From a bacterium (GTDB lineage: Bacteria > Zixibacteria > MSB-5A5 > GN15 > FEB-12), in contig JBDRNJ010000064.1 of the NCBI GenBank assembly GCA_043811375.1, forward strand, positions 72,749 through 136,748: 64,000 nucleotides of DNA, given 5' to 3'. Positions within the stretch are counted from its first letter, which is position 1. Each line of letters begins with the position of its first letter. The notes below the pieces were generated by a model, which saw only the letters and a list, made by a program, of their open reading frames with translations, searched no databases and was not told the DNA's origin. Positions 1-64,000 of the stretch are shown here, piece after piece. The position numbers and the translations under genes are program-made.

Positions 1-1294
1 TCCCGGCCCACAGGTGAATATCATCGGCAACCTGAATCAACTGCGGTGTGATGCGCACCCGGTCAGTATCTCCGGACTTGTCCCAGCGAATAGTGCCTTC
101 AAGGACGTAATCTACCCCCAACTCTTTGGCTATTACAGGTAGTGTCTTATCTGAGCTTTTGTAGGCGTAGGCGCTGGTGCGGGAGATTACACCCAGATTG
201 TGAACCATGGCCAGACGGGAAGTGATTTCGTCGGTCATTCCATCGGCGAAATACTCATCCTTCGGATCACCCAGATTCTCAAACGGCAGTATCGCCAGCA
301 TGATTTTCTCTGGTTTGTCGGAGGCGGTGTCAGATATCCACGGTTGCCATACAATCAACACCAGCACCAGAGTGGCCAATACGATCCATACCACCCATAG
401 GTTTAACCACCCTTTTTTGACTGGTGTGGATATGAGGGTTAGCCGTTTCAGATCAGCCAGCATCCCATCGGCATGCTGGTAGCGCAGCGATGAGTCTTTG
501 GAAAGTGCTTTGTTGAGTATCTGCTGAAGTTCACCAGTTTCGCCTGATTTATAACGAGCAACCGGTTCCGGAGTTGCGTCCGTGATTGAGCGAGCAACCG
601 CCGTTTCGGTGTCCCCCTCGAACGGACGGCGTCCAGTCAGCATCTCATAGAGAATTACTCCTACTGAAAAGATATCCGAGCGAAGATCGACCTGTTTCCC
701 TTCCACCTGTTCCGGAGACATATATCCGATGGTTCCGAGTGTCGAACCGGTTTTGGTCAGCTTCTCTTCACCGGAAACCGTCGCGAGGCCGAAGTCAAGA
801 ATGCGGGCGCGGCCCTCACTGTCGATAACAATGTTACTTGGCTTGATGTCACGATGGACTACGCCGGAGTCATGCGCTTTGTGCAACCCTTCGCAGATCT
901 GCATGGTCAGGCCAATAGCTTCTGAGACCGTGAGCTTGCCCTGTTTGATGGTATCTCGAAGGGAATGCCCCTCTATATGCGCCATTGCAAAGAACGGCCG
1001 TCCCTTGAAATCTCCTACTTCGTAGACGGGAGCGATATTGGGATGATCCAGTTTTGCCGCCGCTTGCGCCTCTCGCTTGAAACGCCTGCGACAGTCTTCA
1101 TCTTGACACAAATGCGGAGGCAGGAACTTCAGGGCGACATTACGATTGAGTTTGGTATCCTCAGCCAGATACACCTCACCCATGCCACCGGCGCCAATCT
1201 TGGAGATGATGCGATAGTGGCCGACCTTGGTGCCCTCGGTGAGAGTGACAAATGATCTGGTCTGATCTTCTCCGCTGGAATCCTGAGTCGTCAA
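1..1294 (-). CDS. Ser/Thr protein kinase with TM helix and TolB-N/FlgO-like domain (3' end runs off the window)
   Basis: Absent from the ORF track because there is no stop in the window. Manual translation from TTG 1294 gives MTTQDSSGEDQTRSFVTLTEGTKVGHYRIISKIGAGGMGEVYLAEDTKLNRNVALKFL, then HRDIKPSN, DFGLA, GTIGYMSPEQ, a TM segment and VLPFENL..DEYFADGMTDEITSRL. Confidence 0.93.
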   Translation of the reverse strand, partial: MTTQDSSGEDQTRSFVTLTEGTKVGHYRIISKIGAGGMGEVYLAEDTKLNRNVALKFLPPHLCQDEDCRRRFKREAQAAAKLDHPNIAPVYEVGDFKGRPFFAMAHIEGHSLRDTIKQGKLTVSEAIGLTMQICEGLHKAHDSGVVHRDIKPSNIVIDSEGRARILDFGLATVSGEEKLTKTGSTLGTIGYMSPEQVEGKQVDLRSDIFSVGVILYEMLTGRRPFEGDTETAVARSITDATPEPVARYKSGETGELQQILNKALSKDSSLRYQHADGMLADLKRLTLISTPVKKGWLNLWVVWIVLATLVLVLIVWQPWISDTASDKPEKIMLAILPFENLGDPKDEYFADGMTDEITSRLAMVHNLGVISRTSAYAYKSSDKTLPVIAKELGVDYVLEGTIRWDKSGDTDRVRITPQLIQVADDIHLWAG

Positions 1295-1437
1295 GAGCTA
1301 TCTACCCGGTTATCCACTGGTAATGCGTCTGCTTACCAGCAATATAGGGAAGATTCAATCTTGCGACAAACTTAAAAAAGCGCGGCTGCTTTCATTTGGT
1401 GAAAGCAACCACGTATTATCAGAATCAATGTTTTGAA

Positions 1438-2334
1438 TCAAGCCAGCGGCGGAGCTGTCTCGGTTGCTGCGGCCGGCTGTTGGCCGGAGTAGCCGGTTAT
1501 CTGCATGAATCCGAGTGTCCACATGGAACTGGCGAACGTTCCGGTAAACGCCGATGCCAGGATAATTACAATAATTGCCACGATAAGGCCCGGTATCAAC
1601 CCCAGCCACAGATCGGTGTAGCCGATAATGACGAATGGTATGGCTAGCACCAGGCAGCAGATTATCAGAATGCACCAGAGCACGAGTTGGGCCAGAAACG
1701 AGGAAATTGCCACCCCGATAGATTTACCGACATTGTTTTTCAGCATGTTCCAGCCCTTGCCCAGGGCGTCCAGCCATTTCTCGTCATAGAGTACGGCGTA
1801 CCGGATAGCCCAGCCTTCCACTGCCGTTGCGATAAATATGATTGCCACTAAGAACGGAATGGCCAGAACTGTCAGGACAATTCCCAGACCGACGGCGGCA
1901 ATATAAGCCGGGACAATCACCATCGCCATACAGAGGATTGCGAATATGGCTGCTAGAGTAGCCAGTAATATGATGCCGAAGAGCCGAAAGAACTTGTTCA
2001 GGCCGACCGACCAGCAGAGACCAAAATTGGTCGGTTGGTTCAGTTCCTTACCGACGATACCACGGATAAGAGCACTCTCCGAGAGAATACTCATTACCCA
2101 GAAGACGATCCAGAGCGCAAAAGCCGCCATCACAGCCATGATAATAAACGCCGGTTCAAAATCAATGGGGCAGAGGCCAAAGCGATCCCCCCAGTCACTG
2201 TCCTTGATAGCGTCGTCCCAGATGTGAGCACCGCCGTTGCCACCGCCGGCGGCTACGAAAAAGCCAAACAGCCAGAGAAACTTGTGCTTCCAGGCGTTAC
2301 TGAATGATCGATTCACCAGTGCCATGTAGTCCAT
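1438..2334 (-). CDS. Multi-pass membrane protein of unknown function
   Basis: Long ORF with several hydrophobic segments; GGAGG RBS before ATG 2334 (MDYMALV). Confidence 0.8.
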   Translation of the reverse strand: MDYMALVNRSFSNAWKHKFLWLFGFFVAAGGGNGGAHIWDDAIKDSDWGDRFGLCPIDFEPAFIIMAVMAAFALWIVFWVMSILSESALIRGIVGKELNQPTNFGLCWSVGLNKFFRLFGIILLATLAAIFAILCMAMVIVPAYIAAVGLGIVLTVLAIPFLVAIIFIATAVEGWAIRYAVLYDEKWLDALGKGWNMLKNNVGKSIGVAISSFLAQLVLWCILIICCLVLAIPFVIIGYTDLWLGLIPGLIVAIIVIILASAFTGTFASSMWTLGFMQITGYSGQQPAAATETAPPLA

Positions 2335-2636
2335 ATTTCCTCCACTCCGATTCAAGAAACCGTTATGGCTCGCTCGGTCATGCTTTCCCTGTCAGGAACG
2401 AACCGACCTGCTCCTCACTTACTTAATATACCATCACCATCGAACATAATTCAACAAAACATATTAGCCGGGGTTGGGGTTCGGTAATCTGCCCGGAAAG
2501 GCCGTTCTTAGCACGCCGGCATTGACAGCAATCGACCCTGGCGTAGTCACCAGTGTCCAAAGAAGGTCTTGTCAAAGGACATTCAGAAAAGTACATTTAT
2601 TGCAGTCAAAGGGACAGTCCAACAGTAAGGTAGAAT

Positions 2637-3128
2637 ATGTCTGAGAAGAAACTATCAGCATCGGAAATCGAGGTAGTGAAATTCCGTTCGAGTTACGCTC
2701 ACAAGTTTCGAGACATCAACTACGAATGGCTAGAAGAGTATTTCGAGATCGAACCCTATGACAGGATAGTGCTCAACGACCCGCAGAAGCAGATCATCGG
2801 GTTGGGAGGAGTGGTGTTTCTGGCTCAGGTGGCGGGGGAGATAGTGGGGACCGGGGCGCTGTTGAAACACACTCCCGTCAAGTATGAATTGGCCAAGATG
2901 GGTGTCGTTAAGAGTTTTCGTGGTCGTGGTGTCGGTCGCCGTCTGACAAACGAGGCTATTGTTCGAGCCCGTCGGTTGGGGGCGGAAACCCTGGTGTTAG
3001 CCACCAGCAAGCAACTTGAGGCCGCCAATCATCTTTACCAGTCGCTCGGTTTTGAATACGTTGATCTGTCGGTGATCGGCCCCTTACCGTACAAGCGCGA
3101 AACCATTGTCATGGCCCTGAAGCTCTAA
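2637..3128 (+). CDS. GNAT family N-acetyltransferase
   Basis: YELAKMGV, acetyl-CoA motif FRGRGVGRRL, and AANHLYQSLGF. Confidence 0.9.
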   Translation: MSEKKLSASEIEVVKFRSSYAHKFRDINYEWLEEYFEIEPYDRIVLNDPQKQIIGLGGVVFLAQVAGEIVGTGALLKHTPVKYELAKMGVVKSFRGRGVGRRLTNEAIVRARRLGAETLVLATSKQLEAANHLYQSLGFEYVDLSVIGPLPYKRETIVMALKL

Positions 3129-3192
3129 CGGACAGTATTCGCGCGTGCTCTTGGGAGTCAACCCCGCCGGGTTCGAGTATGCAAGAAGGCTG

Positions 3193-3513
3193 TTACTCGG
3201 CGTTGAGCAGATCGAAGGGATTAAAAATGCTCTTCATGACCGGATCAATCTCTTCCTTTCGATAGGCCCGGTAAGTTTGGGTCTTAACATTACCCAGGGT
3301 GCTCAGACTGTATGAGTGGGCCATGGCATCCTCTTCCTTGTTGACTTCGAAGATGTGGATCACGTCGTACGGTCCATTAGTCCAGAAAGTGTCAATTATC
3401 TTGATGCCCTGCTTCTCCGCCACTTTGGCGAATGCTTCCGCCCTGGCGGTGCTTTTACCCAGTGACCGGGCTCCTTCTTCGGTAAATGTCATCAGGGGAA
3501 TATACGTTGCCAT
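3193..3513 (-). CDS. GYD domain protein
   Basis: MATYIPLMTFTEEG...FWTNGPYDVI...LGNVKTQT pattern; GGAGG RBS before ATG 3513. Confidence 0.85.
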   Translation of the reverse strand: MATYIPLMTFTEEGARSLGKSTARAEAFAKVAEKQGIKIIDTFWTNGPYDVIHIFEVNKEEDAMAHSYSLSTLGNVKTQTYRAYRKEEIDPVMKSIFNPFDLLNAE

Positions 3514-4116
3514 GTTTCCTCCAGTGCCAAGATTAGATATTCCGGTTTTTTCCCGTGTCTTGGCTGCAGCCACGACAGAGAGAACTTATCCTGCAACTGA
3601 AATTAGGCGGTCAGGGCAGGTATGGCAAGAAAAACTATCGGTCCCGATTTCCGTTATCCGGCTGCCGGTGTTAGTAAATCACCCCGGGTTGCTGCTCGAC
3701 TGATTCGCTCCGAGTTTGGATTTCAGGAACGCCGGTACGCCCCATTGCAATGTAATACATAGTGGGACAACCACTTATATCTGTTGACGTGTGGCTGGTC
3801 GGTTCGGCGGGTCCGGCTGAAGGTGATTGACCTGAGAGTGAAGAAATAACCGGCAGCCATTGTACATTATCTAACCGATAGCCGCGAAACATTTTGTAAT
3901 TAACTCTGGACTTTGTTATTTAGAACCGATATATTTAGTGACCAAAACTGGTTTCTATCACTGCTTTTGCTGAGGCTTTGTTCTTTCAACTTAATCTCTG
4001 AAAAGGCTGAGTTTGGGAACCGACGCGCAATGGTGCGCTTAAACGGGTTTATCTCGACGAAAGCAGTCCCTGCGGGATGAGGTTTCGGGTGGGGATAAGC
4101 AAGACCGGAGTGTAGA

Positions 4117-4452
4117 ATGAACATCTACGTAGGTAACCTGTCGTTTGATACGACAGAAGAGCAATTACGTCAGGCGTTTGAGGGCTTTGGAGAAGTCTCG
4201 AGCATCAACATCATCAAGGACAAGTACACCGGCGAACCAAGAGGATTTGGTTTCGTGGAGATGCCCGACGGAGAACAGTCCCAAGCCGCTATCGCCGGCT
4301 TGAACGGTCAGGACTTGAACGGGCGTACGTTGAATGTTAACGAGGCACGCCCGCGCGCCGATAGAGGCGGCGGCGGCGGTGGTCGTGGTGGCGGTGGTGG
4401 CCGCGGCGGCGGCGGCGGTCGTGGCGGCAACCAGCGTCGTCGGACCTGGTAA
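4117..4452 (+). CDS. RRM (RNP-1) RNA-binding protein with Gly/Arg-rich tail, copy 1
   Basis: RNP2 IYVGNL, RNP1 RGFGFVEM, RGG tail. Confidence 0.95.
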   Translation: MNIYVGNLSFDTTEEQLRQAFEGFGEVSSINIIKDKYTGEPRGFGFVEMPDGEQSQAAIAGLNGQDLNGRTLNVNEARPRADRGGGGGGRGGGGGRGGGGGRGGNQRRRTW

Positions 4453-4499
4453 TGGATTTCGAGTTTACCGCTCGTAATTACGAAAACTTCATTTGTTAG

Positions 4500-4530
4500 A
4501 AGGAGACCGGCTTGAGCCGGTCTCCTTTGT
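4500..4530 (+). terminator. Intrinsic terminator after RRM copy 1
   Basis: Hairpin aaggagaccggct-tg-agccggtctcctt followed by T-rich sequence. Confidence 0.8.
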
Positions 4531-4970
4531 ATTTCTTGATTGTCGGTTTGGTAACCCGGATAATGCCAATTGTAGTCACCGTACTAAATGTATTCGGGCA
4601 ACAATCGGGACAGCTTTACTCGTCAACGTAATCAATTGTAATCCATGGACATACAGCTCTACAAGGGTAAATGGTGTGGTCGGAATGGATGCCGGGAAGT
4701 CTGCCCGGGGAAACCGGCAGGGAAAAATAGTTTATTGAAACTATGTTTATTGAAACTATTGACTTTATTACCATTAACCGATATAAACAACAGTTACATT
4801 TGGTTTCCGTCAATGCTTTTGTCGAGGCTTTGTTAAATTTCCTGTCAAATAATCGGTAAAGCTGAATCTGGGGACCGCCGCGCAATAGTGCGCATTAATA
4901 CGTTTGGCTTTACAGGCTTATCCTGCATGGCATAGAGTCTGTATCGGAACAAACAAGACCGGAGTGTAGA

Positions 4971-5279
4971 ATGAATATCTACATTGGCAACCTGTCGTAC
5001 GACACGACGGAAGAACAGTTACGTCAGGCGTTTGAAGACTTCGGAGAAGTCTCAAGCGTCAATATCATCAAGGACAAATACACCGGCGAATCAAGAGGAT
5101 TTGCATTCGTGGAAATGCCTGACGAAGATAAGGCTCAGTCGGCAATCACCGGTGTGAACACCCAGGAATTGAACGGGCGCACGTTGAATGTCAACGAAGC
5201 GCGTCCGCGCAATGACGACCGCGGCGACCGTGGTGGTCGTGGTGGTGGTGGCGGTGGTTATCGCCAACACAACTGGTAG
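4971..5279 (+). CDS. RRM (RNP-1) RNA-binding protein, copy 2 (tandem paralog)
   Basis: IYIGNL and RGFAFVEM; closely similar to 4117..4452. Confidence 0.95.
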   Translation: MNIYIGNLSYDTTEEQLRQAFEDFGEVSSVNIIKDKYTGESRGFAFVEMPDEDKAQSAITGVNTQELNGRTLNVNEARPRNDDRGDRGGRGGGGGGYRQHNW

Positions 5280-5328
5280 AAATGCCAACTGGTGTACCGG
5301 CAGGTACATCAGTGCTTGATACGATGTA

Positions 5329-5367
5329 AACGAGGTCGACTCCATGCCGACCTCGTTTTTTTGTTTC
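5329..5367 (+). terminator. Intrinsic terminator after RRM copy 2
   Basis: Stem aacgaggtcg...cgacctcgtt followed by a T run. Confidence 0.8.
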
Positions 5368-6063
5368 CTAACCTGGATGAATCTCCGCCCGGTGGCAGGT
5401 GACCGTGCCTGATGGTGGATACGACAATGGTAGTTCTATCCGGTGTCAGCCAGAGTCGGCTGACACCACAGAATGAACAAAGCCGTCTCCTATTATGTAT
5501 ATAAGTGCCGTCAGGTGACTCGAGGTTGTACCACAAGTCAGCTTTGAGTGCATTTAACGTTGCATCTAATAAATCGTCACTCGGTAAACCCGCGTAGCGG
5601 CGGGCTTTATGTCCGCCGGTGGCATCGCCACTTCTATTAGCGGGAGACAACCCCCCGCTCTACGCGCGTTAGAATAATTACCTTTTGGGACAGCCTCACT
5701 CTACCTGACGGCACCCGGTCAACCGCAACCGCCAGGAAAGGATTCCTGGCGGCGCTTTGTATCAACGTCATACTGAGCGGAGTCGAAATCGGGGGCAGGT
5801 CAAGGTCGTCAAGTTCAATTGTGGAGCAGGTCTCGGCTCCGATCAGATCGGCTACGACCTTGGCACCTTCTTCGATACAGCCGACATAGAACAGCATTTT
5901 CGCCAGGTGGAGTGCGACTGTTCGGTATTGCACCGGGCTGAGTCACATTATATTGACATGGTTTCCGTATCTGCCTAACTTGCGGGCCGGAGCCGATGGA
6001 CACCGTGGCGACCGGACCGGGTGGCGGTGTCAGATTGGTGAGTCGAGGCTCTGGGAGGAGGTC

Positions 6064-7278
6064 TTGCTGCACTATAGTCGACGACAGTTCCTGCGTGCGT
6101 CGCTGGGGGCTTCAGCCGGGTTGGTTGGGATCGGTCCGCTCCTGTCCGGGCTAGGGTGTACTTACCGCAGCAGACTGCCGGTCAGTCGCCCCGATCGGCG
6201 AGTACTGGCCGATCTTCATGTTCATGCTATGACCAACGCCTGGAATCGTACTACCCCTTTGGCGGTCAAGTATCCGGCCCTGGTGAGACTGGTGGAGAGA
6301 TTCGCCAACAAAACCGGCATGGACTGGGAGGATTGTCACGCTGCGGGTATCGATCTGATTTGTGTTGCTCATTTCAATGTTTTTGACGAATGGCTGTCGA
6401 TGCCAACCGACCCTAATCCGGAGGCACCGGTGAACACGTTGCGTATGATGGATCAGTTGGAGGAGGAGCTGAACGGCCCGACTCGGCCATACGCCCGGTT
6501 AGCGGTGAATCGCAGCGAACTGGGTGAATTGCTGAAGATTCCCAAGTCCAGCCCGGAGTATCGCATTGCAGTGATACATACTCTGGAGGGTGGTCATGCG
6601 CTGGGGGGTGATATAGCCTCTCTGGAGCAGTTCGCTCGGCGCGGTGTGGCGATGATCTGCCTGACGCACTTTTTCAACAAAGGAATTGCCTCGGCGGCCA
6701 ACGCCTATCCGTATTTCCCCGATGACAACAGCCGCCGAACGCACCAGGGGCTCAGCGGATTGGGTCGGGAAGTTGTGACTGAAATGGAGAGACTGGGAAT
6801 CATTGTTGACGTTACCCATGCCACGGCTACCGCGGTGGAGGATATTCTCAAGGCGGCCAAGCGACCACTGGTGGCCAGCCATTGCACCGCGCAGACTCTG
6901 AGTGATCATCCCTACTCGCTACTGGATGAACATATACAGCAGATCGCACACGACGGGGGTGTCGTTGGAGTCATTGTCGACCCGTATCTGCTTTCCAATT
7001 ACGCCACCGTTCATGACTCCGAACGGGGGGGTGGTCTCCGTGACGTTGTGCGAATGGTGCGCTACATTGTAAAATTGTGCGGCAACCACCGGCAGGTGGC
7101 TATCGGCAGCGATTTCGCCGGTTATATTGTAGCTCCCTCGGACATGGATCGGTTGAGCCAGATTGACCGCCTGAGTAGCATGCTGATGGATGAGTTCGGC
7201 AGCCGAAGTGTGGTCGAGGACATCATGGCCAACAACGTCATTGATTTCATCCAGACGAACTGGCGGGCAGGGGGCTGA
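6064..7278 (+). CDS. Membrane (renal-type, M19) dipeptidase family protein with Tat signal, possibly a lipoprotein
   Basis: SRRQFL Tat motif, LSGLGC lipobox-like motif, DLHVH, EGGH, DVTH, ASH, IGSDFAG. TTG start after GAGGAG; the ORF track extends it to 5953. Confidence 0.85.
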   Translation: MLHYSRRQFLRASLGASAGLVGIGPLLSGLGCTYRSRLPVSRPDRRVLADLHVHAMTNAWNRTTPLAVKYPALVRLVERFANKTGMDWEDCHAAGIDLICVAHFNVFDEWLSMPTDPNPEAPVNTLRMMDQLEEELNGPTRPYARLAVNRSELGELLKIPKSSPEYRIAVIHTLEGGHALGGDIASLEQFARRGVAMICLTHFFNKGIASAANAYPYFPDDNSRRTHQGLSGLGREVVTEMERLGIIVDVTHATATAVEDILKAAKRPLVASHCTAQTLSDHPYSLLDEHIQQIAHDGGVVGVIVDPYLLSNYATVHDSERGGGLRDVVRMVRYIVKLCGNHRQVAIGSDFAGYIVAPSDMDRLSQIDRLSSMLMDEFGSRSVVEDIMANNVIDFIQTNWRAGG

Positions 7279-7279
7279 G

Positions 7280-8938
7280 ATGGTCAAGCGCCTGGCGGTC
7301 TTATGTCTGATTTCGGCTCTGCTCTGTGGCATTATGGTTAATGCCGTTGAGACCGGGGAGGGAGAGGAACATCGTCTGCTGGGCGATTCGGTCTACCACC
7401 CGATTATGCGTCTGTGTGCCACGCCGCTGGCTGATGCGGCTTATCGAATTGGGAACGGACCGGGCAGCTTGATAGTGCCCGACACGCTGCATAACGGGCT
7501 TAGCTTCGGACAGTTGTGTTCCTTGAGTGCGGCGGATGATCTGGCCCGGGACCGGTTCCATGAAAGAGGCCGAACAGTGCTGCACCAACTGAGCCGGCTC
7601 ACCGCCGAGCGGATAGCTGCGGTCTGGCAGATCGTGTCGGTTGATGCGACCGACACGATCTGCTACCGGATTGCAAGTGGACGGAATTCGAGTCAGAATG
7701 TGCTGAGTTCGTATCTCCTGCACCATCTGATGGCGTTACGTTTGGCCGGAAGGACTGCCGACGGAGTTCTCTCGGAGCAACAAGGTCTGCTTCGCGCCCT
7801 GAGCTGGGAGGCTGCCGCTCAGGGTTTTCTGGTCGACGCCTTCTCGTCCGGACACCTGCTGGTCGATCAGCAGGACCCCTGGTGGCGGTGGCAGCGACGT
7901 AACCGGATCGAGGCGCACCACTACCATCGTGACCAGGGTGTGTACGTGATCAACTCCCGCGGCGATGTCTGGCGAACCTATGGTGACCGGCTGATGCACT
8001 GGCATGCTCCTGCCTACCGCGCGGTTGTTCAAGCCGGCCGGTCTTCGCTGCAGGAGGTCCTGGCAGTATTCTTTCTAATGTCAGGATTTGGTCTGCCAGA
8101 GCAGTTGAGTTCCTGGCTTGATTCCATGGCGCTCGAGATCTTACCGCAGCAGTGGGTGTCGTCGTGGCTGTTCCAACGGGCCGGGGCCGACTACTACGCC
8201 ACACTCCGTTTGCCGACGCTGTTGCTCTTGCCGATGCCGGTATCAGCCACCTGGAGTGTGCGCACTCAAGAGCGGGACGAGTACGGCGTCAGACGGCATC
8301 ATCACTTCCCGCAGTTGAGCGATCCGGGTCTGCATGATCCGGATCTGAGCGGTATCGACACCGAGTTTCTGTATCCACGCTCGGCTGTGCCGGAGTGGAT
8401 GATTCCGGTGCCGTTGCGGGGTGATCTGCCGCGCCCGGTGGACTCACTCATAAAGAACGATCCCGACTGGGCCTCAGTACGCTGGGTGCAGAATCGGTAT
8501 GCTCTTCCCAGCTACAAGGGGGCGCTGGTGCATCTCGGCGGACAGGTAACCAGCGTTAATGGTGCTTGGCGGTCGGGTGCATTGCTGGGTCTTGGTTACG
8601 GGTTCTGGGACGATCTGATTGTCGTGAAAAACGTTTCAGTCAGCGCTGTCCTTCAGAACTCTGCGATCGAATGGGGTAAGTTGCTGCTGGTGCCATCGGT
8701 GGGCGGTGGTCTGGCCACAGGTTCCGGACGGATAAAGGCTCTGCGGTTTGAAACCGGGCTGGCAATAGACTTAAGCTCAGACGGTCACGGTATCGGCAGT
8801 ATGGCAGCGATTGGTATTGACAGCCGCGTCTACGCGCTTCGATTCACCAACGCCGGTATATCATGGCGACTGAAATACCAGTGGTTTAATCTGAAAGGAC
8901 TGCGGCACGGTCCCTGCCTGGAACTGCTGCTGCATTGA
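7280..8938 (+). CDS. Secreted hypothetical protein with a Zn-PLC-like motif and a C-terminal beta-rich region
   Basis: Signal peptide MVKRLAVLCLISALLC; FLVDAFSSGH, HHYHRD and YGD motifs; starts 1 nt after the dipeptidase stop. Confidence 0.65.
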   Translation: MVKRLAVLCLISALLCGIMVNAVETGEGEEHRLLGDSVYHPIMRLCATPLADAAYRIGNGPGSLIVPDTLHNGLSFGQLCSLSAADDLARDRFHERGRTVLHQLSRLTAERIAAVWQIVSVDATDTICYRIASGRNSSQNVLSSYLLHHLMALRLAGRTADGVLSEQQGLLRALSWEAAAQGFLVDAFSSGHLLVDQQDPWWRWQRRNRIEAHHYHRDQGVYVINSRGDVWRTYGDRLMHWHAPAYRAVVQAGRSSLQEVLAVFFLMSGFGLPEQLSSWLDSMALEILPQQWVSSWLFQRAGADYYATLRLPTLLLLPMPVSATWSVRTQERDEYGVRRHHHFPQLSDPGLHDPDLSGIDTEFLYPRSAVPEWMIPVPLRGDLPRPVDSLIKNDPDWASVRWVQNRYALPSYKGALVHLGGQVTSVNGAWRSGALLGLGYGFWDDLIVVKNVSVSAVLQNSAIEWGKLLLVPSVGGGLATGSGRIKALRFETGLAIDLSSDGHGIGSMAAIGIDSRVYALRFTNAGISWRLKYQWFNLKGLRHGPCLELLLH

Positions 8939-8961
8939 TCAGTGGTAGGGTATCGGCCGGG

Positions 8962-10401
8962 TCACTCAATAGGCATCCGCAAGGTGACCGCCGTACCTGT
9001 TTGCGGTGTGCTGGATAAGTCGATCTTTCCGCTGTGGTTTTCCATGATCCGGTAACAGATCGAAAGCCCCAGCCCGGTACCCACTCCGACACCTTTGGTG
9101 GTGTAGCCGGGATCAAAAGCCTGCTGCAGTTCTTCGGGCCGCATCCCTTGGCCGGTGTCGGCAATTCGAATGACTGCCCAGTTTTCCTCCTGCCGCGTGC
9201 TGACGGTTATGGTTCCTTCGCGCTCGATTGCCTCGACCGAGTTTAGCAGCACATTCATGAGAATCTGGTTAAATTGACCCGGATAACAGTTCACCGAAGG
9301 CAGCTCTTGGAAGTCCCTGACGACGTGGATGTTCTTCTCGGTCGGCATAGGCAGAATCGTCAGTGAGCTCTCAATACCTTCATGCAGGTCGACCGGTTTG
9401 CGCTCAGCCTCGTCCAGACGGGCGAAATTGCGCAAAGCCCGGATGACGGAATCAATGCGATGGGTGGCCTCAAGCGTGACAGTGTTCATGTTCGACAGCA
9501 ATTGTATCGAACGCTGAAGGTCGCCGGTAGCAACTTCCTCGTCCGGGACAAATCCGCTCTCGAGAGCCCGGCAGGCGTTTTCCAGAGAGCGCGAGGCCAG
9601 GTGGGCGTTGGAATGAATGGCGCCCAGCGGTGTGTTGATCTCATGGGCGATGCCGGCTACCAGGCTGCCTATTGAGGCCATCTTGGCTGATTGTACCAGT
9701 TGAGCCTGAGTGTCGCGCAGTTTGCGATTGGTGACTGCTAACTGGCGACGAGCCAGATGCTGGTGGAAACGACTGCCATACAGAAGACAGCCAATACCAC
9801 AGGTGGCGAGCGCAAACAGCACCAAAAAGACGAGAGTTTCCAATGAGCTGGAAACCGATTGCCAGCCGGTCAGGGCGGGTAAGTACTCTACCGACAAAAT
9901 ATAGAGACCGAGAATGGTGGTGCTGATGGCCAGTGTCTGCCAGGCGCGGAAAGGGATCATCGCAGAAACAAACATCATCAGCGCCAGCCAACCGACGGTC
10001 AGAGAGATGTCAGCCCCGGCGATGTCATCGACGATAATGGCCTGACTGGATACAATGAGCATCACTGCGATAGTCAGGCGACCCCATCTGGCGCCCCAAC
10101 TGATTCTGGCCAACAACAGTGACACAACACCGAGGGTCACTATCAGCAACTTATCCCAGATCACTATAACGGTCTGGGGGGCGATCTGATCATAACGCAG
10201 GGAAAGCCGATTGTCGGCCAGCAGCAGATGCATCAGGGTGTATATGATGGGGATTGTAATGCCCAATATGCCGGCAGCGTGCATGCTGGTGGTCAGTGAC
10301 CGTAGAATGGTGGTGCGAAAAGTGAGGTCCTTTTCCGCGTCGTGCGGAGCCAGGAAGGGACGGCGAGTTTTTCTGCTGTCAGCGGATCGACTCATAATCA
10401 A
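8962..10401 (-). CDS. Membrane-bound sensor histidine kinase (NtrB/C4-dicarboxylate-like)
   Basis: Multiple TMs; H-box AHEINTP; N box; DTGQGM; GTGLGL. Confidence 0.92.
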   Translation of the reverse strand: MIMSRSADSRKTRRPFLAPHDAEKDLTFRTTILRSLTTSMHAAGILGITIPIIYTLMHLLLADNRLSLRYDQIAPQTVIVIWDKLLIVTLGVVSLLLARISWGARWGRLTIAVMLIVSSQAIIVDDIAGADISLTVGWLALMMFVSAMIPFRAWQTLAISTTILGLYILSVEYLPALTGWQSVSSSLETLVFLVLFALATCGIGCLLYGSRFHQHLARRQLAVTNRKLRDTQAQLVQSAKMASIGSLVAGIAHEINTPLGAIHSNAHLASRSLENACRALESGFVPDEEVATGDLQRSIQLLSNMNTVTLEATHRIDSVIRALRNFARLDEAERKPVDLHEGIESSLTILPMPTEKNIHVVRDFQELPSVNCYPGQFNQILMNVLLNSVEAIEREGTITVSTRQEENWAVIRIADTGQGMRPEELQQAFDPGYTTKGVGVGTGLGLSICYRIMENHSGKIDLSSTPQTGTAVTLRMPIE

Positions 10402-11055
10402 TATCTCCGGCCGGTCTGCGTTGCCGGCGTTCGGACCGAGCTAGATAACCTTGGGGTTAATATAGGGTCCAGCGCGCTTGAGGCAAGTTCGGATGTGCTT
10501 TGGGAAATCGCCGGGCGGCACCCGGTACGGGTGCCGCTGTACTGATCGAGCGGAAGTTGAACCCCTTTTGATTTCAGGAATCGCAAATACCCAATAGAGT
10601 GGGAGTAAACCATTCTAAAGAATGAGTGAAAGACGGTTCTACTCAGTGGGTTGGCAAGGAATGCCCCAATGGTGGCGCTACGCAAGTCGCATGTTGTGGG
10701 CGCCGCATGTGGTTTCAGGTGATCCGTCAAATTCATCTTCCTCGCGCTACCACAGGATAGGACGGCATGGTGCTTCTGTCAAGCCGGTTAAGAGGTTACG
10801 CTATGCGGGAGATCGATAATACGGCTCCGCGTGTAACTCTATGTCCACAAGTGATCCCACTGAAACAGGAAGAGGGTATTTCCGGCAGATTGCTATACTG
10901 CTTGTTGAGCAGAACGCGTTTCCTCATTCGCGAGTGCAGCAACAGAAAAGACTTGCATGGAAGGGTTATTAGGTCGATAGTTACAGCAGTCTGAATCGAT
11001 AGACTGACGAACTTCGTGGAAGCTCAATTACGAGAAAGACAATAGGACCTGGTCT

Positions 11056-12006
11056 TTGACTATGACGGACACAATGTCGTACCTGCGAGTGTCGTTGCTG
11101 CGCGGCTGCAACATGCGCTGTTTTTACTGTCGTCCTGCTGGTGCGGATGCCGATATGGTTGATGCCCCGGTTGAGCGGAGACGGTTCGAAGCCGCTATCA
11201 AAGTGCTCCACCTGACCGGTGTACGAAAGGTGCGTTTCACCGGTGGCGAGCCGACCCTGTATAAAGATATGATCCGGCTGGCTTCTTTCACGAGGAACCT
11301 TGATGAGGGCATCCACGTGGCTATGACTACCAACGGGGTCCGGTTGTCGAAGCTGGCCGAACAGCTCGGCTCCGCCGGAGTCAACAGCATTAATATCAGT
11401 CTCGATTCTCTGCGGCGCGACAGATTTCATCGTATCACTGCCAGGGACTGGCTGAACAATGTGTTGGGCGGCATCGAGGCAGCCATCAAGCACATCCCGG
11501 TGGTAAAATTGAATTGTGTAATGATGCGCGGCATTAACGACGATGAAGCGGGCAGCATGATTGCGTTCGCCAACGATCTCGGGGTAACTATCAGGTTCAT
11601 CGAGTTCATGCCCTCCCGAACGACCGGCGCCATCAAACGCTGGTATGTTTCCGGTGATGAGATCAGGGAGCGGGTCGGGTATTCGTTCCTGCCGGTCGGG
11701 GTCGATCCGACATCGGCGGCACGGTACTACCGTTCCGGGGATCTGGATATTTTAGTCGGCTTCATCAATCCGGTAAGCCATCCTTTTTGCGCCAATTGCA
11801 ACCGTCTCCGTCTGGCCTCCGACGGCAAGCTGTATGGTTGTCTGTTCTCCGACCGGGCCATAGATTTATTCGAGGCTCTTGACGCAGGACGTGAGCAGGC
11901 GTTGAGGAAAATCGCCGACCTGGTGGAGTCAAAGCGTTTTCAGGGTTGCTCCGGCGCTATCCGTGCCGGCGAAGCATTGCCGTCTTTTGTCGGAATCGGG
12001 GGTTGA
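11056..12006 (+). CDS. moaA: GTP 3',8-cyclase (radical SAM)
   Basis: CNMRCFYC, TGGEP, FCANCNRLRL..GCL, C-terminal IGG. Confidence 0.93.
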   Translation: MTMTDTMSYLRVSLLRGCNMRCFYCRPAGADADMVDAPVERRRFEAAIKVLHLTGVRKVRFTGGEPTLYKDMIRLASFTRNLDEGIHVAMTTNGVRLSKLAEQLGSAGVNSINISLDSLRRDRFHRITARDWLNNVLGGIEAAIKHIPVVKLNCVMMRGINDDEAGSMIAFANDLGVTIRFIEFMPSRTTGAIKRWYVSGDEIRERVGYSFLPVGVDPTSAARYYRSGDLDILVGFINPVSHPFCANCNRLRLASDGKLYGCLFSDRAIDLFEALDAGREQALRKIADLVESKRFQGCSGAIRAGEALPSFVGIGG

Positions 12007-12007
12007 C

Positions 12008-12490
12008 ATGGGGCGACTCAGTCACAGCGACAATAGTGGTCGGGCTCGGATGGTGGATGTCGGCGGCAAGGAGATCACCCGTCGCAGCGCCACCGCCCGA
12101 GTATCTGTGCATCTCAACGACGAGGCATTCGCGGCGCTCACGGAAAACCGTTCCACCAAGGGTGATGTCATGGCTGTGGCTAAGATCGCCGGAATCCAGG
12201 CCGCCAAAAAAACTTCGGAGTTGATACCGCTGTGCCATCCCGTGGCGCTAGACCAGATCGATCTGGAATTCGTCCTCGACCGGGAACAGAGCACGGTCAC
12301 GATCAAATCAACCGCGAGGTGTTCCTCGCGAACGGGTGTGGAGATGGAGGTACTGACAGCCTGCAGTGTGGCCGCACTCACGGTATATGACATGCTGAAA
12401 GCGATTCAGAGGGATATAACCATTACCGACCTGGTACTGCTTGAGAAGAAGGGTGGGAAATCCGGTGACTTCCTCAAGTCTGATCCATAG
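12008..12490 (+). CDS. moaC: Cyclic pyranopterin monophosphate synthase
   Basis: RMVDV, KGDV, LIPLCHP, TGVEMEVL, YDMLKA, KKGGKSG. Confidence 0.95.
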   Translation: MGRLSHSDNSGRARMVDVGGKEITRRSATARVSVHLNDEAFAALTENRSTKGDVMAVAKIAGIQAAKKTSELIPLCHPVALDQIDLEFVLDREQSTVTIKSTARCSSRTGVEMEVLTACSVAALTVYDMLKAIQRDITITDLVLLEKKGGKSGDFLKSDP

Positions 12491-12902
12491 AATATCGGTT
12501 TCGAAAGTCAGGGGTGACAAGAAGAACAATGTGGACGAAGCCTTGCTGGCGGATGATTGGGGTATCGTGGGCGATGTCCACGCCGGCTCGGAACGCCAGG
12601 TATCGCTGCTGCCCTTGGAGTCGTTCGCCAAACTCGACAGCGATCTGATCGATATCAATCCCGGTGACTTCGCGGAGAATCTGACAACGACCGGTCTGGA
12701 TTTCATCGGCGTCACCGTCGGTAATCGGTTGACTGTCGGCGAGGAGATAACTCTCGAGATTACGCAGATCGGTAAAGAGTGCCATCGCGGGTGCCGCATT
12801 CTTGAGATTGTCGGTGATTGTATAATGCCACGCGAAGGCTTGTTCGCAAAGGTGATCAGGGGAGGAATCATTAAGACTGGTGACTCCATCCGCTGGGACT
12901 GA
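12465..12902 (+). CDS. MOSC domain protein
   Basis: GDVHAG, RQVSLL, PGDFAENL, QIGKECH..C, CIMPREG. Confidence 0.88.
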   Translation: MTSSSLIHRISVSKVRGDKKNNVDEALLADDWGIVGDVHAGSERQVSLLPLESFAKLDSDLIDINPGDFAENLTTTGLDFIGVTVGNRLTVGEEITLEITQIGKECHRGCRILEIVGDCIMPREGLFAKVIRGGIIKTGDSIRWD

Positions 12903-12903
12903 A

Positions 12904-13416
12904 ATGAAGAATCAAGTCGCGGTCATTGTCGTTTCGGATCGGTGTGCCGCCGGGGTGCGGGAAGATCGCTGTCTGCCGGTGTTCCGGGACGCTTTTCAGG
13001 GGACGAATTTCCGGATGGTTGCCGATACCATCGTGCCCGATGATCCGGCCAGGATCGAAAAGGCTCTGAGAGAATATATCGGCGCCGGGCACCAGTTGAT
13101 TTTCACCACCGGCGGCACCGGCTGCGCTCCTCGCGACGTCACTCCGGAAGTCACCAGTTCACTACTGGACCGACCCACTCCCGGGCTGGACGAGGCGATT
13201 CGTCGTTTCAGCTTCGGGAAATCTCCCCATGCGGTTTTCTCACGAGCCGTCTCCGGCATTGCCGGTTCATCGTTGGTTGTCAACCTGCCGGGGTCACCCC
13301 GGGCAGTGCGAGAGATTCTGGAGTTCATTCTTCCGTTGATCGAGCACCCCTTGAATCTGATAGCCGGTCGAATCACCGACTGCGCGGAAGAGACACCTTC
13401 ACATGATCAGTCTTGA
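12904..13416 (+). CDS. mogA: MogA/MoaB molybdopterin adenylyltransferase
   Basis: VSDR, TTGGTGCAPRDVTPE, NLPGSP. Confidence 0.9.
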   Translation: MKNQVAVIVVSDRCAAGVREDRCLPVFRDAFQGTNFRMVADTIVPDDPARIEKALREYIGAGHQLIFTTGGTGCAPRDVTPEVTSSLLDRPTPGLDEAIRRFSFGKSPHAVFSRAVSGIAGSSLVVNLPGSPRAVREILEFILPLIEHPLNLIAGRITDCAEETPSHDQS

Positions 13417-14614
13417 AGACGCCCTGAGACTCATAGAAGACAACCTGCCCGAATCCGGCCGAACCAGGGTTGCCGTTGAAGACTCCATCGGCTATACGCT
13501 CTGCGAAGATATCGTTTCAGATATTGACGTGGTGTCTTTCCGCAACTCAGCCATGGACGGATACGCGGTGTGTTCGGGGTGGCTCGCCCGGTGCTCGCGA
13601 TCCGATCCGGTTACACTGCCTTGTCATGACACCGTGTTTGCCGGTGAATCGGATATAGCCGCTTTTCGCGAGGGAATGGTTGTGAAGATTATGACCGGCG
13701 CTCCAATTCCGGAAGGATATGACGCGGTGGTGAAGATCGAGGATACCAACGGCGACAACGGTAACGTCAATTTCCGGGAGCCGATTGAACCCGGCGCCAA
13801 TGTCCGTCATCCCGGAGCGGACATACAGCGCGGGCAGATGCTGTTTACCGAAGGACACGTCGTGCGGGTTCTCGACGTCGGAGTCCTGGCCGGCATCGGC
13901 CTGACCCGCGTGCCCGTGTATGCCAGACCCTCGGTGTTGGTCGCCACCACCGGTAACGAACATGTCCTTCCGGGATCACCGCTGGCACGGGGGGAAATCT
14001 ACAACTCCAATCTGTACACCGTTTCGTCCCTGGTGCGACCGTTTTCTGACGGCCTGGAAACCATCTCGACCGTCACCGATGACCCGCAGTTACTTCGGGG
14101 AGTGCTGCAAAGAAAACACGACGTGATTGTCACCACCGGCGGAGTGTCGGCTGGCGAACGGGATATGGTGGTTTCCACAGCCGTCGGCGAGGGCTGGTTG
14201 TCGGTGTTTCACAAGGTCAGGATCAAGCCGGGTAAACCGGTCTACTTTGCCCGTAAAGGAAAGCAACTGCTCTTTGGCCTCCCCGGTAACCCCCTGTCGG
14301 CTGCCGTTACCTGCGCCATGCTGGTGATTCCGGCTCTCAAGAGGATATGTGGCCGCACAGATTTGTTCCCCGTTCCCTCGCCGGCCCGACTGGGCAAAAC
14401 ACCGATTCGACAGTGCCGCCGAACCCTGGTCTGGCCGGGCAGACTGCGACGCGAAACCGACGGGGTGGTGGCTGATTTTTCACCTAAGGAGTTATCACAG
14501 TCATTGTCCGCCTTGTTGGGGTCGGACGGTCTGATTATCCAGGGTGCAACGACGGATACCGGCAGTTCCCGGCCGGCGATCGGAGTCCTCTGGTGGGATG
14601 ATCTGCTGCGGTAG
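13403..14614 (+). CDS. moeA: Molybdopterin molybdotransferase
   Basis: SAMDGYA, IMTGAPIP, TGNE, TTGGVSAG, IKPGKP, GLPGNP. Confidence 0.93.
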   Translation: MISLEDALRLIEDNLPESGRTRVAVEDSIGYTLCEDIVSDIDVVSFRNSAMDGYAVCSGWLARCSRSDPVTLPCHDTVFAGESDIAAFREGMVVKIMTGAPIPEGYDAVVKIEDTNGDNGNVNFREPIEPGANVRHPGADIQRGQMLFTEGHVVRVLDVGVLAGIGLTRVPVYARPSVLVATTGNEHVLPGSPLARGEIYNSNLYTVSSLVRPFSDGLETISTVTDDPQLLRGVLQRKHDVIVTTGGVSAGERDMVVSTAVGEGWLSVFHKVRIKPGKPVYFARKGKQLLFGLPGNPLSAAVTCAMLVIPALKRICGRTDLFPVPSPARLGKTPIRQCRRTLVWPGRLRRETDGVVADFSPKELSQSLSALLGSDGLIIQGATTDTGSSRPAIGVLWWDDLLR

Positions 14615-14801
14615 TACGATTGGCTACGGTGCCTTGTGCCGGAGGGCGAAAAACAATGGCAACCCCGACCTCACTCTCCCCAAACTCACGTGGAATTCTA
14701 TCCCAAAACTAATACGGGGTTTTCAATACTTAACGGATGTCGATGAAAGACAATCAACTATCGTCAGATTGTATCAGGGAATCAAGGATGCGAATGAGCC
14801 G

Positions 14802-15560
14802 CTAAATCAGCGATTTCAGTTTGAGCCATTCTAACGTCTTTCTCAGAAACCGCAGATCAACCTCAAGCGCCCATACTGCTCCAGGAGCAGACTCTTCAAG
14901 TGCGTGACAGACATCAATCATCGGAATGGAGCCTACATCCAGACCCAAGTGCTCATCATGTTCACCGTAGTTATTGTGCAAGTGGACATATCCGATCTGA
15001 CCGCCTAGTCGATCTATCCATTTCAGGGGTTTGAGCCTCGAGAAACAGTGGGCGTGACCGAAGTCCAGACAGATATCAAACCGTGGTTCGCCAATCGCTG
15101 CAACAAGATCAGACAGCAGTTCCGGATCTCTGTCCAGATGATTCTCTATATGAATCTGTATTTTCTCCGGGCTGTTTGACAAGAACGCACTCCAGAAGGC
15201 GACAGATCGTTTCAACCAGTTCTTCGGAGAGCTCGTTCCGGGGACGTAGCCGTGATGAAAAATCATGTGTGAGGTCTCCAAAGTGCTGCCGACTGCCAGG
15301 GCCTGGTAAAATCGCTTTAGAGCAAGTTTCCGAACCAGCGGATCAAAGCTGCCTGGTACCAAATCACTCAAAGGACCATGCATTGACCTTAGCGGAATAT
15401 TCCTGATTGCGTCGAGGTGAAGTTCTTGACAGCCATCCGGATTCGCCAGGTTCTTTGGGTCGTGGAATGACTGCATTTCAATGCCATATCCCTCAGTACT
15501 GCAAATCGGTGCAACCTTCTCTAAGTCGCAGCCATCACAGATCAACAGAGCTTTCATCAT
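14802..15560 (-). CDS. Sugar phosphate isomerase/epimerase (xylose isomerase-like TIM barrel)
   Basis: HGP, IENH, CLDFGHA, HLHNN..DEHL motifs. Confidence 0.85.
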   Translation of the reverse strand: MMKALLICDGCDLEKVAPICSTEGYGIEMQSFHDPKNLANPDGCQELHLDAIRNIPLRSMHGPLSDLVPGSFDPLVRKLALKRFYQALAVGSTLETSHMIFHHGYVPGTSSPKNWLKRSVAFWSAFLSNSPEKIQIHIENHLDRDPELLSDLVAAIGEPRFDICLDFGHAHCFSRLKPLKWIDRLGGQIGYVHLHNNYGEHDEHLGLDVGSIPMIDVCHALEESAPGAVWALEVDLRFLRKTLEWLKLKSLI

Positions 15561-15695
15561 TATCCTCCTGTAAATCCCAACTTGCCGTGGCGTTGAGGCA
15601 AAAGACTGACAACATCTCTCACGATATTCGCGACAAAACAGCCCTGATGGTACATAAAAGATAACTTCGATTCACGCTGGGGTTTCTTTACATCA

Positions 15696-15749
15696 ATGCT
15701 GCGTCTATGAGACGAGTTCCGCAACTGGGTGATGGAGAACGCAGCGTGA
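15696..15749 (+). repeat. att-like dispersed repeat, copy A
   Basis: atgctgcgtctatgagacgagttccgcaactgggtgatggagaacgcagcgtga matches the copies at 54767 and 62101. Confidence 0.75.
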
Positions 15750-15952
15750 AAATACGGCCCCGGCCTTACTCTCAGAATACTGTTGTGAGCTTTGAATTAT
15801 CAATGCGTATGCACTACGGGATAATAGGTGGATGTCGTTGTAAAGAAATCAAGTGCAAGCAGACAAGCAACCAGAACCAGAATACAGTACGGAAACCAAA
15901 AGACAGGTTGAGCTTAAGCTTCTCCCTGGATATCGATCGAGAGTAATAAATA

Positions 15953-16213
15953 TTACGTTACATTCACAATCACAGCAATTATCGTGAATATGATTATTAT
16001 TAAACTCCAGAGTTTCCAGCCGCCGGATTTTTCAGGTTTTTTTATCGATCTGCTGATTAAATAAAGGATAACAAAATAGCTTGGACTGTTTGATATTAAT
16101 GAATCAACTTCAATATGCAGTATCTTCTTAAATAATACCGCCATTCCAACTATACAAAAACCAGCTACTAAGGCAACTTTGATTTCATTAGACTTAAAGA
16201 AGCTTTTAAGCAT
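15953..16213 (-). CDS. Small AT-rich membrane protein
   Basis: 86 aa with about three hydrophobic segments, in DNA visibly AT-richer than its flanks. Confidence 0.55.
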   Translation of the reverse strand: MLKSFFKSNEIKVALVAGFCIVGMAVLFKKILHIEVDSLISNSPSYFVILYLISRSIKKPEKSGGWKLWSLIIIIFTIIAVIVNVT

Positions 16214-16386
16214 ATTCAGTTATCCTTATTACATGAAGCCCAATTCAGGCTGTGAAATTCAGTGTAAACTCTATAATTTCTCATTTTACAAATATAGCAA
16301 GATACAATGTTATAACAAGCCAAGATCTCTACTTATGAATTGTCTACTTGACAAGGAAGTTCACCCTACTTAGTGGCGTTGCCACG

Positions 16387-19300
16387 TTACAGCTTTCTGG
16401 CCTTCACCAGATAGAACAGCACCGGAACAATGATGAGAGTCAGGACGGTTGACGACACTAACCCACCAACCATCGGGGCCGCGATACGTTGCATCACTTC
16501 CGATCCGGTACCGTGACCGAGCATGATCGGCAGCAACGCCAGTATGGTGGTGGCTACTGTCATCAGCTTGGGACGGACTCGTTCGACGGCGCCCTCCATG
16601 ACGGCCTCTTGCAGATCGGTCAGCGAATTCAGACGCCTCTGCTCCCGGTACCTTCTGACTGCTTCCTCCAGGTAGACCAGCATGACTACTCCGGTTTCTG
16701 CCGCCAAGCCGGCCAGAGCGATGAAACCGACATACACCGCCACGGAAGTGTTGAACCCGTACAGATAGAAGAACCATATACCTCCGACCAGTGCGAACGG
16801 CAGCGACAGGATCACGATCAGGCAGTCGGTCAGATTCTTGAAGTGCAGGTACAACAGCAGGAATATGACAAACAATGTCAGCGGCACAATGACCCTCAGC
16901 TTCTCGGCTACCGCTTGCATGTTTTCATACTGTCCCGACCACAGGATACTGTAACCGACCGGAAGCGTTACTGACGCCTCGACTTCCCGGCGTGCGGTCG
17001 CGACATAGGTGCCGACATCGATGTCCTTCAGATCAACAAACACCCATGCGGTTGGTCGGGCGTTCTCGGACTTGATCATAGCAGCACCCTTGCTGAATCC
17101 GAGTGTCGCAATCTGGCCCAGCGGAACGTTGCCGCCGCCCGGCGTCGGAATCAGAACTCGGCGCATGGCTTCGGGGTTGTCCCGAAGCTCGCGGGGGTAG
17201 CGGACGTTGATCGGGTATCGTTCGCGACCTTCGACTGTCGAGGTGAAACTCATGCCGCCGATTGCAGTTTTGATAACATCCTGGACATCAGCTACAGTGA
17301 GGCCAAGAGCCGCCGCCTTGAAGCGGTCGATATCCACGTCCAGGTAGTTACCTCCGGTGACACGTTCAGCATAGGCTGACCTGGTTCCGGGCAGTGGTTT
17401 CACTGCCGTTTCGATGCGCTGCGCAATCGCGGTCAGGCTGTCCAGGTCAGGCCCCATTACCTTGATGCCGATCGGTGTTTTGATACCCGTCGCAAGCATG
17501 TCAATTCTGGTTTTGATGGGCATTGTCCAGGCGTTGGTGAGTCCTGGGAACTGGATGGCCATGTCCAGCGAATCGACCAGCATTTCCGGTGTCAGTCCGA
17601 GACGCCATTGATCTATCGGCTTGAGCATGATGGTTGTCTCCAGCATCGTAAGGGGCGCCGGATCAGTAGCAGTCTGGGCGCGACCTGCCTTACCGAACAC
17701 CCGTTCGACTTCCGGAAACGACTTAATGATGCGATCGGTCTGTTGAAGCAGTTCCCTGGCCTTGCCTACCGAGATGCCGGGCAGGGTGGTTGGCATGTAA
17801 AGCAAATCACCTTCATACAACGGCGGCATAAATTCGGACCCGATGCGGCTTAGCGGTATGAACGTGACAGCCATGATTACAATGGTTGCAAGAATGACAA
17901 TAAGTTTATGTCTCAGGGCAAAGCTGATGATCGGTCGATATAACGCGATGCTTACGCGGGAGATGGGATTACGGCTCTCCGGCCGTATCTTCCCTCTCAT
18001 AAACAGTGCGATGAGAGCTGGTATCAACGTGATTGAGAGAAGGGCCGAGGCGGCCATCGCAAAAGTCTTTGTGTAGGCCAGGGGCTTAAACAGGCGGCCG
18101 GACTGACCCTCCAGCGCCAGCACCGGCAGGAAAGAGACCGTGATGATCAGTAGCGAGAAGAATAGCGCCGGGCCGACTTCCCGGGCGGAATCAAGCACAA
18201 TCTGAAGGCGTGGTTTCTTGTCGCGATCGCGCTCCAGATGTTTGTGGGCATTCTCCACCATCACCAGTGAAGCATCGACCATGACTCCAATGGCAATGGC
18301 GATTCCTCCCAGCGACATGATGTTGGCGTTGATACCCATTAGATGCATGACCAGCAGGGACAACAGTACACCGGTGGGAAGGGTTACCATGGCGATGAGT
18401 GTCGAACGGACATGCAACAGGAAAAGAAGCGTGATCAGCATGACCACAATCATTTCTTTGACGAGCGTGTTGCGCAGGTTGCCGACAGCAGCGTCAATCA
18501 GTTGGGAGCGATCATAGACAGGGACAATCGTCACCCCGTCTGGGAGTCCGGCTGAAAGTTCCGATAGTTTCTGCTTCACGCGTCCGATCACCTCGCGGGC
18601 GTTGTCTCCCCAGCGTATGACAACGATTCCACCAACGGTCTCGCCCTCACCATCAAGTTCCGCAACCCCGCGACGAATCTCTGGACCGAACTGAATGTTG
18701 GCTACTGACGACAACAAAACGGGTGGGCCGTCTTTGGGCGAGTGTATGGGAACGTTCCGCAGGTCTTCGAGATCACCGACATACGCCTGGCTGCGCACCA
18801 TGAACTCTGTCTCGGCCAATTCCAGCAGCCGTCCTCCGACTGCGCCGGTGGACCGCTTGACAGCCATGATGATATGCTTGAGAGGGATACCATAGAACTC
18901 CAGTTTGCGAGGATCGACCTCAATCTGGTACTGGCGTACGAAACCGCCCACCGATGCGACTTCCGACACACCGGGTACGGAAGACAGTTCGTATTTCAGA
19001 AACCAGTCCTGTATCGAACGAAGTTCGGCAAGGTCATGTTGATTGGTAGTATCAACCAGTGCATACTGGTAGACCCAGCCTACCCCGGTCGCATCGGGGC
19101 CGAGTTGGGGAGATGCGTCCCCGGGAAGTCGCCCGGATACCTGCGAGAGGTATTCAAGAACGCGGCTTCGTGCCCAGTAAATGTCGGTACCGTCTTCAAA
19201 GATGACATAGACAAACGACAGCCCGAAGTATGAGAATCCTCGCACGTTCTTTGCCTTGGGTACGGCCAGAAGCGCGGTGGACAAGGGATAGGTCACCTGG

Positions 19301-19488
19301 TCCTCGACAACCTGCGGTGGTTGCCCCGGGTACTCGGTCTGGACAATGATCTGGACATCCGATAGATCGGGGATGGCATCGACCGCAATTTCACCCGCGG
19401 CATATATCCCGGCCAACAGCAAAACCGTCGTGATCGCCAGAACCATCCAGCGGTTATTGATCGAGTACTCGATAATCTTACTGGTCAT
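16387..19488 (-). CDS. cusA: Cu(I)/Ag(I) RND efflux permease
   Basis: DAIPDLSD, GPDATGVG, AIGVMVDA; Met sites LYMPTT, PLTMLET and WTMPIK match the CusA Met triad. Confidence 0.95.
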   Translation of the reverse strand: MTSKIIEYSINNRWMVLAITTVLLLAGIYAAGEIAVDAIPDLSDVQIIVQTEYPGQPPQVVEDQVTYPLSTALLAVPKAKNVRGFSYFGLSFVYVIFEDGTDIYWARSRVLEYLSQVSGRLPGDASPQLGPDATGVGWVYQYALVDTTNQHDLAELRSIQDWFLKYELSSVPGVSEVASVGGFVRQYQIEVDPRKLEFYGIPLKHIIMAVKRSTGAVGGRLLELAETEFMVRSQAYVGDLEDLRNVPIHSPKDGPPVLLSSVANIQFGPEIRRGVAELDGEGETVGGIVVIRWGDNAREVIGRVKQKLSELSAGLPDGVTIVPVYDRSQLIDAAVGNLRNTLVKEMIVVMLITLLFLLHVRSTLIAMVTLPTGVLLSLLVMHLMGINANIMSLGGIAIAIGVMVDASLVMVENAHKHLERDRDKKPRLQIVLDSAREVGPALFFSLLIITVSFLPVLALEGQSGRLFKPLAYTKTFAMAASALLSITLIPALIALFMRGKIRPESRNPISRVSIALYRPIISFALRHKLIVILATIVIMAVTFIPLSRIGSEFMPPLYEGDLLYMPTTLPGISVGKARELLQQTDRIIKSFPEVERVFGKAGRAQTATDPAPLTMLETTIMLKPIDQWRLGLTPEMLVDSLDMAIQFPGLTNAWTMPIKTRIDMLATGIKTPIGIKVMGPDLDSLTAIAQRIETAVKPLPGTRSAYAERVTGGNYLDVDIDRFKAAALGLTVADVQDVIKTAIGGMSFTSTVEGRERYPINVRYPRELRDNPEAMRRVLIPTPGGGNVPLGQIATLGFSKGAAMIKSENARPTAWVFVDLKDIDVGTYVATARREVEASVTLPVGYSILWSGQYENMQAVAEKLRVIVPLTLFVIFLLLYLHFKNLTDCLIVILSLPFALVGGIWFFYLYGFNTSVAVYVGFIALAGLAAETGVVMLVYLEEAVRRYREQRRLNSLTDLQEAVMEGAVERVRPKLMTVATTILALLPIMLGHGTGSEVMQRIAAPMVGGLVSSTVLTLIIVPVLFYLVKARKL

Positions 19489-21001
19489 GGTTTTCCTCCG
19501 GCTGGTACCTGACCAGGTTCATACCACACACTGGACATTCACCCTTGTGATCCTGGGTTACCCCACATTCGGTCATAGGGCAGACATAGACCTGATGATT
19601 GTCGGTTTCGGACAGGGGTACCAGCTTCATCCCGCACTCAGAGCAGTTACCTTCTCCGTATTGAAAAACGTTGTAATGTTCGGGCATCGGACAGGTGTAG
19701 ATGTCGTGGCCGCCGGTGGCGACAAACTCGTCAGAGTCAGGTTCGGGTGAGGCGCTGACCTGTTTGTGATCGGTATCGTGTTCTTCATGAGTGTTTCCGT
19801 GATCGTGTCCGGCCTGGTATCCTTCGGTGAGGGCTTCGCCCAGGCGTGATTCACTGTCCAGCAGGAACTGTCCTGATGTCACCACCAGTTCGTTTTCAGA
19901 GAGCCCGGAGAGGACGGCGATGTTATCATCATCTCCCACTGCTCCCGTCACGATAACTCTCGGCTCGTAGACATCATCACCCGATGCGACATACACCAAC
20001 TGTCGGACCCCGGAATTGATGACGGCAGATCTGGGGATTACCAGTCGGTTGCCCTCAAGATGGGACGCAATCGAGACCTCGGCATACATCTCAGGCATAA
20101 GTCGATAGTCGCTGTTGTCGATATCGAGGCGTATTTCCACTTGGCCGTGAGTATCGAGAAAGGGAGATATGTACGAAATCGTCGAAGTGATCTCTCTGGC
20201 TCCTGTGTTCGGCAGTACAATACTCGTCCGTTGGTCAACATGAACGAACGGGACGTCCTGCTCATAGATGTGAGCCACCACCCATACGGTCGAAAGATCA
20301 GTGATTTCATACAGTTCGGCTCCCGGCTTGAGATGGTCACCTTCGGAGACATTCTTGGAGATCACTACGCCGTTGGCGGGGGCGTGGATTGTCATAGTGC
20401 GGGTAATCTCGCCGGAAGATTTAAGACGCTCGATCTGGTCTTCGGAGATGTCCCAGTTGGACAATCGGCGGCGAGCCGCTCTTATCAGGTCGGATGCAGA
20501 CTCTCCTGATTTGACTGCTATCAGATATTCTCTCTGGGCGGCCACAAGAGCTGGAGAGTACAGTTCCAGAAGTGGTTGTCCCTGATAGACTTTCTGGCCT
20601 TCGTGATCGACAAAGAGCCGTTCCACCCAACCGTCGATCTTGAGATTGACGGTGTGCCTGTTTGGCTCGGCAATGACAACCTCGCCGAACGCATGCACCA
20701 TCCTGCTGAGCGTGCCATATTCAGCCGGTGCCGTTACAAGTCCCATGTTCTGCCTGGTGACCGGATCAATCGTGACTGATCCTGCCGCACCGGCGCCCGT
20801 TTTCTTGGGCGTCAGTTTCATCCCGCAGATCGGGCAGTATCCCGGTTCATCGGAGATAATCTCCGGGTGCATACCGCATGTGTACTGTTGGACTTCGGCA
20901 CTCTCACCAGACGACAGTTGATCCTCGCCGTGCGGCATGATGAGATATGCGAGGCCGAATCCTGCGGCCAAAGCTGCTATTATGATTATTGCTGTTTTCA
21001 T
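19478..21001 (-). CDS. cusB: CusB-type periplasmic adaptor with N- and C-terminal heavy-metal-binding domains
   Basis: YTCGMHP..CPICGM; LYSPALVAAQREY; GQFLLDSES; two extra CPM..CxxCGM repeats and a His-rich linker. Confidence 0.92.
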   Translation of the reverse strand: MKTAIIIIAALAAGFGLAYLIMPHGEDQLSSGESAEVQQYTCGMHPEIISDEPGYCPICGMKLTPKKTGAGAAGSVTIDPVTRQNMGLVTAPAEYGTLSRMVHAFGEVVIAEPNRHTVNLKIDGWVERLFVDHEGQKVYQGQPLLELYSPALVAAQREYLIAVKSGESASDLIRAARRRLSNWDISEDQIERLKSSGEITRTMTIHAPANGVVISKNVSEGDHLKPGAELYEITDLSTVWVVAHIYEQDVPFVHVDQRTSIVLPNTGAREITSTISYISPFLDTHGQVEIRLDIDNSDYRLMPEMYAEVSIASHLEGNRLVIPRSAVINSGVRQLVYVASGDDVYEPRVIVTGAVGDDDNIAVLSGLSENELVVTSGQFLLDSESRLGEALTEGYQAGHDHGNTHEEHDTDHKQVSASPEPDSDEFVATGGHDIYTCPMPEHYNVFQYGEGNCSECGMKLVPLSETDNHQVYVCPMTECGVTQDHKGECPVCGMNLVRYQPEENHDQ

Positions 21002-22269
21002 CTTGACGCCTCCTGGGCATCGGACGCCAGTTCACGAAGTGCTGCCGTCTGCTGATGGTACTGTTTGAGAAGTTCAAGTCTTTCCAACTCGACATTCATT
21101 ACGTCCAGTTGAGCTGAGAGGAAGCCGTTGAAATCAACCTGACCGACTTCGTAAGCGACCTGCGCAGCTTCGCCGGCTGCTTGTGCCTGAGGAAGGATTG
21201 TCAGTTCGTATTGCTCAACGCGTTCTCGCAAGGACTGTAAAACCAGCACGATATCTGCAACCTTTCGCTCGACACTGTTGATAATCGCGTGTTCGTCGGC
21301 CTGTGCCGCCAGATACGATTGCCTTGCGGCTGCCGTCTGATTTCTCTGACGTGTGAAAAACCAGACCGGCAGGTTCATGCCAATCTTGAATGACAGGAAA
21401 TCCTCACCGGAAACGGCGTCCATGGGGATATCCTTCCGAATACGATAATCGACTCCAACTGTCAGGTTGGGCCAGTATTCGGATTTTGCCAGGTCCACCT
21501 TCCGTTTCGCCACCGCGGAACCTATTGACGCCCTCGCGAAGATAGGGTTAGACAATTCAGCGGGTATTTCAACATATTCCTGCGGAATCGGCGGGAGTAC
21601 ATGTGTTAATGAAGCGTCGATTGTCCCGGGATTGTCGGTAAGCCGGGCGAGCTGAACCAGTGCTGAGGAAGCTTTTTGCCGGGCCATTAGTATGCGGTTT
21701 TCGATTCTCGCTTTGGATGTTTCTGAACGAAGGACATCCTGCAATGAGCCGTCACCATTGGAATATCTGGTCTGAGCGACCTGGATGATATTCTCGACAA
21801 GCTGCATACTCTCGGTAAGAACAGTTTCGACCAAAGTCTGGTGAGAGTAGTCGTAATAGTAATGCACCACCTGTCGGATGATGTTGTTCCTTCGAGCGGC
21901 CAGGTCCGTAGCCTTGATATCAGAATCCAGCCGGGCGATATCGGCCTTGGCAGACAATTTCCCGGGCCATGGAACACTCTGAGACAAACCGAGCGACACA
22001 CCGCTCATGGGGGTTTCGTCGAAACTCATCGATGTTCGCGGTAGATTGAGAATTGCCGCCGAAAGTTTTGGGTCCGGCAGCCAACCGGCGAAATTGGCCC
22101 CGTATTCGGCCGCGCTGTGTCTGTATTCAGCAGCATGAATCGCCGGATGGCGCTCCAGCGCAACCATGATCAGAGAGTCAAGTGTATGATTATCGCTGAT
22201 ATCATCCGCCCAGCCTGTCGGCGCCAGTGCCAGGCAGACCACAAAACAGACTATTGTATTCTTATCCAC
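20998..22269 (-). CDS. TolC/CusC family outer membrane efflux protein
   Basis: Signal peptide, LPDP, SQSVPWPGKL, AYEVGQVDF; overlaps cusB. Confidence 0.9.
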   Translation of the reverse strand: MDKNTIVCFVVCLALAPTGWADDISDNHTLDSLIMVALERHPAIHAAEYRHSAAEYGANFAGWLPDPKLSAAILNLPRTSMSFDETPMSGVSLGLSQSVPWPGKLSAKADIARLDSDIKATDLAARRNNIIRQVVHYYYDYSHQTLVETVLTESMQLVENIIQVAQTRYSNGDGSLQDVLRSETSKARIENRILMARQKASSALVQLARLTDNPGTIDASLTHVLPPIPQEYVEIPAELSNPIFARASIGSAVAKRKVDLAKSEYWPNLTVGVDYRIRKDIPMDAVSGEDFLSFKIGMNLPVWFFTRQRNQTAAARQSYLAAQADEHAIINSVERKVADIVLVLQSLRERVEQYELTILPQAQAAGEAAQVAYEVGQVDFNGFLSAQLDVMNVELERLELLKQYHQQTAALRELASDAQEASR

Positions 22270-22348
22270 TATACAGACTCCATCATTGGTTGGAGGTTAC
22301 AAAAGTGGGGTATAATATACCCCAGGGAACGATCTAAGAAAAGGATTA

Positions 22349-22756
22349 TCAGATAAGATAAGATGCGTTCAGAACGTAGAGAGGCGGCCCATGAGCCGAT
22401 TGCCGGCTGGTTCGGGCGGTTTGAGAGGACCCTGTCTCAATCACCGTGACATTCGAAACAGCCAACATCACGGCAGCAGATGTTTCCGGATTGGTAGTTG
22501 GACGCAGTTGAGCCTCGAGCGGGACTTCCGTTTTTGTCGCTGGAGCAGAGACACTACAGCAACAGGAACTCTCCAGCGAGAGCGCTTCACCGATCGGAGC
22601 CTCGCCTTGCCCATAGCTACAACCACAGCAACAGGACTTGGAACAATCGTCACTCACGTAGTTCGACTGGTACGCCTGCAAGCAGGACGCTGCCGCAACA
22701 ATCAGGACAGTTGCCAGTACCGAAATGAGTCTGAGTCTGTTGCTTATTCTATACAT
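22349..22756 (-). CDS. Cys-rich exported small protein heading the cus operon
   Basis: N-terminal hydrophobic segment, CSKSCCCGC and SCCC clusters, C-terminal HGPPLY...YLI. Confidence 0.7.
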   Translation of the reverse strand: MYRISNRLRLISVLATVLIVAAASCLQAYQSNYVSDDCSKSCCCGCSYGQGEAPIGEALSLESSCCCSVSAPATKTEVPLEAQLRPTTNPETSAAVMLAVSNVTVIETGSSQTARTSRQSAHGPPLYVLNASYLI

Positions 22757-22790
22757 ATGCGTAATATCGACAAATATGGTCCAGCTTTAT

Positions 22791-22815
22791 AACACATACC
22801 GACAGCAGGAGTTCC
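22791..22815 (-). promoter_or_regulatory. Putative ECF-sigma promoter GGAACT-N14-GTGTT
   Basis: 35 nt upstream of ATG 22756; same motif at 32042..32066 and a variant at 45005..45029. Confidence 0.55.
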
Positions 22816-23044
22816 ATTAAGACACTCCCGCAAGATAACATAATGCAAACAAATGAGTTACGGCTCCTGCGAAGTCTCCGGTTGGCGATGGAGCTGCTCG
22901 TTGTCAGGCAGTTCTGCATAGACAGTAGTTAATGCCAATATAACCGCAAAGTTAAATGATTTAGTGACTTCACCACTGCCAGGTATTCGTGACCTCCCCT
23001 TTAGATACTTGCCAACAACGCCATCACTTCGGTACCATGACTCA

Positions 23045-23722
23045 ATGAAAACGTCCGACCTTCTCCGTGGTTGCTACCTCTGCCGGGACCTTGACCAGAG
23101 GGAACTGGAAGCACTTGAGGAAATCGTCTCAGTTCGGAGAGTGAACAGGGGAGAGGTACTCTTTCTTCAGGGCGACCACGCAACGGGCTTCTATGTTCTC
23201 CTGGACGGCTCGATCCGGATTTACAAAGCCTCACCGGACGGCAAAGAGTACACCCTGCATCATATCCGAGCGGGGCAGATGTTCGCCGAGGCGGCCGTTT
23301 TTGGTGACTCAACCTTCCCGGCCAATGCCGTCGCCAGCGAGGTCTCCACAGTGGCCTTTTTCCCAAAAGACCGGTTCATTCGCCTGATACAAGATTCACC
23401 GCAAATCTCGTTGAAGATGATCGCTGGTCTGGCCGGCTTTGTACGCGAATTCAATCAGCAGATCGAAGACCTCTCGCTTAAGGAAGTCCCGGCTCGGTTG
23501 GCCGGTTACCTGCTCAGGTCGCTGAAAGAAACCGGCGATATGATAATTACTCTCAGCATCAGTAAGGCTGAATTGGCCCGTTCACTCGGCACGACAAGCG
23601 AGACCCTCTCTCGTAACCTTACGAAATTCAGAGACTCAGGCGTCATTTCCGGCGACGGCCGGGAGATCACCGTGGTCGACCAAGCCCAATTGGAAAAAAT
23701 CGCCGACGGCCAAAAAATCTGA
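23045..23722 (+). CDS. Crp/Fnr family regulator (DNR/HcpR-like, no FNR Cys cluster)
   Basis: cNMP-type domain (GQMFAE, FPANA); HTH LGTTSETLSR. Confidence 0.92.
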   Translation: MKTSDLLRGCYLCRDLDQRELEALEEIVSVRRVNRGEVLFLQGDHATGFYVLLDGSIRIYKASPDGKEYTLHHIRAGQMFAEAAVFGDSTFPANAVASEVSTVAFFPKDRFIRLIQDSPQISLKMIAGLAGFVREFNQQIEDLSLKEVPARLAGYLLRSLKETGDMIITLSISKAELARSLGTTSETLSRNLTKFRDSGVISGDGREITVVDQAQLEKIADGQKI

Positions 23723-23728
23723 TATCTC

Positions 23729-23742
23729 TTGATCTGAATCAA
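23729..23742 (+). promoter_or_regulatory. FNR/DNR-type box TTGAT-ctga-ATCAA
   Basis: Perfect consensus between the regulator gene and the ferredoxin gene. Confidence 0.8.
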
Positions 23743-23822
23743 AGCCTTATTCCATCCACTTTCCGATCTTCTTCTCAGAAAGTAGATAGAAAATGACCTC
23801 GATACCCCAGGAGGTAAGAAAA

Positions 23823-24620
23823 ATGGCCATTCGGAATATTGTCAAAATCGATGAAGAACTTTGTGACGGCTGCGGCGATTGCGTAACCGCTTGTGCCGAA
23901 GGCGCCATCCAGATTATTGATGGTAAAGCTAAACTTGTAAGTGACACCTACTGTGACGGCTTGGGCGCCTGTCTGGGCGACTGCCCGCAAAGCGCGATCA
24001 CAGTCGAAGAGCGGGAAGCATCGGATTTCGACGAAGCAGCGGTTGCCCAACATTTGGCCAAACTAAAGCAAGACACTCAGCCCGGTCAGGTATTGTCGGA
24101 ATCACACCATGCAAAAGGATCAGACACGCTTCCGTGTGGATGTCCGGGATCGGCAATGCAACAATTGAATCCCACAGCCCAGACTGCACCGGCGTCCCCA
24201 ACCGACCTCTCCCAGCCGGTCATGCCCTCTCAGTTGGGCCACTGGCCGATACAACTGATGCTGGTGCCACCGCATGCGCCGTTTCTGAAAAACGCCGATC
24301 TGCTGATCTGCGCCGACTGCGTACCGTTTACCGTGCCAGACTTTCATTTCCGGTATCTGACCGGCCGCTCCCTGGTCGTTGGCTGTCCCAAGTTGGACGA
24401 CCTCCAGCATTACCACGACAAACTCAAGGCTATATACCAGGAAGCGGCGCCGCGTTCTATCACCGTGCTCAAGATGGAAGTCCCTTGCTGCAACGGCATC
24501 GCTCAGGCAGCCGTCCAGGCGCGTAACGAGGTAGCTCCGCATATCCCGGTGGAAGTCCATACAATTGGTGTGCGTGGCAACATTGTCGATCGCAAAACGC
24601 CGTGTGAGTCGGCAGTCTGA
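23823..24620 (+). CDS. 4Fe-4S ferredoxin domain iron-sulfur protein
   Basis: CDGCGDCVTAC and CDGLGACLGDCP; GCPG, WPIQL, ADC, GCPKLD, MEVPCC. Confidence 0.9.
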   Translation: MAIRNIVKIDEELCDGCGDCVTACAEGAIQIIDGKAKLVSDTYCDGLGACLGDCPQSAITVEEREASDFDEAAVAQHLAKLKQDTQPGQVLSESHHAKGSDTLPCGCPGSAMQQLNPTAQTAPASPTDLSQPVMPSQLGHWPIQLMLVPPHAPFLKNADLLICADCVPFTVPDFHFRYLTGRSLVVGCPKLDDLQHYHDKLKAIYQEAAPRSITVLKMEVPCCNGIAQAAVQARNEVAPHIPVEVHTIGVRGNIVDRKTPCESAV

Positions 24621-24630
24621 AATCCAAGCG

Positions 24631-24885
24631 ATGCTTCGCCAACAGGTACAAGAGAAACCGACCGCCGAACAACAACCATGGTTGAAATCGACCCGCCCGA
24701 AACCTGTTGTATGGCTGGCGGAGAATGTTCGGTCGGTAGTGCAGATCAGTTTTGCGCTTCTCTGTATCTGGAAAAGTATAGAGGGATACATTCAATACTA
24801 CACCAACTATGAAAGCTATAGTCACCCGACCAGCACATCGGAGATTCGTGGTCTCGACAGGGACACGTCTCAAGCGAGCGAGTAG
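24631..24885 (+). pseudogene. Possible remnant of a YccM/NapH-like membrane polyferredoxin N-terminus
   Basis: VRSVVQISFALLCIW..IE..Y..YE resembles the first TM of such proteins; the ORF ends early with no Cys motifs. Confidence 0.3.
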
Positions 24886-24912
24886 GGTCGGCGTCAGTTC
24901 ACGCATTTAATC

Positions 24913-24953
24913 TTGACACCAATCGATAACCGGACTAAATGTAGCGTTATAAT
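24913..24953 (+). promoter_or_regulatory. Class II Crp/Fnr promoter: TTGAC-acca-ATCGA box plus TATAAT
   Basis: Box at 24913..24926 and TATAAT at 24948..24953; spacing fits a site centred near -41.5. Confidence 0.6.
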
Positions 24954-24975
24954 CAAATCTTAGAAAGGAGCAGGA

Positions 24976-26277
24976 ATGATAAAGGTAGCTATGCAGACGA
25001 TCATTTTGGTGGTCGCAGTACTTATCACGGGCCAGGCGATGGCGGAAACAGACGTCAACATCACCGGGCAGGTGAGAGTGCGCTCTGAACTTTCCGATCG
25101 GAGCTTCGACTCAACCGCCAAAGCACAGCAGTACACGTATCTGCGCACGCGTGTCATGGCCGATGCCGCAATAGATGACAACACTCATGCGGTCGTCCAG
25201 TTCCAGGACAGCCGTACTCTTGGTGCCGGTGGCTTCTCTGGTGACCACACGACTGGTGATGCGAAGAACGTCGATCTGCATCAGGCCTACTTGCAGGTTG
25301 ATCATCTCTGGGAGAACGGGCCTGGTCTGAAAGCCGGGCGCTTTGAAGTCAACCTTGGCAACCAGCGTGTGTTCGGTAGTGTGGGTTGGCATAACGTGGG
25401 CCGCTCATGGGAAGGGTTTCAGGCGTGGCTGGACAGGGAGAACGTCAGGTTCGACGCGTTCTGGCTCAAGAAGATGGAGCTTGATGACGTTACCGGGAAC
25501 ACCGATTACGATATCTTTGGAGCTTATGCCACTATCAAGCCCGCCAATCTGGACCTGTTTGCTTTCTTTGAGCATGATGCCTACCAGGACGATTCGACGC
25601 CTGTTACCAACGCCCCCACCGGTACCTTCTACTCCCACCACAAGAGGTTAAAGCGACTCAACCTCGGTCTTCACTATAAACGGACATACCAGCAGTTCGA
25701 CTTCGATGTCAATGCCGTCTATCAGACCGGCAAAATGCAGCAATGGGATGAGCCCGTTCCCGATTCGCTGGCATCGGTAGAACATGACATAGCAGCCCTC
25801 ATGTTCACATTTGAGGGTGGTTACACGTTTGACCGGTCATGCAAGCCGCGGCTGGGTTTGGGAATCGACTACGCTTCCGGTGACGACAACTTGATCGACA
25901 CGGACCACAAGGCGTACAACAACCTGTATTACACCGGACATAAATTCCGTGGTTACATGGACTACTTCCTTGGTTCCGGATCTGAAGGCCTTATGGATGT
26001 AATGCTGCGTCTGAAGGTCAACCCGACAGAGGGCTGGACCGTCAAAGGCGATTTGCATCTTTTCCGGACGGCCACGGAGTACGCTGATTTCTCCGACACC
26101 ACCGCGACTACCAGGGATGTTGGCATGGAGTTTGACCTCGGCGTGTCCACAGTGCGCGTGGCGGGAGTCAATCTGGCAGCTGGTACCAGTGTATTCCTGC
26201 CTTCGGAATCATACGTAGGCATGGCCGACCCGGATCCAACATTCTGGAGTTACTTCCAGGCGACGGCCAACTTTTGA
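24976..26277 (+). CDS. Alginate-export-family outer membrane beta-barrel porin
   Basis: Signal peptide, GQVRVRSE, LHQAY, KAGR, DYASGD, YTGHKFRG.MD, C-terminal Phe. Confidence 0.85.
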   Translation: MIKVAMQTIILVVAVLITGQAMAETDVNITGQVRVRSELSDRSFDSTAKAQQYTYLRTRVMADAAIDDNTHAVVQFQDSRTLGAGGFSGDHTTGDAKNVDLHQAYLQVDHLWENGPGLKAGRFEVNLGNQRVFGSVGWHNVGRSWEGFQAWLDRENVRFDAFWLKKMELDDVTGNTDYDIFGAYATIKPANLDLFAFFEHDAYQDDSTPVTNAPTGTFYSHHKRLKRLNLGLHYKRTYQQFDFDVNAVYQTGKMQQWDEPVPDSLASVEHDIAALMFTFEGGYTFDRSCKPRLGLGIDYASGDDNLIDTDHKAYNNLYYTGHKFRGYMDYFLGSGSEGLMDVMLRLKVNPTEGWTVKGDLHLFRTATEYADFSDTTATTRDVGMEFDLGVSTVRVAGVNLAAGTSVFLPSESYVGMADPDPTFWSYFQATANF

Positions 26278-26342
26278 GGCTGGACCGGGTCGCTGGAGTT
26301 GTGTATATTTGATCGAGTTTCGAAGACCATAACAGGAGTTGT

Positions 26343-27680
26343 GTGATGAAACGAATTGCTGGTATTTTGCTGTTGATGCTGTCATTTGCGTCGCTTGCAT
26401 ACGCTGACACTGCACCAACGGTCGCCCAGGTTGCCGGAAAGTGCATGACCTGCCACAAGGAGAAATCCCCAGGCCTTTATCAGCAGTGGTTTATGTCTCA
26501 GCACGCCATGCATAAGGTGACATGTATTGATTGTCATGGTGCTCAGCAGGGCGACAAGGACGGTTACATGCACGAGGGTGCCCTTATCGCCACCCTGGTG
26601 ACGCCCAAGGACTGCGGCGCCTGCCATGAGAAAGAGCGCATGGAGGTTGAGAATTCCTACCATGCTCATGCCGGCGAGATTCTCGAGTCCGCAGATGCTT
26701 ATCTGGCTCATGTGGCCGGCGGCGAACCGGTGGCCATCACCGGATGCGAAAGCTGCCACGGGGGGAAAGTGCAAATCGACCCAGGTTCACCCAACATGCT
26801 GTCGAGAAAGAGTTGGCCCAACTCCGGCATCGGGCGACTCAACCCTGATGGCTCCAAGGGATCATGCAACGCCTGCCACACGCGGCATTCGTTCTCAATC
26901 GCCCAGGCTCGCAAGCCGGAAGCGTGTTCCAAGTGTCACCTGGGACCCGACCACCCACAGAAGGAAGTGTACGAGGAATCCAAGCATGGTAATGCCTACT
27001 ACTCGCACATAGATAAAATGAATATCGACTCCGATCGTTGGGTTGTCGGCATAGATTACTTTGAGGCTCCGACTTGCGCCACCTGTCATTTATCTGCGAC
27101 TACATCCACAGCAGTAACACATGACGTTGGCGATAGAATAAGCTGGACACTGCGACCGCCCGTTTCGAAGCACAAAGACAACTGGCAGGTTAAACGCGCT
27201 AACATGAAGACCGTATGCAATACCTGCCACAGCAGCAGTTTCCCGGATGGCCACTATTACCAATTCGATGCTCTCGTGAAGCTCTACAACGAAAAATTCG
27301 CCAAACCGGCCGGGGAGATCATGAAAATCGTCAAAGAGCGCAAGCTTATGAAAAGCCCGGCTGCGTTTGGAAACAAGATCGAATGGGTCTACTGGGAGCT
27401 ATGGCATCATGAAGGTAGACGGGCTCGGCACGGAGCGGCCATGATGGGACCGGATTACACATGGTGGCACGGCATTTATGACGTCGCCCAGCATTTCTAT
27501 TTCAAATTGCTTCCTGAGGCTCACAAGTTCAACGATCCCGAGTTGAATGCGTATCTTGACAAATTGATCCATGACGATCCCATGCACGCCTGGATAACTA
27601 CTCCGACTGAAGAACTGAAGGAGAAAATCCGTTCCGGCGAAATGCAAAAGATCTATGAAGGTCTTTTCGAACAGAATTAG
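26343..27680 (+). CDS. Octaheme cytochrome c, hydroxylamine oxidoreductase family (probably reductive type)
   Basis: Signal peptide and 8 CxxCH; CHTRH.FS, CHLGPDHPQ.E.YEESKHG, APTCATCH, MGPDYTWWHG. Confidence 0.9.
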   Translation: MMKRIAGILLLMLSFASLAYADTAPTVAQVAGKCMTCHKEKSPGLYQQWFMSQHAMHKVTCIDCHGAQQGDKDGYMHEGALIATLVTPKDCGACHEKERMEVENSYHAHAGEILESADAYLAHVAGGEPVAITGCESCHGGKVQIDPGSPNMLSRKSWPNSGIGRLNPDGSKGSCNACHTRHSFSIAQARKPEACSKCHLGPDHPQKEVYEESKHGNAYYSHIDKMNIDSDRWVVGIDYFEAPTCATCHLSATTSTAVTHDVGDRISWTLRPPVSKHKDNWQVKRANMKTVCNTCHSSSFPDGHYYQFDALVKLYNEKFAKPAGEIMKIVKERKLMKSPAAFGNKIEWVYWELWHHEGRRARHGAAMMGPDYTWWHGIYDVAQHFYFKLLPEAHKFNDPELNAYLDKLIHDDPMHAWITTPTEELKEKIRSGEMQKIYEGLFEQN

Positions 27681-27689
27681 GAGGTCGTC

Positions 27690-29186
27690 TTGTTTGCAAG
27701 ATACCTCAATTTTGTGCGGGGTGTAGCAACTAATTGGTGGGGACGTCTCGGTGTAATTATCACCACCTCCTCATTCGTGTGCATGGTGGTGATTGAACTG
27801 GCCCGCCTGATTGGCCTGGTCACCAGTTCTTATGCCGGTCTGGTTAGCTATATGCTGTTCCCGGCCCTGTTTGTTGTCGGACTGCTGCTGATTCCGATCG
27901 GTTGGAGAAAACTCAAGAAACAAACGGGCAAATCGAGCAGGGAGTTGATGGAGACCGAATTCGGGAAGGAATACGCTGCCGCTTCTTTCGGGGGGGCGCG
28001 GCTTTTCCGCACGGTCGGAATCCTGTCGATAGTCAACGTGCTTTTTCTCCTGGTGATCGGCGCCCGTATGCTGACGTTTATGGACAGCGCCGAGTTCTGC
28101 GGTACAGCCTGCCACAGCGTAATGAATCCGGAGTGGGTAACCTACCAGCAATCTCCCCACGCCAGAGTGGCCTGTATCGAGTGCCATGTAGGAGAAGGTG
28201 CCGAAGCGCTGATTGACAGCAAATTAAACGGTCTCTGGCAGGTGATTTCGGTGACTTTTGACTTTCTGGAGCGCCCAATTCCGACTCCGGTACATCAGTT
28301 ACGGCCGGCCCGGGAAACCTGCGAGAAGTGCCACTGGCCTGACAAGTTCTACGGCCGGCGGCTTAAGACGATCGCACACTACAGCCACGACTCGGTTTCG
28401 ACGCCGCTCTACACCACTTTGAGCCTTAAGGTCGATGCCGGCACGTCCCGGGAACGGGGCGGAATACACTGGCACATAGCTCAGAAGAACGAGGTGCGAT
28501 ACGCCTCGGTAGACGACCAACGAGAGAAGATCGTCTGGGCGGAGGTGAAACGCGGCGACGGCAACTTCCACCGATACAGTTCGACCGATCCGGCAGTAAG
28601 CGGCCAGAACACCGCCTCTGTCAGGACCATGGATTGCGTTGATTGCCACAACCGCGCGACCCATATCTATGAGTTACCGGACAGGGCAGTCGACGAACGG
28701 ATCCAGAATCGTGTTCTGGATCGATCGATGCCGTTCTTAAAACGTGAAGCGCTGCATGCTGTTTCCGCCGGCTATGCCTCGAGAGAGGCCGCCATGGAGG
28801 GTATCGCGAACCATATGAACGGCTTTTACCAGCGCCATTACCCTGACCTGGCACGATCACAGGCGACGATACTTGATTCTGTGGTTACGGTCTTGCAGAA
28901 CATTTACAACCGCAATATCCACCCGGGCATGAATATAGAGTGGGGGTCGTATGCCAGTCACATCGGCCACAAGGGAGACAGGGGCTGTTTTCGCTGTCAC
29001 AATTCTCGTATGGTTGACGATGCAGGCAACAGCATTTCAGATGACTGTGCTCTATGTCATTCCCTTCTCTCTAACGATCATAAAAACCCGTTCAAGTATC
29101 TTCAGCCGGTGGACACTTCCGATGTTGACTATCAGATGCATCAGTATCTTCAGGATGAGTTCCTGCGATCATTCGGGGATAACTAA
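27690..29186 (+). CDS. NapC/NirT family membrane multiheme cytochrome c
   Basis: Three N-terminal TMs, FCGTACH plus 5 CxxCH, RPARETCEKCHWP. Confidence 0.88.
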   Translation: MFARYLNFVRGVATNWWGRLGVIITTSSFVCMVVIELARLIGLVTSSYAGLVSYMLFPALFVVGLLLIPIGWRKLKKQTGKSSRELMETEFGKEYAAASFGGARLFRTVGILSIVNVLFLLVIGARMLTFMDSAEFCGTACHSVMNPEWVTYQQSPHARVACIECHVGEGAEALIDSKLNGLWQVISVTFDFLERPIPTPVHQLRPARETCEKCHWPDKFYGRRLKTIAHYSHDSVSTPLYTTLSLKVDAGTSRERGGIHWHIAQKNEVRYASVDDQREKIVWAEVKRGDGNFHRYSSTDPAVSGQNTASVRTMDCVDCHNRATHIYELPDRAVDERIQNRVLDRSMPFLKREALHAVSAGYASREAAMEGIANHMNGFYQRHYPDLARSQATILDSVVTVLQNIYNRNIHPGMNIEWGSYASHIGHKGDRGCFRCHNSRMVDDAGNSISDDCALCHSLLSNDHKNPFKYLQPVDTSDVDYQMHQYLQDEFLRSFGDN

Positions 29187-29296
29187 CGATCGGTCGATGT
29201 TAGTAAAAAACAGGCAGCAACCTGTCATCTTAAGAAAACAGGTTCCTTATTAGTGCTGAGTCGGACTATCACAACGGATCAACGGATTACTTTATA

Positions 29297-31432
29297 TTAC
29301 AACTGCTTCTTCAGATCTTCTACAGTCTCGGCCGGTATGCTGCACACCGAGTTTCGGCAGACATAGGCAATCGCAACACTTTCATCTGGTTGCCGTCCCT
29401 CGAAGAGAGGCAGTGTCGAGTTTCCATTCTTGCTGACGGCTACGATGCTGTTGGGAAGAAAACGACCATATAGCTCCTGTAACATTGTATCTCGTTCGGC
29501 ACCATCTCCAACCAGAACGATCTCAAGCTTGTCGGATAAGCGGTAGTCCAGCGCTAACACCCCCGAAGTCATGGCGGAGGGATTCCCGGCGATTTGACCG
29601 GACAAAGCCGCCAGCGCCTTTTCAGCCGAGTGCAGGTATATATTCCGGTCAGTGAGGCGGTGGAGCTTAAGCAGATTGTCGATCATGACTGAACCGGGAG
29701 CCGGTGTAGCTCCGTCGTGTTCGTCCTTCGGTCTCAGTATCAGATCATCCTGACCGGCGGGTCTCAAGTAGAACGTGCCGTCTTCGTCGAGAAACAGAAC
29801 GATAGCAGTGTCGGCCAGGTTTGAGGCGAGCATCAGCCATTTTTCGCCTTGAGTTGACAGGTCTGACTGGTACAAGTCAATAAGTCCCCTTGCATAATAA
29901 GCGTAATCTTCCAGGAACTGACCATTTGCGTGTTTTTCCTGCCGGTATGAGTGCGTTAGTTTGCCATCCCGCCAGAGTTTTTCGGAAACGAAGGTGGCGT
30001 TGCGGATAGCCGCGTCAAGGTATCGTTTTTCGCCTGTTACCTGATAACCACGACACAGCGCTGTCAGCGCCAGCCCGTTCCAGGATGTTAGTATCTTATC
30101 GTCCGTCAGGGGCCGGATTCGTTTTGCGCGGTGTTCGAAGAGTTTCTCACGCGACCGCTTGACGTACTTCCTGAACTCATCGGGATTACCTTGTTTCTCT
30201 ATCCCTTTCGGAACGTCGGTGATGTGAAGGATATTGTGTCCTTCGAAGTTCCCGGCAGCAGTCACATTATAGTAACCAAGAAATGGTTCAGCGTGATTCG
30301 GTCCGAGGATGGACTCAATCTCTGCTTTGGACCAGACATAGAATTTGCCTTCCTCACCTTCGCTATCGGCATCGAGGGCGGAGTAAAAGCCGCCGTTCGG
30401 ATTGGACATCTCGCGGAGCATCCAGTCAAGTGTCTCACGAACGACTCTGAAGTATTCCTCGTTGTGTGTTATCTGCCAGGCCTCAACGTATACCGGCACC
30501 AGCAGGCTGTTGTCGTACAACATTTTCTCGAAGTGAGGAACCAGCCACTGGCGGTCGGTGCTGTATCTTGAGAAACCACCACCCAGATGATCGTAGATTC
30601 CGCCTCGGGCCATCGCCGTTAGAGCCTTCTCAGTGGCGGTGAGATAGCTGCTGTCTCCGGTAGATTTGAAGTGCCGTAGAAACAGTGACAATTCCAGGGC
30701 ATGAGGAAACTTCGGTTGACTGCCGAATCCGCCGTTGACGTGATCGAAGTTTCGCATCAACTCTGAGGCAGCTAGATCCACGTGGTCCCGAGACAGCTCA
30801 GAATTGGCATTGTTCATACTAAGACGCTGAACTATCTTGTCGTAGAGATCCTCAGACGATTGGAAAATCGCCTGCTTGTCTCGCCGATAGCTGCCGGTGA
30901 TCTCCTTGATCACCTTCATGAACGAAGGGCGGCCGTATCCCTCGACTGGTGGGAAGTATGTTCCTGCAAAGAACGGCTTGAGATAAGGGGTGAGAAAGAC
31001 CGACATAGGCCAGCCACCCGAACCGGTCATGGCCGTGGTGAACGTCATGTATATGTGATCCAGATCCGGTCGTTGTTCGCGATCGACCTTAATGCTGACA
31101 AAGTGTTCGTTGAGTATTGCAGCCACTTCTTCATTCTCAAAGGACTTTCGCTCCATGACGTGGCACCAGTGGCAGGCGGAATAGCCAATAGAGAGGAAGA
31201 TCGGTTTGTCCTCCGCTTTGGCTTTATTCAGTGCTTCATCACCCCATGGATACCAGTCAACCGGGTTGTGGGCGTGGGACAGCAGATAGGGGGAACTCTC
31301 GTTCACAAGATGGTTAGTGTAGTCATGTTCGACGGGTTGCCCTGCCATGCCGTCCTCTCCGGCGAATGCCACGCTTGTGATCTTGCTTACCATAACCACC
31401 ACCAGAATCGCATTAATTGATTTTATGATCAT
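29297..31432 (-). CDS. Thioredoxin-domain protein, YyaL/SSP411 (DUF255) family
   Basis: [45 protein letters not shown]. Confidence 0.93.
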
Positions 31433-31440
31433 TGTGTGTC

Positions 31441-31569
31441 TGCCGACTCGATACTACGGCCATCGTCTTCCCCAAACTCATCGTGAGACGGATGCGTGCT
31501 GTGCGGAGAACCACACATTACGCATCTCTCACTTCGAAGAGTAGAAGCAAATGCCGAAGTCCGTCGGTA
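31441..31569. other. Long (about 130 nt) imperfect inverted repeat filling the intergenic space
   Basis: Nested complementary blocks around an agaa loop; detailed under findings. Confidence 0.7.
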
Positions 31570-31570
31570 G

Positions 31571-31987
31571 CTACATCTTGCCCTTGAATGGGCAACCATC
31601 CATGGCTTTGCAGTGACCGCACCAGCCCTTCTTCTGGTCGTCGACCGTGAAGGTTTCAACATCCAGCAGATTGGCGTTAGCATAGTAGATGCCGGAGACA
31701 CTGATATCCTTGTTGTGATACTTCTCGCCGGCTATCAGGTCCTTAGAGTAGTCGTTCTCCAGGAAGCTGATATACGTGCCGTCCGCCTTCTTCAGCACAT
31801 GATGGTGTCCGTAAACGGAGCAAGCGGCACGAGCCCCCTCAGCCTCCTTGAGATCGCAACCGGCACAAACCAGTTTGCCTTCAAACGATGCCTTTATGAG
31901 CTTCTGCTTGCCGGTGACTTCACCGGCAGTGCCGGTCAGGGCCACTGCCAGAAGTGTCATCATCGATAATAGGAGCGTTACTTTCAT
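31571..31987 (-). CDS. Secreted Cys/His-containing small protein
   Basis: Signal peptide; CAGC, CSVYGHHH, WCGHCKAMDGCP. Confidence 0.75.
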   Translation of the reverse strand: MKVTLLLSMMTLLAVALTGTAGEVTGKQKLIKASFEGKLVCAGCDLKEAEGARAACSVYGHHHVLKKADGTYISFLENDYSKDLIAGEKYHNKDISVSGIYYANANLLDVETFTVDDQKKGWCGHCKAMDGCPFKGKM

Positions 31988-32041
31988 GACTCGATCCTCT
32001 TTTAAGAGCGTTGTTCAAACTACACTATCTACAACTCTGTA

Positions 32042-32066
32042 AACACGCATCAAGCGCATCAGTTCC
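32042..32066 (-). promoter_or_regulatory. Putative ECF-sigma promoter GGAACT-N14-GTGTT
   Basis: 55 nt upstream of ATG 31987; boxes and spacing identical to 22791..22815. Confidence 0.55.
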
Positions 32067-32356
32067 GGATAATATGGATTATAATACTCCACCAACCCTC
32101 ATTATATTGTGCCCGCAATCAACGGTGACAAACTGCCCGCAAATCATAGCGGCTTCACTGGAACAGAGATAGGCTGCCACGGCTTAGCGTTAGGTAATTC
32201 GCGGAGTACTTAGGCTACAAAACAGAAAAGGTCGATGATCCAGACTCGCTGATCACCGACCAATTGACTTGGTTTAGATTCTTTGTTGCCGGGACATCGA
32301 CAAGTTAGGGATATGGATCGCGCATTTGCGGGACGAAGAATTTCCGAATGTGAGTT

Positions 32357-32737
32357 TTATCCGATCAGTTCCTTGACCTTACTCAGGAGCACATCGCGAT
32401 CGATTGGTTTCTCCAGGAATGCAGCGGGCGTATTGAGTTGTTTGGTGCGATCGATAAACCGTTTCAGGTCGGGCGATACGCCGGTACAGATGATGATCGG
32501 AATATCCCTGGTTTCTTCGGTATTCTGAAGATTCTTCAGTGCCCGCATGCCTGATTCCTGGTCCATTGAGATATCGAGTGTCACCAGGTTCGGTTTTTCG
32601 CTTTTGGCCAGGGCGAAGGCTTCAGCGCCGTTGACGGCCGATATTGTGGCGTAGCCGTTATCTTCAAAAAACACCGTCATCCACTCGATTACATCCGACT
32701 CATCGTCGACAATGAGTATCTTCTTCGGTTCGGTCAT
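32357..32737 (-). CDS. Single-domain response regulator
   Basis: ILIVDDE, LVTLDISM, IIICTG, LEKPID; probable start MTEPKKI. Confidence 0.92.
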   Translation of the reverse strand: MTEPKKILIVDDESDVIEWMTVFFEDNGYATISAVNGAEAFALAKSEKPNLVTLDISMDQESGMRALKNLQNTEETRDIPIIICTGVSPDLKRFIDRTKQLNTPAAFLEKPIDRDVLLSKVKELIG

Positions 32738-32741
32738 CGTG

Positions 32742-34202
32742 TCATATCTCCTCGGTTTCGGTGGACTCACTATCAGTTTCAGTGGAAGGTTCGGGTCTCT
32801 TGCGCGGCAATTCAACAAAAAACCGGCTGCCTTCCCCAGGTTCGGATTCGATCCGGATATTCCCCCCGTGCGACATCACGATTTTGTGGGCGATGAACAG
32901 TCCCAGCCCGGTACCGCCGGCGCCTTTCGACGAGAAAAACAGGCTGAACGCTTTCTCGCGGGTCTCACGGTCCATCCCGATCCCGTTGTCGCTGATAATA
33001 AACTGGATACCGTCGTCAAGATCATGTAGTTCGAGCTTAACCAGGTGGTGCGGTTTGCTTTTGTCGATCCGGCAGGCATCGATGGCGTTCTCAATGAAGT
33101 TCACCAGCATGGAGCGGATCATCTGTCGGTCGCCCTCGTATTCGCCGGTGCCGGTTACCGTGCACTCGACTTCGACTTCTACTTTCCTGGCTCGGTCGGT
33201 CATCGTCTTACAGACGTCTTCCAAAATCTCCCCGGCCGAAATCTGCTCCCAGTTCGGGTCGCGATCCTTGGCGTAATAGAGAATATCCATGACCATCGAA
33301 CGGATGCGACGGATATTCCTCAAGGCCATATCCCAGCCCTTGTCGACCCGGGCGGTGTCGTTCTTCTTAATGCCGGAGTTGATCAGATAGATACCGCCGT
33401 CGAGACTGTTTAGCAACCCCTTGATACCATGTGACACGGTGCCGATAAGCATCCCCACCGACGCCAGTTTATCCTGGAGTTGGCGGATCATCGTGATATT
33501 GGTGCTCATCTCGATGACACCTTCGATAACACCCTCGCCGTTGTGTAGGGGAGCCGTATGCACCAGCACGTTCATTAGCTCTCCCGACTGCGACGAAACA
33601 ACCTCCTCGTGGTTGCGGGGTTTACCGTCGGTGAAGGTTTGACGCACGGTGCAGGGCAGACACTCTTTATCCCGATGCTTGTAGATTTCGAAGCACTTTC
33701 TGCCATAGCCGGTACCGAAGGTTTCACGATGCAAGCGGTTGGCATCGGTTATGTTAAGATCCTGATCCTGAATCGAGATGAAACAGGGAACTTCCTCAAA
33801 CAGTTGCCGATACTTCCGGCGACTGGTGCGGATATCCATTTGAAGGTCTTTAAGCAGGGTTATGTCGGTTGACATCTCAATGACTTCCGACACCTCACCG
33901 TTGTCGTCGAGAATCGGCGTCGTGTATACCAACACCGAAACCTGCTTGCCACCCAGAGTGGTGACCAGCTCTTCGCTGCGGTGCTTCTGGCCATCGGAGA
34001 AAGTCCGGGCGACGGGACAATCTTCACATCGCTCGGGCCTTTGTTTGTAGACCTGGTAGCAATACCTGTCATTATAGTCGCCGAAATTCCTCCGAAACGA
34101 ATCATTGGCCTCGATAATCCGGAAGTCACGATCCTGAACGGTCAGATATCCTGGTATAGCATTGAATATCTTATCCGAAAATCTGCGGCGCTGACGATCC
34201 AT
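32742..34202 (-). CDS. Cytoplasmic histidine kinase with two Cys-rich PAS domains
   Basis: CYQVY..CEDCPV and CFEIY..CLPCTV; SHGIKG H-box; DNGIGM; GTGLGL. Confidence 0.9.
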   Translation of the reverse strand: MDRQRRRFSDKIFNAIPGYLTVQDRDFRIIEANDSFRRNFGDYNDRYCYQVYKQRPERCEDCPVARTFSDGQKHRSEELVTTLGGKQVSVLVYTTPILDDNGEVSEVIEMSTDITLLKDLQMDIRTSRRKYRQLFEEVPCFISIQDQDLNITDANRLHRETFGTGYGRKCFEIYKHRDKECLPCTVRQTFTDGKPRNHEEVVSSQSGELMNVLVHTAPLHNGEGVIEGVIEMSTNITMIRQLQDKLASVGMLIGTVSHGIKGLLNSLDGGIYLINSGIKKNDTARVDKGWDMALRNIRRIRSMVMDILYYAKDRDPNWEQISAGEILEDVCKTMTDRARKVEVEVECTVTGTGEYEGDRQMIRSMLVNFIENAIDACRIDKSKPHHLVKLELHDLDDGIQFIISDNGIGMDRETREKAFSLFFSSKGAGGTGLGLFIAHKIVMSHGGNIRIESEPGEGSRFFVELPRKRPEPSTETDSESTETEEI

Positions 34203-34236
34203 CGCTTACCTCTCTGCAACCTGGTGTAAGTTGACC

Positions 34237-36018
34237 TTACTCGGTAGCAATCAGTTTAAAGATCTTCCTCACATTCAAGAGGATACTCTCTTCATCAACC
34301 GGTTTGTTAAGGTAACCTTCCGGCGGAGGTCCCGGTCGATCATATATTAACTGTCTCATCTCCGGTTTGCCGGTGATAATGCAGACCGGAATCTGTGAGG
34401 TCTCGTCGGTTTTCCGCAACAGCTCAAACACTTCGATTCCCGACTTGCCCGGCATCGAAATGTCCAGTGTAATGAGATCGGGCTTTTCGGTCTTTGCCAT
34501 ATCGAAGGCTTCATTGCCATCGGTCGCTCTGAGCACGGTTGCGCCGTTGTCCTCCAGCACGGTGGAAACGAAGGTAACAAAATCCGGCTCGTCGTCGGCT
34601 ACCAGAATCCGGTAACCGGCCAGCGCGGTCGCTTCGGCCACCACCGGCGCTACTTCAGCAGGTGCTTCTTCAACCTTGGGTTCAGTGACCAGAGCATTGG
34701 CGACCAGGTTTACAAGTTGGGCAATCCCTAAGTCGAGTTTGTAATGCTTGATCAGGTCGGCCAATCCGTCGACACAATTATGGCACGAAGTCACGACAAT
34801 CTTGGCCCCAGTGGCTGTGAGCTGGTCAGCCTTGATCTTGGCCGACTTCAACCTCCGGGGCGTATATTCGGACATCGACATAGCCCCGCCACCCCCGGTA
34901 CAACAATAGTTTTCGGCCCGGTTGGGATACATCTCACGGAAATCCGCACAGACCAGATTCAGTAGTTCGCGGGGTTCTTCATACAGCCCGCAACTCCTGG
35001 CATTATTGCACGAATCGTGAAAGGTTACTGGAATTGAATTCTTGGACTTGTCAACTTTGATCCGCCCCTCCTTGATATAGCGAATCATCGTGATGACCGA
35101 ACTCTCCATCACGAAATCATTGACATCCATGCCCGCCCAGTTGGGACCCTCACATCGGGTGGAGCGGTAACCATGCCCGCACTCCGAGATCACCAGGGTT
35201 TTTCCTCGGAGTTCGGAGGTTTTTTCATAGAGTCGACGCGCTACTGCGCCCCCCAGGTCATCATCACCTGAGAATAAACCGAAATTGGTCATATCCCAGT
35301 GCTCGCTTGGCATGGTCCAATTCTCACCGGCGGCATAGAATATCTTGGCGGCGTCGGAAATAGTGCGCGGGTCATACTTCACTTCCCTGGGATTGATCGA
35401 GTAGACCACCTCGCAGTCCGGCTTATCGATAGGGATGGTGGCTCGGGGGTCCCCCATTTCCATCTCAAGTTCTTCACCCAGCCACTCGAGCGTTTCCACA
35501 TAGTCCTCTTTGAGTACGCCCATCTGGTTGCCCAACTCCCATTGATCCTTGGAGACCACCGCCACGCCCTCGGGCATCACCCCGACCGAAACCAGCAGGC
35601 CTCGTGCCATCCGGTTGAAAGTCGCATAATCCACGCCCATGGGACAGTTGATAGAACACCGCCGACAATTGGTACACTTGCCGAAGACGATGTCTTTCAG
35701 ATCCTCCAGGTCCTGGTCCGTATATATGCTCTTGGCATGAACCCACCAGGGGAATACCCGGCCGGTCCAATCGAAGTGACGCTTGAATATCCTGCGGATG
35801 CGATCGGCCTTGTAAGCCGGAGCGTAGGAGGGATCATCAGGATTGGCTAACACATAGTGACACATATTGGTGCAGTTGCCACAATGGACACAGGCCACCA
35901 TGGAACCCACTATCTGACGGTTGAGTTTCTTTTCAAAACGCTCAAGTACCTTCTGGGCTTTGTAGGATCGCTTGGTATTACCATTACTCATCATGTTCTC
36001 CATTCGTTTTCTGCCCAA
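34237..36018 (-). CDS. HmcF/TmcB-like (HdrD-type, CCG) Fe-S protein fused to a C-terminal receiver domain
   Basis: CVHCGNC, CTNCRRCSINCP, ECGHG, HDSC, CCTGGGG, SCHNC; then ILVADDE..LDISMP..KP. The true start may lie slightly downstream. Confidence 0.88.
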   Translation of the reverse strand: MGRKRMENMMSNGNTKRSYKAQKVLERFEKKLNRQIVGSMVACVHCGNCTNMCHYVLANPDDPSYAPAYKADRIRRIFKRHFDWTGRVFPWWVHAKSIYTDQDLEDLKDIVFGKCTNCRRCSINCPMGVDYATFNRMARGLLVSVGVMPEGVAVVSKDQWELGNQMGVLKEDYVETLEWLGEELEMEMGDPRATIPIDKPDCEVVYSINPREVKYDPRTISDAAKIFYAAGENWTMPSEHWDMTNFGLFSGDDDLGGAVARRLYEKTSELRGKTLVISECGHGYRSTRCEGPNWAGMDVNDFVMESSVITMIRYIKEGRIKVDKSKNSIPVTFHDSCNNARSCGLYEEPRELLNLVCADFREMYPNRAENYCCTGGGGAMSMSEYTPRRLKSAKIKADQLTATGAKIVVTSCHNCVDGLADLIKHYKLDLGIAQLVNLVANALVTEPKVEEAPAEVAPVVAEATALAGYRILVADDEPDFVTFVSTVLEDNGATVLRATDGNEAFDMAKTEKPDLITLDISMPGKSGIEVFELLRKTDETSQIPVCIITGKPEMRQLIYDRPGPPPEGYLNKPVDEESILLNVRKIFKLIATE

Positions 36019-36021
36019 AGG

Positions 36022-36705
36022 CTACTTGCGCGGTTCTGGGGCATGGGTAACAGGGTAAACTCCGCGGTACCCCATAGTCTTGCCAAAATAGTAACGTGTT
36101 ATCGGGTAGTACAGGTAGTGTGATATTTTGCTGAAGGGTACATAGATCAGGAAAAAGGCGGTCAGGATGAAATAGGTCAGCAAGACGCCCTCGCCATCTT
36201 GGTAGTTATTCGGAACTGCCAGAGCAGCAAAGAAGAACCAGATGGTAAGCAATATCAGCGAGAAATAGTCATCCGGGCTACTGATCGCACGCATGTGCTT
36301 GTCACTTGCTCTTCTAATTATGCGAAGAATACCGACCAGGCAGGAGGCACCAATGATAACCTGAAGAATTGGAACAACCAAAGGTACTTCCAGCAGTCGC
36401 GGCAGGTAAGGAATAACAAATGAAAGGGCGATGGCGACCGCAACTCCCAGATGGAACACAACGAACTGCAGGTATATAAGAAACCTCGTGCGCGAGCTTT
36501 CCATCGACCAGGGCATGGCAATGTTAGCCCAGGAATACAGGATACCTCTTTTCATAGTTGTTCCGGGCATTCCTGTTTCCGGTTGACGATCGCGACCGGC
36601 TTTGAATCTGAACAACCAAACGAGACGCAGGATATAGACGATGGCCATGATAGCCAAAGCCACTTCCTGGAGAGTATGTTCTGAAAAGTGAAGAAAATCG
36701 CTCAT
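36022..36705 (-). CDS. HmcE/TmcC-like (NarI-type) membrane subunit
   Basis: About five TMs, VFHLG, ISSPDD, PFSKISHY; adjacent to the HmcF-like gene. Confidence 0.8.
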   Translation of the reverse strand: MSDFLHFSEHTLQEVALAIMAIVYILRLVWLFRFKAGRDRQPETGMPGTTMKRGILYSWANIAMPWSMESSRTRFLIYLQFVVFHLGVAVAIALSFVIPYLPRLLEVPLVVPILQVIIGASCLVGILRIIRRASDKHMRAISSPDDYFSLILLTIWFFFAALAVPNNYQDGEGVLLTYFILTAFFLIYVPFSKISHYLYYPITRYYFGKTMGYRGVYPVTHAPEPRK

Positions 36706-36721
36706 TATCTGCTCTCCTTAG

Positions 36722-37252
36722 TTACTTCAGACTCTCTAGCTTATTCTGAAACGGTTTGTACTCATGATGATCCCAGAGACAAACGAGCACTTCTTCCAGG
36801 CAGGTCTGATTCTCAAGGAAGGAGACAATCGTTTCCAGGGTGAGTTCGGCGCTCTGGTTCAAGGGCACGCCATAGAATCCGTAGCCCATTGGGGGAAAGG
36901 CTATCCTTTTGATACCTTTCTCCTCGGCCAGTTTGAGAGCATTGACAATCGTCGCTCTGAGCTTGTCAGGTGTGCCCTCTTCCTGGAACTTGGGACCGTT
37001 GGCATGAATTATATACTTGGCCTTCATTTCGCCGGCTTCGGTGATAACGCATTCATTGGGTGCCAGGGGACCCATTTTATCAAGTATCTTTTGTATCGAA
37101 GGACCGCCCCGCACGGCAATCGCACCCCCGTAACCGGAACCGAGTTTCAAATCGGATTGGGCGTAGTAAACGAAGCATTCCGCATCGGTGTCGGTTACGT
37201 CGCACCGTTCCAGTCGTATGACACTCCGGTTGACCTGTTTCTCATCTGCCAT
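36722..37252 (-). CDS. Macro domain protein, divergent
   Basis: CDVT, GSGYGGAI..RGG, IIHANGP, IAFPPMGYGFYG; probable start MADEKQ. Confidence 0.85.
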   Translation of the reverse strand: MADEKQVNRSVIRLERCDVTDTDAECFVYYAQSDLKLGSGYGGAIAVRGGPSIQKILDKMGPLAPNECVITEAGEMKAKYIIHANGPKFQEEGTPDKLRATIVNALKLAEEKGIKRIAFPPMGYGFYGVPLNQSAELTLETIVSFLENQTCLEEVLVCLWDHHEYKPFQNKLESLK

Positions 37253-37272
37253 ACTGCTACCTTTCGTTGTAT

Positions 37273-38073
37273 CTACACATTCTGTTGTTCTGCAAGTTTG
37301 GGGACTCCCCGGATACAATTCTTCAGTTGTTCAATCGTAAATGGTTTCTTTATCCACCCAAAGATTTCTTGATCGCAATAGTCCTTAATCTTCATGACCC
37401 GTGATGACAGTATGAGCCGCGGAACCGGGATACGAATATCAGAAAACAGATTGCTGCAGATCTCGGCCGTCCGGCGTTTTCCGAAGGCGCAGTCGACAAT
37501 GATATAGTCGGGTCGAAAACTCTGGATCAGGGTCGCTGTCTCGTATTCACCGGTTGCGAACCGGACTTCAATACCCTCACTTACCCCGGAGCCCTGCAGG
37601 TCAGATATCAGTTTACCGCTACGAACCAGGGCGATCACATTTATGCCCTGACCCTGAACCGTTTGGTAGTAGTTACACTCGGGGCACTCGGTGTCGCACA
37701 TGAGGTTGAGACAGCCCAATCCGCCGGGCAGGTCCTTCAACTCGTAGCAACGCCGCGCTCGCGAACGAAACGTTATGCAGTCGCGACACTCTTCCTTGAT
37801 CTCACCGCCGGCTGCCAGAAACTCCCAGCAGTATTGATGTGCCGCCGGCCGCGATGACAACTGTTCCCAGTCAACGGTGATCGGAGTTTCGGATGCGAAC
37901 GAGCTCAACTCAGACACAGGGATCCGGAAATGACCTCCCAGGGTCCGGCGTGACTTCACTTTACCGGCCTTGACCCATTTGAGGACGGTGTCCGGCGATA
38001 CACACAGAAGTTTGGCCGCTTCGGTAGTCGTCAGGTAATCTCTGCTTCTGAATTCGTCAGGCATTTCTGTCAT
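37273..38073 (-). CDS. Excisionase-like HTH plus Cys-rich domain plus atypical receiver domain
   Basis: YLTTTEAAKLL.VSPDTV.KW...RTLGGHFRI; CWEF..CRDC..CYE..C..C..CPEC; PDYIIVD..KKPF. Confidence 0.85.
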   Translation of the reverse strand: MTEMPDEFRSRDYLTTTEAAKLLCVSPDTVLKWVKAGKVKSRRTLGGHFRIPVSELSSFASETPITVDWEQLSSRPAAHQYCWEFLAAGGEIKEECRDCITFRSRARRCYELKDLPGGLGCLNLMCDTECPECNYYQTVQGQGINVIALVRSGKLISDLQGSGVSEGIEVRFATGEYETATLIQSFRPDYIIVDCAFGKRRTAEICSNLFSDIRIPVPRLILSSRVMKIKDYCDQEIFGWIKKPFTIEQLKNCIRGVPKLAEQQNV

Positions 38074-38346
38074 TTCTGAGTTTTCTGAGTTTCTATTAAT
38101 TTATAAGAACAAGTGTGGTTTCTGTCAAGTGGTTTTGGACATACTTTATGTAATTATTAACAGTATAGTATTATCTATATGATTGACAAGAGTTTATCCA
38201 TTGGCACCGGCAGTCAACAACGAAACTGTCAGCCCAGTTCAGGCTGGACTGAGCCATCTGCGTCAGCGAATCCAAGCCTGTCTACTTCTCCGAGCGGGGG
38301 AGAACTCAGACCGAGAAGTTCTGCCTATTGAATAGTCAACCCGAAA

Positions 38347-38982
38347 TTAACTCTTGAAAACGATAGAAAGCGCCGGGAATTCCGTCTCAACCATCAGGAA
38401 TGACAGCGCCAGCCAATCCAATGGGATCCAGGATATTCCCTCATGGAATGATCTACCATCATAATTGGCAAAAACAGAGTATCGCTCATAGAAACTCGTG
38501 GTGATACCGGCTTGCCCGTAAATTTCGTCAAAATCCGGTACGAGTGTAGCCGCTCCGGTCGATAGTCGTACGCCAAAGATTTCGCTGATTTCCCATGACT
38601 TGATGAATTGCGCATATATTGATTGGTCACTTCCACCAGTCTGAACACTACCGGTTCCCAATATGATGCCGGGTTTCCAGCCATCCTCCTGTTCCAATAC
38701 CGGTTGAGTTCTTACGTTCCAAAGAACTTTTTCGGTTCGAACGGCGTATCCAATACCGGCATCAAGCCAGCTCAATATTCCATATCTGGCGTTCAATACT
38801 GTTCTCTCCTCGTCCGCTGTTGGAATACTCAATCCAGAAATCATCACCATTCTTTGTGAGAGCAAGGCACCATCATTGTTGCCTGCCCCGGAACATACGG
38901 GGCAGGAAGGTCCGCATTCCTGGGCAAAGGTTATTCCTGCAAATAGTAATATTAATAATAAGCTCAAGTGAATCTTATTCAT
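38347..38982 (-). CDS. Secreted protein with N-terminal CGPSCPVC motif, beta-rich
   Basis: Signal peptide; last gene of the czc-like operon. Confidence 0.7.
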   Translation of the reverse strand: MNKIHLSLLLILLFAGITFAQECGPSCPVCSGAGNNDGALLSQRMVMISGLSIPTADEERTVLNARYGILSWLDAGIGYAVRTEKVLWNVRTQPVLEQEDGWKPGIILGTGSVQTGGSDQSIYAQFIKSWEISEIFGVRLSTGAATLVPDFDEIYGQAGITTSFYERYSVFANYDGRSFHEGISWIPLDWLALSFLMVETEFPALSIVFKS

Positions 38983-39006
38983 GTCTTTTCCTTTCAGGTA
39001 ATCTGC

Positions 39007-42000
39007 CTATTTGGTTTGCGCCGGTCTTGGTGCAAACCATTCATAGAGCGCCGGAATCAAAACCAGAGTGAGAAATGTAGATGACAACAGTCCAAACACA
39101 ACTACCACCGCTAACGGTCTTTGAACTTCTGAACCCATACCATGTGAAAGAAGCAAGGGTACCAGTCCGAGAATTGTTGTCAGAGCGGTCATCAACACCG
39201 GCCGTAACCGTAACATGCATGCCTGCACGATCGCATCAACTGTCGACATTCCTTCATCACGTAACAGGTTTACATAGGACACCAGTACCAGACCGTTCTG
39301 CACCGCTATTCCGAAAAGGGCAATGAATCCAACCGAGGCCGGTACGGACAAATATTCTCCTGTAAGATACAGACCAAGTACACCACCTATCAGTGCCAGT
39401 GGTACGTTTATGAATATCAAAGTGGCGCTTCGTACGGTACCGAAGGACATGTACAAAAGAAGAAATATCATAAAAAGGGTTGCTGGAACGATAATGCTCA
39501 ACCTTTTCATGGCTCGTTCCTGGTTTTCGAATTGACCTCCGTACTCCAGATAATAACCTGCGGGCAGTTCGATGTTTTCCCGGACCAATTTTTTAATGTC
39601 ACTAACAACACTACCCATATCGCGACCACGTACATTTCCGGAGATTATCCAGCGTCTTTGATTCTTCTCACGGTTAATCTGAATTGGTCCAATCAGGGTC
39701 TTGACTTTTGCCACCTGAGACATAGGGATAAGAACGCCCTCTGATGTGTGGACAAGCATGTTCCTGATTGATTCCGGATCGTCACGATAGCGCTCATCGT
39801 AGCGAACATGAATCCCAAATCTCCTGGTATTCAAGAATATCTGCGATATGACTTCGCCACCGATGGCAAGTTCAACCACTTCGAGAATATCGGTCACATC
39901 GACTCCATATCGCGAGCAAGCTTCACGATCAGCAATAATCTGTACCTGTGGTTGTCCGAAACTCTGTTCGGTGGAGAGATCAACCAGTCCTTCAACCGGT
40001 TGAATGACCTCTTTGACTTCTTCCGCTTTAGTTCGAAGGGTAGTAAGATCTTCGCCATAAAGCTTTATTGCCAACTGTGTCTTAACGCCGGAGAGAAGTT
40101 CGTCAAACATATTTTGAATCGGCTGAGAAAACACAAGTTGCACACCGGGATAGTCCGACAGTTTTTTGTTCAGAGCCTCAATAAGTTCTTCTTTGGAATT
40201 ATATTCCTGCCATTCCTCCTGAGGTTTTAACATAATTTGAATATGTGAGGAATTCACCGGGTGCGGATGACTACCGGCTTCGGGTCGACCGATCTTGGCC
40301 ACGGTCTGTTCAACCGGGCCAAATCCCATTACGATTCTTTCCAGCTTCATGATGGTTTCGGTGGCTTTAACAAGGGAAATGGAAGGAGCCATCGTGACGT
40401 TAACTTGAATCGCACCTTCTTCCAATGTCGGAATAAACTCAGTACCGAGATGCGGTACCAGGAAAATCGTAAGGACGAAGGCGGTCAGGCTCAGGACAAG
40501 GACAGCTACTTTAAATCGTAGCACCAGTCTCAGAAAAGGCCTGTAGATGTTTTTGAGCCCTCGAATCAGAAAGAACTCTTTTCTTTGCTTTTGTTTCAAA
40601 AACAACGAAGACAGCGCAGGAGAAAAGATCAGGGCTGCTACCAGGGATCCAAGAAGCGCGAATGTTATGGTAAAGGCCATGGGCGAAAACATTTTGCCTT
40701 CGATCCCCTCAAGAGTAAACAGAGGCAGAAAAACAATGATAATAATGGAAACAGAAAAGATAACCGGTCGGGCCACCTCTTTGCAGGCGGCGACAATGAT
40801 CTCACGCTTGTCTCTGTTCTTGTATTTTTCGTCCCCGAGGAGTCGATAGGTATTTTCTACTATCACGACAGAAGCGTCGCCAAGCATTCCGATAGCGATC
40901 GCAATCCCTCCGAGCGACATAAGGTTGGCCGACATATCGGCAATGCTCATGAAAATAGCGGCAATCAGTGCGCAGACTGGAAGAGCCAGCGCAACGATGA
41001 AAGCGCTTCGCAAATTTCCCAGGAACACAGCGAGGATAAATATCACCAGCAGTGCGCCCTGCAATAAAGCATCCCTCATGGTATTGACCGCATTATTTAC
41101 CAGGGCACTCTGGTTGTAGTAAGGCACGAGATGTACGCCTTGCGGCAGTGATTCTTGAACCTCCGGAGTCCGTTGATTCAAGCCCGCTATGACTTCAGAA
41201 GTGTTGGTCCCGAACAGTTTCATGACGATTCCGGCAACTACTTCTTCTTTACCATTGAGGGTTACTACACCACGACGTACTTCTCGACCAAAATCGACCT
41301 CCGCCACATCTCCGAGACGAATAGGCGTGCCGTCTACAACCTTGAGCTGGATGTTTCTAAGATCGTCTCTTCCTTCTATCAGCCCGATGCCTCTGACAAG
41401 GTACTCCTCGGAGCCGAGGACGAGAAATTGTCCTCCGGCATTGCGATTGTTATTTGATATGGCTACGACGATATCCTCCAAACCGAGTTTATACTTGTTC
41501 AGAGCATACGGATTGATCTTAATCTGATACTGAAGAACATGCCCACCCATCGACAGTATCTTGGTCACACCCGGGACAGTCTGCAGCTGATACTTTATGA
41601 TCCAGTCATTAACCTCTCTCAGGTACGTGTCTAAAGGCTTACCCTCGGTATCCACGGTGCTGTCGGCCGTGAGGTAGTACATGAACACTTCGCCAAGCCC
41701 CGTCGAAATGGGACCCAGGCCCGGCTGTTCATGCAATTCCGGTAATTCTCCGGATACGCTGGCTAATCGTTCAGCGACAATCTGCCGGGCGAAATAGATG
41801 TCAACGTCATCCTCGAAATAGACATAGATAACAGCCATACCAAAGGCGGAGGTCGATTTGATCAATCTTACACCGGGCAGACCGTTCATCGCCGATTCGA
41901 TGGGAAACGTTATGAGACGTTCTACTTCTTCCGGTGCCATTCCGTGGGCTTCGGCGAATACCGGTACCATCACTGGAGAAATATCGGGAAAAGCATCTGT

Positions 42001-42102
42001 CGGCAGGTTGCTGTACTTAAACAATCCAAGAGCAATGACACTAATCAGCAGAATTACTACAATGAGACGATTTCTTAGTACTAGTTCAAAATGTCGTTTC
42101 AT
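39007..42102 (-). CDS. czcA: CzcA-family heavy-metal RND permease
   Basis: DAFPDIS, EVERLITFP, GPISTGLGE, RLRPVLMT, GSEVQRPLA; lacks the CusA Met triad. Confidence 0.9.
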   Translation of the reverse strand: MKRHFELVLRNRLIVVILLISVIALGLFKYSNLPTDAFPDISPVMVPVFAEAHGMAPEEVERLITFPIESAMNGLPGVRLIKSTSAFGMAVIYVYFEDDVDIYFARQIVAERLASVSGELPELHEQPGLGPISTGLGEVFMYYLTADSTVDTEGKPLDTYLREVNDWIIKYQLQTVPGVTKILSMGGHVLQYQIKINPYALNKYKLGLEDIVVAISNNNRNAGGQFLVLGSEEYLVRGIGLIEGRDDLRNIQLKVVDGTPIRLGDVAEVDFGREVRRGVVTLNGKEEVVAGIVMKLFGTNTSEVIAGLNQRTPEVQESLPQGVHLVPYYNQSALVNNAVNTMRDALLQGALLVIFILAVFLGNLRSAFIVALALPVCALIAAIFMSIADMSANLMSLGGIAIAIGMLGDASVVIVENTYRLLGDEKYKNRDKREIIVAACKEVARPVIFSVSIIIIVFLPLFTLEGIEGKMFSPMAFTITFALLGSLVAALIFSPALSSLFLKQKQRKEFFLIRGLKNIYRPFLRLVLRFKVAVLVLSLTAFVLTIFLVPHLGTEFIPTLEEGAIQVNVTMAPSISLVKATETIMKLERIVMGFGPVEQTVAKIGRPEAGSHPHPVNSSHIQIMLKPQEEWQEYNSKEELIEALNKKLSDYPGVQLVFSQPIQNMFDELLSGVKTQLAIKLYGEDLTTLRTKAEEVKEVIQPVEGLVDLSTEQSFGQPQVQIIADREACSRYGVDVTDILEVVELAIGGEVISQIFLNTRRFGIHVRYDERYRDDPESIRNMLVHTSEGVLIPMSQVAKVKTLIGPIQINREKNQRRWIISGNVRGRDMGSVVSDIKKLVRENIELPAGYYLEYGGQFENQERAMKRLSIIVPATLFMIFLLLYMSFGTVRSATLIFINVPLALIGGVLGLYLTGEYLSVPASVGFIALFGIAVQNGLVLVSYVNLLRDEGMSTVDAIVQACMLRLRPVLMTALTTILGLVPLLLSHGMGSEVQRPLAVVVVFGLLSSTFLTLVLIPALYEWFAPRPAQTK

Positions 42103-42117
42103 TTATACTGCCTCCCC

Positions 42118-43110
42118 TTAATGACCATGCCCGGCGTGGGCGTCCAGATTGCTCGTTACAATCTTGGCCTTCAGCTCGAAGGCGCCTTTTGGTACGTATT
42201 CGATGCCTTCACTCAGACCACTCACAATCTGGGTATACTTCGCATCGCTATCGCCTGTGACGACCTCGACGGGTCTGAATCTGTTAGGTCCATCTACGAC
42301 AAATACCACGCTTGTATCGCTGAGATACTGAACAGCATCTTTCTCGACCACAAGATTCTCGTCTCGCCCTTCGGTCGTAATTGACGCTTGTACAAAGGTG
42401 CCGGGTCGCCAGGCGTTATCCGGGTTAGGCAGCGTAATCCTGGCGGTTGCGCTTCTTGTCCGGAAATCAATTATTGGAGTAATGTAATCTATGGTCCCTG
42501 TCGTCGAGTTCATCGAACCAACCGCCTTGATCTGTACCATCTGTCCCTTTTTAACTCGATCGAAATCCTTCGGATAGACCGCCAGGTTGACCCAAACCGA
42601 GGACAGGTCGGCAATTACGTAGATACTGTTTTCTTCAGAGACGAACTCGCCCGGAGTAATATGCCGCTCAATCACCCAACCAGAGAAGGGAGCCGTAATT
42701 GTATATGAATTCATACTTTCATTGCTTTCGACAATTGCCATAACTTTGTCGGTTTCAACGTAATCACCGACTCTGTATGTGGCTTGCTGTGCAATACCGG
42801 CGAACCGAGGCGCAATGTGAGCTACTCTGTCATCGTTAAACCCTACTTCTCCCGGTAATTCAATAGTCCGGTCGATGCGTCCTTGCTTTACAATCGATAT
42901 CGTAATGCCGGCAAGTTTCATGGCTTCCGGAGTCAACTCGACTATGAGCTCTTCATTGTGTCCTTCATGATCGTCGTCATCAGCAAGATCATCATGTGCT
43001 TCTCGGGCCTTTTGTTCGTTGACGTGGTCATGGTCATCTTGAGCCGACACATCAGAAACGAACCAGGGCAACAGCAAGGCAAAAAGTAATATCACAAATC
43101 TATCAGACAT
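42118..43110 (-). CDS. czcB: CzcB-like periplasmic adaptor with His/Asp-rich N-terminus
   Basis: DDHDH..HEGH, ADLSSVWV, WRPGTFV, C-terminal HAGHGH. Confidence 0.88.
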   Translation of the reverse strand: MSDRFVILLFALLLPWFVSDVSAQDDHDHVNEQKAREAHDDLADDDDHEGHNEELIVELTPEAMKLAGITISIVKQGRIDRTIELPGEVGFNDDRVAHIAPRFAGIAQQATYRVGDYVETDKVMAIVESNESMNSYTITAPFSGWVIERHITPGEFVSEENSIYVIADLSSVWVNLAVYPKDFDRVKKGQMVQIKAVGSMNSTTGTIDYITPIIDFRTRSATARITLPNPDNAWRPGTFVQASITTEGRDENLVVEKDAVQYLSDTSVVFVVDGPNRFRPVEVVTGDSDAKYTQIVSGLSEGIEYVPKGAFELKAKIVTSNLDAHAGHGH

Positions 43111-43113
43111 CTC

Positions 43114-44427
43114 TTAATTCTCCTTATCTACACGCAATGCAACGCCGGTGAGGTATTCCAGGGCGATAATCTGTTCTTGAATTGCCAGAAACATGTCATT
43201 GTGCTCAAAGCTAAGATCATTAAGAGATCGTTCTGCTTCAAACAGTTGTGTATATGGTACCCGGCCTGCTTCATATGCACTTTGGAGTGTACGATAAGCA
43301 TATTCCGCGGTGGGCAGGAGCAAAGAATCCAAAGTAGCGTGTTTATTTATTAGTTGATTCAAGCGGATAGCTTGAGACTGAATGTTCGCTCTATTTTCGT
43401 TTTTTATCTGTTCGATTTTGTACTCAATAGAACGCAGCCTGGCATCTATGGTTTTTTGTAAACCCTGATTCCGGTTGAATAATGGGATCGGCAATGAAAC
43501 GCCAAAGAGCAATGACTTAGAGTTATTCACTTCAAATCTCTTGAATCCTCCGCTAAAAGTAATGGTTGGCTTAGCTTCTGCCGCCACCAGTCTTTTCTCA
43601 GCTTGAAGAAGTTCCGATTCACTATGCATTTGCACAATGCCACGAGTGGAATCAATTCGACTTGATAACGAAGCTACGTGATCCTGTAATTTGGTGAAGT
43701 CAGGTTTAGAGTTGATTGATATTTTCAAGCCCGAAGGTTTACCATTCCACAGAGAAACCAAAGTAGCTTCGACAGCCAATACATCTTGCTTTGCCTGGTC
43801 CAGTGTAAGCTGTGACCGTTGTTTTTCTAGCTGGGCGAGAATAAGTTCCGACTGCAGAGCAGCTCCCTTATCAAGTCTGTAAGTTATGTCCTCGACGATT
43901 TCTTTAGCCAATACAACTGACGCTTCAGACAGAATTACATTTTGCTGTGCATGGGCAAGAGCATAGAATCGCTGCTTTGTTTCAAGATAGAGATCAAATG
44001 CCGCCAGCTTTATCTGCAGATTGGTTGCATCGATTTCGGCTTTAGCGACATTTCTTCTTGCGCCCCGCTGTTTGAAAAACTCAAATTCCTGAGCGAGTGA
44101 GACAGAAAATTCAGACTCTTTGAAACCGGGAGCATCCCAGCCGATTTCCCCAAATTCAGCATCCAATTCCGGATTCGACCAGAGACCAGCCTGTTTAAGG
44201 TTGCTGTTTGCGGCCTTTAACAGAAAGCTGAATGACCGAAAAGCCGGGTTTTCAACTGCCACCAGTTTGAGGACATCGTCAAATGATAATATCGAATCAA
44301 CAGATACTATTTTTATGTCGGCAGTATCAAATTGGGCTTGCCAGGAGTCCCATCCTCGGGCATTGGGCGATAAAATCAAGATAATCACCAGGATAGAAGC
44401 TACTGGTAAATAAATGTATCCTTTCAT
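43114..44427 (-). CDS. czcC: CzcC/TolC family outer membrane protein
   Basis: NPEL, LPIPLFNRNQG, AYEAG; position in the operon. Confidence 0.85.
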   Translation of the reverse strand: MKGYIYLPVASILVIILILSPNARGWDSWQAQFDTADIKIVSVDSILSFDDVLKLVAVENPAFRSFSFLLKAANSNLKQAGLWSNPELDAEFGEIGWDAPGFKESEFSVSLAQEFEFFKQRGARRNVAKAEIDATNLQIKLAAFDLYLETKQRFYALAHAQQNVILSEASVVLAKEIVEDITYRLDKGAALQSELILAQLEKQRSQLTLDQAKQDVLAVEATLVSLWNGKPSGLKISINSKPDFTKLQDHVASLSSRIDSTRGIVQMHSESELLQAEKRLVAAEAKPTITFSGGFKRFEVNNSKSLLFGVSLPIPLFNRNQGLQKTIDARLRSIEYKIEQIKNENRANIQSQAIRLNQLINKHATLDSLLLPTAEYAYRTLQSAYEAGRVPYTQLFEAERSLNDLSFEHNDMFLAIQEQIIALEYLTGVALRVDKEN

Positions 44428-44522
44428 CTACAATTCTCCGTACAGGTTAATACAATTCTCCAAATAGACCAGTAGACAGGCTGAATCGGAGAGCTATTCA
44501 GTTGTTATTTGAGATGAAAGAA

Positions 44523-44954
44523 TCAACAGCGAAGAATGATGGTTGCCATAGATGCAGATGAGGGGCTCTGGCAAAAAGTCAAAAGAAACTTATCTTCCTG
44601 CGAATTACCGTTACCGGTGGATGAAGCAATTATGTCAGTGTAAAAAGCGGGTGCTGTAAACGGTATGACTGATTGAATAATATTGTTCTTTTGAAGACGT
44701 CTTGACCACAGCGGTCCGTCCAGTGCAAAATCTGAACAATTGTTACAATCACTATGCTCATCGTGTACATCGTCAGATACATCGACATCACAAACTAATT
44801 CGGCATCGCTACAACATGGCAGACAATTAGCCTCAAACTTGATATGTCCGTCATCACCGACACATAACTCCTGACTTGTTCCGCTGAAGACGAGTCCGAC
44901 GAAAAAGATCAAGCACATTTGCCAAATTATTATTTTATGAGTCTGTAATTCCAT
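44523..44954 (-). CDS. Cys/His-rich exported small protein heading the czc-like operon
   Basis: LCVGDDGH, CLPCC, HDEHSDCNNCSD, C-terminal IILRC. Confidence 0.7.
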   Translation of the reverse strand: MELQTHKIIIWQMCLIFFVGLVFSGTSQELCVGDDGHIKFEANCLPCCSDAELVCDVDVSDDVHDEHSDCNNCSDFALDGPLWSRRLQKNNIIQSVIPFTAPAFYTDIIASSTGNGNSQEDKFLLTFCQSPSSASMATIILRC

Positions 44955-45004
44955 AAGTTGTTAAAATAATGCCGATATTTATGATAGTCAATCTAATCAT
45001 TGTA

Positions 45005-45029
45005 TACAGTCATAAGTCTGATTTGTTCC
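45005..45029 (-). promoter_or_regulatory. Putative ECF-sigma promoter variant GGAACA-N14-CTGTA
   Basis: 51 nt upstream of ATG 44954; same geometry as the 22791 and 32042 motifs. Confidence 0.4.
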
Positions 45030-45234
45030 CAAGACGAAGCGGGCTCGTTCGTATCGGAGCATCTCATAGGGTGTCATTAATTTGATGGCAAAACCAATGC
45101 CTACATTCGGTATCTTGGTTATTTTTATTGAAGGTGGTGCAATTTAATGGGTTACGACTGTGTCTTCATGGACCAGGGCGTGGGCTACCAGGTAGTAGCC
45201 GGCTGCGCCCGCTCAGTCTCGATTTGCCGACAAG

Positions 45235-45594
45235 GAGATAGGTACGGTTCAAAAGCAGCTCAGCATTCGAGAGAGGAAACTCGACTAGCTCTATGATGCC
45301 ATTGAGGAGGAACATGTTTCTTCCGCCGATTTGACCCCACGGCTAAGGAAGCTGATGGCCGAGGTTGATCAGCCTCGCCAGCGAGTGCGAGAGCCTGAAT
45401 TCCAAAGAGACAGATGTCATCCTTCGACGACAGTGAGCCCGTTGAGACTGAGATCGTTTATCAATAGAACAGATCCGGATTACCCGCAAGTAACTGTGGA
45501 ATATGCATTTCCGGTAATTCCCGGGAGGGGAGGGGTAGCTGAGGAAGCTCTTGCTAATGACAAATTAGGCGAGTTATACGAGACGAGTTTCTAA
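45235..45594 (+). pseudogene. Decayed C-terminal fragment of a large serine recombinase
   Basis: EIGTVQKQL..RERKLD*LYDAIEE...DLTPRLRKL...LRSFINR...VTVEY.FP resembles the LSR coiled-coil and C-terminus; in-frame TAG at 45286; no catalytic domain; ends in att-like copy B. Confidence 0.65.
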
Positions 45595-45739
45595 TAAGTC
45601 TTTCCTCGACTGAAGTCATTGCGCAGCATATGATTCACTCCAGTCAGCCAGCATCTGTTGTGGGAGTTTGGGTTGCTAAAAACCGGTGTAACGGATTCTG
45701 TCTACTCTAATAGAGAATCAGACTGTCGAACCAATGGCA
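45577..45739 (+). repeat. att-like repeat copy B with about 160-bp extension
   Basis: Core tacgagacgagtttc; 45604..45739 matches 48357..48492 with two mismatches by eye. Confidence 0.9.
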
Positions 45740-46004
45740 TTAGTCAAACTGTGGCTTAGATTTCAATATTACCTGTTCGGATTGTTTGACGACGTACATT
45801 TTTCTTTAAATCGACAAACTGTCTCAGATTAGTAGATCATAAAGGAATCACCCATTCGCGGCAGTGAAGAGTCTGCGTGAGTTTTGGTTGCAGCGAGCTC
45901 CTATCGTCGTAATGAGTTCATCAGAAAAATACCGCCGGTAGGAAAGATTTCGATGAACAAAATCAGAATCTGCGGATTGTCTGGTTAAACAAGGAGAACT
46001 ACCG

Positions 46005-47303
46005 ATGAGCCAAATGAGAATCTTTATCCCGATCACTGCCTTGCTTATGATCAGTTTCGGCTATTCGATGAATCTGTCGGCCGACGAGGTCGTCCGACCC
46101 ACAGAAATCAAGAGCAAGCGGCAGGTCATCTATGACCAGCCAACTTACGCGAAAATGGCCCGGTTGTGGAAAGACTATTATGATGAGTATCCATCCGAAA
46201 ATGCTTACGCCAACTGGATGTATGCCACCCGGTACGCCGAGCAGGAAGATTATGCCCGGTTACTGGATGTGGGCATGGAGAAGTATCCTGCCAACCCCAT
46301 GTTGCTGTACCTGAAATCCATGCTTCGTCACGGGGGCCAGGACGACGCGCAGGAGCGGAAGTATCTTGAAGAAGCAGTACGTCTCGATCCGGACTACGCT
46401 GACCCGTGGTTCTCCCTTGTGATTGTCTACATGAATGCGCGCGACGAGGAGCGGCTGAACCTTGCTCTGCGCCATCTGCTCGAGAGCGGGTCCATCACCG
46501 ATGAGGTGATGGATTACAATTACAATACACTGATCGGTCTTGAAGAGAACGCCATTCTCATAACCAACGGTGACAATGATACCTACCCGGCGTGGATTCT
46601 GACACGAATACTCCGGATCCGTCCCGATGTAGATATCGTTAACCGCAGCCTGTTGAATTCGGAATGGTACCCGCTGTATGTCATTGAGCAGGGGCTGCCC
46701 CGGTTCATCAGTAGGAGCCAACTGGAGAAGCTGCGCGACTCTGCGGCGAAAAGGCTGAAAAAGGGAGATACGGGTGTGCCTCCGGGAGGGTTGGTTGGCG
46801 ATACGCTCATTAAGTTGCTTGTGAATTCGGCTGAGCGGGCTCGGCTGCCGGTTTATTTTGCAACTACACTTTATGTCACCGAAGATCTGAAAGAGCTGGC
46901 CGAGAACGGCAGGCAACTCGGCCTGGCGACACTCGTCACACCATCCGATATGCCATACTACGACCAACTGCGGAACGTTTTCGCTACGTGGACGACCAAA
47001 TTTCGGACCGGCGGATTGGATAGCTGGAGCCTGCATCATGCACCCAAAGCTGATGCAGGCCGATCATTGGTGCGTAATTATGTTTCGGGTATCGCGGTTA
47101 ACCTGCCGGTGCTGAAGAAAAACGCACCGGAACTTCGCCTTTCGCTGTTTAACTGGTATATTGCACATATCGAGAAACACCTCAGTGAGGAAATGAGACA
47201 CAAGGTCGCTCAGACATGGGCATGTTACGGATCGGACCTAATGCACGTTGATGAATGGTGCAAGAAACAGGGATTGAAGTGCCCGGAGCCACAGGAACAG
47301 TGA
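46005..47303 (+). CDS. Secreted TPR-like protein with a DUF2723/TMEM260-like C-terminal segment
   Basis: Signal peptide; helical repeats; NAILITNGDNDTYPAW...RPDVDIVNRSLLN..WY. Confidence 0.7.
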   Translation: MSQMRIFIPITALLMISFGYSMNLSADEVVRPTEIKSKRQVIYDQPTYAKMARLWKDYYDEYPSENAYANWMYATRYAEQEDYARLLDVGMEKYPANPMLLYLKSMLRHGGQDDAQERKYLEEAVRLDPDYADPWFSLVIVYMNARDEERLNLALRHLLESGSITDEVMDYNYNTLIGLEENAILITNGDNDTYPAWILTRILRIRPDVDIVNRSLLNSEWYPLYVIEQGLPRFISRSQLEKLRDSAAKRLKKGDTGVPPGGLVGDTLIKLLVNSAERARLPVYFATTLYVTEDLKELAENGRQLGLATLVTPSDMPYYDQLRNVFATWTTKFRTGGLDSWSLHHAPKADAGRSLVRNYVSGIAVNLPVLKKNAPELRLSLFNWYIAHIEKHLSEEMRHKVAQTWACYGSDLMHVDEWCKKQGLKCPEPQEQ

Positions 47304-47836
47304 ATCCGGAGTGGGACTGTTTTTTTCGCTGCCGACAGGGAGACGAAGAAGCGTGGCGCGTGTTGACGGAAAAATATCGGTCACGCCTTTTGACACTGGC
47401 GCTGCTTATTACCGGATCAGGCGCTGCGGCGGAAGACGTCGTTCAAGAGACATTCGTCCGGGCGCTAGGCGGCGCCATTAAGAATACCTCAGGCACGGTA
47501 CACGGTTTCCTGGGAACTATTGCCTTTCGCCTGGCCGTGAAAGAAACGCAGCGTATGCGGCGATATGTTCGCCTGGATGCGCTTGAACGATTCGATCACG
47601 GTGAGAATCCAATGGAACAACTCTTGAAGGATGAGCGTCAGCGTTTCATCGCGGGGGCAATTGGCAGCCTTAATGTAGAGCACCGCGACGTTCTCCTGTT
47701 GCGTTGCTATGGTGGGCACAGTTATGAGGAGATCGCCAAACTGTTGAAAGTTCCGATAGGAACAGTTAAGTCACGGATTTTCTATGCCGTCAAGTCCTGT
47801 CGCGACATATTACGGCGGAAGGGAATGTTAGAGTAA
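47300..47836 (+). CDS. ECF RNA polymerase sigma factor
   Basis: AEDVVQETF, SYEEIA, PIGTVKSR; GTG start overlaps the upstream stop. Confidence 0.92.
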   Translation: MNPEWDCFFRCRQGDEEAWRVLTEKYRSRLLTLALLITGSGAAAEDVVQETFVRALGGAIKNTSGTVHGFLGTIAFRLAVKETQRMRRYVRLDALERFDHGENPMEQLLKDERQRFIAGAIGSLNVEHRDVLLLRCYGGHSYEEIAKLLKVPIGTVKSRIFYAVKSCRDILRRKGMLE

Positions 47837-48258
47837 TGCACATCAGTGAAGATAAACTTATCGAGTACGCACTCGAAATCGTCGATGTTGATAACGAACG
47901 TGCAGAGATCGAAGAGCACCTTGAGACCTGTCAATTGTGTCGCTCAAGATTGAGAGAGGTGCGGAGCGATATTGATACCATCAGCAGCATTCGGCTAGAC
48001 CGACCGGTTGCAGCGACACCGTCGAGCACTACGTGGCACGACGCAGTTTACCCATTACTTCGGGTGGCTGCTCTCATCGTAATCGGTCTGGTGGCGGGAT
48101 TCGGTACATCACTATGGTTTGAGGATAAGCCGGCACGCGTGGTTTCGCAATATGTGACGCTGTCATCACCGGCAGACTCCGTTAGCCGGTATGCTGCATC
48201 AGATGCAACTGATATATCATCGGACTATTACAGGCATATGTTACAGGATATTAAGTAA
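47836..48258 (+). CDS. Zinc-binding (zf-HC2/ZAS) anti-sigma factor with TM
   Basis: HLETCQLC (HxxxCxxC) followed by a TM segment. Confidence 0.85.
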   Translation: MHISEDKLIEYALEIVDVDNERAEIEEHLETCQLCRSRLREVRSDIDTISSIRLDRPVAATPSSTTWHDAVYPLLRVAALIVIGLVAGFGTSLWFEDKPARVVSQYVTLSSPADSVSRYAASDATDISSDYYRHMLQDIK

Positions 48259-48329
48259 ATCCTTCCATATCAACTGTATGTCGTCAAACAAAGTGAACAT
48301 GACGGTGTTGCAAGTTATTATGCGGACCA

Positions 48330-48492
48330 TACAAGACGAGTTTCTATAAGGACTCGCCTCGACTGAAGTCATTGCGCAGCATATGATTCACTCCAGTCAG
48401 CCAGTATCTGTTGTGGGAGTTTGGGCTGCTAAAAACCGGTGTAACGGATTCTGTCTACTCTAATAGAGAATCAGACTGTCGAACCAATGGCA
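48330..48492 (+). repeat. att-like repeat copy C (direct repeat of copy B)
   Basis: tacaagacgagtttc...ccaatggca. Confidence 0.9.
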
Positions 48493-48510
48493 GCTGACAG
48501 AAAGGTGACT

Positions 48511-48618
48511 TTATTTATTCTTCTTTTCTTTTTTCGATTGTCGTTTTTCCTTTGGACTGCGCTGGGCCTTTTTCTGTTGTTCCCTTTTGCCCTTATCTTT
48601 CTTTCCTTTATCACCCAT
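48511..48618 (-). CDS. 35-aa Lys-rich small protein
   Basis: MGDKGKKDKGKREQQKKAQRSPKEKRQSKKEKKNK with a GGAG RBS. Confidence 0.6.
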   Translation of the reverse strand: MGDKGKKDKGKREQQKKAQRSPKEKRQSKKEKKNK

Positions 48619-48784
48619 ATTTGTTTCTCCGTGTTTGAAATTGACTTGAGCCGGCCATGGTGGGTTTCTTTTTGTTCTTATATTATGCCAAAGCCGTACT
48701 CCAATAACAATATATACAGGTGGTGTTTGCGAATGGCAACAAAAAAAACTGGCCATCCCCTGGGTCGAAAATCGATGCGGGCCT

Positions 48785-48923
48785 TACGAGACGAGTTTCT
48801 AAAAAGCATTACCTCGATTGAAGTCATTGTGCGGCAGACGATATACTCCAGTCAGCCGGCATCTGTTGTGGGAGTTGGGGTTGCTTAAAATCGGTGTGGC
48901 GGATTCTGTCAACTCTAATAGAG
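48785..48923 (+). repeat. att-like repeat copy D (diverged copy of B/C)
   Basis: tacgagacgagtttct...ctccagtcagcc.gcatctgttgtgggagtt...cggattctgtc.actctaatagag. Confidence 0.85.
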
Positions 48924-48929
48924 CATGGA

Positions 48930-50324
48930 TTACTTGTAATGCTGCCGAATGAACTCCTCGGTCTCCGGCAAACCTCCCTGGAGGATGAGGTAACCGTTAT
49001 GCGGCTCACGCTCCGTGATTTCGTGATTGACGGGGTGTCGCATCATGCGCATGACTTCGTCATGGTCATCGGTGTGACCGAGCACCCAGCATAATTTCAT
49101 TAAAGCCGTCTCCGGGAGCATGTTGTCAAGGGGTATTACGCCGATGTCGAGCAGGTCACGTCCGGTGTCATAAACATACATCTGAGTAAATCCCCAGAGA
49201 GTTTGCACGGTCATAACAACGTGAACTCCATTGTCAATGGCCTTTTTCAGGGCTGGATAGAGCGGCTTATTGACATGGCCAAGACCGGTGCCCGCGATAA
49301 CGATTCCCCGGTAGCCTTTCTCCACGTATGCGTCAACCAGGTTCGGGTTCATGCCCGGATAGTAATAGAGGATGGAGACGTGATCATCGTATACGGGGTC
49401 GATGACAACCTTGCGTTGCCGGTCACGCGACAGGTAGTCGTCCGTGAGATATTTGAACTTATCGTTGTGGACAATACAGAGCGGGATATCTCCTAACGTC
49501 CGGAACGTGCTGCGATATGAACTGTGCATCTTACGACACCTTGTTCCACGGTGGAGCAGCCCATATTGATCCGACGTAGGGCCGAACATGCAGATCTGTA
49601 CTTCCGCAATGTCGCCGTGGGCAGCCGCGTTCACGGCGTGAATCAGGTTGATTGCGGCGTCGCTACTCGGTCTATCAGAGCTCCGCTGACTGCCGACTAT
49701 GACAATCGGGACGGGGCTATTCTGAACCATGAACGTCAGTATGGCGGCGCTATGGCCCATTGTATCGGTGCCGTGGCCGATAACGATGCCGTCAGCACCG
49801 GCTTCGATTTCCTCGCCGATCGATTTGGCCAGAGTGATATATTGCTGTGCCGCCATGTTCTCGGAAAATACTCCGAACAGCTTTATTGTTTTCAGGTTGC
49901 AGATATTGGCCAGCTCCGGAACCGCGCCGTACAGTTCGCCGGGCGAGAAGGCCGGGATCACGGCACCAGTCCGGTAATCCAGACGGGATGCGATTGTGCC
50001 CCCGGTTCCGAGGAGCGTTACATTTGGAAAATCAGGATTCCGTGGAAATTCCTTTTCCGGGATTTTATAAATCGCCTCCTTGCGTCCGAGCTCCTCTATC
50101 TTACGAATGCGGTTCACGTTTACGCCGACGTTATAACCGTTTTTCATTTTGATCACGATGTATTTGTCGTTGTGAGATCCGCTACGCGGCAATATGACTC
50201 CATTGAAGATACTACCAGCGTCATTGGTTACGCTCACGTCGCTCCAAACTCTTACACCCCATTCACTCAATTTTCTTCGGGCGAGGCCGGTGTAACCTTT
50301 TAACTCGTCTTTTTCCTGTCCCAT
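48930..50324 (-). CDS. gatD: Glu-tRNA(Gln) amidotransferase subunit D
   Basis: GatD N-terminal domain (K..NGYNVG), TGGTIASRLDYRTG, HGTDT, GSQRSSDRPSSD, KMHSSYR. Confidence 0.92.
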   Translation of the reverse strand: MGQEKDELKGYTGLARRKLSEWGVRVWSDVSVTNDAGSIFNGVILPRSGSHNDKYIVIKMKNGYNVGVNVNRIRKIEELGRKEAIYKIPEKEFPRNPDFPNVTLLGTGGTIASRLDYRTGAVIPAFSPGELYGAVPELANICNLKTIKLFGVFSENMAAQQYITLAKSIGEEIEAGADGIVIGHGTDTMGHSAAILTFMVQNSPVPIVIVGSQRSSDRPSSDAAINLIHAVNAAAHGDIAEVQICMFGPTSDQYGLLHRGTRCRKMHSSYRSTFRTLGDIPLCIVHNDKFKYLTDDYLSRDRQRKVVIDPVYDDHVSILYYYPGMNPNLVDAYVEKGYRGIVIAGTGLGHVNKPLYPALKKAIDNGVHVVMTVQTLWGFTQMYVYDTGRDLLDIGVIPLDNMLPETALMKLCWVLGHTDDHDEVMRMMRHPVNHEITEREPHNGYLILQGGLPETEEFIRQHYK

Positions 50325-50325
50325 A

Positions 50326-52323
50326 TCATTTACATTCAGTGATTCCCTGCGGCTTACTTTCAGCATATTGCCGGAGTTTTTGTTCGATAACTTCATTTAC
50401 TTCCCTGCCCGGTACAATGCCCCTGAGATCAGGCATGACACATCCCATAAGGAACCTGATACGTCCTTCGCAATGTTCAGAGCGCCAGTGATGTTTTTCA
50501 TCGGCCAGTATTAAATCGATCTTTCCAGCCCAGTCCGGAACATTCTCTGCCGGAGTGACTTCATCTATCAACTTGTTAAGCGGTTTCTGTGGATCGTCGG
50601 CCATGCGCATTACCAGCCGCTTCCAGGCATCGAGGATTACAGGCCTGATTGCCACAAGGCGGAATAACTCACAACATCTTTCCTTCGAGATATTGCCCGG
50701 AACAGATGATTTGCGATTTAATCCTTTCAGTTTTTCGCCGAAAAAGAAACATGCTTGCCTGAGATCAGCCCCGGCTTCCTCGACAACGAGGTCCACCAGT
50801 GCGGCCCCGCCTCTCCGGATGAGGTAATGAATAGTGCTGAGGGGAACGCCGACAGCACTGTATTCCGCTTCCCTAACCCACGGTGGTGGCGGCAGGTCGG
50901 CGTTGAGTCTCTCAACACGGTCACGTGTAACTTCGATTGGCGGGCTGTCCGTATCCGGATACATGCGGTCGGGTCCTGGAAGGATACGCTCGAAATCGGT
51001 GCTCCCGTCCTCGAAAGGCTGGCGCGTTTCATTTGGCACCCCGTCAATAGCATCCTCGTAACGAATGCGGATCTCCTCCACCGCTGTTATTGTGTCCTGC
51101 AGAGGTCCCCATACCACCACGAGCGAATCATCGGTGTTAAGGCCAATTTCTTTTACGAACGATTCCAACTCGGTATCCGAATCCTCGTATTCAGGCCACT
51201 GCTCGCAGTGGACCAGTATGGGCGGTTCATCGAGGGCGGCGATTACCCTTATCCGTCCCGCAAGCTCATCGGCGAACGTACGGTTCGGCTGGGTCGGCCA
51301 TGCGAGTGTACCGGCGAGCCCGGTCAGTCTCACTGCTCGAACGCAGAAATTTCCCTCGCCGCATGCCAGCTCAGGTAGTTCCATCTTTGCGACCCTCTTT
51401 TCCCAGTGTTCCTTCCTGAGAAACGGCAGCTTAGATTTGGAACACAAAGAGGTGACGTCTGCATGAGTGATTTTGATATCTTCAGGCGCCTTGAATCCGC
51501 GCCTGTTGAGGTCATCCCTTAACTCGAGGAGGTTCTTCTGGCGCACGGCCTCGCCGTGGACAAGCTTCTTAGCCCAGCCGGCACGCGGGACACCCTTGAT
51601 TTCCACCCGCCGACCACCGCGAATCGATACGTTAACGTCCTGCCTGCTCGCACCGATGCCTGTCCTGACGTGCCCGGTGCTCCTGCAGACTCGTCCGATA
51701 AGAAGGATCGCCTCCACGACTTCTTCGGGTGTCCGCAGGTCCGGACCCGTAACCGTCTCGATCAGCGGCATGCCGAGGCGGTCGGTTCGCCAGACGATGA
51801 GATGCCCCTGGTCGGAAACCTCACGGCAGCTGTCTTCCTCCATGCTGACCTGCAGAATCGAAAGTTCCCTGCCACGGAAGGGAAGCCTGCCGTTTACCCC
51901 CACGATGGTAGTCCTTTGGAATCCGGTCGGAATCGAGCCGTCAAGATACTGCTTGCGGGCGATATGGACCTCATCGACTATGTCGCATCCAAGCATGAGG
52001 CACTGTTCAATAGCAATATCCAGAGCCTTCTGGTTCACGAGAAACGGCGGCGTGTCATCCATCTCATAGGTGCAAACGTTGCTCTCATGTAGAAGGTACA
52101 TAATATTCTTTTTGGTTTTGAACTCCATGAGAGCCGTTCCGTCGTATTCACCGAACTCCGACAGCGTCGGCCTCATGTGACGTATTAATATGCCGTCATG
52201 TTCCCTGGTGTAAACGCCCGCGGGACACCGACAGAACATCTTGTGCACCGTGTCCAACTGTTGATGGACTTCCAGCCCGGTAATCAGGCCGATTTCAGTA
52301 TAGTCGAGTTCTTCACTCACCAT
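50326..52323 (-). CDS. gatE: Glu-tRNA(Gln) amidotransferase subunit E
   Basis: GLEVHQQL, RPTLSE.GE.D, RKQYLDGSIPTGFQRT, EEDSCR, RQDVNVSI, EIKGV, insertion domain, RMYPDTD. Confidence 0.92.
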   Translation of the reverse strand: MVSEELDYTEIGLITGLEVHQQLDTVHKMFCRCPAGVYTREHDGILIRHMRPTLSEFGEYDGTALMEFKTKKNIMYLLHESNVCTYEMDDTPPFLVNQKALDIAIEQCLMLGCDIVDEVHIARKQYLDGSIPTGFQRTTIVGVNGRLPFRGRELSILQVSMEEDSCREVSDQGHLIVWRTDRLGMPLIETVTGPDLRTPEEVVEAILLIGRVCRSTGHVRTGIGASRQDVNVSIRGGRRVEIKGVPRAGWAKKLVHGEAVRQKNLLELRDDLNRRGFKAPEDIKITHADVTSLCSKSKLPFLRKEHWEKRVAKMELPELACGEGNFCVRAVRLTGLAGTLAWPTQPNRTFADELAGRIRVIAALDEPPILVHCEQWPEYEDSDTELESFVKEIGLNTDDSLVVVWGPLQDTITAVEEIRIRYEDAIDGVPNETRQPFEDGSTDFERILPGPDRMYPDTDSPPIEVTRDRVERLNADLPPPPWVREAEYSAVGVPLSTIHYLIRRGGAALVDLVVEEAGADLRQACFFFGEKLKGLNRKSSVPGNISKERCCELFRLVAIRPVILDAWKRLVMRMADDPQKPLNKLIDEVTPAENVPDWAGKIDLILADEKHHWRSEHCEGRIRFLMGCVMPDLRGIVPGREVNEVIEQKLRQYAESKPQGITECK

Positions 52324-52409
52324 CTTACCAGCAATACTTTAACCGTCTCGAAACCTGCGGCCAGGCCATGCGGTTACGCTCGTGACGTCTTAAGGTAGCA
52401 CTAAGTTCC

Positions 52410-53924
52410 CTAACCGCAGTGAATACTGTCCGTTATAAGTTTTGAGAGTTGTTTTCTGTTTTTTCGCAGGGACCGTGCAAGGTTTTTATCATTGTATGAA
52501 CGGAGCCTGGAAATGAGTATGTCTATCAGCGCAGGGGGGAACACTCCGAGCTTCTCATACACTTTACGGTTGTCTTCTAGTTTGTCCGCACTCTCGCTGC
52601 AGGAGCAGGGCAGAACAGCGGTTTTGCTTGTCGTTTTTCTGTTCTGAAGGTTCTCGATGCGTTGCATCTGCGCGAGTTCAATTGCCCCTTTGTCTTTAAG
52701 ACCCGACCTCAATGCAACGAGGATGCCCGCGATAGTTAAGTGCACGTTGGCTGAGCCGTCCGGCAGGCGGAATTCGATAGTCTTTCGGTCGATATGTGCG
52801 TTACGCCGGTGCCCTGCTTTCTGGTTTACCACCTCCGCCATCGGCCGTCTGTGCCGCCACCCGAGGGGTACGCGGATAAGTGAACTGCGGTTACCCTCTC
52901 CCCATGTAGCCGTATCGGGAGCTTCCATTCCGGAGAGCAAACGGAGGTAGCTCGTTGGCACGGTGTTGCCGAACGCCGCCAGGCTTGGAGTATGCTTTAG
53001 AAGCCCTCCGATAGAATGGAGGCCTTTTGCGGAAACCTCTCCCGCCTTTGTGAACAGGATGTTGTCCTTGTCTTTCAGAAGTTGGAAGTGAAAGTGCAAT
53101 CCGCTTCCGGCAAGCGTGGTGTCAATTTTCGGGGCAAAGGTGGCGACGAGGTTATACCTGGCGGCAATGTTGCGAACCACCCATTTTCCAATTACGAGTT
53201 GATCGGCCGCTTCAACAGGATCCTTAAGCGTGAATTCGATCTCGTGTTGCTCGCAGAATTTCCCGCCCTCGGACCCGCCTCCAACTTCGGCATGGGCATA
53301 TTTTACACCGATACCGAGCGAAGTAAGCTCATCGATTATTTCGTCCCTGACGTTCTGGAATCGAACGAAGGGCGTGGACTCCTGGTAAAGGGTTTTGCCC
53401 GGTTGACCGGTCCCTTCGCCGGGTCCGATAAGGTAAAACTCGAGCTCCCCGAGGAATCGGGTCGATAAGTTCGTTTCGTGGGCCAGCGCGTTTTTCGCCT
53501 CCATGACGAGGCGATACGGGCAAAGTTCGAACTGACGCTCATCCGCGCCGAAGCATGCGGTCATAAGCACGAGAGTGGGTATACTTGCAAACGGATTTAC
53601 AAAGGCCGTGGAATATCGGGGCACAATGTAGATATCGCTCCTCGTCGAGTTGAGTTGTGGAAAGTGGTTCGAGCCATCCACCCGCTCGCCCATGTCGAGT
53701 ATTTCTTCGAGGCGCGCTTTAGAAGTGATCGGAAAGGTAAGTGTTTTCATCCGCCCGTCACCGGACAGGGGTGATAATGTCAGGAGCCTTAGATTTTTCG
53801 CATAAGCATACCGCACAATGTCCTGTCTCGTAAAATCGCATGGAGGCTTTCCAAGAAACTCAGCGATTGGGTTTGACAGGTTTTTCTTCTTTTTTTTGCT
53901 ACTGTTATTTCTTGCTTTTTTCAT
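52410..53924 (-). CDS. glnA: Glutamine synthetase family protein (type I-like)
   Basis: DGS, GELEFY, HAEVG, QHEIEF, GSGLHFH, NRSSLIRVP, IEFRLPD; start uncertain (53924 or 53960). Confidence 0.85.
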   Translation of the reverse strand: MKKARNNSSKKKKKNLSNPIAEFLGKPPCDFTRQDIVRYAYAKNLRLLTLSPLSGDGRMKTLTFPITSKARLEEILDMGERVDGSNHFPQLNSTRSDIYIVPRYSTAFVNPFASIPTLVLMTACFGADERQFELCPYRLVMEAKNALAHETNLSTRFLGELEFYLIGPGEGTGQPGKTLYQESTPFVRFQNVRDEIIDELTSLGIGVKYAHAEVGGGSEGGKFCEQHEIEFTLKDPVEAADQLVIGKWVVRNIAARYNLVATFAPKIDTTLAGSGLHFHFQLLKDKDNILFTKAGEVSAKGLHSIGGLLKHTPSLAAFGNTVPTSYLRLLSGMEAPDTATWGEGNRSSLIRVPLGWRHRRPMAEVVNQKAGHRRNAHIDRKTIEFRLPDGSANVHLTIAGILVALRSGLKDKGAIELAQMQRIENLQNRKTTSKTAVLPCSCSESADKLEDNRKVYEKLGVFPPALIDILISRLRSYNDKNLARSLRKNRKQLSKLITDSIHCG

Positions 53925-54766
53925 GTTTACCAGTCCAACATCAGACACTAACTGCTTCAAGTTTCAGACCTTATTTGGAATATGAAGGATTGTGAAAGTC
54001 CTGAATTCTATCCGCAGAGCTCCCCCTGCGGATAATTCCATTTTTTGGAATACAAACTACTTAGTAACGAAGCAGGATTTTTCGCCACAAATAGCTTAAA
54101 ACCCTCAAGGGATGTTCACTGAAATTTACAGGCTGGTTGTGAGGTTTTTGCTGACGAATATTACGCCTGCATTTTCCAAAATCACGAAAGTCCGTTAGCA
54201 TCAGGATGCTCTTTTCTTGCCTCTACCCGTGTATCATTGCATAAAATCCATGCTGCAATATTGATTACTAATATATATCACGCAGTAGGGTTGTCAACAG
54301 ATTTCGTTTATTTTTGACCTTCTCCCAAAAAACTGGACCAGTCCAGGTTTCAGAATTCAACTGAATGCGGTTTTGGAGGGAGGACGGCACAATGCAGAAG
54401 AAACGGTTAGCAGACCAGCGGATCACACCCACCGTGTCCCATGATTCCGGATGACAAGAGCTGCACAACTGCGATAGCCGGCGCTTCAGCCTGGTTCTTA
54501 CTCAAGGCCACTGCAAGCCAATCCTCGCTATTGAATCACATTCCGACGCCGTGAGATTGTGGTTATAAGTGAGAAGTGTGGTACAGTTCTGATGTGGGAT
54601 TGGGCGGTCCTTGTGAGATGTCATTACAGGGTAGAGCGGACTCAGCTCTCGTCTGACTCTGACAGGATCTGTCAGCCGTAGAATCACGAGAGACTTTTAA
54701 CTGCAGGATTTCGATATCGAAATTATGGTAAACCTGCAAGTTATTGAATTATTGCCGGTTACGGAA

Positions 54767-54823
54767 TGGCGGGGGGTACGAGACGAGTTCCGCAACTGGG
54801 TCATTCACAATTCGACTGCATGA
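54767..54823 (+). repeat. att-like repeat copy E
   Basis: tggcggggggtacgagacgagttccgcaactgggtcatt...tga, reading WRGVRDEFRNWVIHNSTA*. Confidence 0.8.
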
Positions 54824-54850
54824 TTCATTAGCTGATGCCCCGGATCGGTG

Positions 54851-54970
54851 CTACGGGCACGGTGGCGGTTCCAGTCCACCTGTGAATAGATATGCCACCC
54901 GGTAAGTAATGTCCGCCACGTCTATGGCTCCCGCCGGGCCATCAATACCATCAACGTTACCTTCCGCACG
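54851..54970 (-). pseudogene. Orphan dockerin-like C-terminal fragment
   Basis: AEGNVDG...IDVADITYRVAYLFTGG..PPPCP with no credible upstream gene. Confidence 0.6.
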
Positions 54971-55327
54971 GTGTACAGCTTTCGCCGAAGCAACACATGC
55001 CCGATATTCGATATGGCATGTCTGTCTCGATGATGTACAAATCGAAATACTCATCGCCCGAAACATCGAATACTCCAATCGCGATCGTGTTCTCACCCGG
55101 TACCAGGTACTGTGTAACATCTATTGGAGCTACACTTTGGTGATTATCACAGTTACAAGGGACATTGTTTATGCAACCGGTCTTGCCACATCCGCCGTCA
55201 TACTCACCGATAAAAAGGCCGTTCGCTGTGTTGGATATCTGTTGTCCTCAGGTAATGTGTGCCTTCGGCTTACTACCCTGCCGGCCACCTGTCTTGACAA
55301 ATCACGTGGCCTCTCGTATACTGTCCT

Positions 55328-55897
55328 ATGTCCAAAACTGACGCGGAATTATGGCAGGAGGTTCTTGCGGGAAGCGCTGCCGTATGGAGCGAGCTTGTCA
55401 GGCGATATCAGCCTTTGGTATATGCAGTCAGTATCCGCGCCGGACTATCTGCGGGAGACGCAGCTGATTGCTTCCAGCAGACCTGGGTAAAGCTCTATGA
55501 GAATCGCGAGGATATCCAAAACCCGTCCCGTTTATCGGCCTGGCTGGTCACAACCGCCAAACGCGAGGCCCTGCGTCTTCGTCGCCAAGCGGAGCGTAAT
55601 CGCGGAGAGCTCCTTGAGGGAGAGGCGGTTGACCTGAACCCATTGCCTGATGAGGAGTTGGCAATGGTGGAGCGCCAGATGCAACTGGAGATTGCCATAA
55701 AGGAACTCGCACCACGATGCCGCCAGTTGATTGAACTCTTTTTCTTTGCTCCGGAGAAGCTTACCTATGAACAGATTGCCTCTACTCTCGGCATGTCAAG
55801 CAACAGCCTCGGACCCTTTCGGCGTCGTTGCCTGAAACGCCTCAACGAGATTCTTGTGAGAAACGGTTTTTTAGGGGCACGAAATGACCTTCGGTAA
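55328..55897 (+). CDS. ECF RNA polymerase sigma factor
   Basis: DCFQQTW, WLVTTAKRE, TYEQIA, SLGP.RRRCL. Confidence 0.92.
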   Translation: MSKTDAELWQEVLAGSAAVWSELVRRYQPLVYAVSIRAGLSAGDAADCFQQTWVKLYENREDIQNPSRLSAWLVTTAKREALRLRRQAERNRGELLEGEAVDLNPLPDEELAMVERQMQLEIAIKELAPRCRQLIELFFFAPEKLTYEQIASTLGMSSNSLGPFRRRCLKRLNEILVRNGFLGARNDLR

Positions 55898-55905
55898 GCT
55901 CTGTA
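55879..55905 (+). promoter_or_regulatory. Putative cognate ECF promoter ACGAAAT-N13-CTCTGTA, copy 1
   Basis: Boxes and spacing identical to 60824..60850. Confidence 0.65.
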
Positions 55906-55926
55906 TGTTGGAAGGTTAAAGGAGAA

Positions 55927-56502
55927 GTGGTGGCAAAGCATTTGAGTCGACAAGAGTTGATTAAGGCTGCACGGAAACGTCCATTCGTTTTGGACGGCCA
56001 CCTGAAGTCATGCACGGAGTGCCGGGACGCAGTGATCCTGCTGAAAGCATTCGACGTCTCCGGTTGCCTGCCCCTTCCCGATGCTCCCTCGCCCTGGGTG
56101 GAGCGAGCCGCCTCGCTTGCTAAGAATGTGGGAGTGTTGGAGGGAGTAAAGACCATAATAGCGAAACTGACCTTCGATTCATGGGCTGTTCCACGACCGA
56201 TTGGAGTCCGGGGCCAGAGCTCTCTGGGCGACCGCCGTATTCGTTTTGAGTCCGAGAGCATGGTTTTTGACCTCCGAGCAGAGCGTAAGACTACCGGGTG
56301 GGCATTTGTGGCTCAGGTCACAGCGGAGGGTCCGACGGTTGCTTCCACGATTCTTGAAATCGGGAAAAGAAAGTTACATGCTGACCCTGGCGGTCTTTTT
56401 CAGTGGACAAGCAGCAGACCGCTGACCGGCGTGACTATTCGTTCCGGCAAAACGATTGTTGTAATTCCGGAGATGGTATGGAAGCGACCTCGATCCAGTT
56501 AG
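55927..56502 (+). CDS. Cytoplasmic ZAS-type putative anti-sigma factor
   Basis: HLKSCTEC (HxxxCxxC), no TM segment, LTFDSW..GVRG..RRIRF C-terminal domain. Confidence 0.75.
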   Translation: MVAKHLSRQELIKAARKRPFVLDGHLKSCTECRDAVILLKAFDVSGCLPLPDAPSPWVERAASLAKNVGVLEGVKTIIAKLTFDSWAVPRPIGVRGQSSLGDRRIRFESESMVFDLRAERKTTGWAFVAQVTAEGPTVASTILEIGKRKLHADPGGLFQWTSSRPLTGVTIRSGKTIVVIPEMVWKRPRSS

Positions 56503-59204
56503 CCGTCAAACGATTCCTGAGCAAAGGAGTTATCAGTGGGATCGCCGAGGACGATCTCGCAGCGAACTGCGATAACCTGATCAGGGAGACGGCGCGGCGG
56601 TCTCTCAAGCAGGCACTGACCCTGGCCAAACGGTTTGTCTATAGGTCAGAGATTCGTAACGGCCCGCTGGCTCTGTCAGCCTACCGGGCCTTGGCTCGTG
56701 TCACCCATATGAGCGGCGCTCACGCCGACGCGTTGGACGCCTACTTAAAGGCCCGACAGCTAGCACTTCGGGACCCGCTCGTACGCTCCCGCATTGATCG
56801 GGCACTGGTAGACGTTTATATGTACTTTGGCGACTTCGACAAGGCCAAGCGCTCGGCACAACGGGCAATCCTCGCCTTTGGTCGGTTGAGTGCAGAATCC
56901 GACCTCGCACAGACACGCGTTAATTATGCCAACTTGCTCCATCGGCAGGACCGCCACAGAGACGCGGAACGGCTATATCGACAGGCAGCTGAGTATTTCG
57001 AGACCACTGACAATCATCTGGCCACAGTGCGATGTTACTACAACCGAGCTAACACACTGGTCCAGCTCTTTGATTTCACCAGTGCAGAAGAACTCTATGA
57101 AAAGGCGGCGCGAGTTTACGAAGCGGAAGGATATACGCTTGATGCTAATGACGCGCGTTACGGTCTGGCATGGCTGCGGATGCTGGACGGCGAGTTTCAC
57201 ATTGCACTACTTGAACTGTCTGCCTGTGAGAAGGTCTACCGAGAGGCAGGTGCTCTCCGGGGAGAGGCGCTCTGTATGCTCGACCGCGCTGAGGTCTACC
57301 TTGGGCTGGGTCTATATGCTGACGCCCGTGAGGCCAGTCGGGTCGCCGAACGAATGTTTTTGCGCCTGAAACTTCGCTATGAACGAGCGAAGTCATCGCT
57401 TTATAGGGCTCAGGCAGCCTTTGCTCTGGGGGCGAAGCGTGAGGCACGCACTGCTCTGGAACGTGCCAGGAAGGGCTTCGGGGCTGAGAAGAACCGTGGC
57501 TTCCTGGGTGCAGTTCATTTGCTGGCAGCCGATATGGAAGGGAAGAACGAGGCCCGAAGGAATAGAGAATTAAGGTTGGCTCGAACCAGATTTGCCCGAG
57601 CACAGTTGCCTCTTTGGCAAGCTGTGTGTGACTTGAAAGAAGCCGCCGATCCGACGCGAGCTCGGGCTGTTTTGGCACGACTTAACAATAATGGTGCCGT
57701 CCATCGGGTGCCGCACCTCTATGCCATTTGGCAGACCGCGTCAGGTGACTACAAATTCCGACAGGGTGATCACCCAGCGGCGCGTTGCCACTGGCAAAAC
57801 GCCGCCGATCGGCTTGACGCAGTGCGTGCCCAACTTCCCCCAGTGGAGCTACGGACTGCTTACGCTCGAAAACAGAGTTCGCCTCACGCCCGGCTGATCG
57901 CTTCAGAAATGGACCACGACCCCATGCTTGCGGCGGTTTGGTCGGAGAGGTATAAGACGGCTGGTGTCTGGTCGCAGATCTCCCGGTCCGTCCTGAACCA
58001 GCCGACACGGCAGAAAGCGGAAGAGAGCTTGCACTCCCTGGCGCGCCGCGTAGCGGCCCTGGCGAATCAGATCGGAGGATACTATGGTGAGCGGGGCTTG
58101 TCCGCTCAGACAAGTCACAGAACCCTCTCAAGGTGGCAGAATCAATTGCGCGAAGAACTAATAGCTCTCGAGAAGAACAACGGTGGCAGAGTGGAGGCCA
58201 CAGAAATGCTGGCGCGCGACATACAGGTTGTTTCTCATCGCCTTCCCGTTGTTCAGTTTCACGTGGGAGATGATGAAATAATCGCCTTTGTCCACGACAG
58301 GGGTGAGACTTCGCTCCGCACGCTCAAGCACGGTCGCAAACGAGTCGATCTGGCCATGCGACGCTGGCGATATATTCTCGAAAGCGAGTTGCTTGTCGGT
58401 CATCTTGGTCACGTGAAAGTTTTGGATGCGGAACGGGCTGTCTGGCAGGAGTTGGGCGATTGGCTGTGGGCTCCGCTGGAGGTAAGGAGTGACTCTCCGG
58501 CGGTGTTGATGCTGCCTGAAGGGGAGTTGGCCAATCTGCCGTGGCAGGCCCTCATTGTCGAGGGTAAACCACTGGTGGAACGTCATCAATTCGTGCTTGC
58601 CCCCAGTCTCAGGCATTACAATGCTTCACGCTCGATTCAGGTCAGATCAGACAAAGTCGTGATCTTTAGAGGGAAGGCTGAGAGACTTCCCTATGTAGAT
58701 CATGAACTGGAAGTCCTGGCTGACCTCGCTCAGGGTGCGGCCACTACCAAAAGCCCCTGTCGGCGAGAAGATTGGCCCTCGCACGGGGAATTCCGAGTAT
58801 GGCACTATGCCGGGCACACGGTCTTGCGTTCCGATAACCCATTCTACTCATCCCTGGTTTTGGAAGACGGGCCGCTCTTTGCAGTCGATTTTCGTCTGAA
58901 GGAATGTCAGGTGGGGCTGGTGTCGCTGGCGTCATGCCGCTCCGGGGAGCAGATCACCATGCCTGGCGAGGAAGCTACCGGGCTTGTGCGGTCGTTACTG
59001 GAGATGGGAGCTCGCAATGTCGTAGCAGGACACTGGCCGGTCTCCGACGAAACCACCGCTCTCTGGATGGAATCGTTTTACGGCCGGTTTTTTGAGGGAG
59101 ATAATGTAAGTGGGGCAGTACGTCACGCTGCCCGCACAGTCCGCGAAGTCCATCCATCCGCTTATCACTGGGCGGCTTTCTCCATTTTTGGCGTGGGTGA
59201 ATAA
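56478..59204 (+). CDS. TPR-CHAT (caspase-like) protease
   Basis: Long TPR array; LPEGELANLPWQAL; His in HYAGH; Cys in SLASCRSG; GHWPVSD; HWAAF. Confidence 0.92.
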   Translation: MEATSIQLAVKRFLSKGVISGIAEDDLAANCDNLIRETARRSLKQALTLAKRFVYRSEIRNGPLALSAYRALARVTHMSGAHADALDAYLKARQLALRDPLVRSRIDRALVDVYMYFGDFDKAKRSAQRAILAFGRLSAESDLAQTRVNYANLLHRQDRHRDAERLYRQAAEYFETTDNHLATVRCYYNRANTLVQLFDFTSAEELYEKAARVYEAEGYTLDANDARYGLAWLRMLDGEFHIALLELSACEKVYREAGALRGEALCMLDRAEVYLGLGLYADAREASRVAERMFLRLKLRYERAKSSLYRAQAAFALGAKREARTALERARKGFGAEKNRGFLGAVHLLAADMEGKNEARRNRELRLARTRFARAQLPLWQAVCDLKEAADPTRARAVLARLNNNGAVHRVPHLYAIWQTASGDYKFRQGDHPAARCHWQNAADRLDAVRAQLPPVELRTAYARKQSSPHARLIASEMDHDPMLAAVWSERYKTAGVWSQISRSVLNQPTRQKAEESLHSLARRVAALANQIGGYYGERGLSAQTSHRTLSRWQNQLREELIALEKNNGGRVEATEMLARDIQVVSHRLPVVQFHVGDDEIIAFVHDRGETSLRTLKHGRKRVDLAMRRWRYILESELLVGHLGHVKVLDAERAVWQELGDWLWAPLEVRSDSPAVLMLPEGELANLPWQALIVEGKPLVERHQFVLAPSLRHYNASRSIQVRSDKVVIFRGKAERLPYVDHELEVLADLAQGAATTKSPCRREDWPSHGEFRVWHYAGHTVLRSDNPFYSSLVLEDGPLFAVDFRLKECQVGLVSLASCRSGEQITMPGEEATGLVRSLLEMGARNVVAGHWPVSDETTALWMESFYGRFFEGDNVSGAVRHAARTVREVHPSAYHWAAFSIFGVGE

Positions 59205-59216
59205 GGAGAGTAACAT

Positions 59217-60644
59217 ATGCAATCTGAGTCAATGGCAACTTCACTGAGGCTCTTGTTTCTGGCGGTTGCGCTGATCCTATGGCCCTTGATATCGCTCCAT
59301 GCCGGCAACCAGACTGGCAACTTCAAGGTGGAAGAACTTGTGTGCAGAATGGAGCTAGGCTTCAGCATTGACACAGTCAACAATGCCTACGGAACGACAG
59401 TCAAAGGTTTTGTACAGCAAACCAGTTGTTACCTGCTTGGAACCCCGTCGGGCCAGAACGCAGAGAGTCTTGCCGTAGAGATCAGTGAGCTGACGGGAGT
59501 TCAATACTGTGGTGCCAATTATTATCTCGACGCGCCTGAACCTTTTCAGCTGAGCCAACCCTTTCTGGATGTCTACGGCACGGGTGACTACCAGACACAG
59601 TCGGCGGCCAGTGTCTTGAGTCTGACCACGGTCCACACAATCACCGAAGGCAGCGGTGTCAAGGTGGCCGTAATCGACTGCGGGGTGAATCTCGATCATC
59701 CGGAGTTTGTCGCGAGGTCCGGCGGAGTGTACTCGGGGTGGGATTTTGTCGATGGTGACTCTATTGCCAACGATGAACCGGGAGGAGTTGGCTCCGGCCA
59801 CGGTACGTTTGTCGCAGGTGTTGTCAGATTGGCGGCGCCGGGTTGCGACATTTATGCCTACCGCGTGCTCGATACCCTCGGCCGAGGGGACGGATACACT
59901 GTCACAGAGGCTCTCTTGCAAGCGATTGAAGACAGCTGCAAGGTGGTCAATCTGAGTCTTGGTATGGTCGGTCGACATGATGCTCTCGATGATGCCCTGA
60001 AATACGCCGAAAGCCAGGATATCACCGTCGTTACATCTGCCGGCAATGACTCAACGGAGATTGACTTGGTGTTCCCGTTTCCTGGGAAAAAGGCATCGTG
60101 CCTGACAGTCGCGGCTCTCGATTCTTTGAATATCAAAGCTGATTTCTCTAATTATGGGTATAAGGTGGACATCTGCGCTCCGGGCACTCAAATCTATAGT
60201 CCCTTTCTGGACACTTCTTATGCCTGGTGGAATGGGACGAGCTTCGCGGCGCCCTTCGTTACCGGTCTGGCGGCGCTGATATATTCTGTCGATTCAATGT
60301 TCACTTGTGAAGAGGTTGACTACATCATAAGCGAAACGGCGACAGACATTGACTTTCTTAATCCCGGCATGGAAGGTAAGCTTGGTACTGGTTTAGTCAA
60401 TATGGTTGCCGCCCTTGAAATGGTTACCAGTCTGTTGTGCGGCGATGTTGATGCCTCTGGCGACGTCACCGTTTCAGATCTGACCTATTTGATTGACTAC
60501 CTCTTCCGCGGTGGAGCAGCACCGTACCCGCTACTGCGCACTGGTGACGTTGACAGCACCTGTGACGTGAATGTCGGAGACGTGACGTATCTGGTAGCCT
60601 ACTTGTTCTTAGGCGGACCCGCTCCCTGCCAAGGTAGTCCGTAA
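59217..60644 (+). CDS. Secreted S8 subtilisin-like protease with C-terminal dockerin-like domain
   Basis: Signal peptide; IDCG, HGTFVAG, SAGN, GTSFAAP; GDVD..VSDLTYLIDYLF motif repeated twice. Confidence 0.93.
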   Translation: MQSESMATSLRLLFLAVALILWPLISLHAGNQTGNFKVEELVCRMELGFSIDTVNNAYGTTVKGFVQQTSCYLLGTPSGQNAESLAVEISELTGVQYCGANYYLDAPEPFQLSQPFLDVYGTGDYQTQSAASVLSLTTVHTITEGSGVKVAVIDCGVNLDHPEFVARSGGVYSGWDFVDGDSIANDEPGGVGSGHGTFVAGVVRLAAPGCDIYAYRVLDTLGRGDGYTVTEALLQAIEDSCKVVNLSLGMVGRHDALDDALKYAESQDITVVTSAGNDSTEIDLVFPFPGKKASCLTVAALDSLNIKADFSNYGYKVDICAPGTQIYSPFLDTSYAWWNGTSFAAPFVTGLAALIYSVDSMFTCEEVDYIISETATDIDFLNPGMEGKLGTGLVNMVAALEMVTSLLCGDVDASGDVTVSDLTYLIDYLFRGGAAPYPLLRTGDVDSTCDVNVGDVTYLVAYLFLGGPAPCQGSP

Positions 60645-60823
60645 ACACACGACAGTCTCTGATAGAGGCTGGCTGTCGCAACGCGAATGGCCGGTCGTCA
60701 GCCATTTGGTCCTCACGCGGTCGGCTGTATCTGCCTCCGGTGTTGCTGCCTTCAGCAGGTCTTATTTGCCTCTCTTACCATACTAATACGGGTAGCGATA
60801 AAGATTTCGCTCTTTTCACGTGA

Positions 60824-60850
60824 ACGAAATCTACGGCAACATCCTCTGTA
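60824..60850 (+). promoter_or_regulatory. Putative cognate ECF promoter ACGAAAT-N13-CTCTGTA, copy 2
   Basis: About 70 nt upstream of the lipoprotein gene; identical boxes to 55879..55905. Confidence 0.65.
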
Positions 60851-60921
60851 GGTCGAAAGCTGATTTCTAGAAAACCGCCGTTAGTACAACGGCTTGTAAA
60901 AACCGTAAAGGAGGTAGAAGT

Positions 60922-61866
60922 ATGATGCAGAGGAGAAAAGGTCTCCTGGTGTTTCTGCTGGGAGGGCTGGTGGCTGCCATCAGTGTTGGCTGCTCCAGCG
61001 AAAGCCCGTTAGCACCAATCAGTAGCCCTATCACGCAAGAAGCGAGAGATGGCTCTGGAGATCCCTCGTTGTCGGCGGGCAATATTCAGTTTGATTCCCG
61101 TGTGGCTACAATCGATCTGGCCGAGAGGAAGTTGACGTTTACGGGCGCAAGCTACGTTGCTATTGCCGCTGAGGACTGCGAGATCGTCCGCTTGGACGGT
61201 GGGACGGTAACACCGATCCTGTTCAGCGATATCCAGGTCGGCGACTCGGCACGGGTCTGCGGGATTCTGCAGTCCGACAGTGAAGTTCTTGCCAACAAAA
61301 TTCGGATTTTCGCAGAGTCTGAGTGCCCCGACTATGATGTTGCATTCCGGGACACTATCGCAACCATCGACTACGCGGCAGGCTCTTTCACGGTAACAGG
61401 CCGGTCCGAAGTCATCCTCGTGGATGACAACACAGTGATATGGGGGCACACTTCGCAGGCTCTTTCTGGTGGTGGTGGCAACGGCGGTGAAGGCAATGTT
61501 GTCAAAGGCATGAGGATCTACTACGAATTTACGGATTTGGCGGTAGGCCACGTTGTGGAAGTAAGAGCCGATATTGTAAGTCTTGACACGTTGCTGGCGG
61601 TTTCCATTAAAGTGGCAAACTGCAGTTTCAAGAAAAGCGTGGAATTCAGTGCCTATCTCGCCTCGGTTGATGTTCCTGCGCGGATTGTTACCTTTGACGG
61701 TCTACCCTGGATCGCGATGGTTTGCCCTCAGGCAGCACTCATAGATTTGGACGGTCAGCCACTAACTCTGGCGGACTTTGCTTCCGGTGATTTTGTGGCT
61801 GTGAAAGGATTCCCGCTCGAAGCGGACTCATTGTTCGTTTGTCTGATGGAGAAGATTGAACCCTGA
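60922..61866 (+). CDS. Lipoprotein with three DUF5666-like OB-fold repeats
   Basis: Lipobox SVGC; repeated ..ID....TF.G...F.D..VG..V.V.G unit. Confidence 0.75.
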   Translation: MMQRRKGLLVFLLGGLVAAISVGCSSESPLAPISSPITQEARDGSGDPSLSAGNIQFDSRVATIDLAERKLTFTGASYVAIAAEDCEIVRLDGGTVTPILFSDIQVGDSARVCGILQSDSEVLANKIRIFAESECPDYDVAFRDTIATIDYAAGSFTVTGRSEVILVDDNTVIWGHTSQALSGGGGNGGEGNVVKGMRIYYEFTDLAVGHVVEVRADIVSLDTLLAVSIKVANCSFKKSVEFSAYLASVDVPARIVTFDGLPWIAMVCPQAALIDLDGQPLTLADFASGDFVAVKGFPLEADSLFVCLMEKIEP

Positions 61867-61946
61867 TTGCCGCTTAGCTCTATTTGACGCGATCGCCAGG
61901 ACATTTCTCCAACATTGGCGTTGCGTTACCAACGCGACTTACTGAC

Positions 61947-61976
61947 ACGGGTGCGGGTTTTTTTACCCGCACCCGT
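61947..61976. terminator. Perfect hairpin, probable terminator
   Basis: acgggtgcgggt-T6-acccgcacccgt. Confidence 0.65.
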
Positions 61977-62100
61977 AATTGCTCACATTTAGGTCTCAGT
62001 AATCGGGGGAAGAGAGAATCATCAACACATGTGCGAGAGTTCTATCCACGGGTAGCTCATACATGACATAATAGGCTGCCGAACAGCCACTTACTTGGAT

Positions 62101-62156
62101 AGGCGGGGCTACGAGACGATTTCCGCAACTGGGTCATCGAAAATGCAGCTGCCTGA
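62101..62156 (+). repeat. att-like repeat copy F
   Basis: aggcggggctacgagacgatttccgcaactgggtcatcgaaaatgcagctgcctga, reading LRDDFRNWVIENAAA*. Confidence 0.8.
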
Positions 62157-62330
62157 ATGCGACGGCTGAATGCTCGGTGGCATCACATGAATCGACTCGC
62201 TGTGCTTTCAATCAGGAGATAGGATCACTTCAAGTCGGGGCAGATACTGCTGCTCTAACGGTCCCGGCTCAGCCAACCAAGAAGTCGATCCATGAATTTC
62301 TTGAGCATACTAATATCAAGGGCCTCAAAC

Positions 62331-63617
62331 TTACTTCTCTCGCTTCCACCCTTTACGACTCTTCCGTTCTGACTGACGGCGTGGGCGAGATGGCTTCTTC
62401 GATGGCCGCTGTGCTGAAGGCTGGCGTCGTGGCGTTTGACTACTGTCTCGGGATTCGGTTGCGGGCATACGCCTGCGCGGGGGAGGCAGGACCGGCAGTG
62501 TCGACAAAGGGAGGTTGGATCTGATCAGTAGCTCGATGCTCTTCACATCTTTCTTCTGATCGAGAGTGGCAAAAGACACCGACCGACCGGAAAGACCAGC
62601 TCGCCCGGTGCGTCCGATTCGATGAACATAATCTTCGGTATTCGTTGGCAGATCGTAGTTGACGACCAACTCGATTCCCGAGACATCAATGCCCCGAGAG
62701 GCGACATCGGTCGCCACCAGTGCGCGGTATTTTCCCGACTTAAAACCGTCGAGTGCCTCGCGACGCTGTGGCAGACTTCGATTGGAATGGATTTCCGCCG
62801 CCGTGTGACCCATGGATCTGACCTGGCGAGTGAGCTTGCTCGCCCCGTACTTGGTCCGGGTGAAGATGAGTACCGGTCCGAGATACCGCTCAAGCATCAC
62901 TTCGAGTAACTGTGTTTTCGCCCCTTTTTCGACGAAAAACATCTCCTGGACAATTTTATCAGGTGCGGTCCCGGAGGGGGCGATTTCGACATGAATCGGT
63001 AAATCCATCTCGCGGCGGGCGAGAGTCATAATCTCCTCTGGAATGGTAGCCGAAAACAACATCATTTGACGCTTCTTCGGAACGACCGCCAGAATCTTGT
63101 TGATCTGGGGCGCGAACCCCATGTCCAGCATCCTGTCCGCTTCGTCCAGGACAAGTATGTGTACGTCGCCAAGACTGACAGTCCGATGTTCGAGATGGTC
63201 GATCAGACGCCCCGGCGTAGCGATGATCACACGCGGTTTTCGTCTGAGAGAGAGAAGTTGAGTGGCCATGGACGCTCCGCCGATTAACACCGTGGTCCGC
63301 AGTCCCAGAGACCGGCCGACGGCATTCAGCGCCTCGTCAACCTGAAGAGCCAGTTCACGAGTCGGGGTTATGACGAGACCCCGTCCTTTAATCTGGGCCA
63401 GGCGTTGTATCAGTGGAATACCATAAGCAAGTGTCTTGCCGGTCCCCGTTTGCGCGATAGCGATGAGATCCTTACCCTTGATTGTTATGGGTATGGACTG
63501 CCGCTGGATTGGCGTCGGTTCGGTGAACTTGAGGCGATTAATGGCCTCGAGCAGCCCTGGTGCAATGCCCAAGCCGGTAAATCCGCTGCGGGAAGATTGG
63601 GTAGTCCTGTCAATCAA
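62331..63617 (-). CDS. DEAD-box RNA helicase (RhlE-like)
   Basis: Q motif, TGTGKT, PTRELA, DEAD, SAT, HRIGRTGRAG, basic tail; probable TTG start at 63617 after GGAGG. Confidence 0.95.
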   Translation of the reverse strand: MIDRTTQSSRSGFTGLGIAPGLLEAINRLKFTEPTPIQRQSIPITIKGKDLIAIAQTGTGKTLAYGIPLIQRLAQIKGRGLVITPTRELALQVDEALNAVGRSLGLRTTVLIGGASMATQLLSLRRKPRVIIATPGRLIDHLEHRTVSLGDVHILVLDEADRMLDMGFAPQINKILAVVPKKRQMMLFSATIPEEIMTLARREMDLPIHVEIAPSGTAPDKIVQEMFFVEKGAKTQLLEVMLERYLGPVLIFTRTKYGASKLTRQVRSMGHTAAEIHSNRSLPQRREALDGFKSGKYRALVATDVASRGIDVSGIELVVNYDLPTNTEDYVHRIGRTGRAGLSGRSVSFATLDQKKDVKSIELLIRSNLPLSTLPVLPPPRRRMPATESRDSSQTPRRQPSAQRPSKKPSRPRRQSERKSRKGWKREK

Positions 63618-64000
63618 CGTGTCGTGTCCCTCCGGAGCCGGATTTCGTGGTCGAGGTCTCAAGCATACAATGTGCTTTCCGTCGAAGTGCATTTGAGAAA
63701 AACATAAAGTTCACTCAAGCAGAGTAGATGTGTGGGGACTTGAAGTAAAGGCAAAATGTGAATCAGGTGTGCAGAGAAGACAAAACTGCAGGATATCAGA
63801 TCAGGTACCTGGCCAGGCAATGTTCGATTTCATTGCTTCCGAATTGTCTCAAACTAATGCATCTGGCGATTGCCGGAACTCCTTCGCATAATGCGTGTTA
63901 TGTGATGGTGAATTTAGGCTGAAATTGGTCGAATTCCGGTGTCCGCGGTTGTCCGCTTTTGTCCCCCCAACCCGTTTTTCAAAGAGGGGACAATTTGATA

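Follow-up and report, generated by a model that had tools for sequence, protein, structure and literature searches.

The closest described counterpart of the locus studied here is the set of ssrA islands of Dehalococcoides, which, in the sections available of McMurdie et al. 2011 (PMC3146451), stand in tandem behind one tDNA. As described in those sections, their serine recombinase DsiB, of about 540 aa, is encoded by a gene whose 3' end overlaps the att site, 15 islands are without an integration module, and dsiB is perhaps whole only on the circle (PMC3146451). In the case of the Prochlorococcus tycheposons, serine recombinases (LSRs) are given for 27 of 937 elements in the available part of the preprint (bioRxiv 10.1101/2020.12.28.424599), and the Islander paper (PMC4383910), in its available part, states that no serine recombinase was known to use a tRNA gene as its target. 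In this study, we have analysed a stretch of 64,000 nucleotides (the window) from a Zixibacteria contig. Tandem island accretion is already known, and the feature that the window adds is a conserved protein tail, apparently severed from the recombinase. Most subscription papers lie outside the literature searched, in which we found no paper on this LSR/tRNA-Asp system; its absence from print is thus not shown.

Results

Eight co-oriented junctions with three types of arm

A pattern scan of the window for GCGG-N4-TACGAGACGAGTT, with at most three mismatches, gave exactly six matches, all on the + strand (15698, 45569, 48322, 48777, 54769 and about 62102), against a mean of 0.12 in shuffled sequence, where none of 100 shuffles attained six. 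An earlier, sequence-only reading had noted these six co-oriented copies, each intergenic or at a gene end, and had taken them as one motif dividing the window; the copies and their placement are real, but they comprise two types of arm, and two junctions of a third type (14659 and 15754) had been overlooked. The type-1 arm (A, E, F) translates as RD(E/D)FRNWV..AA/TA-stop, the type-2 arms (B, C, D) have in common a stretch of 140-170 nt reading DEFL, and the type-3 arms at 14659 and 15754 match their HMM with E values of 2.5e-13 and 4.9e-13, respectively. All eight junctions have the same orientation, and since one lies at 14659, the array begins to the left of A. The features are, with coordinates and strand:

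14659..14760, +, junction A0: type-3 arm (RPxxHSPQT..), the most distal junction found
14802..15560, -, AP_endonuc_2 TIM-barrel gene in the 1-kb block A0-A
15698..15749, +, junction A: type-1 arm, DEFRNWVMENAA-stop
15754..15856, +, junction A2: type-3 arm, 56 bp past A, the interval near-empty
16387..22756, -, A2-B cargo: genes for Cus-like RND efflux of heavy metals
22964..38982, both strands, Crp regulator, Fe-S, multiheme cytochrome, DUF255 thioredoxin, two-component and CCG-domain genes, cargo of A2-B
39007..44954, -, A2-B cargo: another set of heavy-metal RND efflux genes
45235..45585, +, C-terminal piece of an LSR of the C28 type, broken, which continues into junction B
45569..45712, +, junction B: type-2 arm (RDEFL..)
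45712..45798, +, decayed terminus of an insertion sequence present in several copies (presumably IS481-like), directly past B
46005..48258, +, TPR protein, ECF sigma factor and zf-HC2 anti-sigma (Pfam), block B-C
48275..48299, -, second IS-like end, inverted relative to that at 45774-45798
48322..48492, +, junction C: arm of type 2 that shares 92% identity with B
48511..48756, -, block C-D with its small ORF rich in Lys
48777..48920, +, junction D: type-2 arm
48930..53960, -, gatD, gatE and glnA, block D-E
54769..54823, +, junction E: type-1 arm, WRGVRDEFRNWVIHNSTA-stop
55328..61866, +, ECF sigma factor, partner, CHAT-TPR, S8 peptidase and DUF5666, block E-F
about 62103..62156, +, junction F: type-1 arm, RDDFRNWVIENAAA-stop; left side one base shorter
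62331..63692, -, DEAD-box helicase, downstream of F

Type-1 and type-3 arms are found in this 3.56-Mb genome only on the contig of the window (C64, five) and on contig C31 (four), plus one weak copy on C15. The type-1 arm is present in 64 of the 285 genomes searched; all 28 metagenome loci with several junctions are co-oriented, and the junction-to-junction interval has a median of 6 kb (range 48 bp-33 kb, n=56).

The type-1 arm as a protein tail

The statistics of the tail were drawn from 93 non-redundant type-1 arms and counted only beyond the searched pattern. A stop codon follows the Trp by 5-9 codons in 89 of the 93 (TAA 45, TGA 40, TAG 7), and conservation is lost directly after it. Entropy by codon position is 0.97/0.64/1.55, synonymous changes number 98 and non-synonymous ones 41, with an expected synonymous share of 19%, and the tails differ in length by whole codons (49 have six codons and 34 have seven). 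This pattern of substitution points to an arm that evolves as protein. An Ala-Ala end is found in 61 of 92 type-1 tails and in no type-2 or type-3 tail; the host's tmRNA tag ends in YAMAA, and ClpX is present in its genome. The conserved tail encoded in the scars may be a stability switch for the enzyme.

Recombinases ending in the arms

A scan for intact serine recombinases that end in the motif, proposed with the sequence-only reading, found P0014 fused to a type-2 arm and P0008/P0012 to type-3 arms; P0001, P0014 and P0242 have Resolvase, Recombinase and zinc-ribbon domains, and the arm of junction D is identical to the C-terminus of P0014 in 16 of 19 aa. In the case of type 1, the arm at locus L104 continues, in frame, a fragment that shares 58% identity with the full LSR P0242; none of the 120 homologues listed is a full-length LSR with a complete type-1 tail, and a region search with the P0014 tail gave only five proteins, none with a type-1 tail. 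The 3' end of the LSR gene overlaps the att site in the cognate loci. Among related LSR loci, 13 of 30 end inside tRNA-Asp (10 of the best 12), and in all six arrays in which tRNA-Asp adjoins an intact LSR of the G021 type, a type-1 junction is the closest of those detected.

The window holds no intact LSR, only the remnant that the sequence-only reading had seen fused to copy B, which is broken by one stop and one frameshift and matches the LSR that targets tRNA-Asp on contig C28 at 31% identity (140 aa, E 9e-11); the left half of junction B is identical in 10 of 12 nt to the end of that same LSR. Broken LSR ends also precede junctions in three other loci (G015, G034 and L239). An open frame of at least 100 codons reads into only one of 101 type-1 junctions, and displaced LSR genes are thus almost always gone. 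The serine-recombinase origin that had been proposed for the scars is therefore supported, but the right arms had not been recognised as what they appear to be, severed ends of the recombinase gene.

A probable tRNA anchor

Among the mapped relative regions in which a tRNA adjoins the junctions, ten arrays run co-oriented into tRNA-Asp (G015, G021, G023, G028, G030, G033, G034, G040, G053 and G074), five of them chosen for an LSR there, and one region has its junctions at tRNA-Asn. Nine further genomes carry the motif and the 3' half of tRNA-Asp on one contig; in seven of these a copy of the motif stands no more than 27 kb from it, oriented as predicted. Copies far from tRNA-Asp are found in G064, as second copies in G028 and G097, and in G135 (116-125 kb away). 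The same arms occur at tRNA-Gln on C31 of this genome, at tRNA-Asn in a second locus of G015 and beside tRNA-Thr in L072. Neither tRNA-Gln nor tRNA-Gly was retained as the target, because the spacing fits tRNA-Asp and the arrays of relatives end there.

No tRNA lies within the window, whose contig ends 1.9 kb past F; neither end overlap nor BLAST linked it to other contigs, including both that carry tRNA-Asp. Since the anchor would lie beyond the contig end, tRNA-Asp is inferred for this window. Other integrases already stand beside each of the two tRNA-Asp genes of this genome, and C28 ends in a transposase fragment, so that its array can continue on another contig. As a conserved tRNA flank moeA was uninformative, with a tRNA within 1.5 kb, a tRNA-Ser, in one of 29 loci, and no tmRNA was found in the mapped regions. 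The tandem integration proposed earlier is thus supported, but the earlier reading had not seen that it would be aimed at a tRNA, at its 3' tip, and that this tRNA is tRNA-Asp in relatives.

Cargo blocks

Pfam matches bear out the contents first read for the five blocks between A and F, with two heavy-metal RND systems, redox and regulatory genes in A-B. Blocks hold from one to about 22 genes on both strands and reach 30 kb. The sigma-CHAT block (E-F) is junction-bounded in two other genera (G021 and G047). In the sequencing runs X1, X3 and X4 it recurs with about 95% identity, the ECF and gatDE blocks being missing there, and the type-1 arm has different flanks in X1 and X4. Homologues of the small Lys-rich ORF of C-D lie within the tRNA-Asp arrays of G074 and G151. 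The DEAD-box helicase past F is probably further cargo; its homologues lie in or beside tRNA-Asp arrays of G074, G042 and G151 and adjoin tRNA-Asn in G068.

The gatE of D-E is the only copy found in the genome, which is 95% complete. Its GatD is 64% identical to family relatives, which share about 80% among themselves, and 78-83% identical to proteins that, where labelled, are mostly assigned to other phyla; RecA, as a control, gave 88% and is no outlier. These identities make gatDE foreign-looking with respect to the family. The gatE neighbourhoods of 20 relatives contain no glnA, no tRNA-Asp and one weak motif-like match. A cassette carrying an essential gene was rejected because the genome has a glnS over the cut-off. 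The blocks behave as foreign or mobile cargo, since E-F is junction-bounded elsewhere, C-D and the helicase recur in other arrays and gatDE looks foreign; for A0-A, B-C and the redox parts of A2-B no homologue was found among the loci compared.

Integron features and circles

An integron consists of IntI, attI and attC. The locus had been described as integron-like with no intI or attC, and that absence holds: none of 13 matches to IntI (TIGR02249) exceeds the cut-off in the genome (95% complete), none of the 57 window ORFs is a tyrosine integrase, none of the 88 GTTRRRY matches lies within about 150 bp of a junction, and none of the six sites folds better than its shuffles (z -1.86 to +1.69). 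The junctions were accordingly rejected as integron sites and, as no Rfam match was found at them, as a known RNA family. The mostly single-gene, co-oriented cassettes of integrons are not seen either, the blocks being multi-gene and on both strands. The integron-like label suits the outcome but not the mechanism, and the array agrees with the tandem island accretion known from Dehalococcoides ssrA islands and CIMEs.

Circular junction reads, suggested earlier as a check, were not seen, nor was an empty site, in the six sequencing runs with small shares, none of which contains this strain; IMG/VR circles gave no match to the type-1 pattern. A joint in X1 from 62138 to 55314, with a short side of 34 letters, was considered as a circle and is read instead as an upstream junction of X1 that matches F better than E.

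Discussion

We hold it highly probable that the window belongs to a tandem island stack at a tRNA gene, most likely tRNA-Asp(GTC), and that its junctions are hybrid att scars of LSR elements. The observed basis is the motif, its co-orientation, the tRNA-Asp anchor in relatives, the LSR ends, the LSR-tail fusions, the coding signature and the recurring cargo; the hybrid scars of repeated tandem integration in the sequence-only reading are thereby backed by relatives, cognate LSRs and cargo. The window would be the outer part of the stack, and its anchor tRNA would be encoded on the minus strand, past the point where the contig stops. Each island would enter as a circle through an LSR, with a crossover at or next to the GC of tRNA positions 73-74, as placed from the point at which the arms diverge; the tRNA would remain whole, older islands would be displaced outwards, and in each junction the left half would derive from the end of the island already there, the right half from the attP arm of the incoming one. 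As the recombinase gene would span attP and read across it, integration would sever its last codons, and the motif, at the island's far end, would be what is left of them: type 1 at A, E and F, type 2 at B, C and D, and type 3 at A0 and A2. The integrated enzyme would end in xRG-stop or in about ten tRNA-derived residues, and the circle form would bear the tail, in type 1 of about 14 residues with the Ala-Ala end. Most islands would later have lost their recombinase and would persist as cis-mobilisable cargo.

A working cassette system, in which recombinase-free circles of att arms and cargo are caught at the tRNA by an LSR acting in trans, corresponds to the integron-like sense of the sequence-only reading and would be compatible with the scars, and its blocks would never have needed an enzyme of their own. 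The lack of an LSR adjoining the tRNA in four of the ten tRNA-Asp arrays (G015, G023, G053 and G034), the 100 of 101 type-1 junctions with no long upstream frame, the interval sizes, and the sigma-CHAT block found alone with differing type-1 flanks all speak for it; however, the arm has a protein-coding signature that would make sense only if the circle also carried an LSR gene, some junctions are preceded by broken LSR ends, many arms are decayed, no circle was seen, and CIME decay with co-transfer of whole stacks, in the available part of PMC5704250, gives the same pattern. We regard this system as possible but doubtful. That the array stands on another tRNA (Gln, Asn or Thr), or was moved off its tRNA by rearrangement, is less likely still: the same arms at those three tRNAs, the helicase beside tRNA-Asn in G068 and the other integrases at both tRNA-Asp genes would suit it, but the left half of B derives from the LSR type whose C28 member ends in tRNA-Asp, type-2 arms in a tRNA-anchored array occur only at tRNA-Asp (G040), and the C28 array can run on elsewhere.

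The conservation of the right arm might also reflect only DNA-binding motifs of the recombinase, the peptide being incidental. The layout of AACT and ACGAGAC would be that expected for LSR binding sites, ACGAGAC being common to the arm and the tRNA arm and the recurring AACT lying 6 bp more outward in attP than it does in attB; the third-position variation, the three stop codons at one place, the whole-codon length changes and the loss of conservation right after the stop nevertheless make this explanation very improbable. An origin as a dispersed repeat, a MITE or an IS scar, with no part in site-specific recombination, has in its favour the IS-like ends adjoining B and C and the 92% identity of these two junctions, which suggests a local duplication. 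Against it, and against the randomly oriented genome-wide repeat named earlier as the refuting case, stand the confinement of the copies to two contigs and a weak copy on C15, the co-orientation of all multi-junction loci and the continuity of the arms with LSR C-termini, and we give it hardly any credence.

Returning to the island stack, a further-reaching reading, which we put forward tentatively and think improbable, is that of a self-regulated family of tRNA-tip LSRs with a predicted degron tail only on the circle, internal block shuttling and a replaced gatDE, a serine counterpart of the integron. The tail of the free-circle enzyme would end in an ssrA-like Ala-Ala tag for ClpXP, and its removal on integration would alter the half-life or direction of the enzyme with no separate directionality factor; the resident enzyme would excise and re-insert recombinase-free blocks between internal junctions, and such a system would even have replaced the lineage's own gatDE. 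Regulated gene integrity is reportedly treated in a 2020 TIGER paper. Should the Ala-Ala tail prove to be a degron, it would offer a direct test of the DsiB idea, an enzyme differing between circle and chromosome. From a practical point of view, the type-1 arm marks a hot spot of gene gain in an uncultured phylum, in loci that tRNA-based island finders ignore, and an LSR acting at a conserved tRNA tip without breaking the tRNA is a candidate insertion tool.

Among known systems, integrons resemble the locus in their array of recombinase-free gene blocks growing at one end, but the window has no IntI, attC hairpin or GTTRRRY core, and its blocks are multi-gene, on both strands and as long as 30 kb. 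ICE/IME-CIME accretion shares integration, decay to an integrase-less att-flanked element, re-integration at the regenerated site and hybrid internal sites, whereas, in the available part of that account, the tRNA-targeting examples use tyrosine integrases and serine IMEs disrupt protein genes (PMC5704250). Tycheposons likewise have newcomers pushing older elements off the tRNA and leaving partial tRNAs and integrase fragments, but they use mostly tyrosine integrases and tRNA copies of about 40 nt, and the available part of the preprint describes no split recombinase gene (10.1101/2020.12.28.424599). In mycobacteriophage BPs, as set out in the available part of PMC3694055, attP also lies inside a gene and a C-terminal degradation tag is removed on integration; the split gene there is the repressor of a three-gene phage switch, whereas here it would be the serine recombinase itself, with a predicted degron. 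The Dehalococcoides DsiB islands come closest, with a tandem stack behind one tDNA and a recombinase 3' end overlapping the att site; the available sections of PMC3146451 give as their own a tmRNA target, a T-loop crossover, a 20-bp direct repeat and a six-gene module with DsiA, whereas here the target would be the tip of tRNA-Asp, the shared core is of a few bases only, and the severed tail appears conserved as protein, with an Ala-Ala end.

Junctions in the window

The sequence-only reading had proposed six co-oriented att-like sites separating self-contained cargo blocks, and both the six copies of the motif, all on the + strand (0.12 expected), and the gene contents of the blocks between them were recovered as described. 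The copies vary to the left of a GC dinucleotide, and it is to its right that they can be grouped into arm types. Type-1 arms read RD(E/D)FRNWV..stop, while type-2 arms have 140-170 nt in common, reading DEFL... Two further junctions, A0 and A2, belong to a third type; they came to light through tails that recombinases in the database carry naturally and through an HMM trained on 39 arms of this kind.

14659, +, junction A0, type-3 arm
15698, +, motif copy A, type-1 arm
15754, +, junction A2, type-3 arm
45569, +, motif copy B, type-2 arm
48322, +, motif copy C, type-2 arm
48777, +, motif copy D, type-2 arm
54769, +, motif copy E, type-1 arm
62102, +, motif copy F, type-1 arm

The window is the terminal 64 kb of its contig (C64) in a genome of 3.56 Mb and 92 contigs; no tRNA was found within it, and an Rfam search of it gave no match. 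Genome-wide, type-1 and type-3 arms occur on C64 (five) and contig C31 (four) only, all on the + strand; for type-2 arms the count is three on C64, plus one weak match on C15. Copies B and C share 92% identity, and both are flanked by IS-like ends. The ECF cassette between them is bordered, at 45712-45798 and 48275-48299, by degenerate, outward-facing ends of a multicopy IS that also turns up at about ten contig ends. Either B or C may thus be a duplicate instead of the trace of its own integration event.

Some intervals are near-empty (50-80 bp), a tail being followed at once by the next junction:

15698-15754 of the window
metagenome locus L066
29790-29850 of genome G053
174430-174520 of genome G074

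By eye, a loose palindrome of ~25 bp (TAAGTCGTT..AACGACTTA-like) or a terminator-like hairpin lies 5-15 bp left of the GC at E, C, F and many junctions of relatives. Apart from the junctions, positions 3900-5280 hold a tandem duplication of ~850 bp with two RRM genes bearing Gly/Arg-rich tails.

A probable tRNA-Asp target

The motif has GCGG-N5-ACGAGAC in common with the reverse complement of the tRNA-Asp(GTC) 3' end. The type-1 pattern occurs in 34 of 61 genomes, with 0 for the reversed control; a phylum-wide set of 285 genomes has it in 64. In the mapped regions, ten arrays, five chosen on the motif alone and five through a match to a large serine recombinase (LSR), lead into a tRNA-Asp gene with their junctions in one orientation, and an eleventh leads into tRNA-Asn in the same way. 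A further check took 18 genomes, four without a tRNA-Asp match, four with tRNA-Asp on another contig and one (G028) counted before; in the other nine, motif and tRNA-Asp 3' half share a contig, and in seven they are no more than 27 kb apart and oriented as predicted, the exceptions being G135 (116-125 kb) and G064 (not in the predicted arrangement). Second motif copies are located elsewhere in G028 and G097. All 28 metagenome loci with several junctions are co-oriented.

Arms of different types part from the tRNA sequence directly after GC or GCGG, which places the putative crossover at about tRNA positions 72-74; its exact point is not fixed, since a few junctions retain the TTG of the tRNA ahead of ACGAGAC.

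The junction array of the window is real and well explained. In the mechanism that we propose, circles would insert at the tip of the tRNA, leaving it intact, and each new integration would displace earlier islands outwards, away from the tRNA. The severed recombinase tail would remain at the far end of each island, the recombinase gene being lost after integration. A long frame lies upstream of only one of 101 type-1 junctions, no LSR is present at the tRNA in four of ten arrays, and the intervals have a median length of 6 kb (48 bp to 33 kb). Blocks that have no recombinase may still move one at a time, or only along with the stack; no circular forms were seen in an IMG/VR search with the type-1 pattern or in the public sequencing runs.

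The source genome carries a second array (C31, 10955-34064), with two type-1 and two type-3 arms and a tRNA-Asp-like look, which terminates at an LSR reading into tRNA-Gln(CTG); this suggests that elements mix between tRNA targets. Among contigs C27, C28 and C32 there are two tRNA-Val/tRNA-Asp pairs; a tyrosine integrase comes after one of them and an LSR after the other. C32 has two more junctions with a 25-bp tRNA-Asp copy.

Recombinases and their tails

Most of the nine LSR genes of the source genome run their last codons into an opposite-strand tRNA; those on C6, C28, C31, C42, C69 and C70 use three different frames to read into His/Asp/Leu/Glu/Gln/Arg tRNAs or tRNA-like ends. In a relative, G021, an intact LSR of 490 aa ends within tRNA-Asp, as do 13 of 30 homologous loci (10 of the best 12); the others run into a tRNA for Asn, Gln, Ser or Arg, a partial tRNA copy, a type-3 arm or a contig end. 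In six of six arrays where an LSR of this type adjoins tRNA-Asp, a type-1 junction is the first one met on moving outwards. Each arm type is also met as a recombinase end: at locus L104 a complete type-1 tail continues the reading frame of a fragment with 58% identity to the full-length LSR P0242, the intact LSR P0014 terminates in a type-2 arm (copy D matches it at 16 of 19 residues), and P0008 and P0012 end in type-3 arms. The recombinase remnant noted earlier ahead of copy B holds up: over 140 aa it is 31% identical to an LSR of a third type, the one whose gene on C28 terminates within tRNA-Asp.

Counting only bases beyond the searched pattern, 89 of 93 non-redundant type-1 arms have a stop 5-9 codons past the Trp. 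All three stop codons are in use (45, 40 and 7), length differences are of whole codons, and conservation stops at the stop codon. Single-base codon changes are 98 synonymous versus 41 non-synonymous (19% synonymous expected), although these are not independent events, the arms being related to each other. Ala-Ala ends 61 of 92 type-1 tails; the host tmRNA tag terminates in YAMAA, and the host has ClpX, which recognises terminal Ala-Ala. In type-3 tails the periodicity is weak (1.32/1.31/1.53) and the Ala-Ala ending is absent.

Cargo blocks

In G021 the sigma-CHAT block (E-F) is bounded exactly by two type-1 junctions, and so it is, inverted, in G047; in G023 it lies beside one. In three public runs the block is found (about 95% identity) but the ECF and gatDE blocks are not, although contigs can demonstrate presence only, not absence. 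The small basic ORF and a DEAD helicase recur in or beside the tRNA-Asp arrays of G074, G151 and G042. The region of this Lys-rich ORF (48510-48640) has high summed depth in four of four runs and is thus common in those communities. After E, a dockerin-like gene fragment (54840-55230, minus strand) has an end matching a stretch just past a junction in G021. No homologues of A0-A, B-C or the redox genes were found among the array loci compared.

An archaeal-type GatDE pair (48930-52323 in the window) is lineage-wide in these bacteria, with a gatE match, nearly always single, in 123 of 151 genomes of the order; the gatE loci of 20 relatives showed no glnA and no tRNA-Asp. GatE of this genome averages 44% identity to relatives and GatD 64%, versus about 57% and 80% among the relatives themselves (two GatE outliers, 45-48%), whereas its RecA averages 88%, the same as the rest. 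Past one near-self match (97%), the best GatD matches (77-83%) mostly lack an organism name, those named including Myxococcota, Polyangia, Deltaproteobacteria, Eisenbacteria, Acidobacteria and one Zixibacterium. Judged from these comparisons, the sole gatDE found in the genome is probably foreign. As glnS is present (no gatB exceeded the cut-off), gatDE as essential cargo is ruled out; G021 and G074 have gatB, with no gatE or glnS match.

Comparison with known systems

An integron was rejected for the window array. This tRNA-Asp system was not described in any paper reached by our literature search, whose coverage was incomplete. Integration is known to remove a degron from the BPs repressor, according to the available part of that report (PMC3694055). 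The array resembles the Dehalococcoides ssrA islands, where, in the accessible portion of the account (PMC3146451), the LSR DsiB overlaps att and the module is absent from half the islands; here too an LSR overlaps att and many islands have no recombinase. In its way of working it is like the accretion of CIMEs, att-flanked elements without an integrase (PMC5704250), and the tycheposon islands (bioRxiv 10.1101/2020.12.28.424599), as far as the available parts of both sources describe them.

Follow-up and report, generated by a model that had tools for sequence, protein, structure and literature searches.

A sigma factor, putative anti-sigma factor, TPR-CHAT and subtilase cassette conserved across Zixibacteria and related to ECF54

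Gene organization and conservation of the cassette

ORF and domain scans of the window, i.e., the whole 64-kb stretch of DNA analysed, located five co-oriented open reading frames at the positions given in Table 1. As the first-pass annotation had described, they encode an ECF sigma factor, a small protein (the product of gene 2), a TPR-CHAT protein, a subtilase and a lipoprotein. The TPR-CHAT gene is likelier to start at an ATG (56478) than at a GTG (56403), because the 25-nt overlap with gene 2 that the ATG creates was the commonest overlap in the related loci (28 of 61). The subtilase gave a Peptidase_S8 match and possessed a signal peptide and residues D154, H195, N277 and S342, in agreement with its earlier description as a secreted enzyme with a D/H/S triad. 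The dockerin-like tail annotated along with it was present, but about 100 matches to this tail were detected in the genome, indicating that it is a tag of the host and not a feature of the module.

Table 1. Features of the cassette and its flanks (window coordinates)
Feature	Position	Strand	Remarks	Basis
Repeat E	54776..54805	+	Read as an attachment-site scar; translation reads as a large serine recombinase C-terminus	
Gene remnant	54851..55120	-	Ends in host dockerin-like tail; within the E-F segment	
Sigma-70-type promoter	55294..55322	+	TTGACA-17-TATACT, 11/12; ends 5 nt before the sigma ATG	Predicted
ECF sigma factor gene	55328..55897	+	189 aa; Sigma70_r2/r4; clade 1 of the family	
Sigma-dependent promoter P1 (predicted)	55877..55903	+	Spans the sigma stop codon; faces gene 2-CHAT-S8	
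Gene 2	55927..56502	+	191 aa; soluble putative anti-sigma factor; ZAS-like helical head	
TPR-CHAT gene	56478..59204	+	Caspase-like protease, 908 aa; cytoplasmic; H776/H780/C820	
Subtilase gene	59217..60644	+	Secreted; triad intact; host dockerin-like tail; module core gene	
Weak terminator-like hairpin	60743..60758	+	3' of the subtilase gene	
Sigma-dependent promoter P2 (predicted)	60822..60848	+	Entirely intergenic	
DUF5666 lipoprotein gene	60922..61866	+	Predicted output gene; variable module member	
Perfect 12-bp hairpin	61947..61976	+	3' of the DUF5666 gene; likely terminator	Sequence
Repeat F	62109..62138	+	Read as a second attachment-site scar; E and F co-oriented	

At E 1e-20, the CHAT protein had matches in 104 of the phylum's 201 genomes. 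Sixty of the 65 best matches, from 52 genomes, were taken as clade 1, the 5 at contig ends being excluded; four of the 60 loci had a split CHAT or subtilase gene and two ran off the end of the stretch. The gene-neighbourhood search proposed with the first-pass annotation revealed the order sigma-gene 2-CHAT-subtilase in all 60, accompanied by a DUF5666 gene in 42. Twenty weaker matches (22-29% CHAT identity) formed clade 2, in which 1) the same four genes were found in 16 loci, 2) only gene 2 was not detectable in three, and 3) one was rearranged. The relatives are named Zixibacteria, and since all loci are kin from this one phylum, the counts reflect conservation, not independent origins. A search of viral contigs gave no relative of the module, and a literature search, outside which most subscription papers lay, gave no experimental study of it. 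The cassette is a genuine gene unit conserved across Zixibacteria, as observed in its anatomy, its co-inheritance, its invariant residues and a promoter motif that tracks the sigma clade.

Gene 2 and the TPR-CHAT protein

The product of gene 2 had no Pfam match on its own, and zf-HC2 was matched weakly in 7 of 75 members. It contains the zinc-type motif HxxxCxxC (H25/C29/C32) and an upstream H5, the His/Cys ligand plus HxxxCxxC by which ZAS anti-sigma factors are recognized. A hydrophobic segment (19 residues, at least 1.8) was found in none of the 75 gene 2 products and none of 59 CHAT sequences, so that the earlier description of a TM-less, anti-sigma-like HxxxCxxC protein whose gene overlaps that of CHAT was upheld. 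By analogy with ZAS proteins, gene 2 may encode an inhibitor that binds sigma through its ZAS-like head. The predicted structure consists of a helical head and a beta-sandwich C-domain, joined by a low-confidence loop, with a linker, FDSW..VRG, between head and sandwich. Foldseek gave no match to this model at E 0.001, and the best Z was 7.3, with the N-terminal head scarcely covered; Csx30 was not among the structural matches in the searches run.

A profile search with gene 2 retrieved 1342 representatives. D84, S85, R95 and R103 were invariant in 148/148 representatives drawn from the best 150 of these matches, and the zinc ligands were kept in about 83% of the aligned rows of the same 148 (H25, 98/117; C29, 97/117; C32, 100/120). 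No fusion of gene 2 to CHAT occurred among the best 150 of the 1342 matches, all of which were at most 232 aa. Members of clade 2, with a 98% profile match to gene 2, are mostly devoid of the zinc ligands and keep DS..VR..R; several clade-1 loci also lack the ligands and retain linker, beta-domain and CHAT. This persistence indicates that the linker and beta-domain are the part that travels with CHAT, and we infer that they may serve as a docking or cleavage site for the protease. That the ligands can be lost while four residues past the head are invariant would favour a protease-linked role over pure redox sensing.

Domain scanning of the TPR-CHAT protein revealed CHAT (E 8e-39) and TPR_12. 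H776, H780 and C820 were invariant in 59/59 sequences (H780 at nt 58815 and C820 at nt 58935), confirming the intact His/Cys dyad noted earlier. A structure model of the CHAT domain (last 270 residues; pLDDT 94.6) matched Csx29 best (E 1.8e-12, TM 0.75), followed by separases, SAVED-CHAT and DdvA; as modelled, the domain has the Csx29 fold with a His-Cys dyad. The His of the Csx29 His-Gly aligns with the second His of HYAGH, H780, and the residue following it is Thr here, Ala in the relatives and Gly in Csx29. As predicted from its sequence, the protein is cytoplasmic, with no membrane or signal segment. Conserved acids of the CHAT protein are E743 (47/47) and D857 (46/47); an acidic W+8 residue is lacking.

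In separase, D2151 binds the P1 arginine of the substrate and has been equated with Csx29 K670, according to the part of PMC9729208 available. Sequence alignment via K670 placed A861 at this position, and a separase-type arginine-specific pocket was not supported, the Asp being absent. Cleavage at R95 of gene 2 is therefore not supported by a pocket of this type, as judged from the alignment. R95, which sits in the low-confidence loop of the gene 2 model, may be a structural or docking residue.

Predicted promoters, exported outputs and a small RNA

Where the sigma gene meets gene 2, 43 of the 60 clade-1 loci were found to carry a motif, G[A/T/C]ACG[A/G]AA-N14-CTCTG (shuffle mean 0.06). With variable spacing and corrected regions it also preceded 44 of 51 DUF5666 genes (shuffle mean 0.1), the count with fixed spacing and imprecise regions being 26/52, and a hairpin plus T-run lay before the DUF5666 motif in 32 of 38 loci. 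None of the 59 regions before the sigma gene contained it, on which ground autoregulation of sigma was rejected. The -10 of a sigma-70-type promoter was similarly found just before the sigma start in 13 of 60 related loci, and sigma is predicted to be transcribed leaderless from a housekeeping promoter. Given such a promoter and no motif before its own gene, sigma would induce gene 2-CHAT-S8 and DUF5666, not itself; the earlier suggestion that sigma induces the module holds for these genes but not for sigma.

A scoring matrix built from 41 sites, all at junctions in other loci, was used to scan the 3.56-Mb genome. The window's P2 and P1 ranked first and second (24.9 and 19.4 bits), the latter only narrowly above the third-ranked site (18.7 bits). 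In 41/43 loci the final codons of sigma overlap with the -35 of P1, the -10 lying beyond the stop in 22/43, and part of the conservation at P1 could come from this coding overlap; the other sites are non-coding. At the same spot in clade 2, GTATY-N17-19-CTC was found in 11 of 20 loci and the clade-1 motif in none. The clade-2 motif is close to GTATCAG/CTCC, published for ECF54, which occurred in only 2 of 60 clade-1 junctions; near the genes of a Nonomuraea locus (see below) it was not found, apart from one distant match. As read from these sequences, the promoter changes along with the clade of sigma, moving nearer to the motif published for ECF54. Within clade 1, 11 divergent loci, which have long subtilases, possess neither the motif nor DUF5666.

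The number of motif sites per genome was 2.6 in 65 carriers and 0.8 in 130 non-carriers, with 0.7 for a reversed control (6 genomes with partial CHAT hits excluded). Sites near the modules of relatives precede genes for proteins with 3-4 CHRD domains, FlgD-tailed subtilases, trypsin-like lipoproteins and a GSDH protein (19 of 36 domain-scanned). At distal sites in carriers, 16 of 40 hand-picked sites passed a crude gene-start test, all 16 with a hydrophobic N-terminus; 6 of 20 passed in non-carriers, three with a hydrophobic N-terminus. Pfam names at distal-site genes included four cupredoxins, a YceI protein and peptidases. Exported effectors as output of sigma, as proposed at first, are thus backed by the predicted promoters, with the reservation that the sigma gene itself has no motif. 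Judged from these sites, the output is likely to be exported surface proteins and not anti-phage genes, and the cassette is likely to be a surface-remodelling response.

It was also noticed that three distal sites led to an unannotated small RNA of 82-106 nt, consisting of a hairpin, an open seed and a terminator. Within one family, 16 of 17 genomes carried it, and among the 201 genomes it occurred nowhere else; it had no Rfam match in the 4 loci tested and showed double changes in 5 of 20 pairs. The motif precedes it in 14/14 genomes with a clade-1 CHAT and in 0/2 without that CHAT. In 12 genomes its only other match was antisense to the ribosome-binding site and start codon of a gene for a large secreted Cys-rich protein, which the small RNA is predicted to silence; duplex energies of RNA and target were computed without a shuffle control. 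In the window's own genome the small RNA, its antisense partner and convincing distal sites were not found. The host of the cassette is uncultured, and the small RNA comes from the one family only.

Relation to known systems and possible mode of action

The same gene combination has been catalogued as ECF54 (Casas-Pastor et al. 2021, PMC7826278; PMC8999054), the context of which consists of an ECF sigma factor, a +1 protein, a subtilase and a TPR-CHAT protein; new here are the promoter, its clade switch, the predicted exported targets and the small RNA. The descriptions, as far as available, place ECF54 100% in Actinobacteria, with no putative anti-sigma factor and the promoter GTATCAG/CTCC (PMC7826278, PMC8999054). 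In both, a sigma factor is accompanied by a beta-domain protein at +1 and by a subtilase and a TPR-CHAT, the last two lying by sigma in 60/60 of the loci here. The present cassette differs in 1) the ZAS-like head on the +1 protein, 2) the Zixibacteria host, 3) the order sigma-+1-CHAT-S8, 4) the -35 of the window's clade (G[ATC]ACG[AG]AA/CTCTG versus GTATCAG/CTCC), and 5) the regulon and small RNA proposed, neither of which appears in the available ECF54 descriptions.

The window's sigma retrieved a Nonomuraea locus arranged subtilase-sigma-+1-CHAT, in which the +1 protein has no zinc head; profiles alone connect it to gene 2 (36%) and to clade 2 (86%), single-sequence comparison with gene 2 giving no link. 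In a quick sigma tree, containing no named ECF54 member, clades 1 and 2 joined three of four actinobacterial neighbours versus two long-branch outgroups. The carboxypeptidase-regulatory-like Pfam domain, a trait of the ECF54 +1 protein, was not matched in 75 gene 2 members, for which a beta-sandwich is predicted. The cassette is related to ECF54 and shares its defining features only in part.

In type III-E CASP, composed of Csx29, Csx30 and CASP-sigma, the cut of Csx30 relieves inhibition of sigma (PMC10028731). CASP and the cassette, as far as CASP is described there, both have a cytoplasmic TPR-CHAT of one fold, a soluble two-part inhibitor (putative in the cassette) and an ECF sigma factor with binding motifs (here predicted) in the locus; Cas7-11, crRNA and Csx31 are lacking here, and the predicted outputs are exported proteins. 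In the DdvA-DdvS pair of Myxococcus xanthus, DdvA is a single membrane-bound chain whose TPR-CHAT is periplasmic, and it controls CBASS/CRISPR (PMC11506125; PDB 8rot), its own CHAT activity being still unproven in that account (PMC11506125). A zinc anti-sigma domain (putative in the cassette), a TPR-CHAT and an ECF sigma factor within one unit are common to both; here the two parts are encoded apart, as gene 2 and CHAT, both of them soluble and devoid of a hydrophobic segment, and a beta-domain is added. The cassette belongs to neither CASP nor DdvA, and works like CASP if cleavage holds. The soluble ZAS systems RpoE-ChrR, SigH-RshA and ECF270/ECF271 likewise have a soluble ZAS protein at +1, but the available descriptions mention no linked CHAT or subtilase, and their promoter motifs differ or are unconserved. 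In the sigma-E envelope stress response, a membrane anti-sigma factor is cut by DegS/RseP and the small RNAs MicA/RybB take part. It resembles the arrangement proposed here in that a protease frees an ECF sigma factor, envelope proteins are induced and a surface protein is silenced by small RNA, and differs in its membrane anti-sigma factor and in DegS/RseP versus a cytoplasmic caspase-like enzyme.

We propose that CHAT frees sigma from gene 2 and that sigma then switches on exported surface proteins, a mechanism to which, taken in full, we give an even chance. Sigma would be made from its housekeeping promoter, the sequence of which is present, and would be kept inactive by the ZAS-like head of gene 2, as suggested by the motif, the gene position and the DdvA/ChrR precedent. 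Through its invariant linker and beta-sandwich, gene 2 would engage TPR-CHAT, to which it is translationally coupled, and upon a trigger CHAT would cut at a putative site in or near the exposed VRG loop, destabilising the inhibitor. Freed sigma would then fire P1, giving more gene 2 product, CHAT and subtilase in a feedback loop, and P2, where the motif is seen, giving DUF5666; in relatives it would also fire subtilase, CHRD, cupredoxin and YceI genes and the silencing small RNA. The purpose is likely to be remodelling or repair of the cell surface rather than phage defence. The trigger, the weakest step, is probably a peptide bound by the TPR, e.g., a precursor that failed to be exported or a product released by the always-linked subtilase. 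An unlikely extension is a CRISPR-free peptide circuit, in which a subtilase peptide would reach the cytoplasmic TPR-CHAT, which would cut the soluble anti-sigma factor at a site conserved between Zixibacteria and Actinobacteria; the freed sigma would then exchange the surface coat, inducing new proteins for export along with a small RNA by which the old coat is silenced. If true, this would be an everyday signalling ancestor from which defence switches of the Craspase and DdvA types were recruited.

Alternatively, gene 2 might be a direct zinc/thiol redox sensor of the RshA/ChrR type, oxidation of which frees sigma, with CHAT as an induced output or clean-up protease. Most clade-1 members have HxxxCxxC and the upstream His, soluble ZAS proteins normally respond to oxidative stress according to PMC8999054, CHAT is placed behind P1, and the predicted outputs take in cupredoxins, YceI, CHRD and a GSDH protein. 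We nevertheless consider this reading improbable, in view of the loss of zinc ligands in most of clade 2 and several clade-1 loci in which linker, beta-domain and CHAT stay, and of the related actinobacterial +1 protein with no zinc head.

It was also considered that TPR-CHAT is a brake or scaffold that degrades sigma or binds gene 2 uncut, the P1 operon ending the response. Proteolytic control of sigma itself has been proposed for ECF54 in the available text of PMC8999054, and PCaspase cleaves a neighbouring sigma factor (bioRxiv 2023.06.23.546230); the predicted co-induction of gene 2 and CHAT from P1, together with the His-Ala and the lack of an acidic W+8 residue in CHAT, also fits. On the other hand, the Csx30 cut in CASP relieves inhibition of sigma (PMC10028731), the invariant His-Cys dyad speaks against a pure scaffold, and inspection of sigma by eye revealed no comparable invariant exposed site outside the DNA- and core-binding regions, so that a brake or scaffold appears unlikely. 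It should be mentioned that CHAT lies downstream of P1, a position equally expected of an output or a brake, which counts against the proposed mechanism.

The first-pass annotation had noted that Cas genes are absent, and no Cas1 or RAMP match was obtained even across the 95%-complete genome. PADLOC scanning (E 1e-15 and E 1e-10) matched 8 of 178 flanking-gene representatives, all with generic domains and none Cas, leaving the phage-defence angle of that annotation with no defence context. Anti-phage signalling like that of CASP or DdvA-DdvS is very unlikely in the light of these scans and of predicted outputs made up of exported proteases and of proteins that bind copper or lipid, even though the characterised TPR-CHAT/sigma pairs in the available reports are defensive (PMC11506125, PMC10028731), the unit is flanked here by apparent recombinase scars, and a phage receptor could be masked if a surface protein is silenced. 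Returning to release of sigma by CHAT, TPR-CHAT proteins are common, the few studied being tied to CRISPR or CBASS, and ECF54 has since 2015 been a gene neighbourhood with no recognised anti-sigma factor or known output. A candidate inhibitor, a clade-tracking promoter, named targets and a small RNA make this type of arrangement testable, and the findings suggest that caspase-like proteases of bacteria have work outside defence.

The window contains six co-oriented copies of a repeat, including E and F, and the att-like copies said earlier to flank the block are real. The repeat reads as a protein tail with third-position variation; 45 of 201 genomes contain it, frequently in tandem arrays. 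Of 80 metagenome loci, one has a long frame that continues into the repeat, and two full-length relatives of this frame carry PF00239, PF07508 and PF13408, the domains of a large serine recombinase. On this reading, the repeat is the 3' end of a recombinase gene and E and F are attachment scars of a serine recombinase. No recombinase was detected among the window ORFs scanned, and viral contigs gave no match to the repeat. Of 61 loci, 4 have the module bracketed by the repeats and a further 5 have a repeat touching it; with brackets in 4/61 only, the idea that the module is generally mobile was rejected. In the window, the module is likely to be cargo within a stacked island, in keeping with a regulon that does not extend beyond the cassette in this genome.

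Variant modules in related genomes

A divergent sub-clade of the module (sigma factor, putative anti-sigma gene 2, TPR-CHAT and subtilase), comprising loci L075, L079, L081-L088 and L090 of related genomes, lacked the DUF5666 gene and had an altered junction motif at the sigma/gene 2 boundary, with subtilases reaching 2193 aa; in several of these loci, gene 2 was devoid of its zinc ligands. Two adjacent modules belonging to different clades were found in each of three loci (L037, L087 and L272), which suggests that they are parallel circuits without crosstalk. It was also noticed that some modules were flanked by copies (4) of a lipoprotein with a caspase domain.

Small RNA preceded by the predicted sigma promoter

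In one Zixibacteria family, the predicted sigma promoter was located before an unannotated small RNA, the 22-nt seed of which was antisense to the start of its predicted target gene. In two genomes without the sigma gene (L348 and L349), the small RNA was retained and the promoter motif was absent.

Cassettes and other genes of the window

The window is split into cassettes by six attachment scars, three of which (45577, 48330 and 48785) had a different 176-nt arm; neither a tRNA nor, among the ORFs scanned, a recombinase was found in the 64 kb. A second ECF sigma gene (47255-47836), flanked by two unknown genes, formed a group (46005-48258) located between two scars. GatDE is an archaeal amidotransferase; therefore, a GatD/GatE-like pair in a bacterium would be unusual. 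This pair adjoined a glutamine synthetase gene. Heavy-metal-binding domains were present in one of the two RND efflux operons.

Features in the window and in related loci (L-numbers)
Feature	Position	Strand	Remarks
Two 300-nt copies, 81% alike	4092-5245		Gly/Arg-rich codons at end of each
Two RND efflux operons	16387-22269; 39007-44427
Two multiheme cytochrome genes	26343-29186
Six serine-recombinase attachment scars	15706; 45577; 48330; 48785; 54777; 62110		Co-oriented
Adjacent GatD-like and GatE-like genes	48930-52323	minus	GatD_N, Asparaginase, GatB_N domains
Gene remnant	54851-55120	minus	Between scar repeats E and F; 3′ end is host dockerin-like tail
Lipoprotein, caspase (Peptidase C14) domain	L060:12526-13404		Near some modules
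Small RNA	L350-L363, e.g. L353:1465-1551	minus (L353)	One Zixibacteria family
Small-RNA targets	L364-L375		Start of gene for large secreted Cys-rich protein
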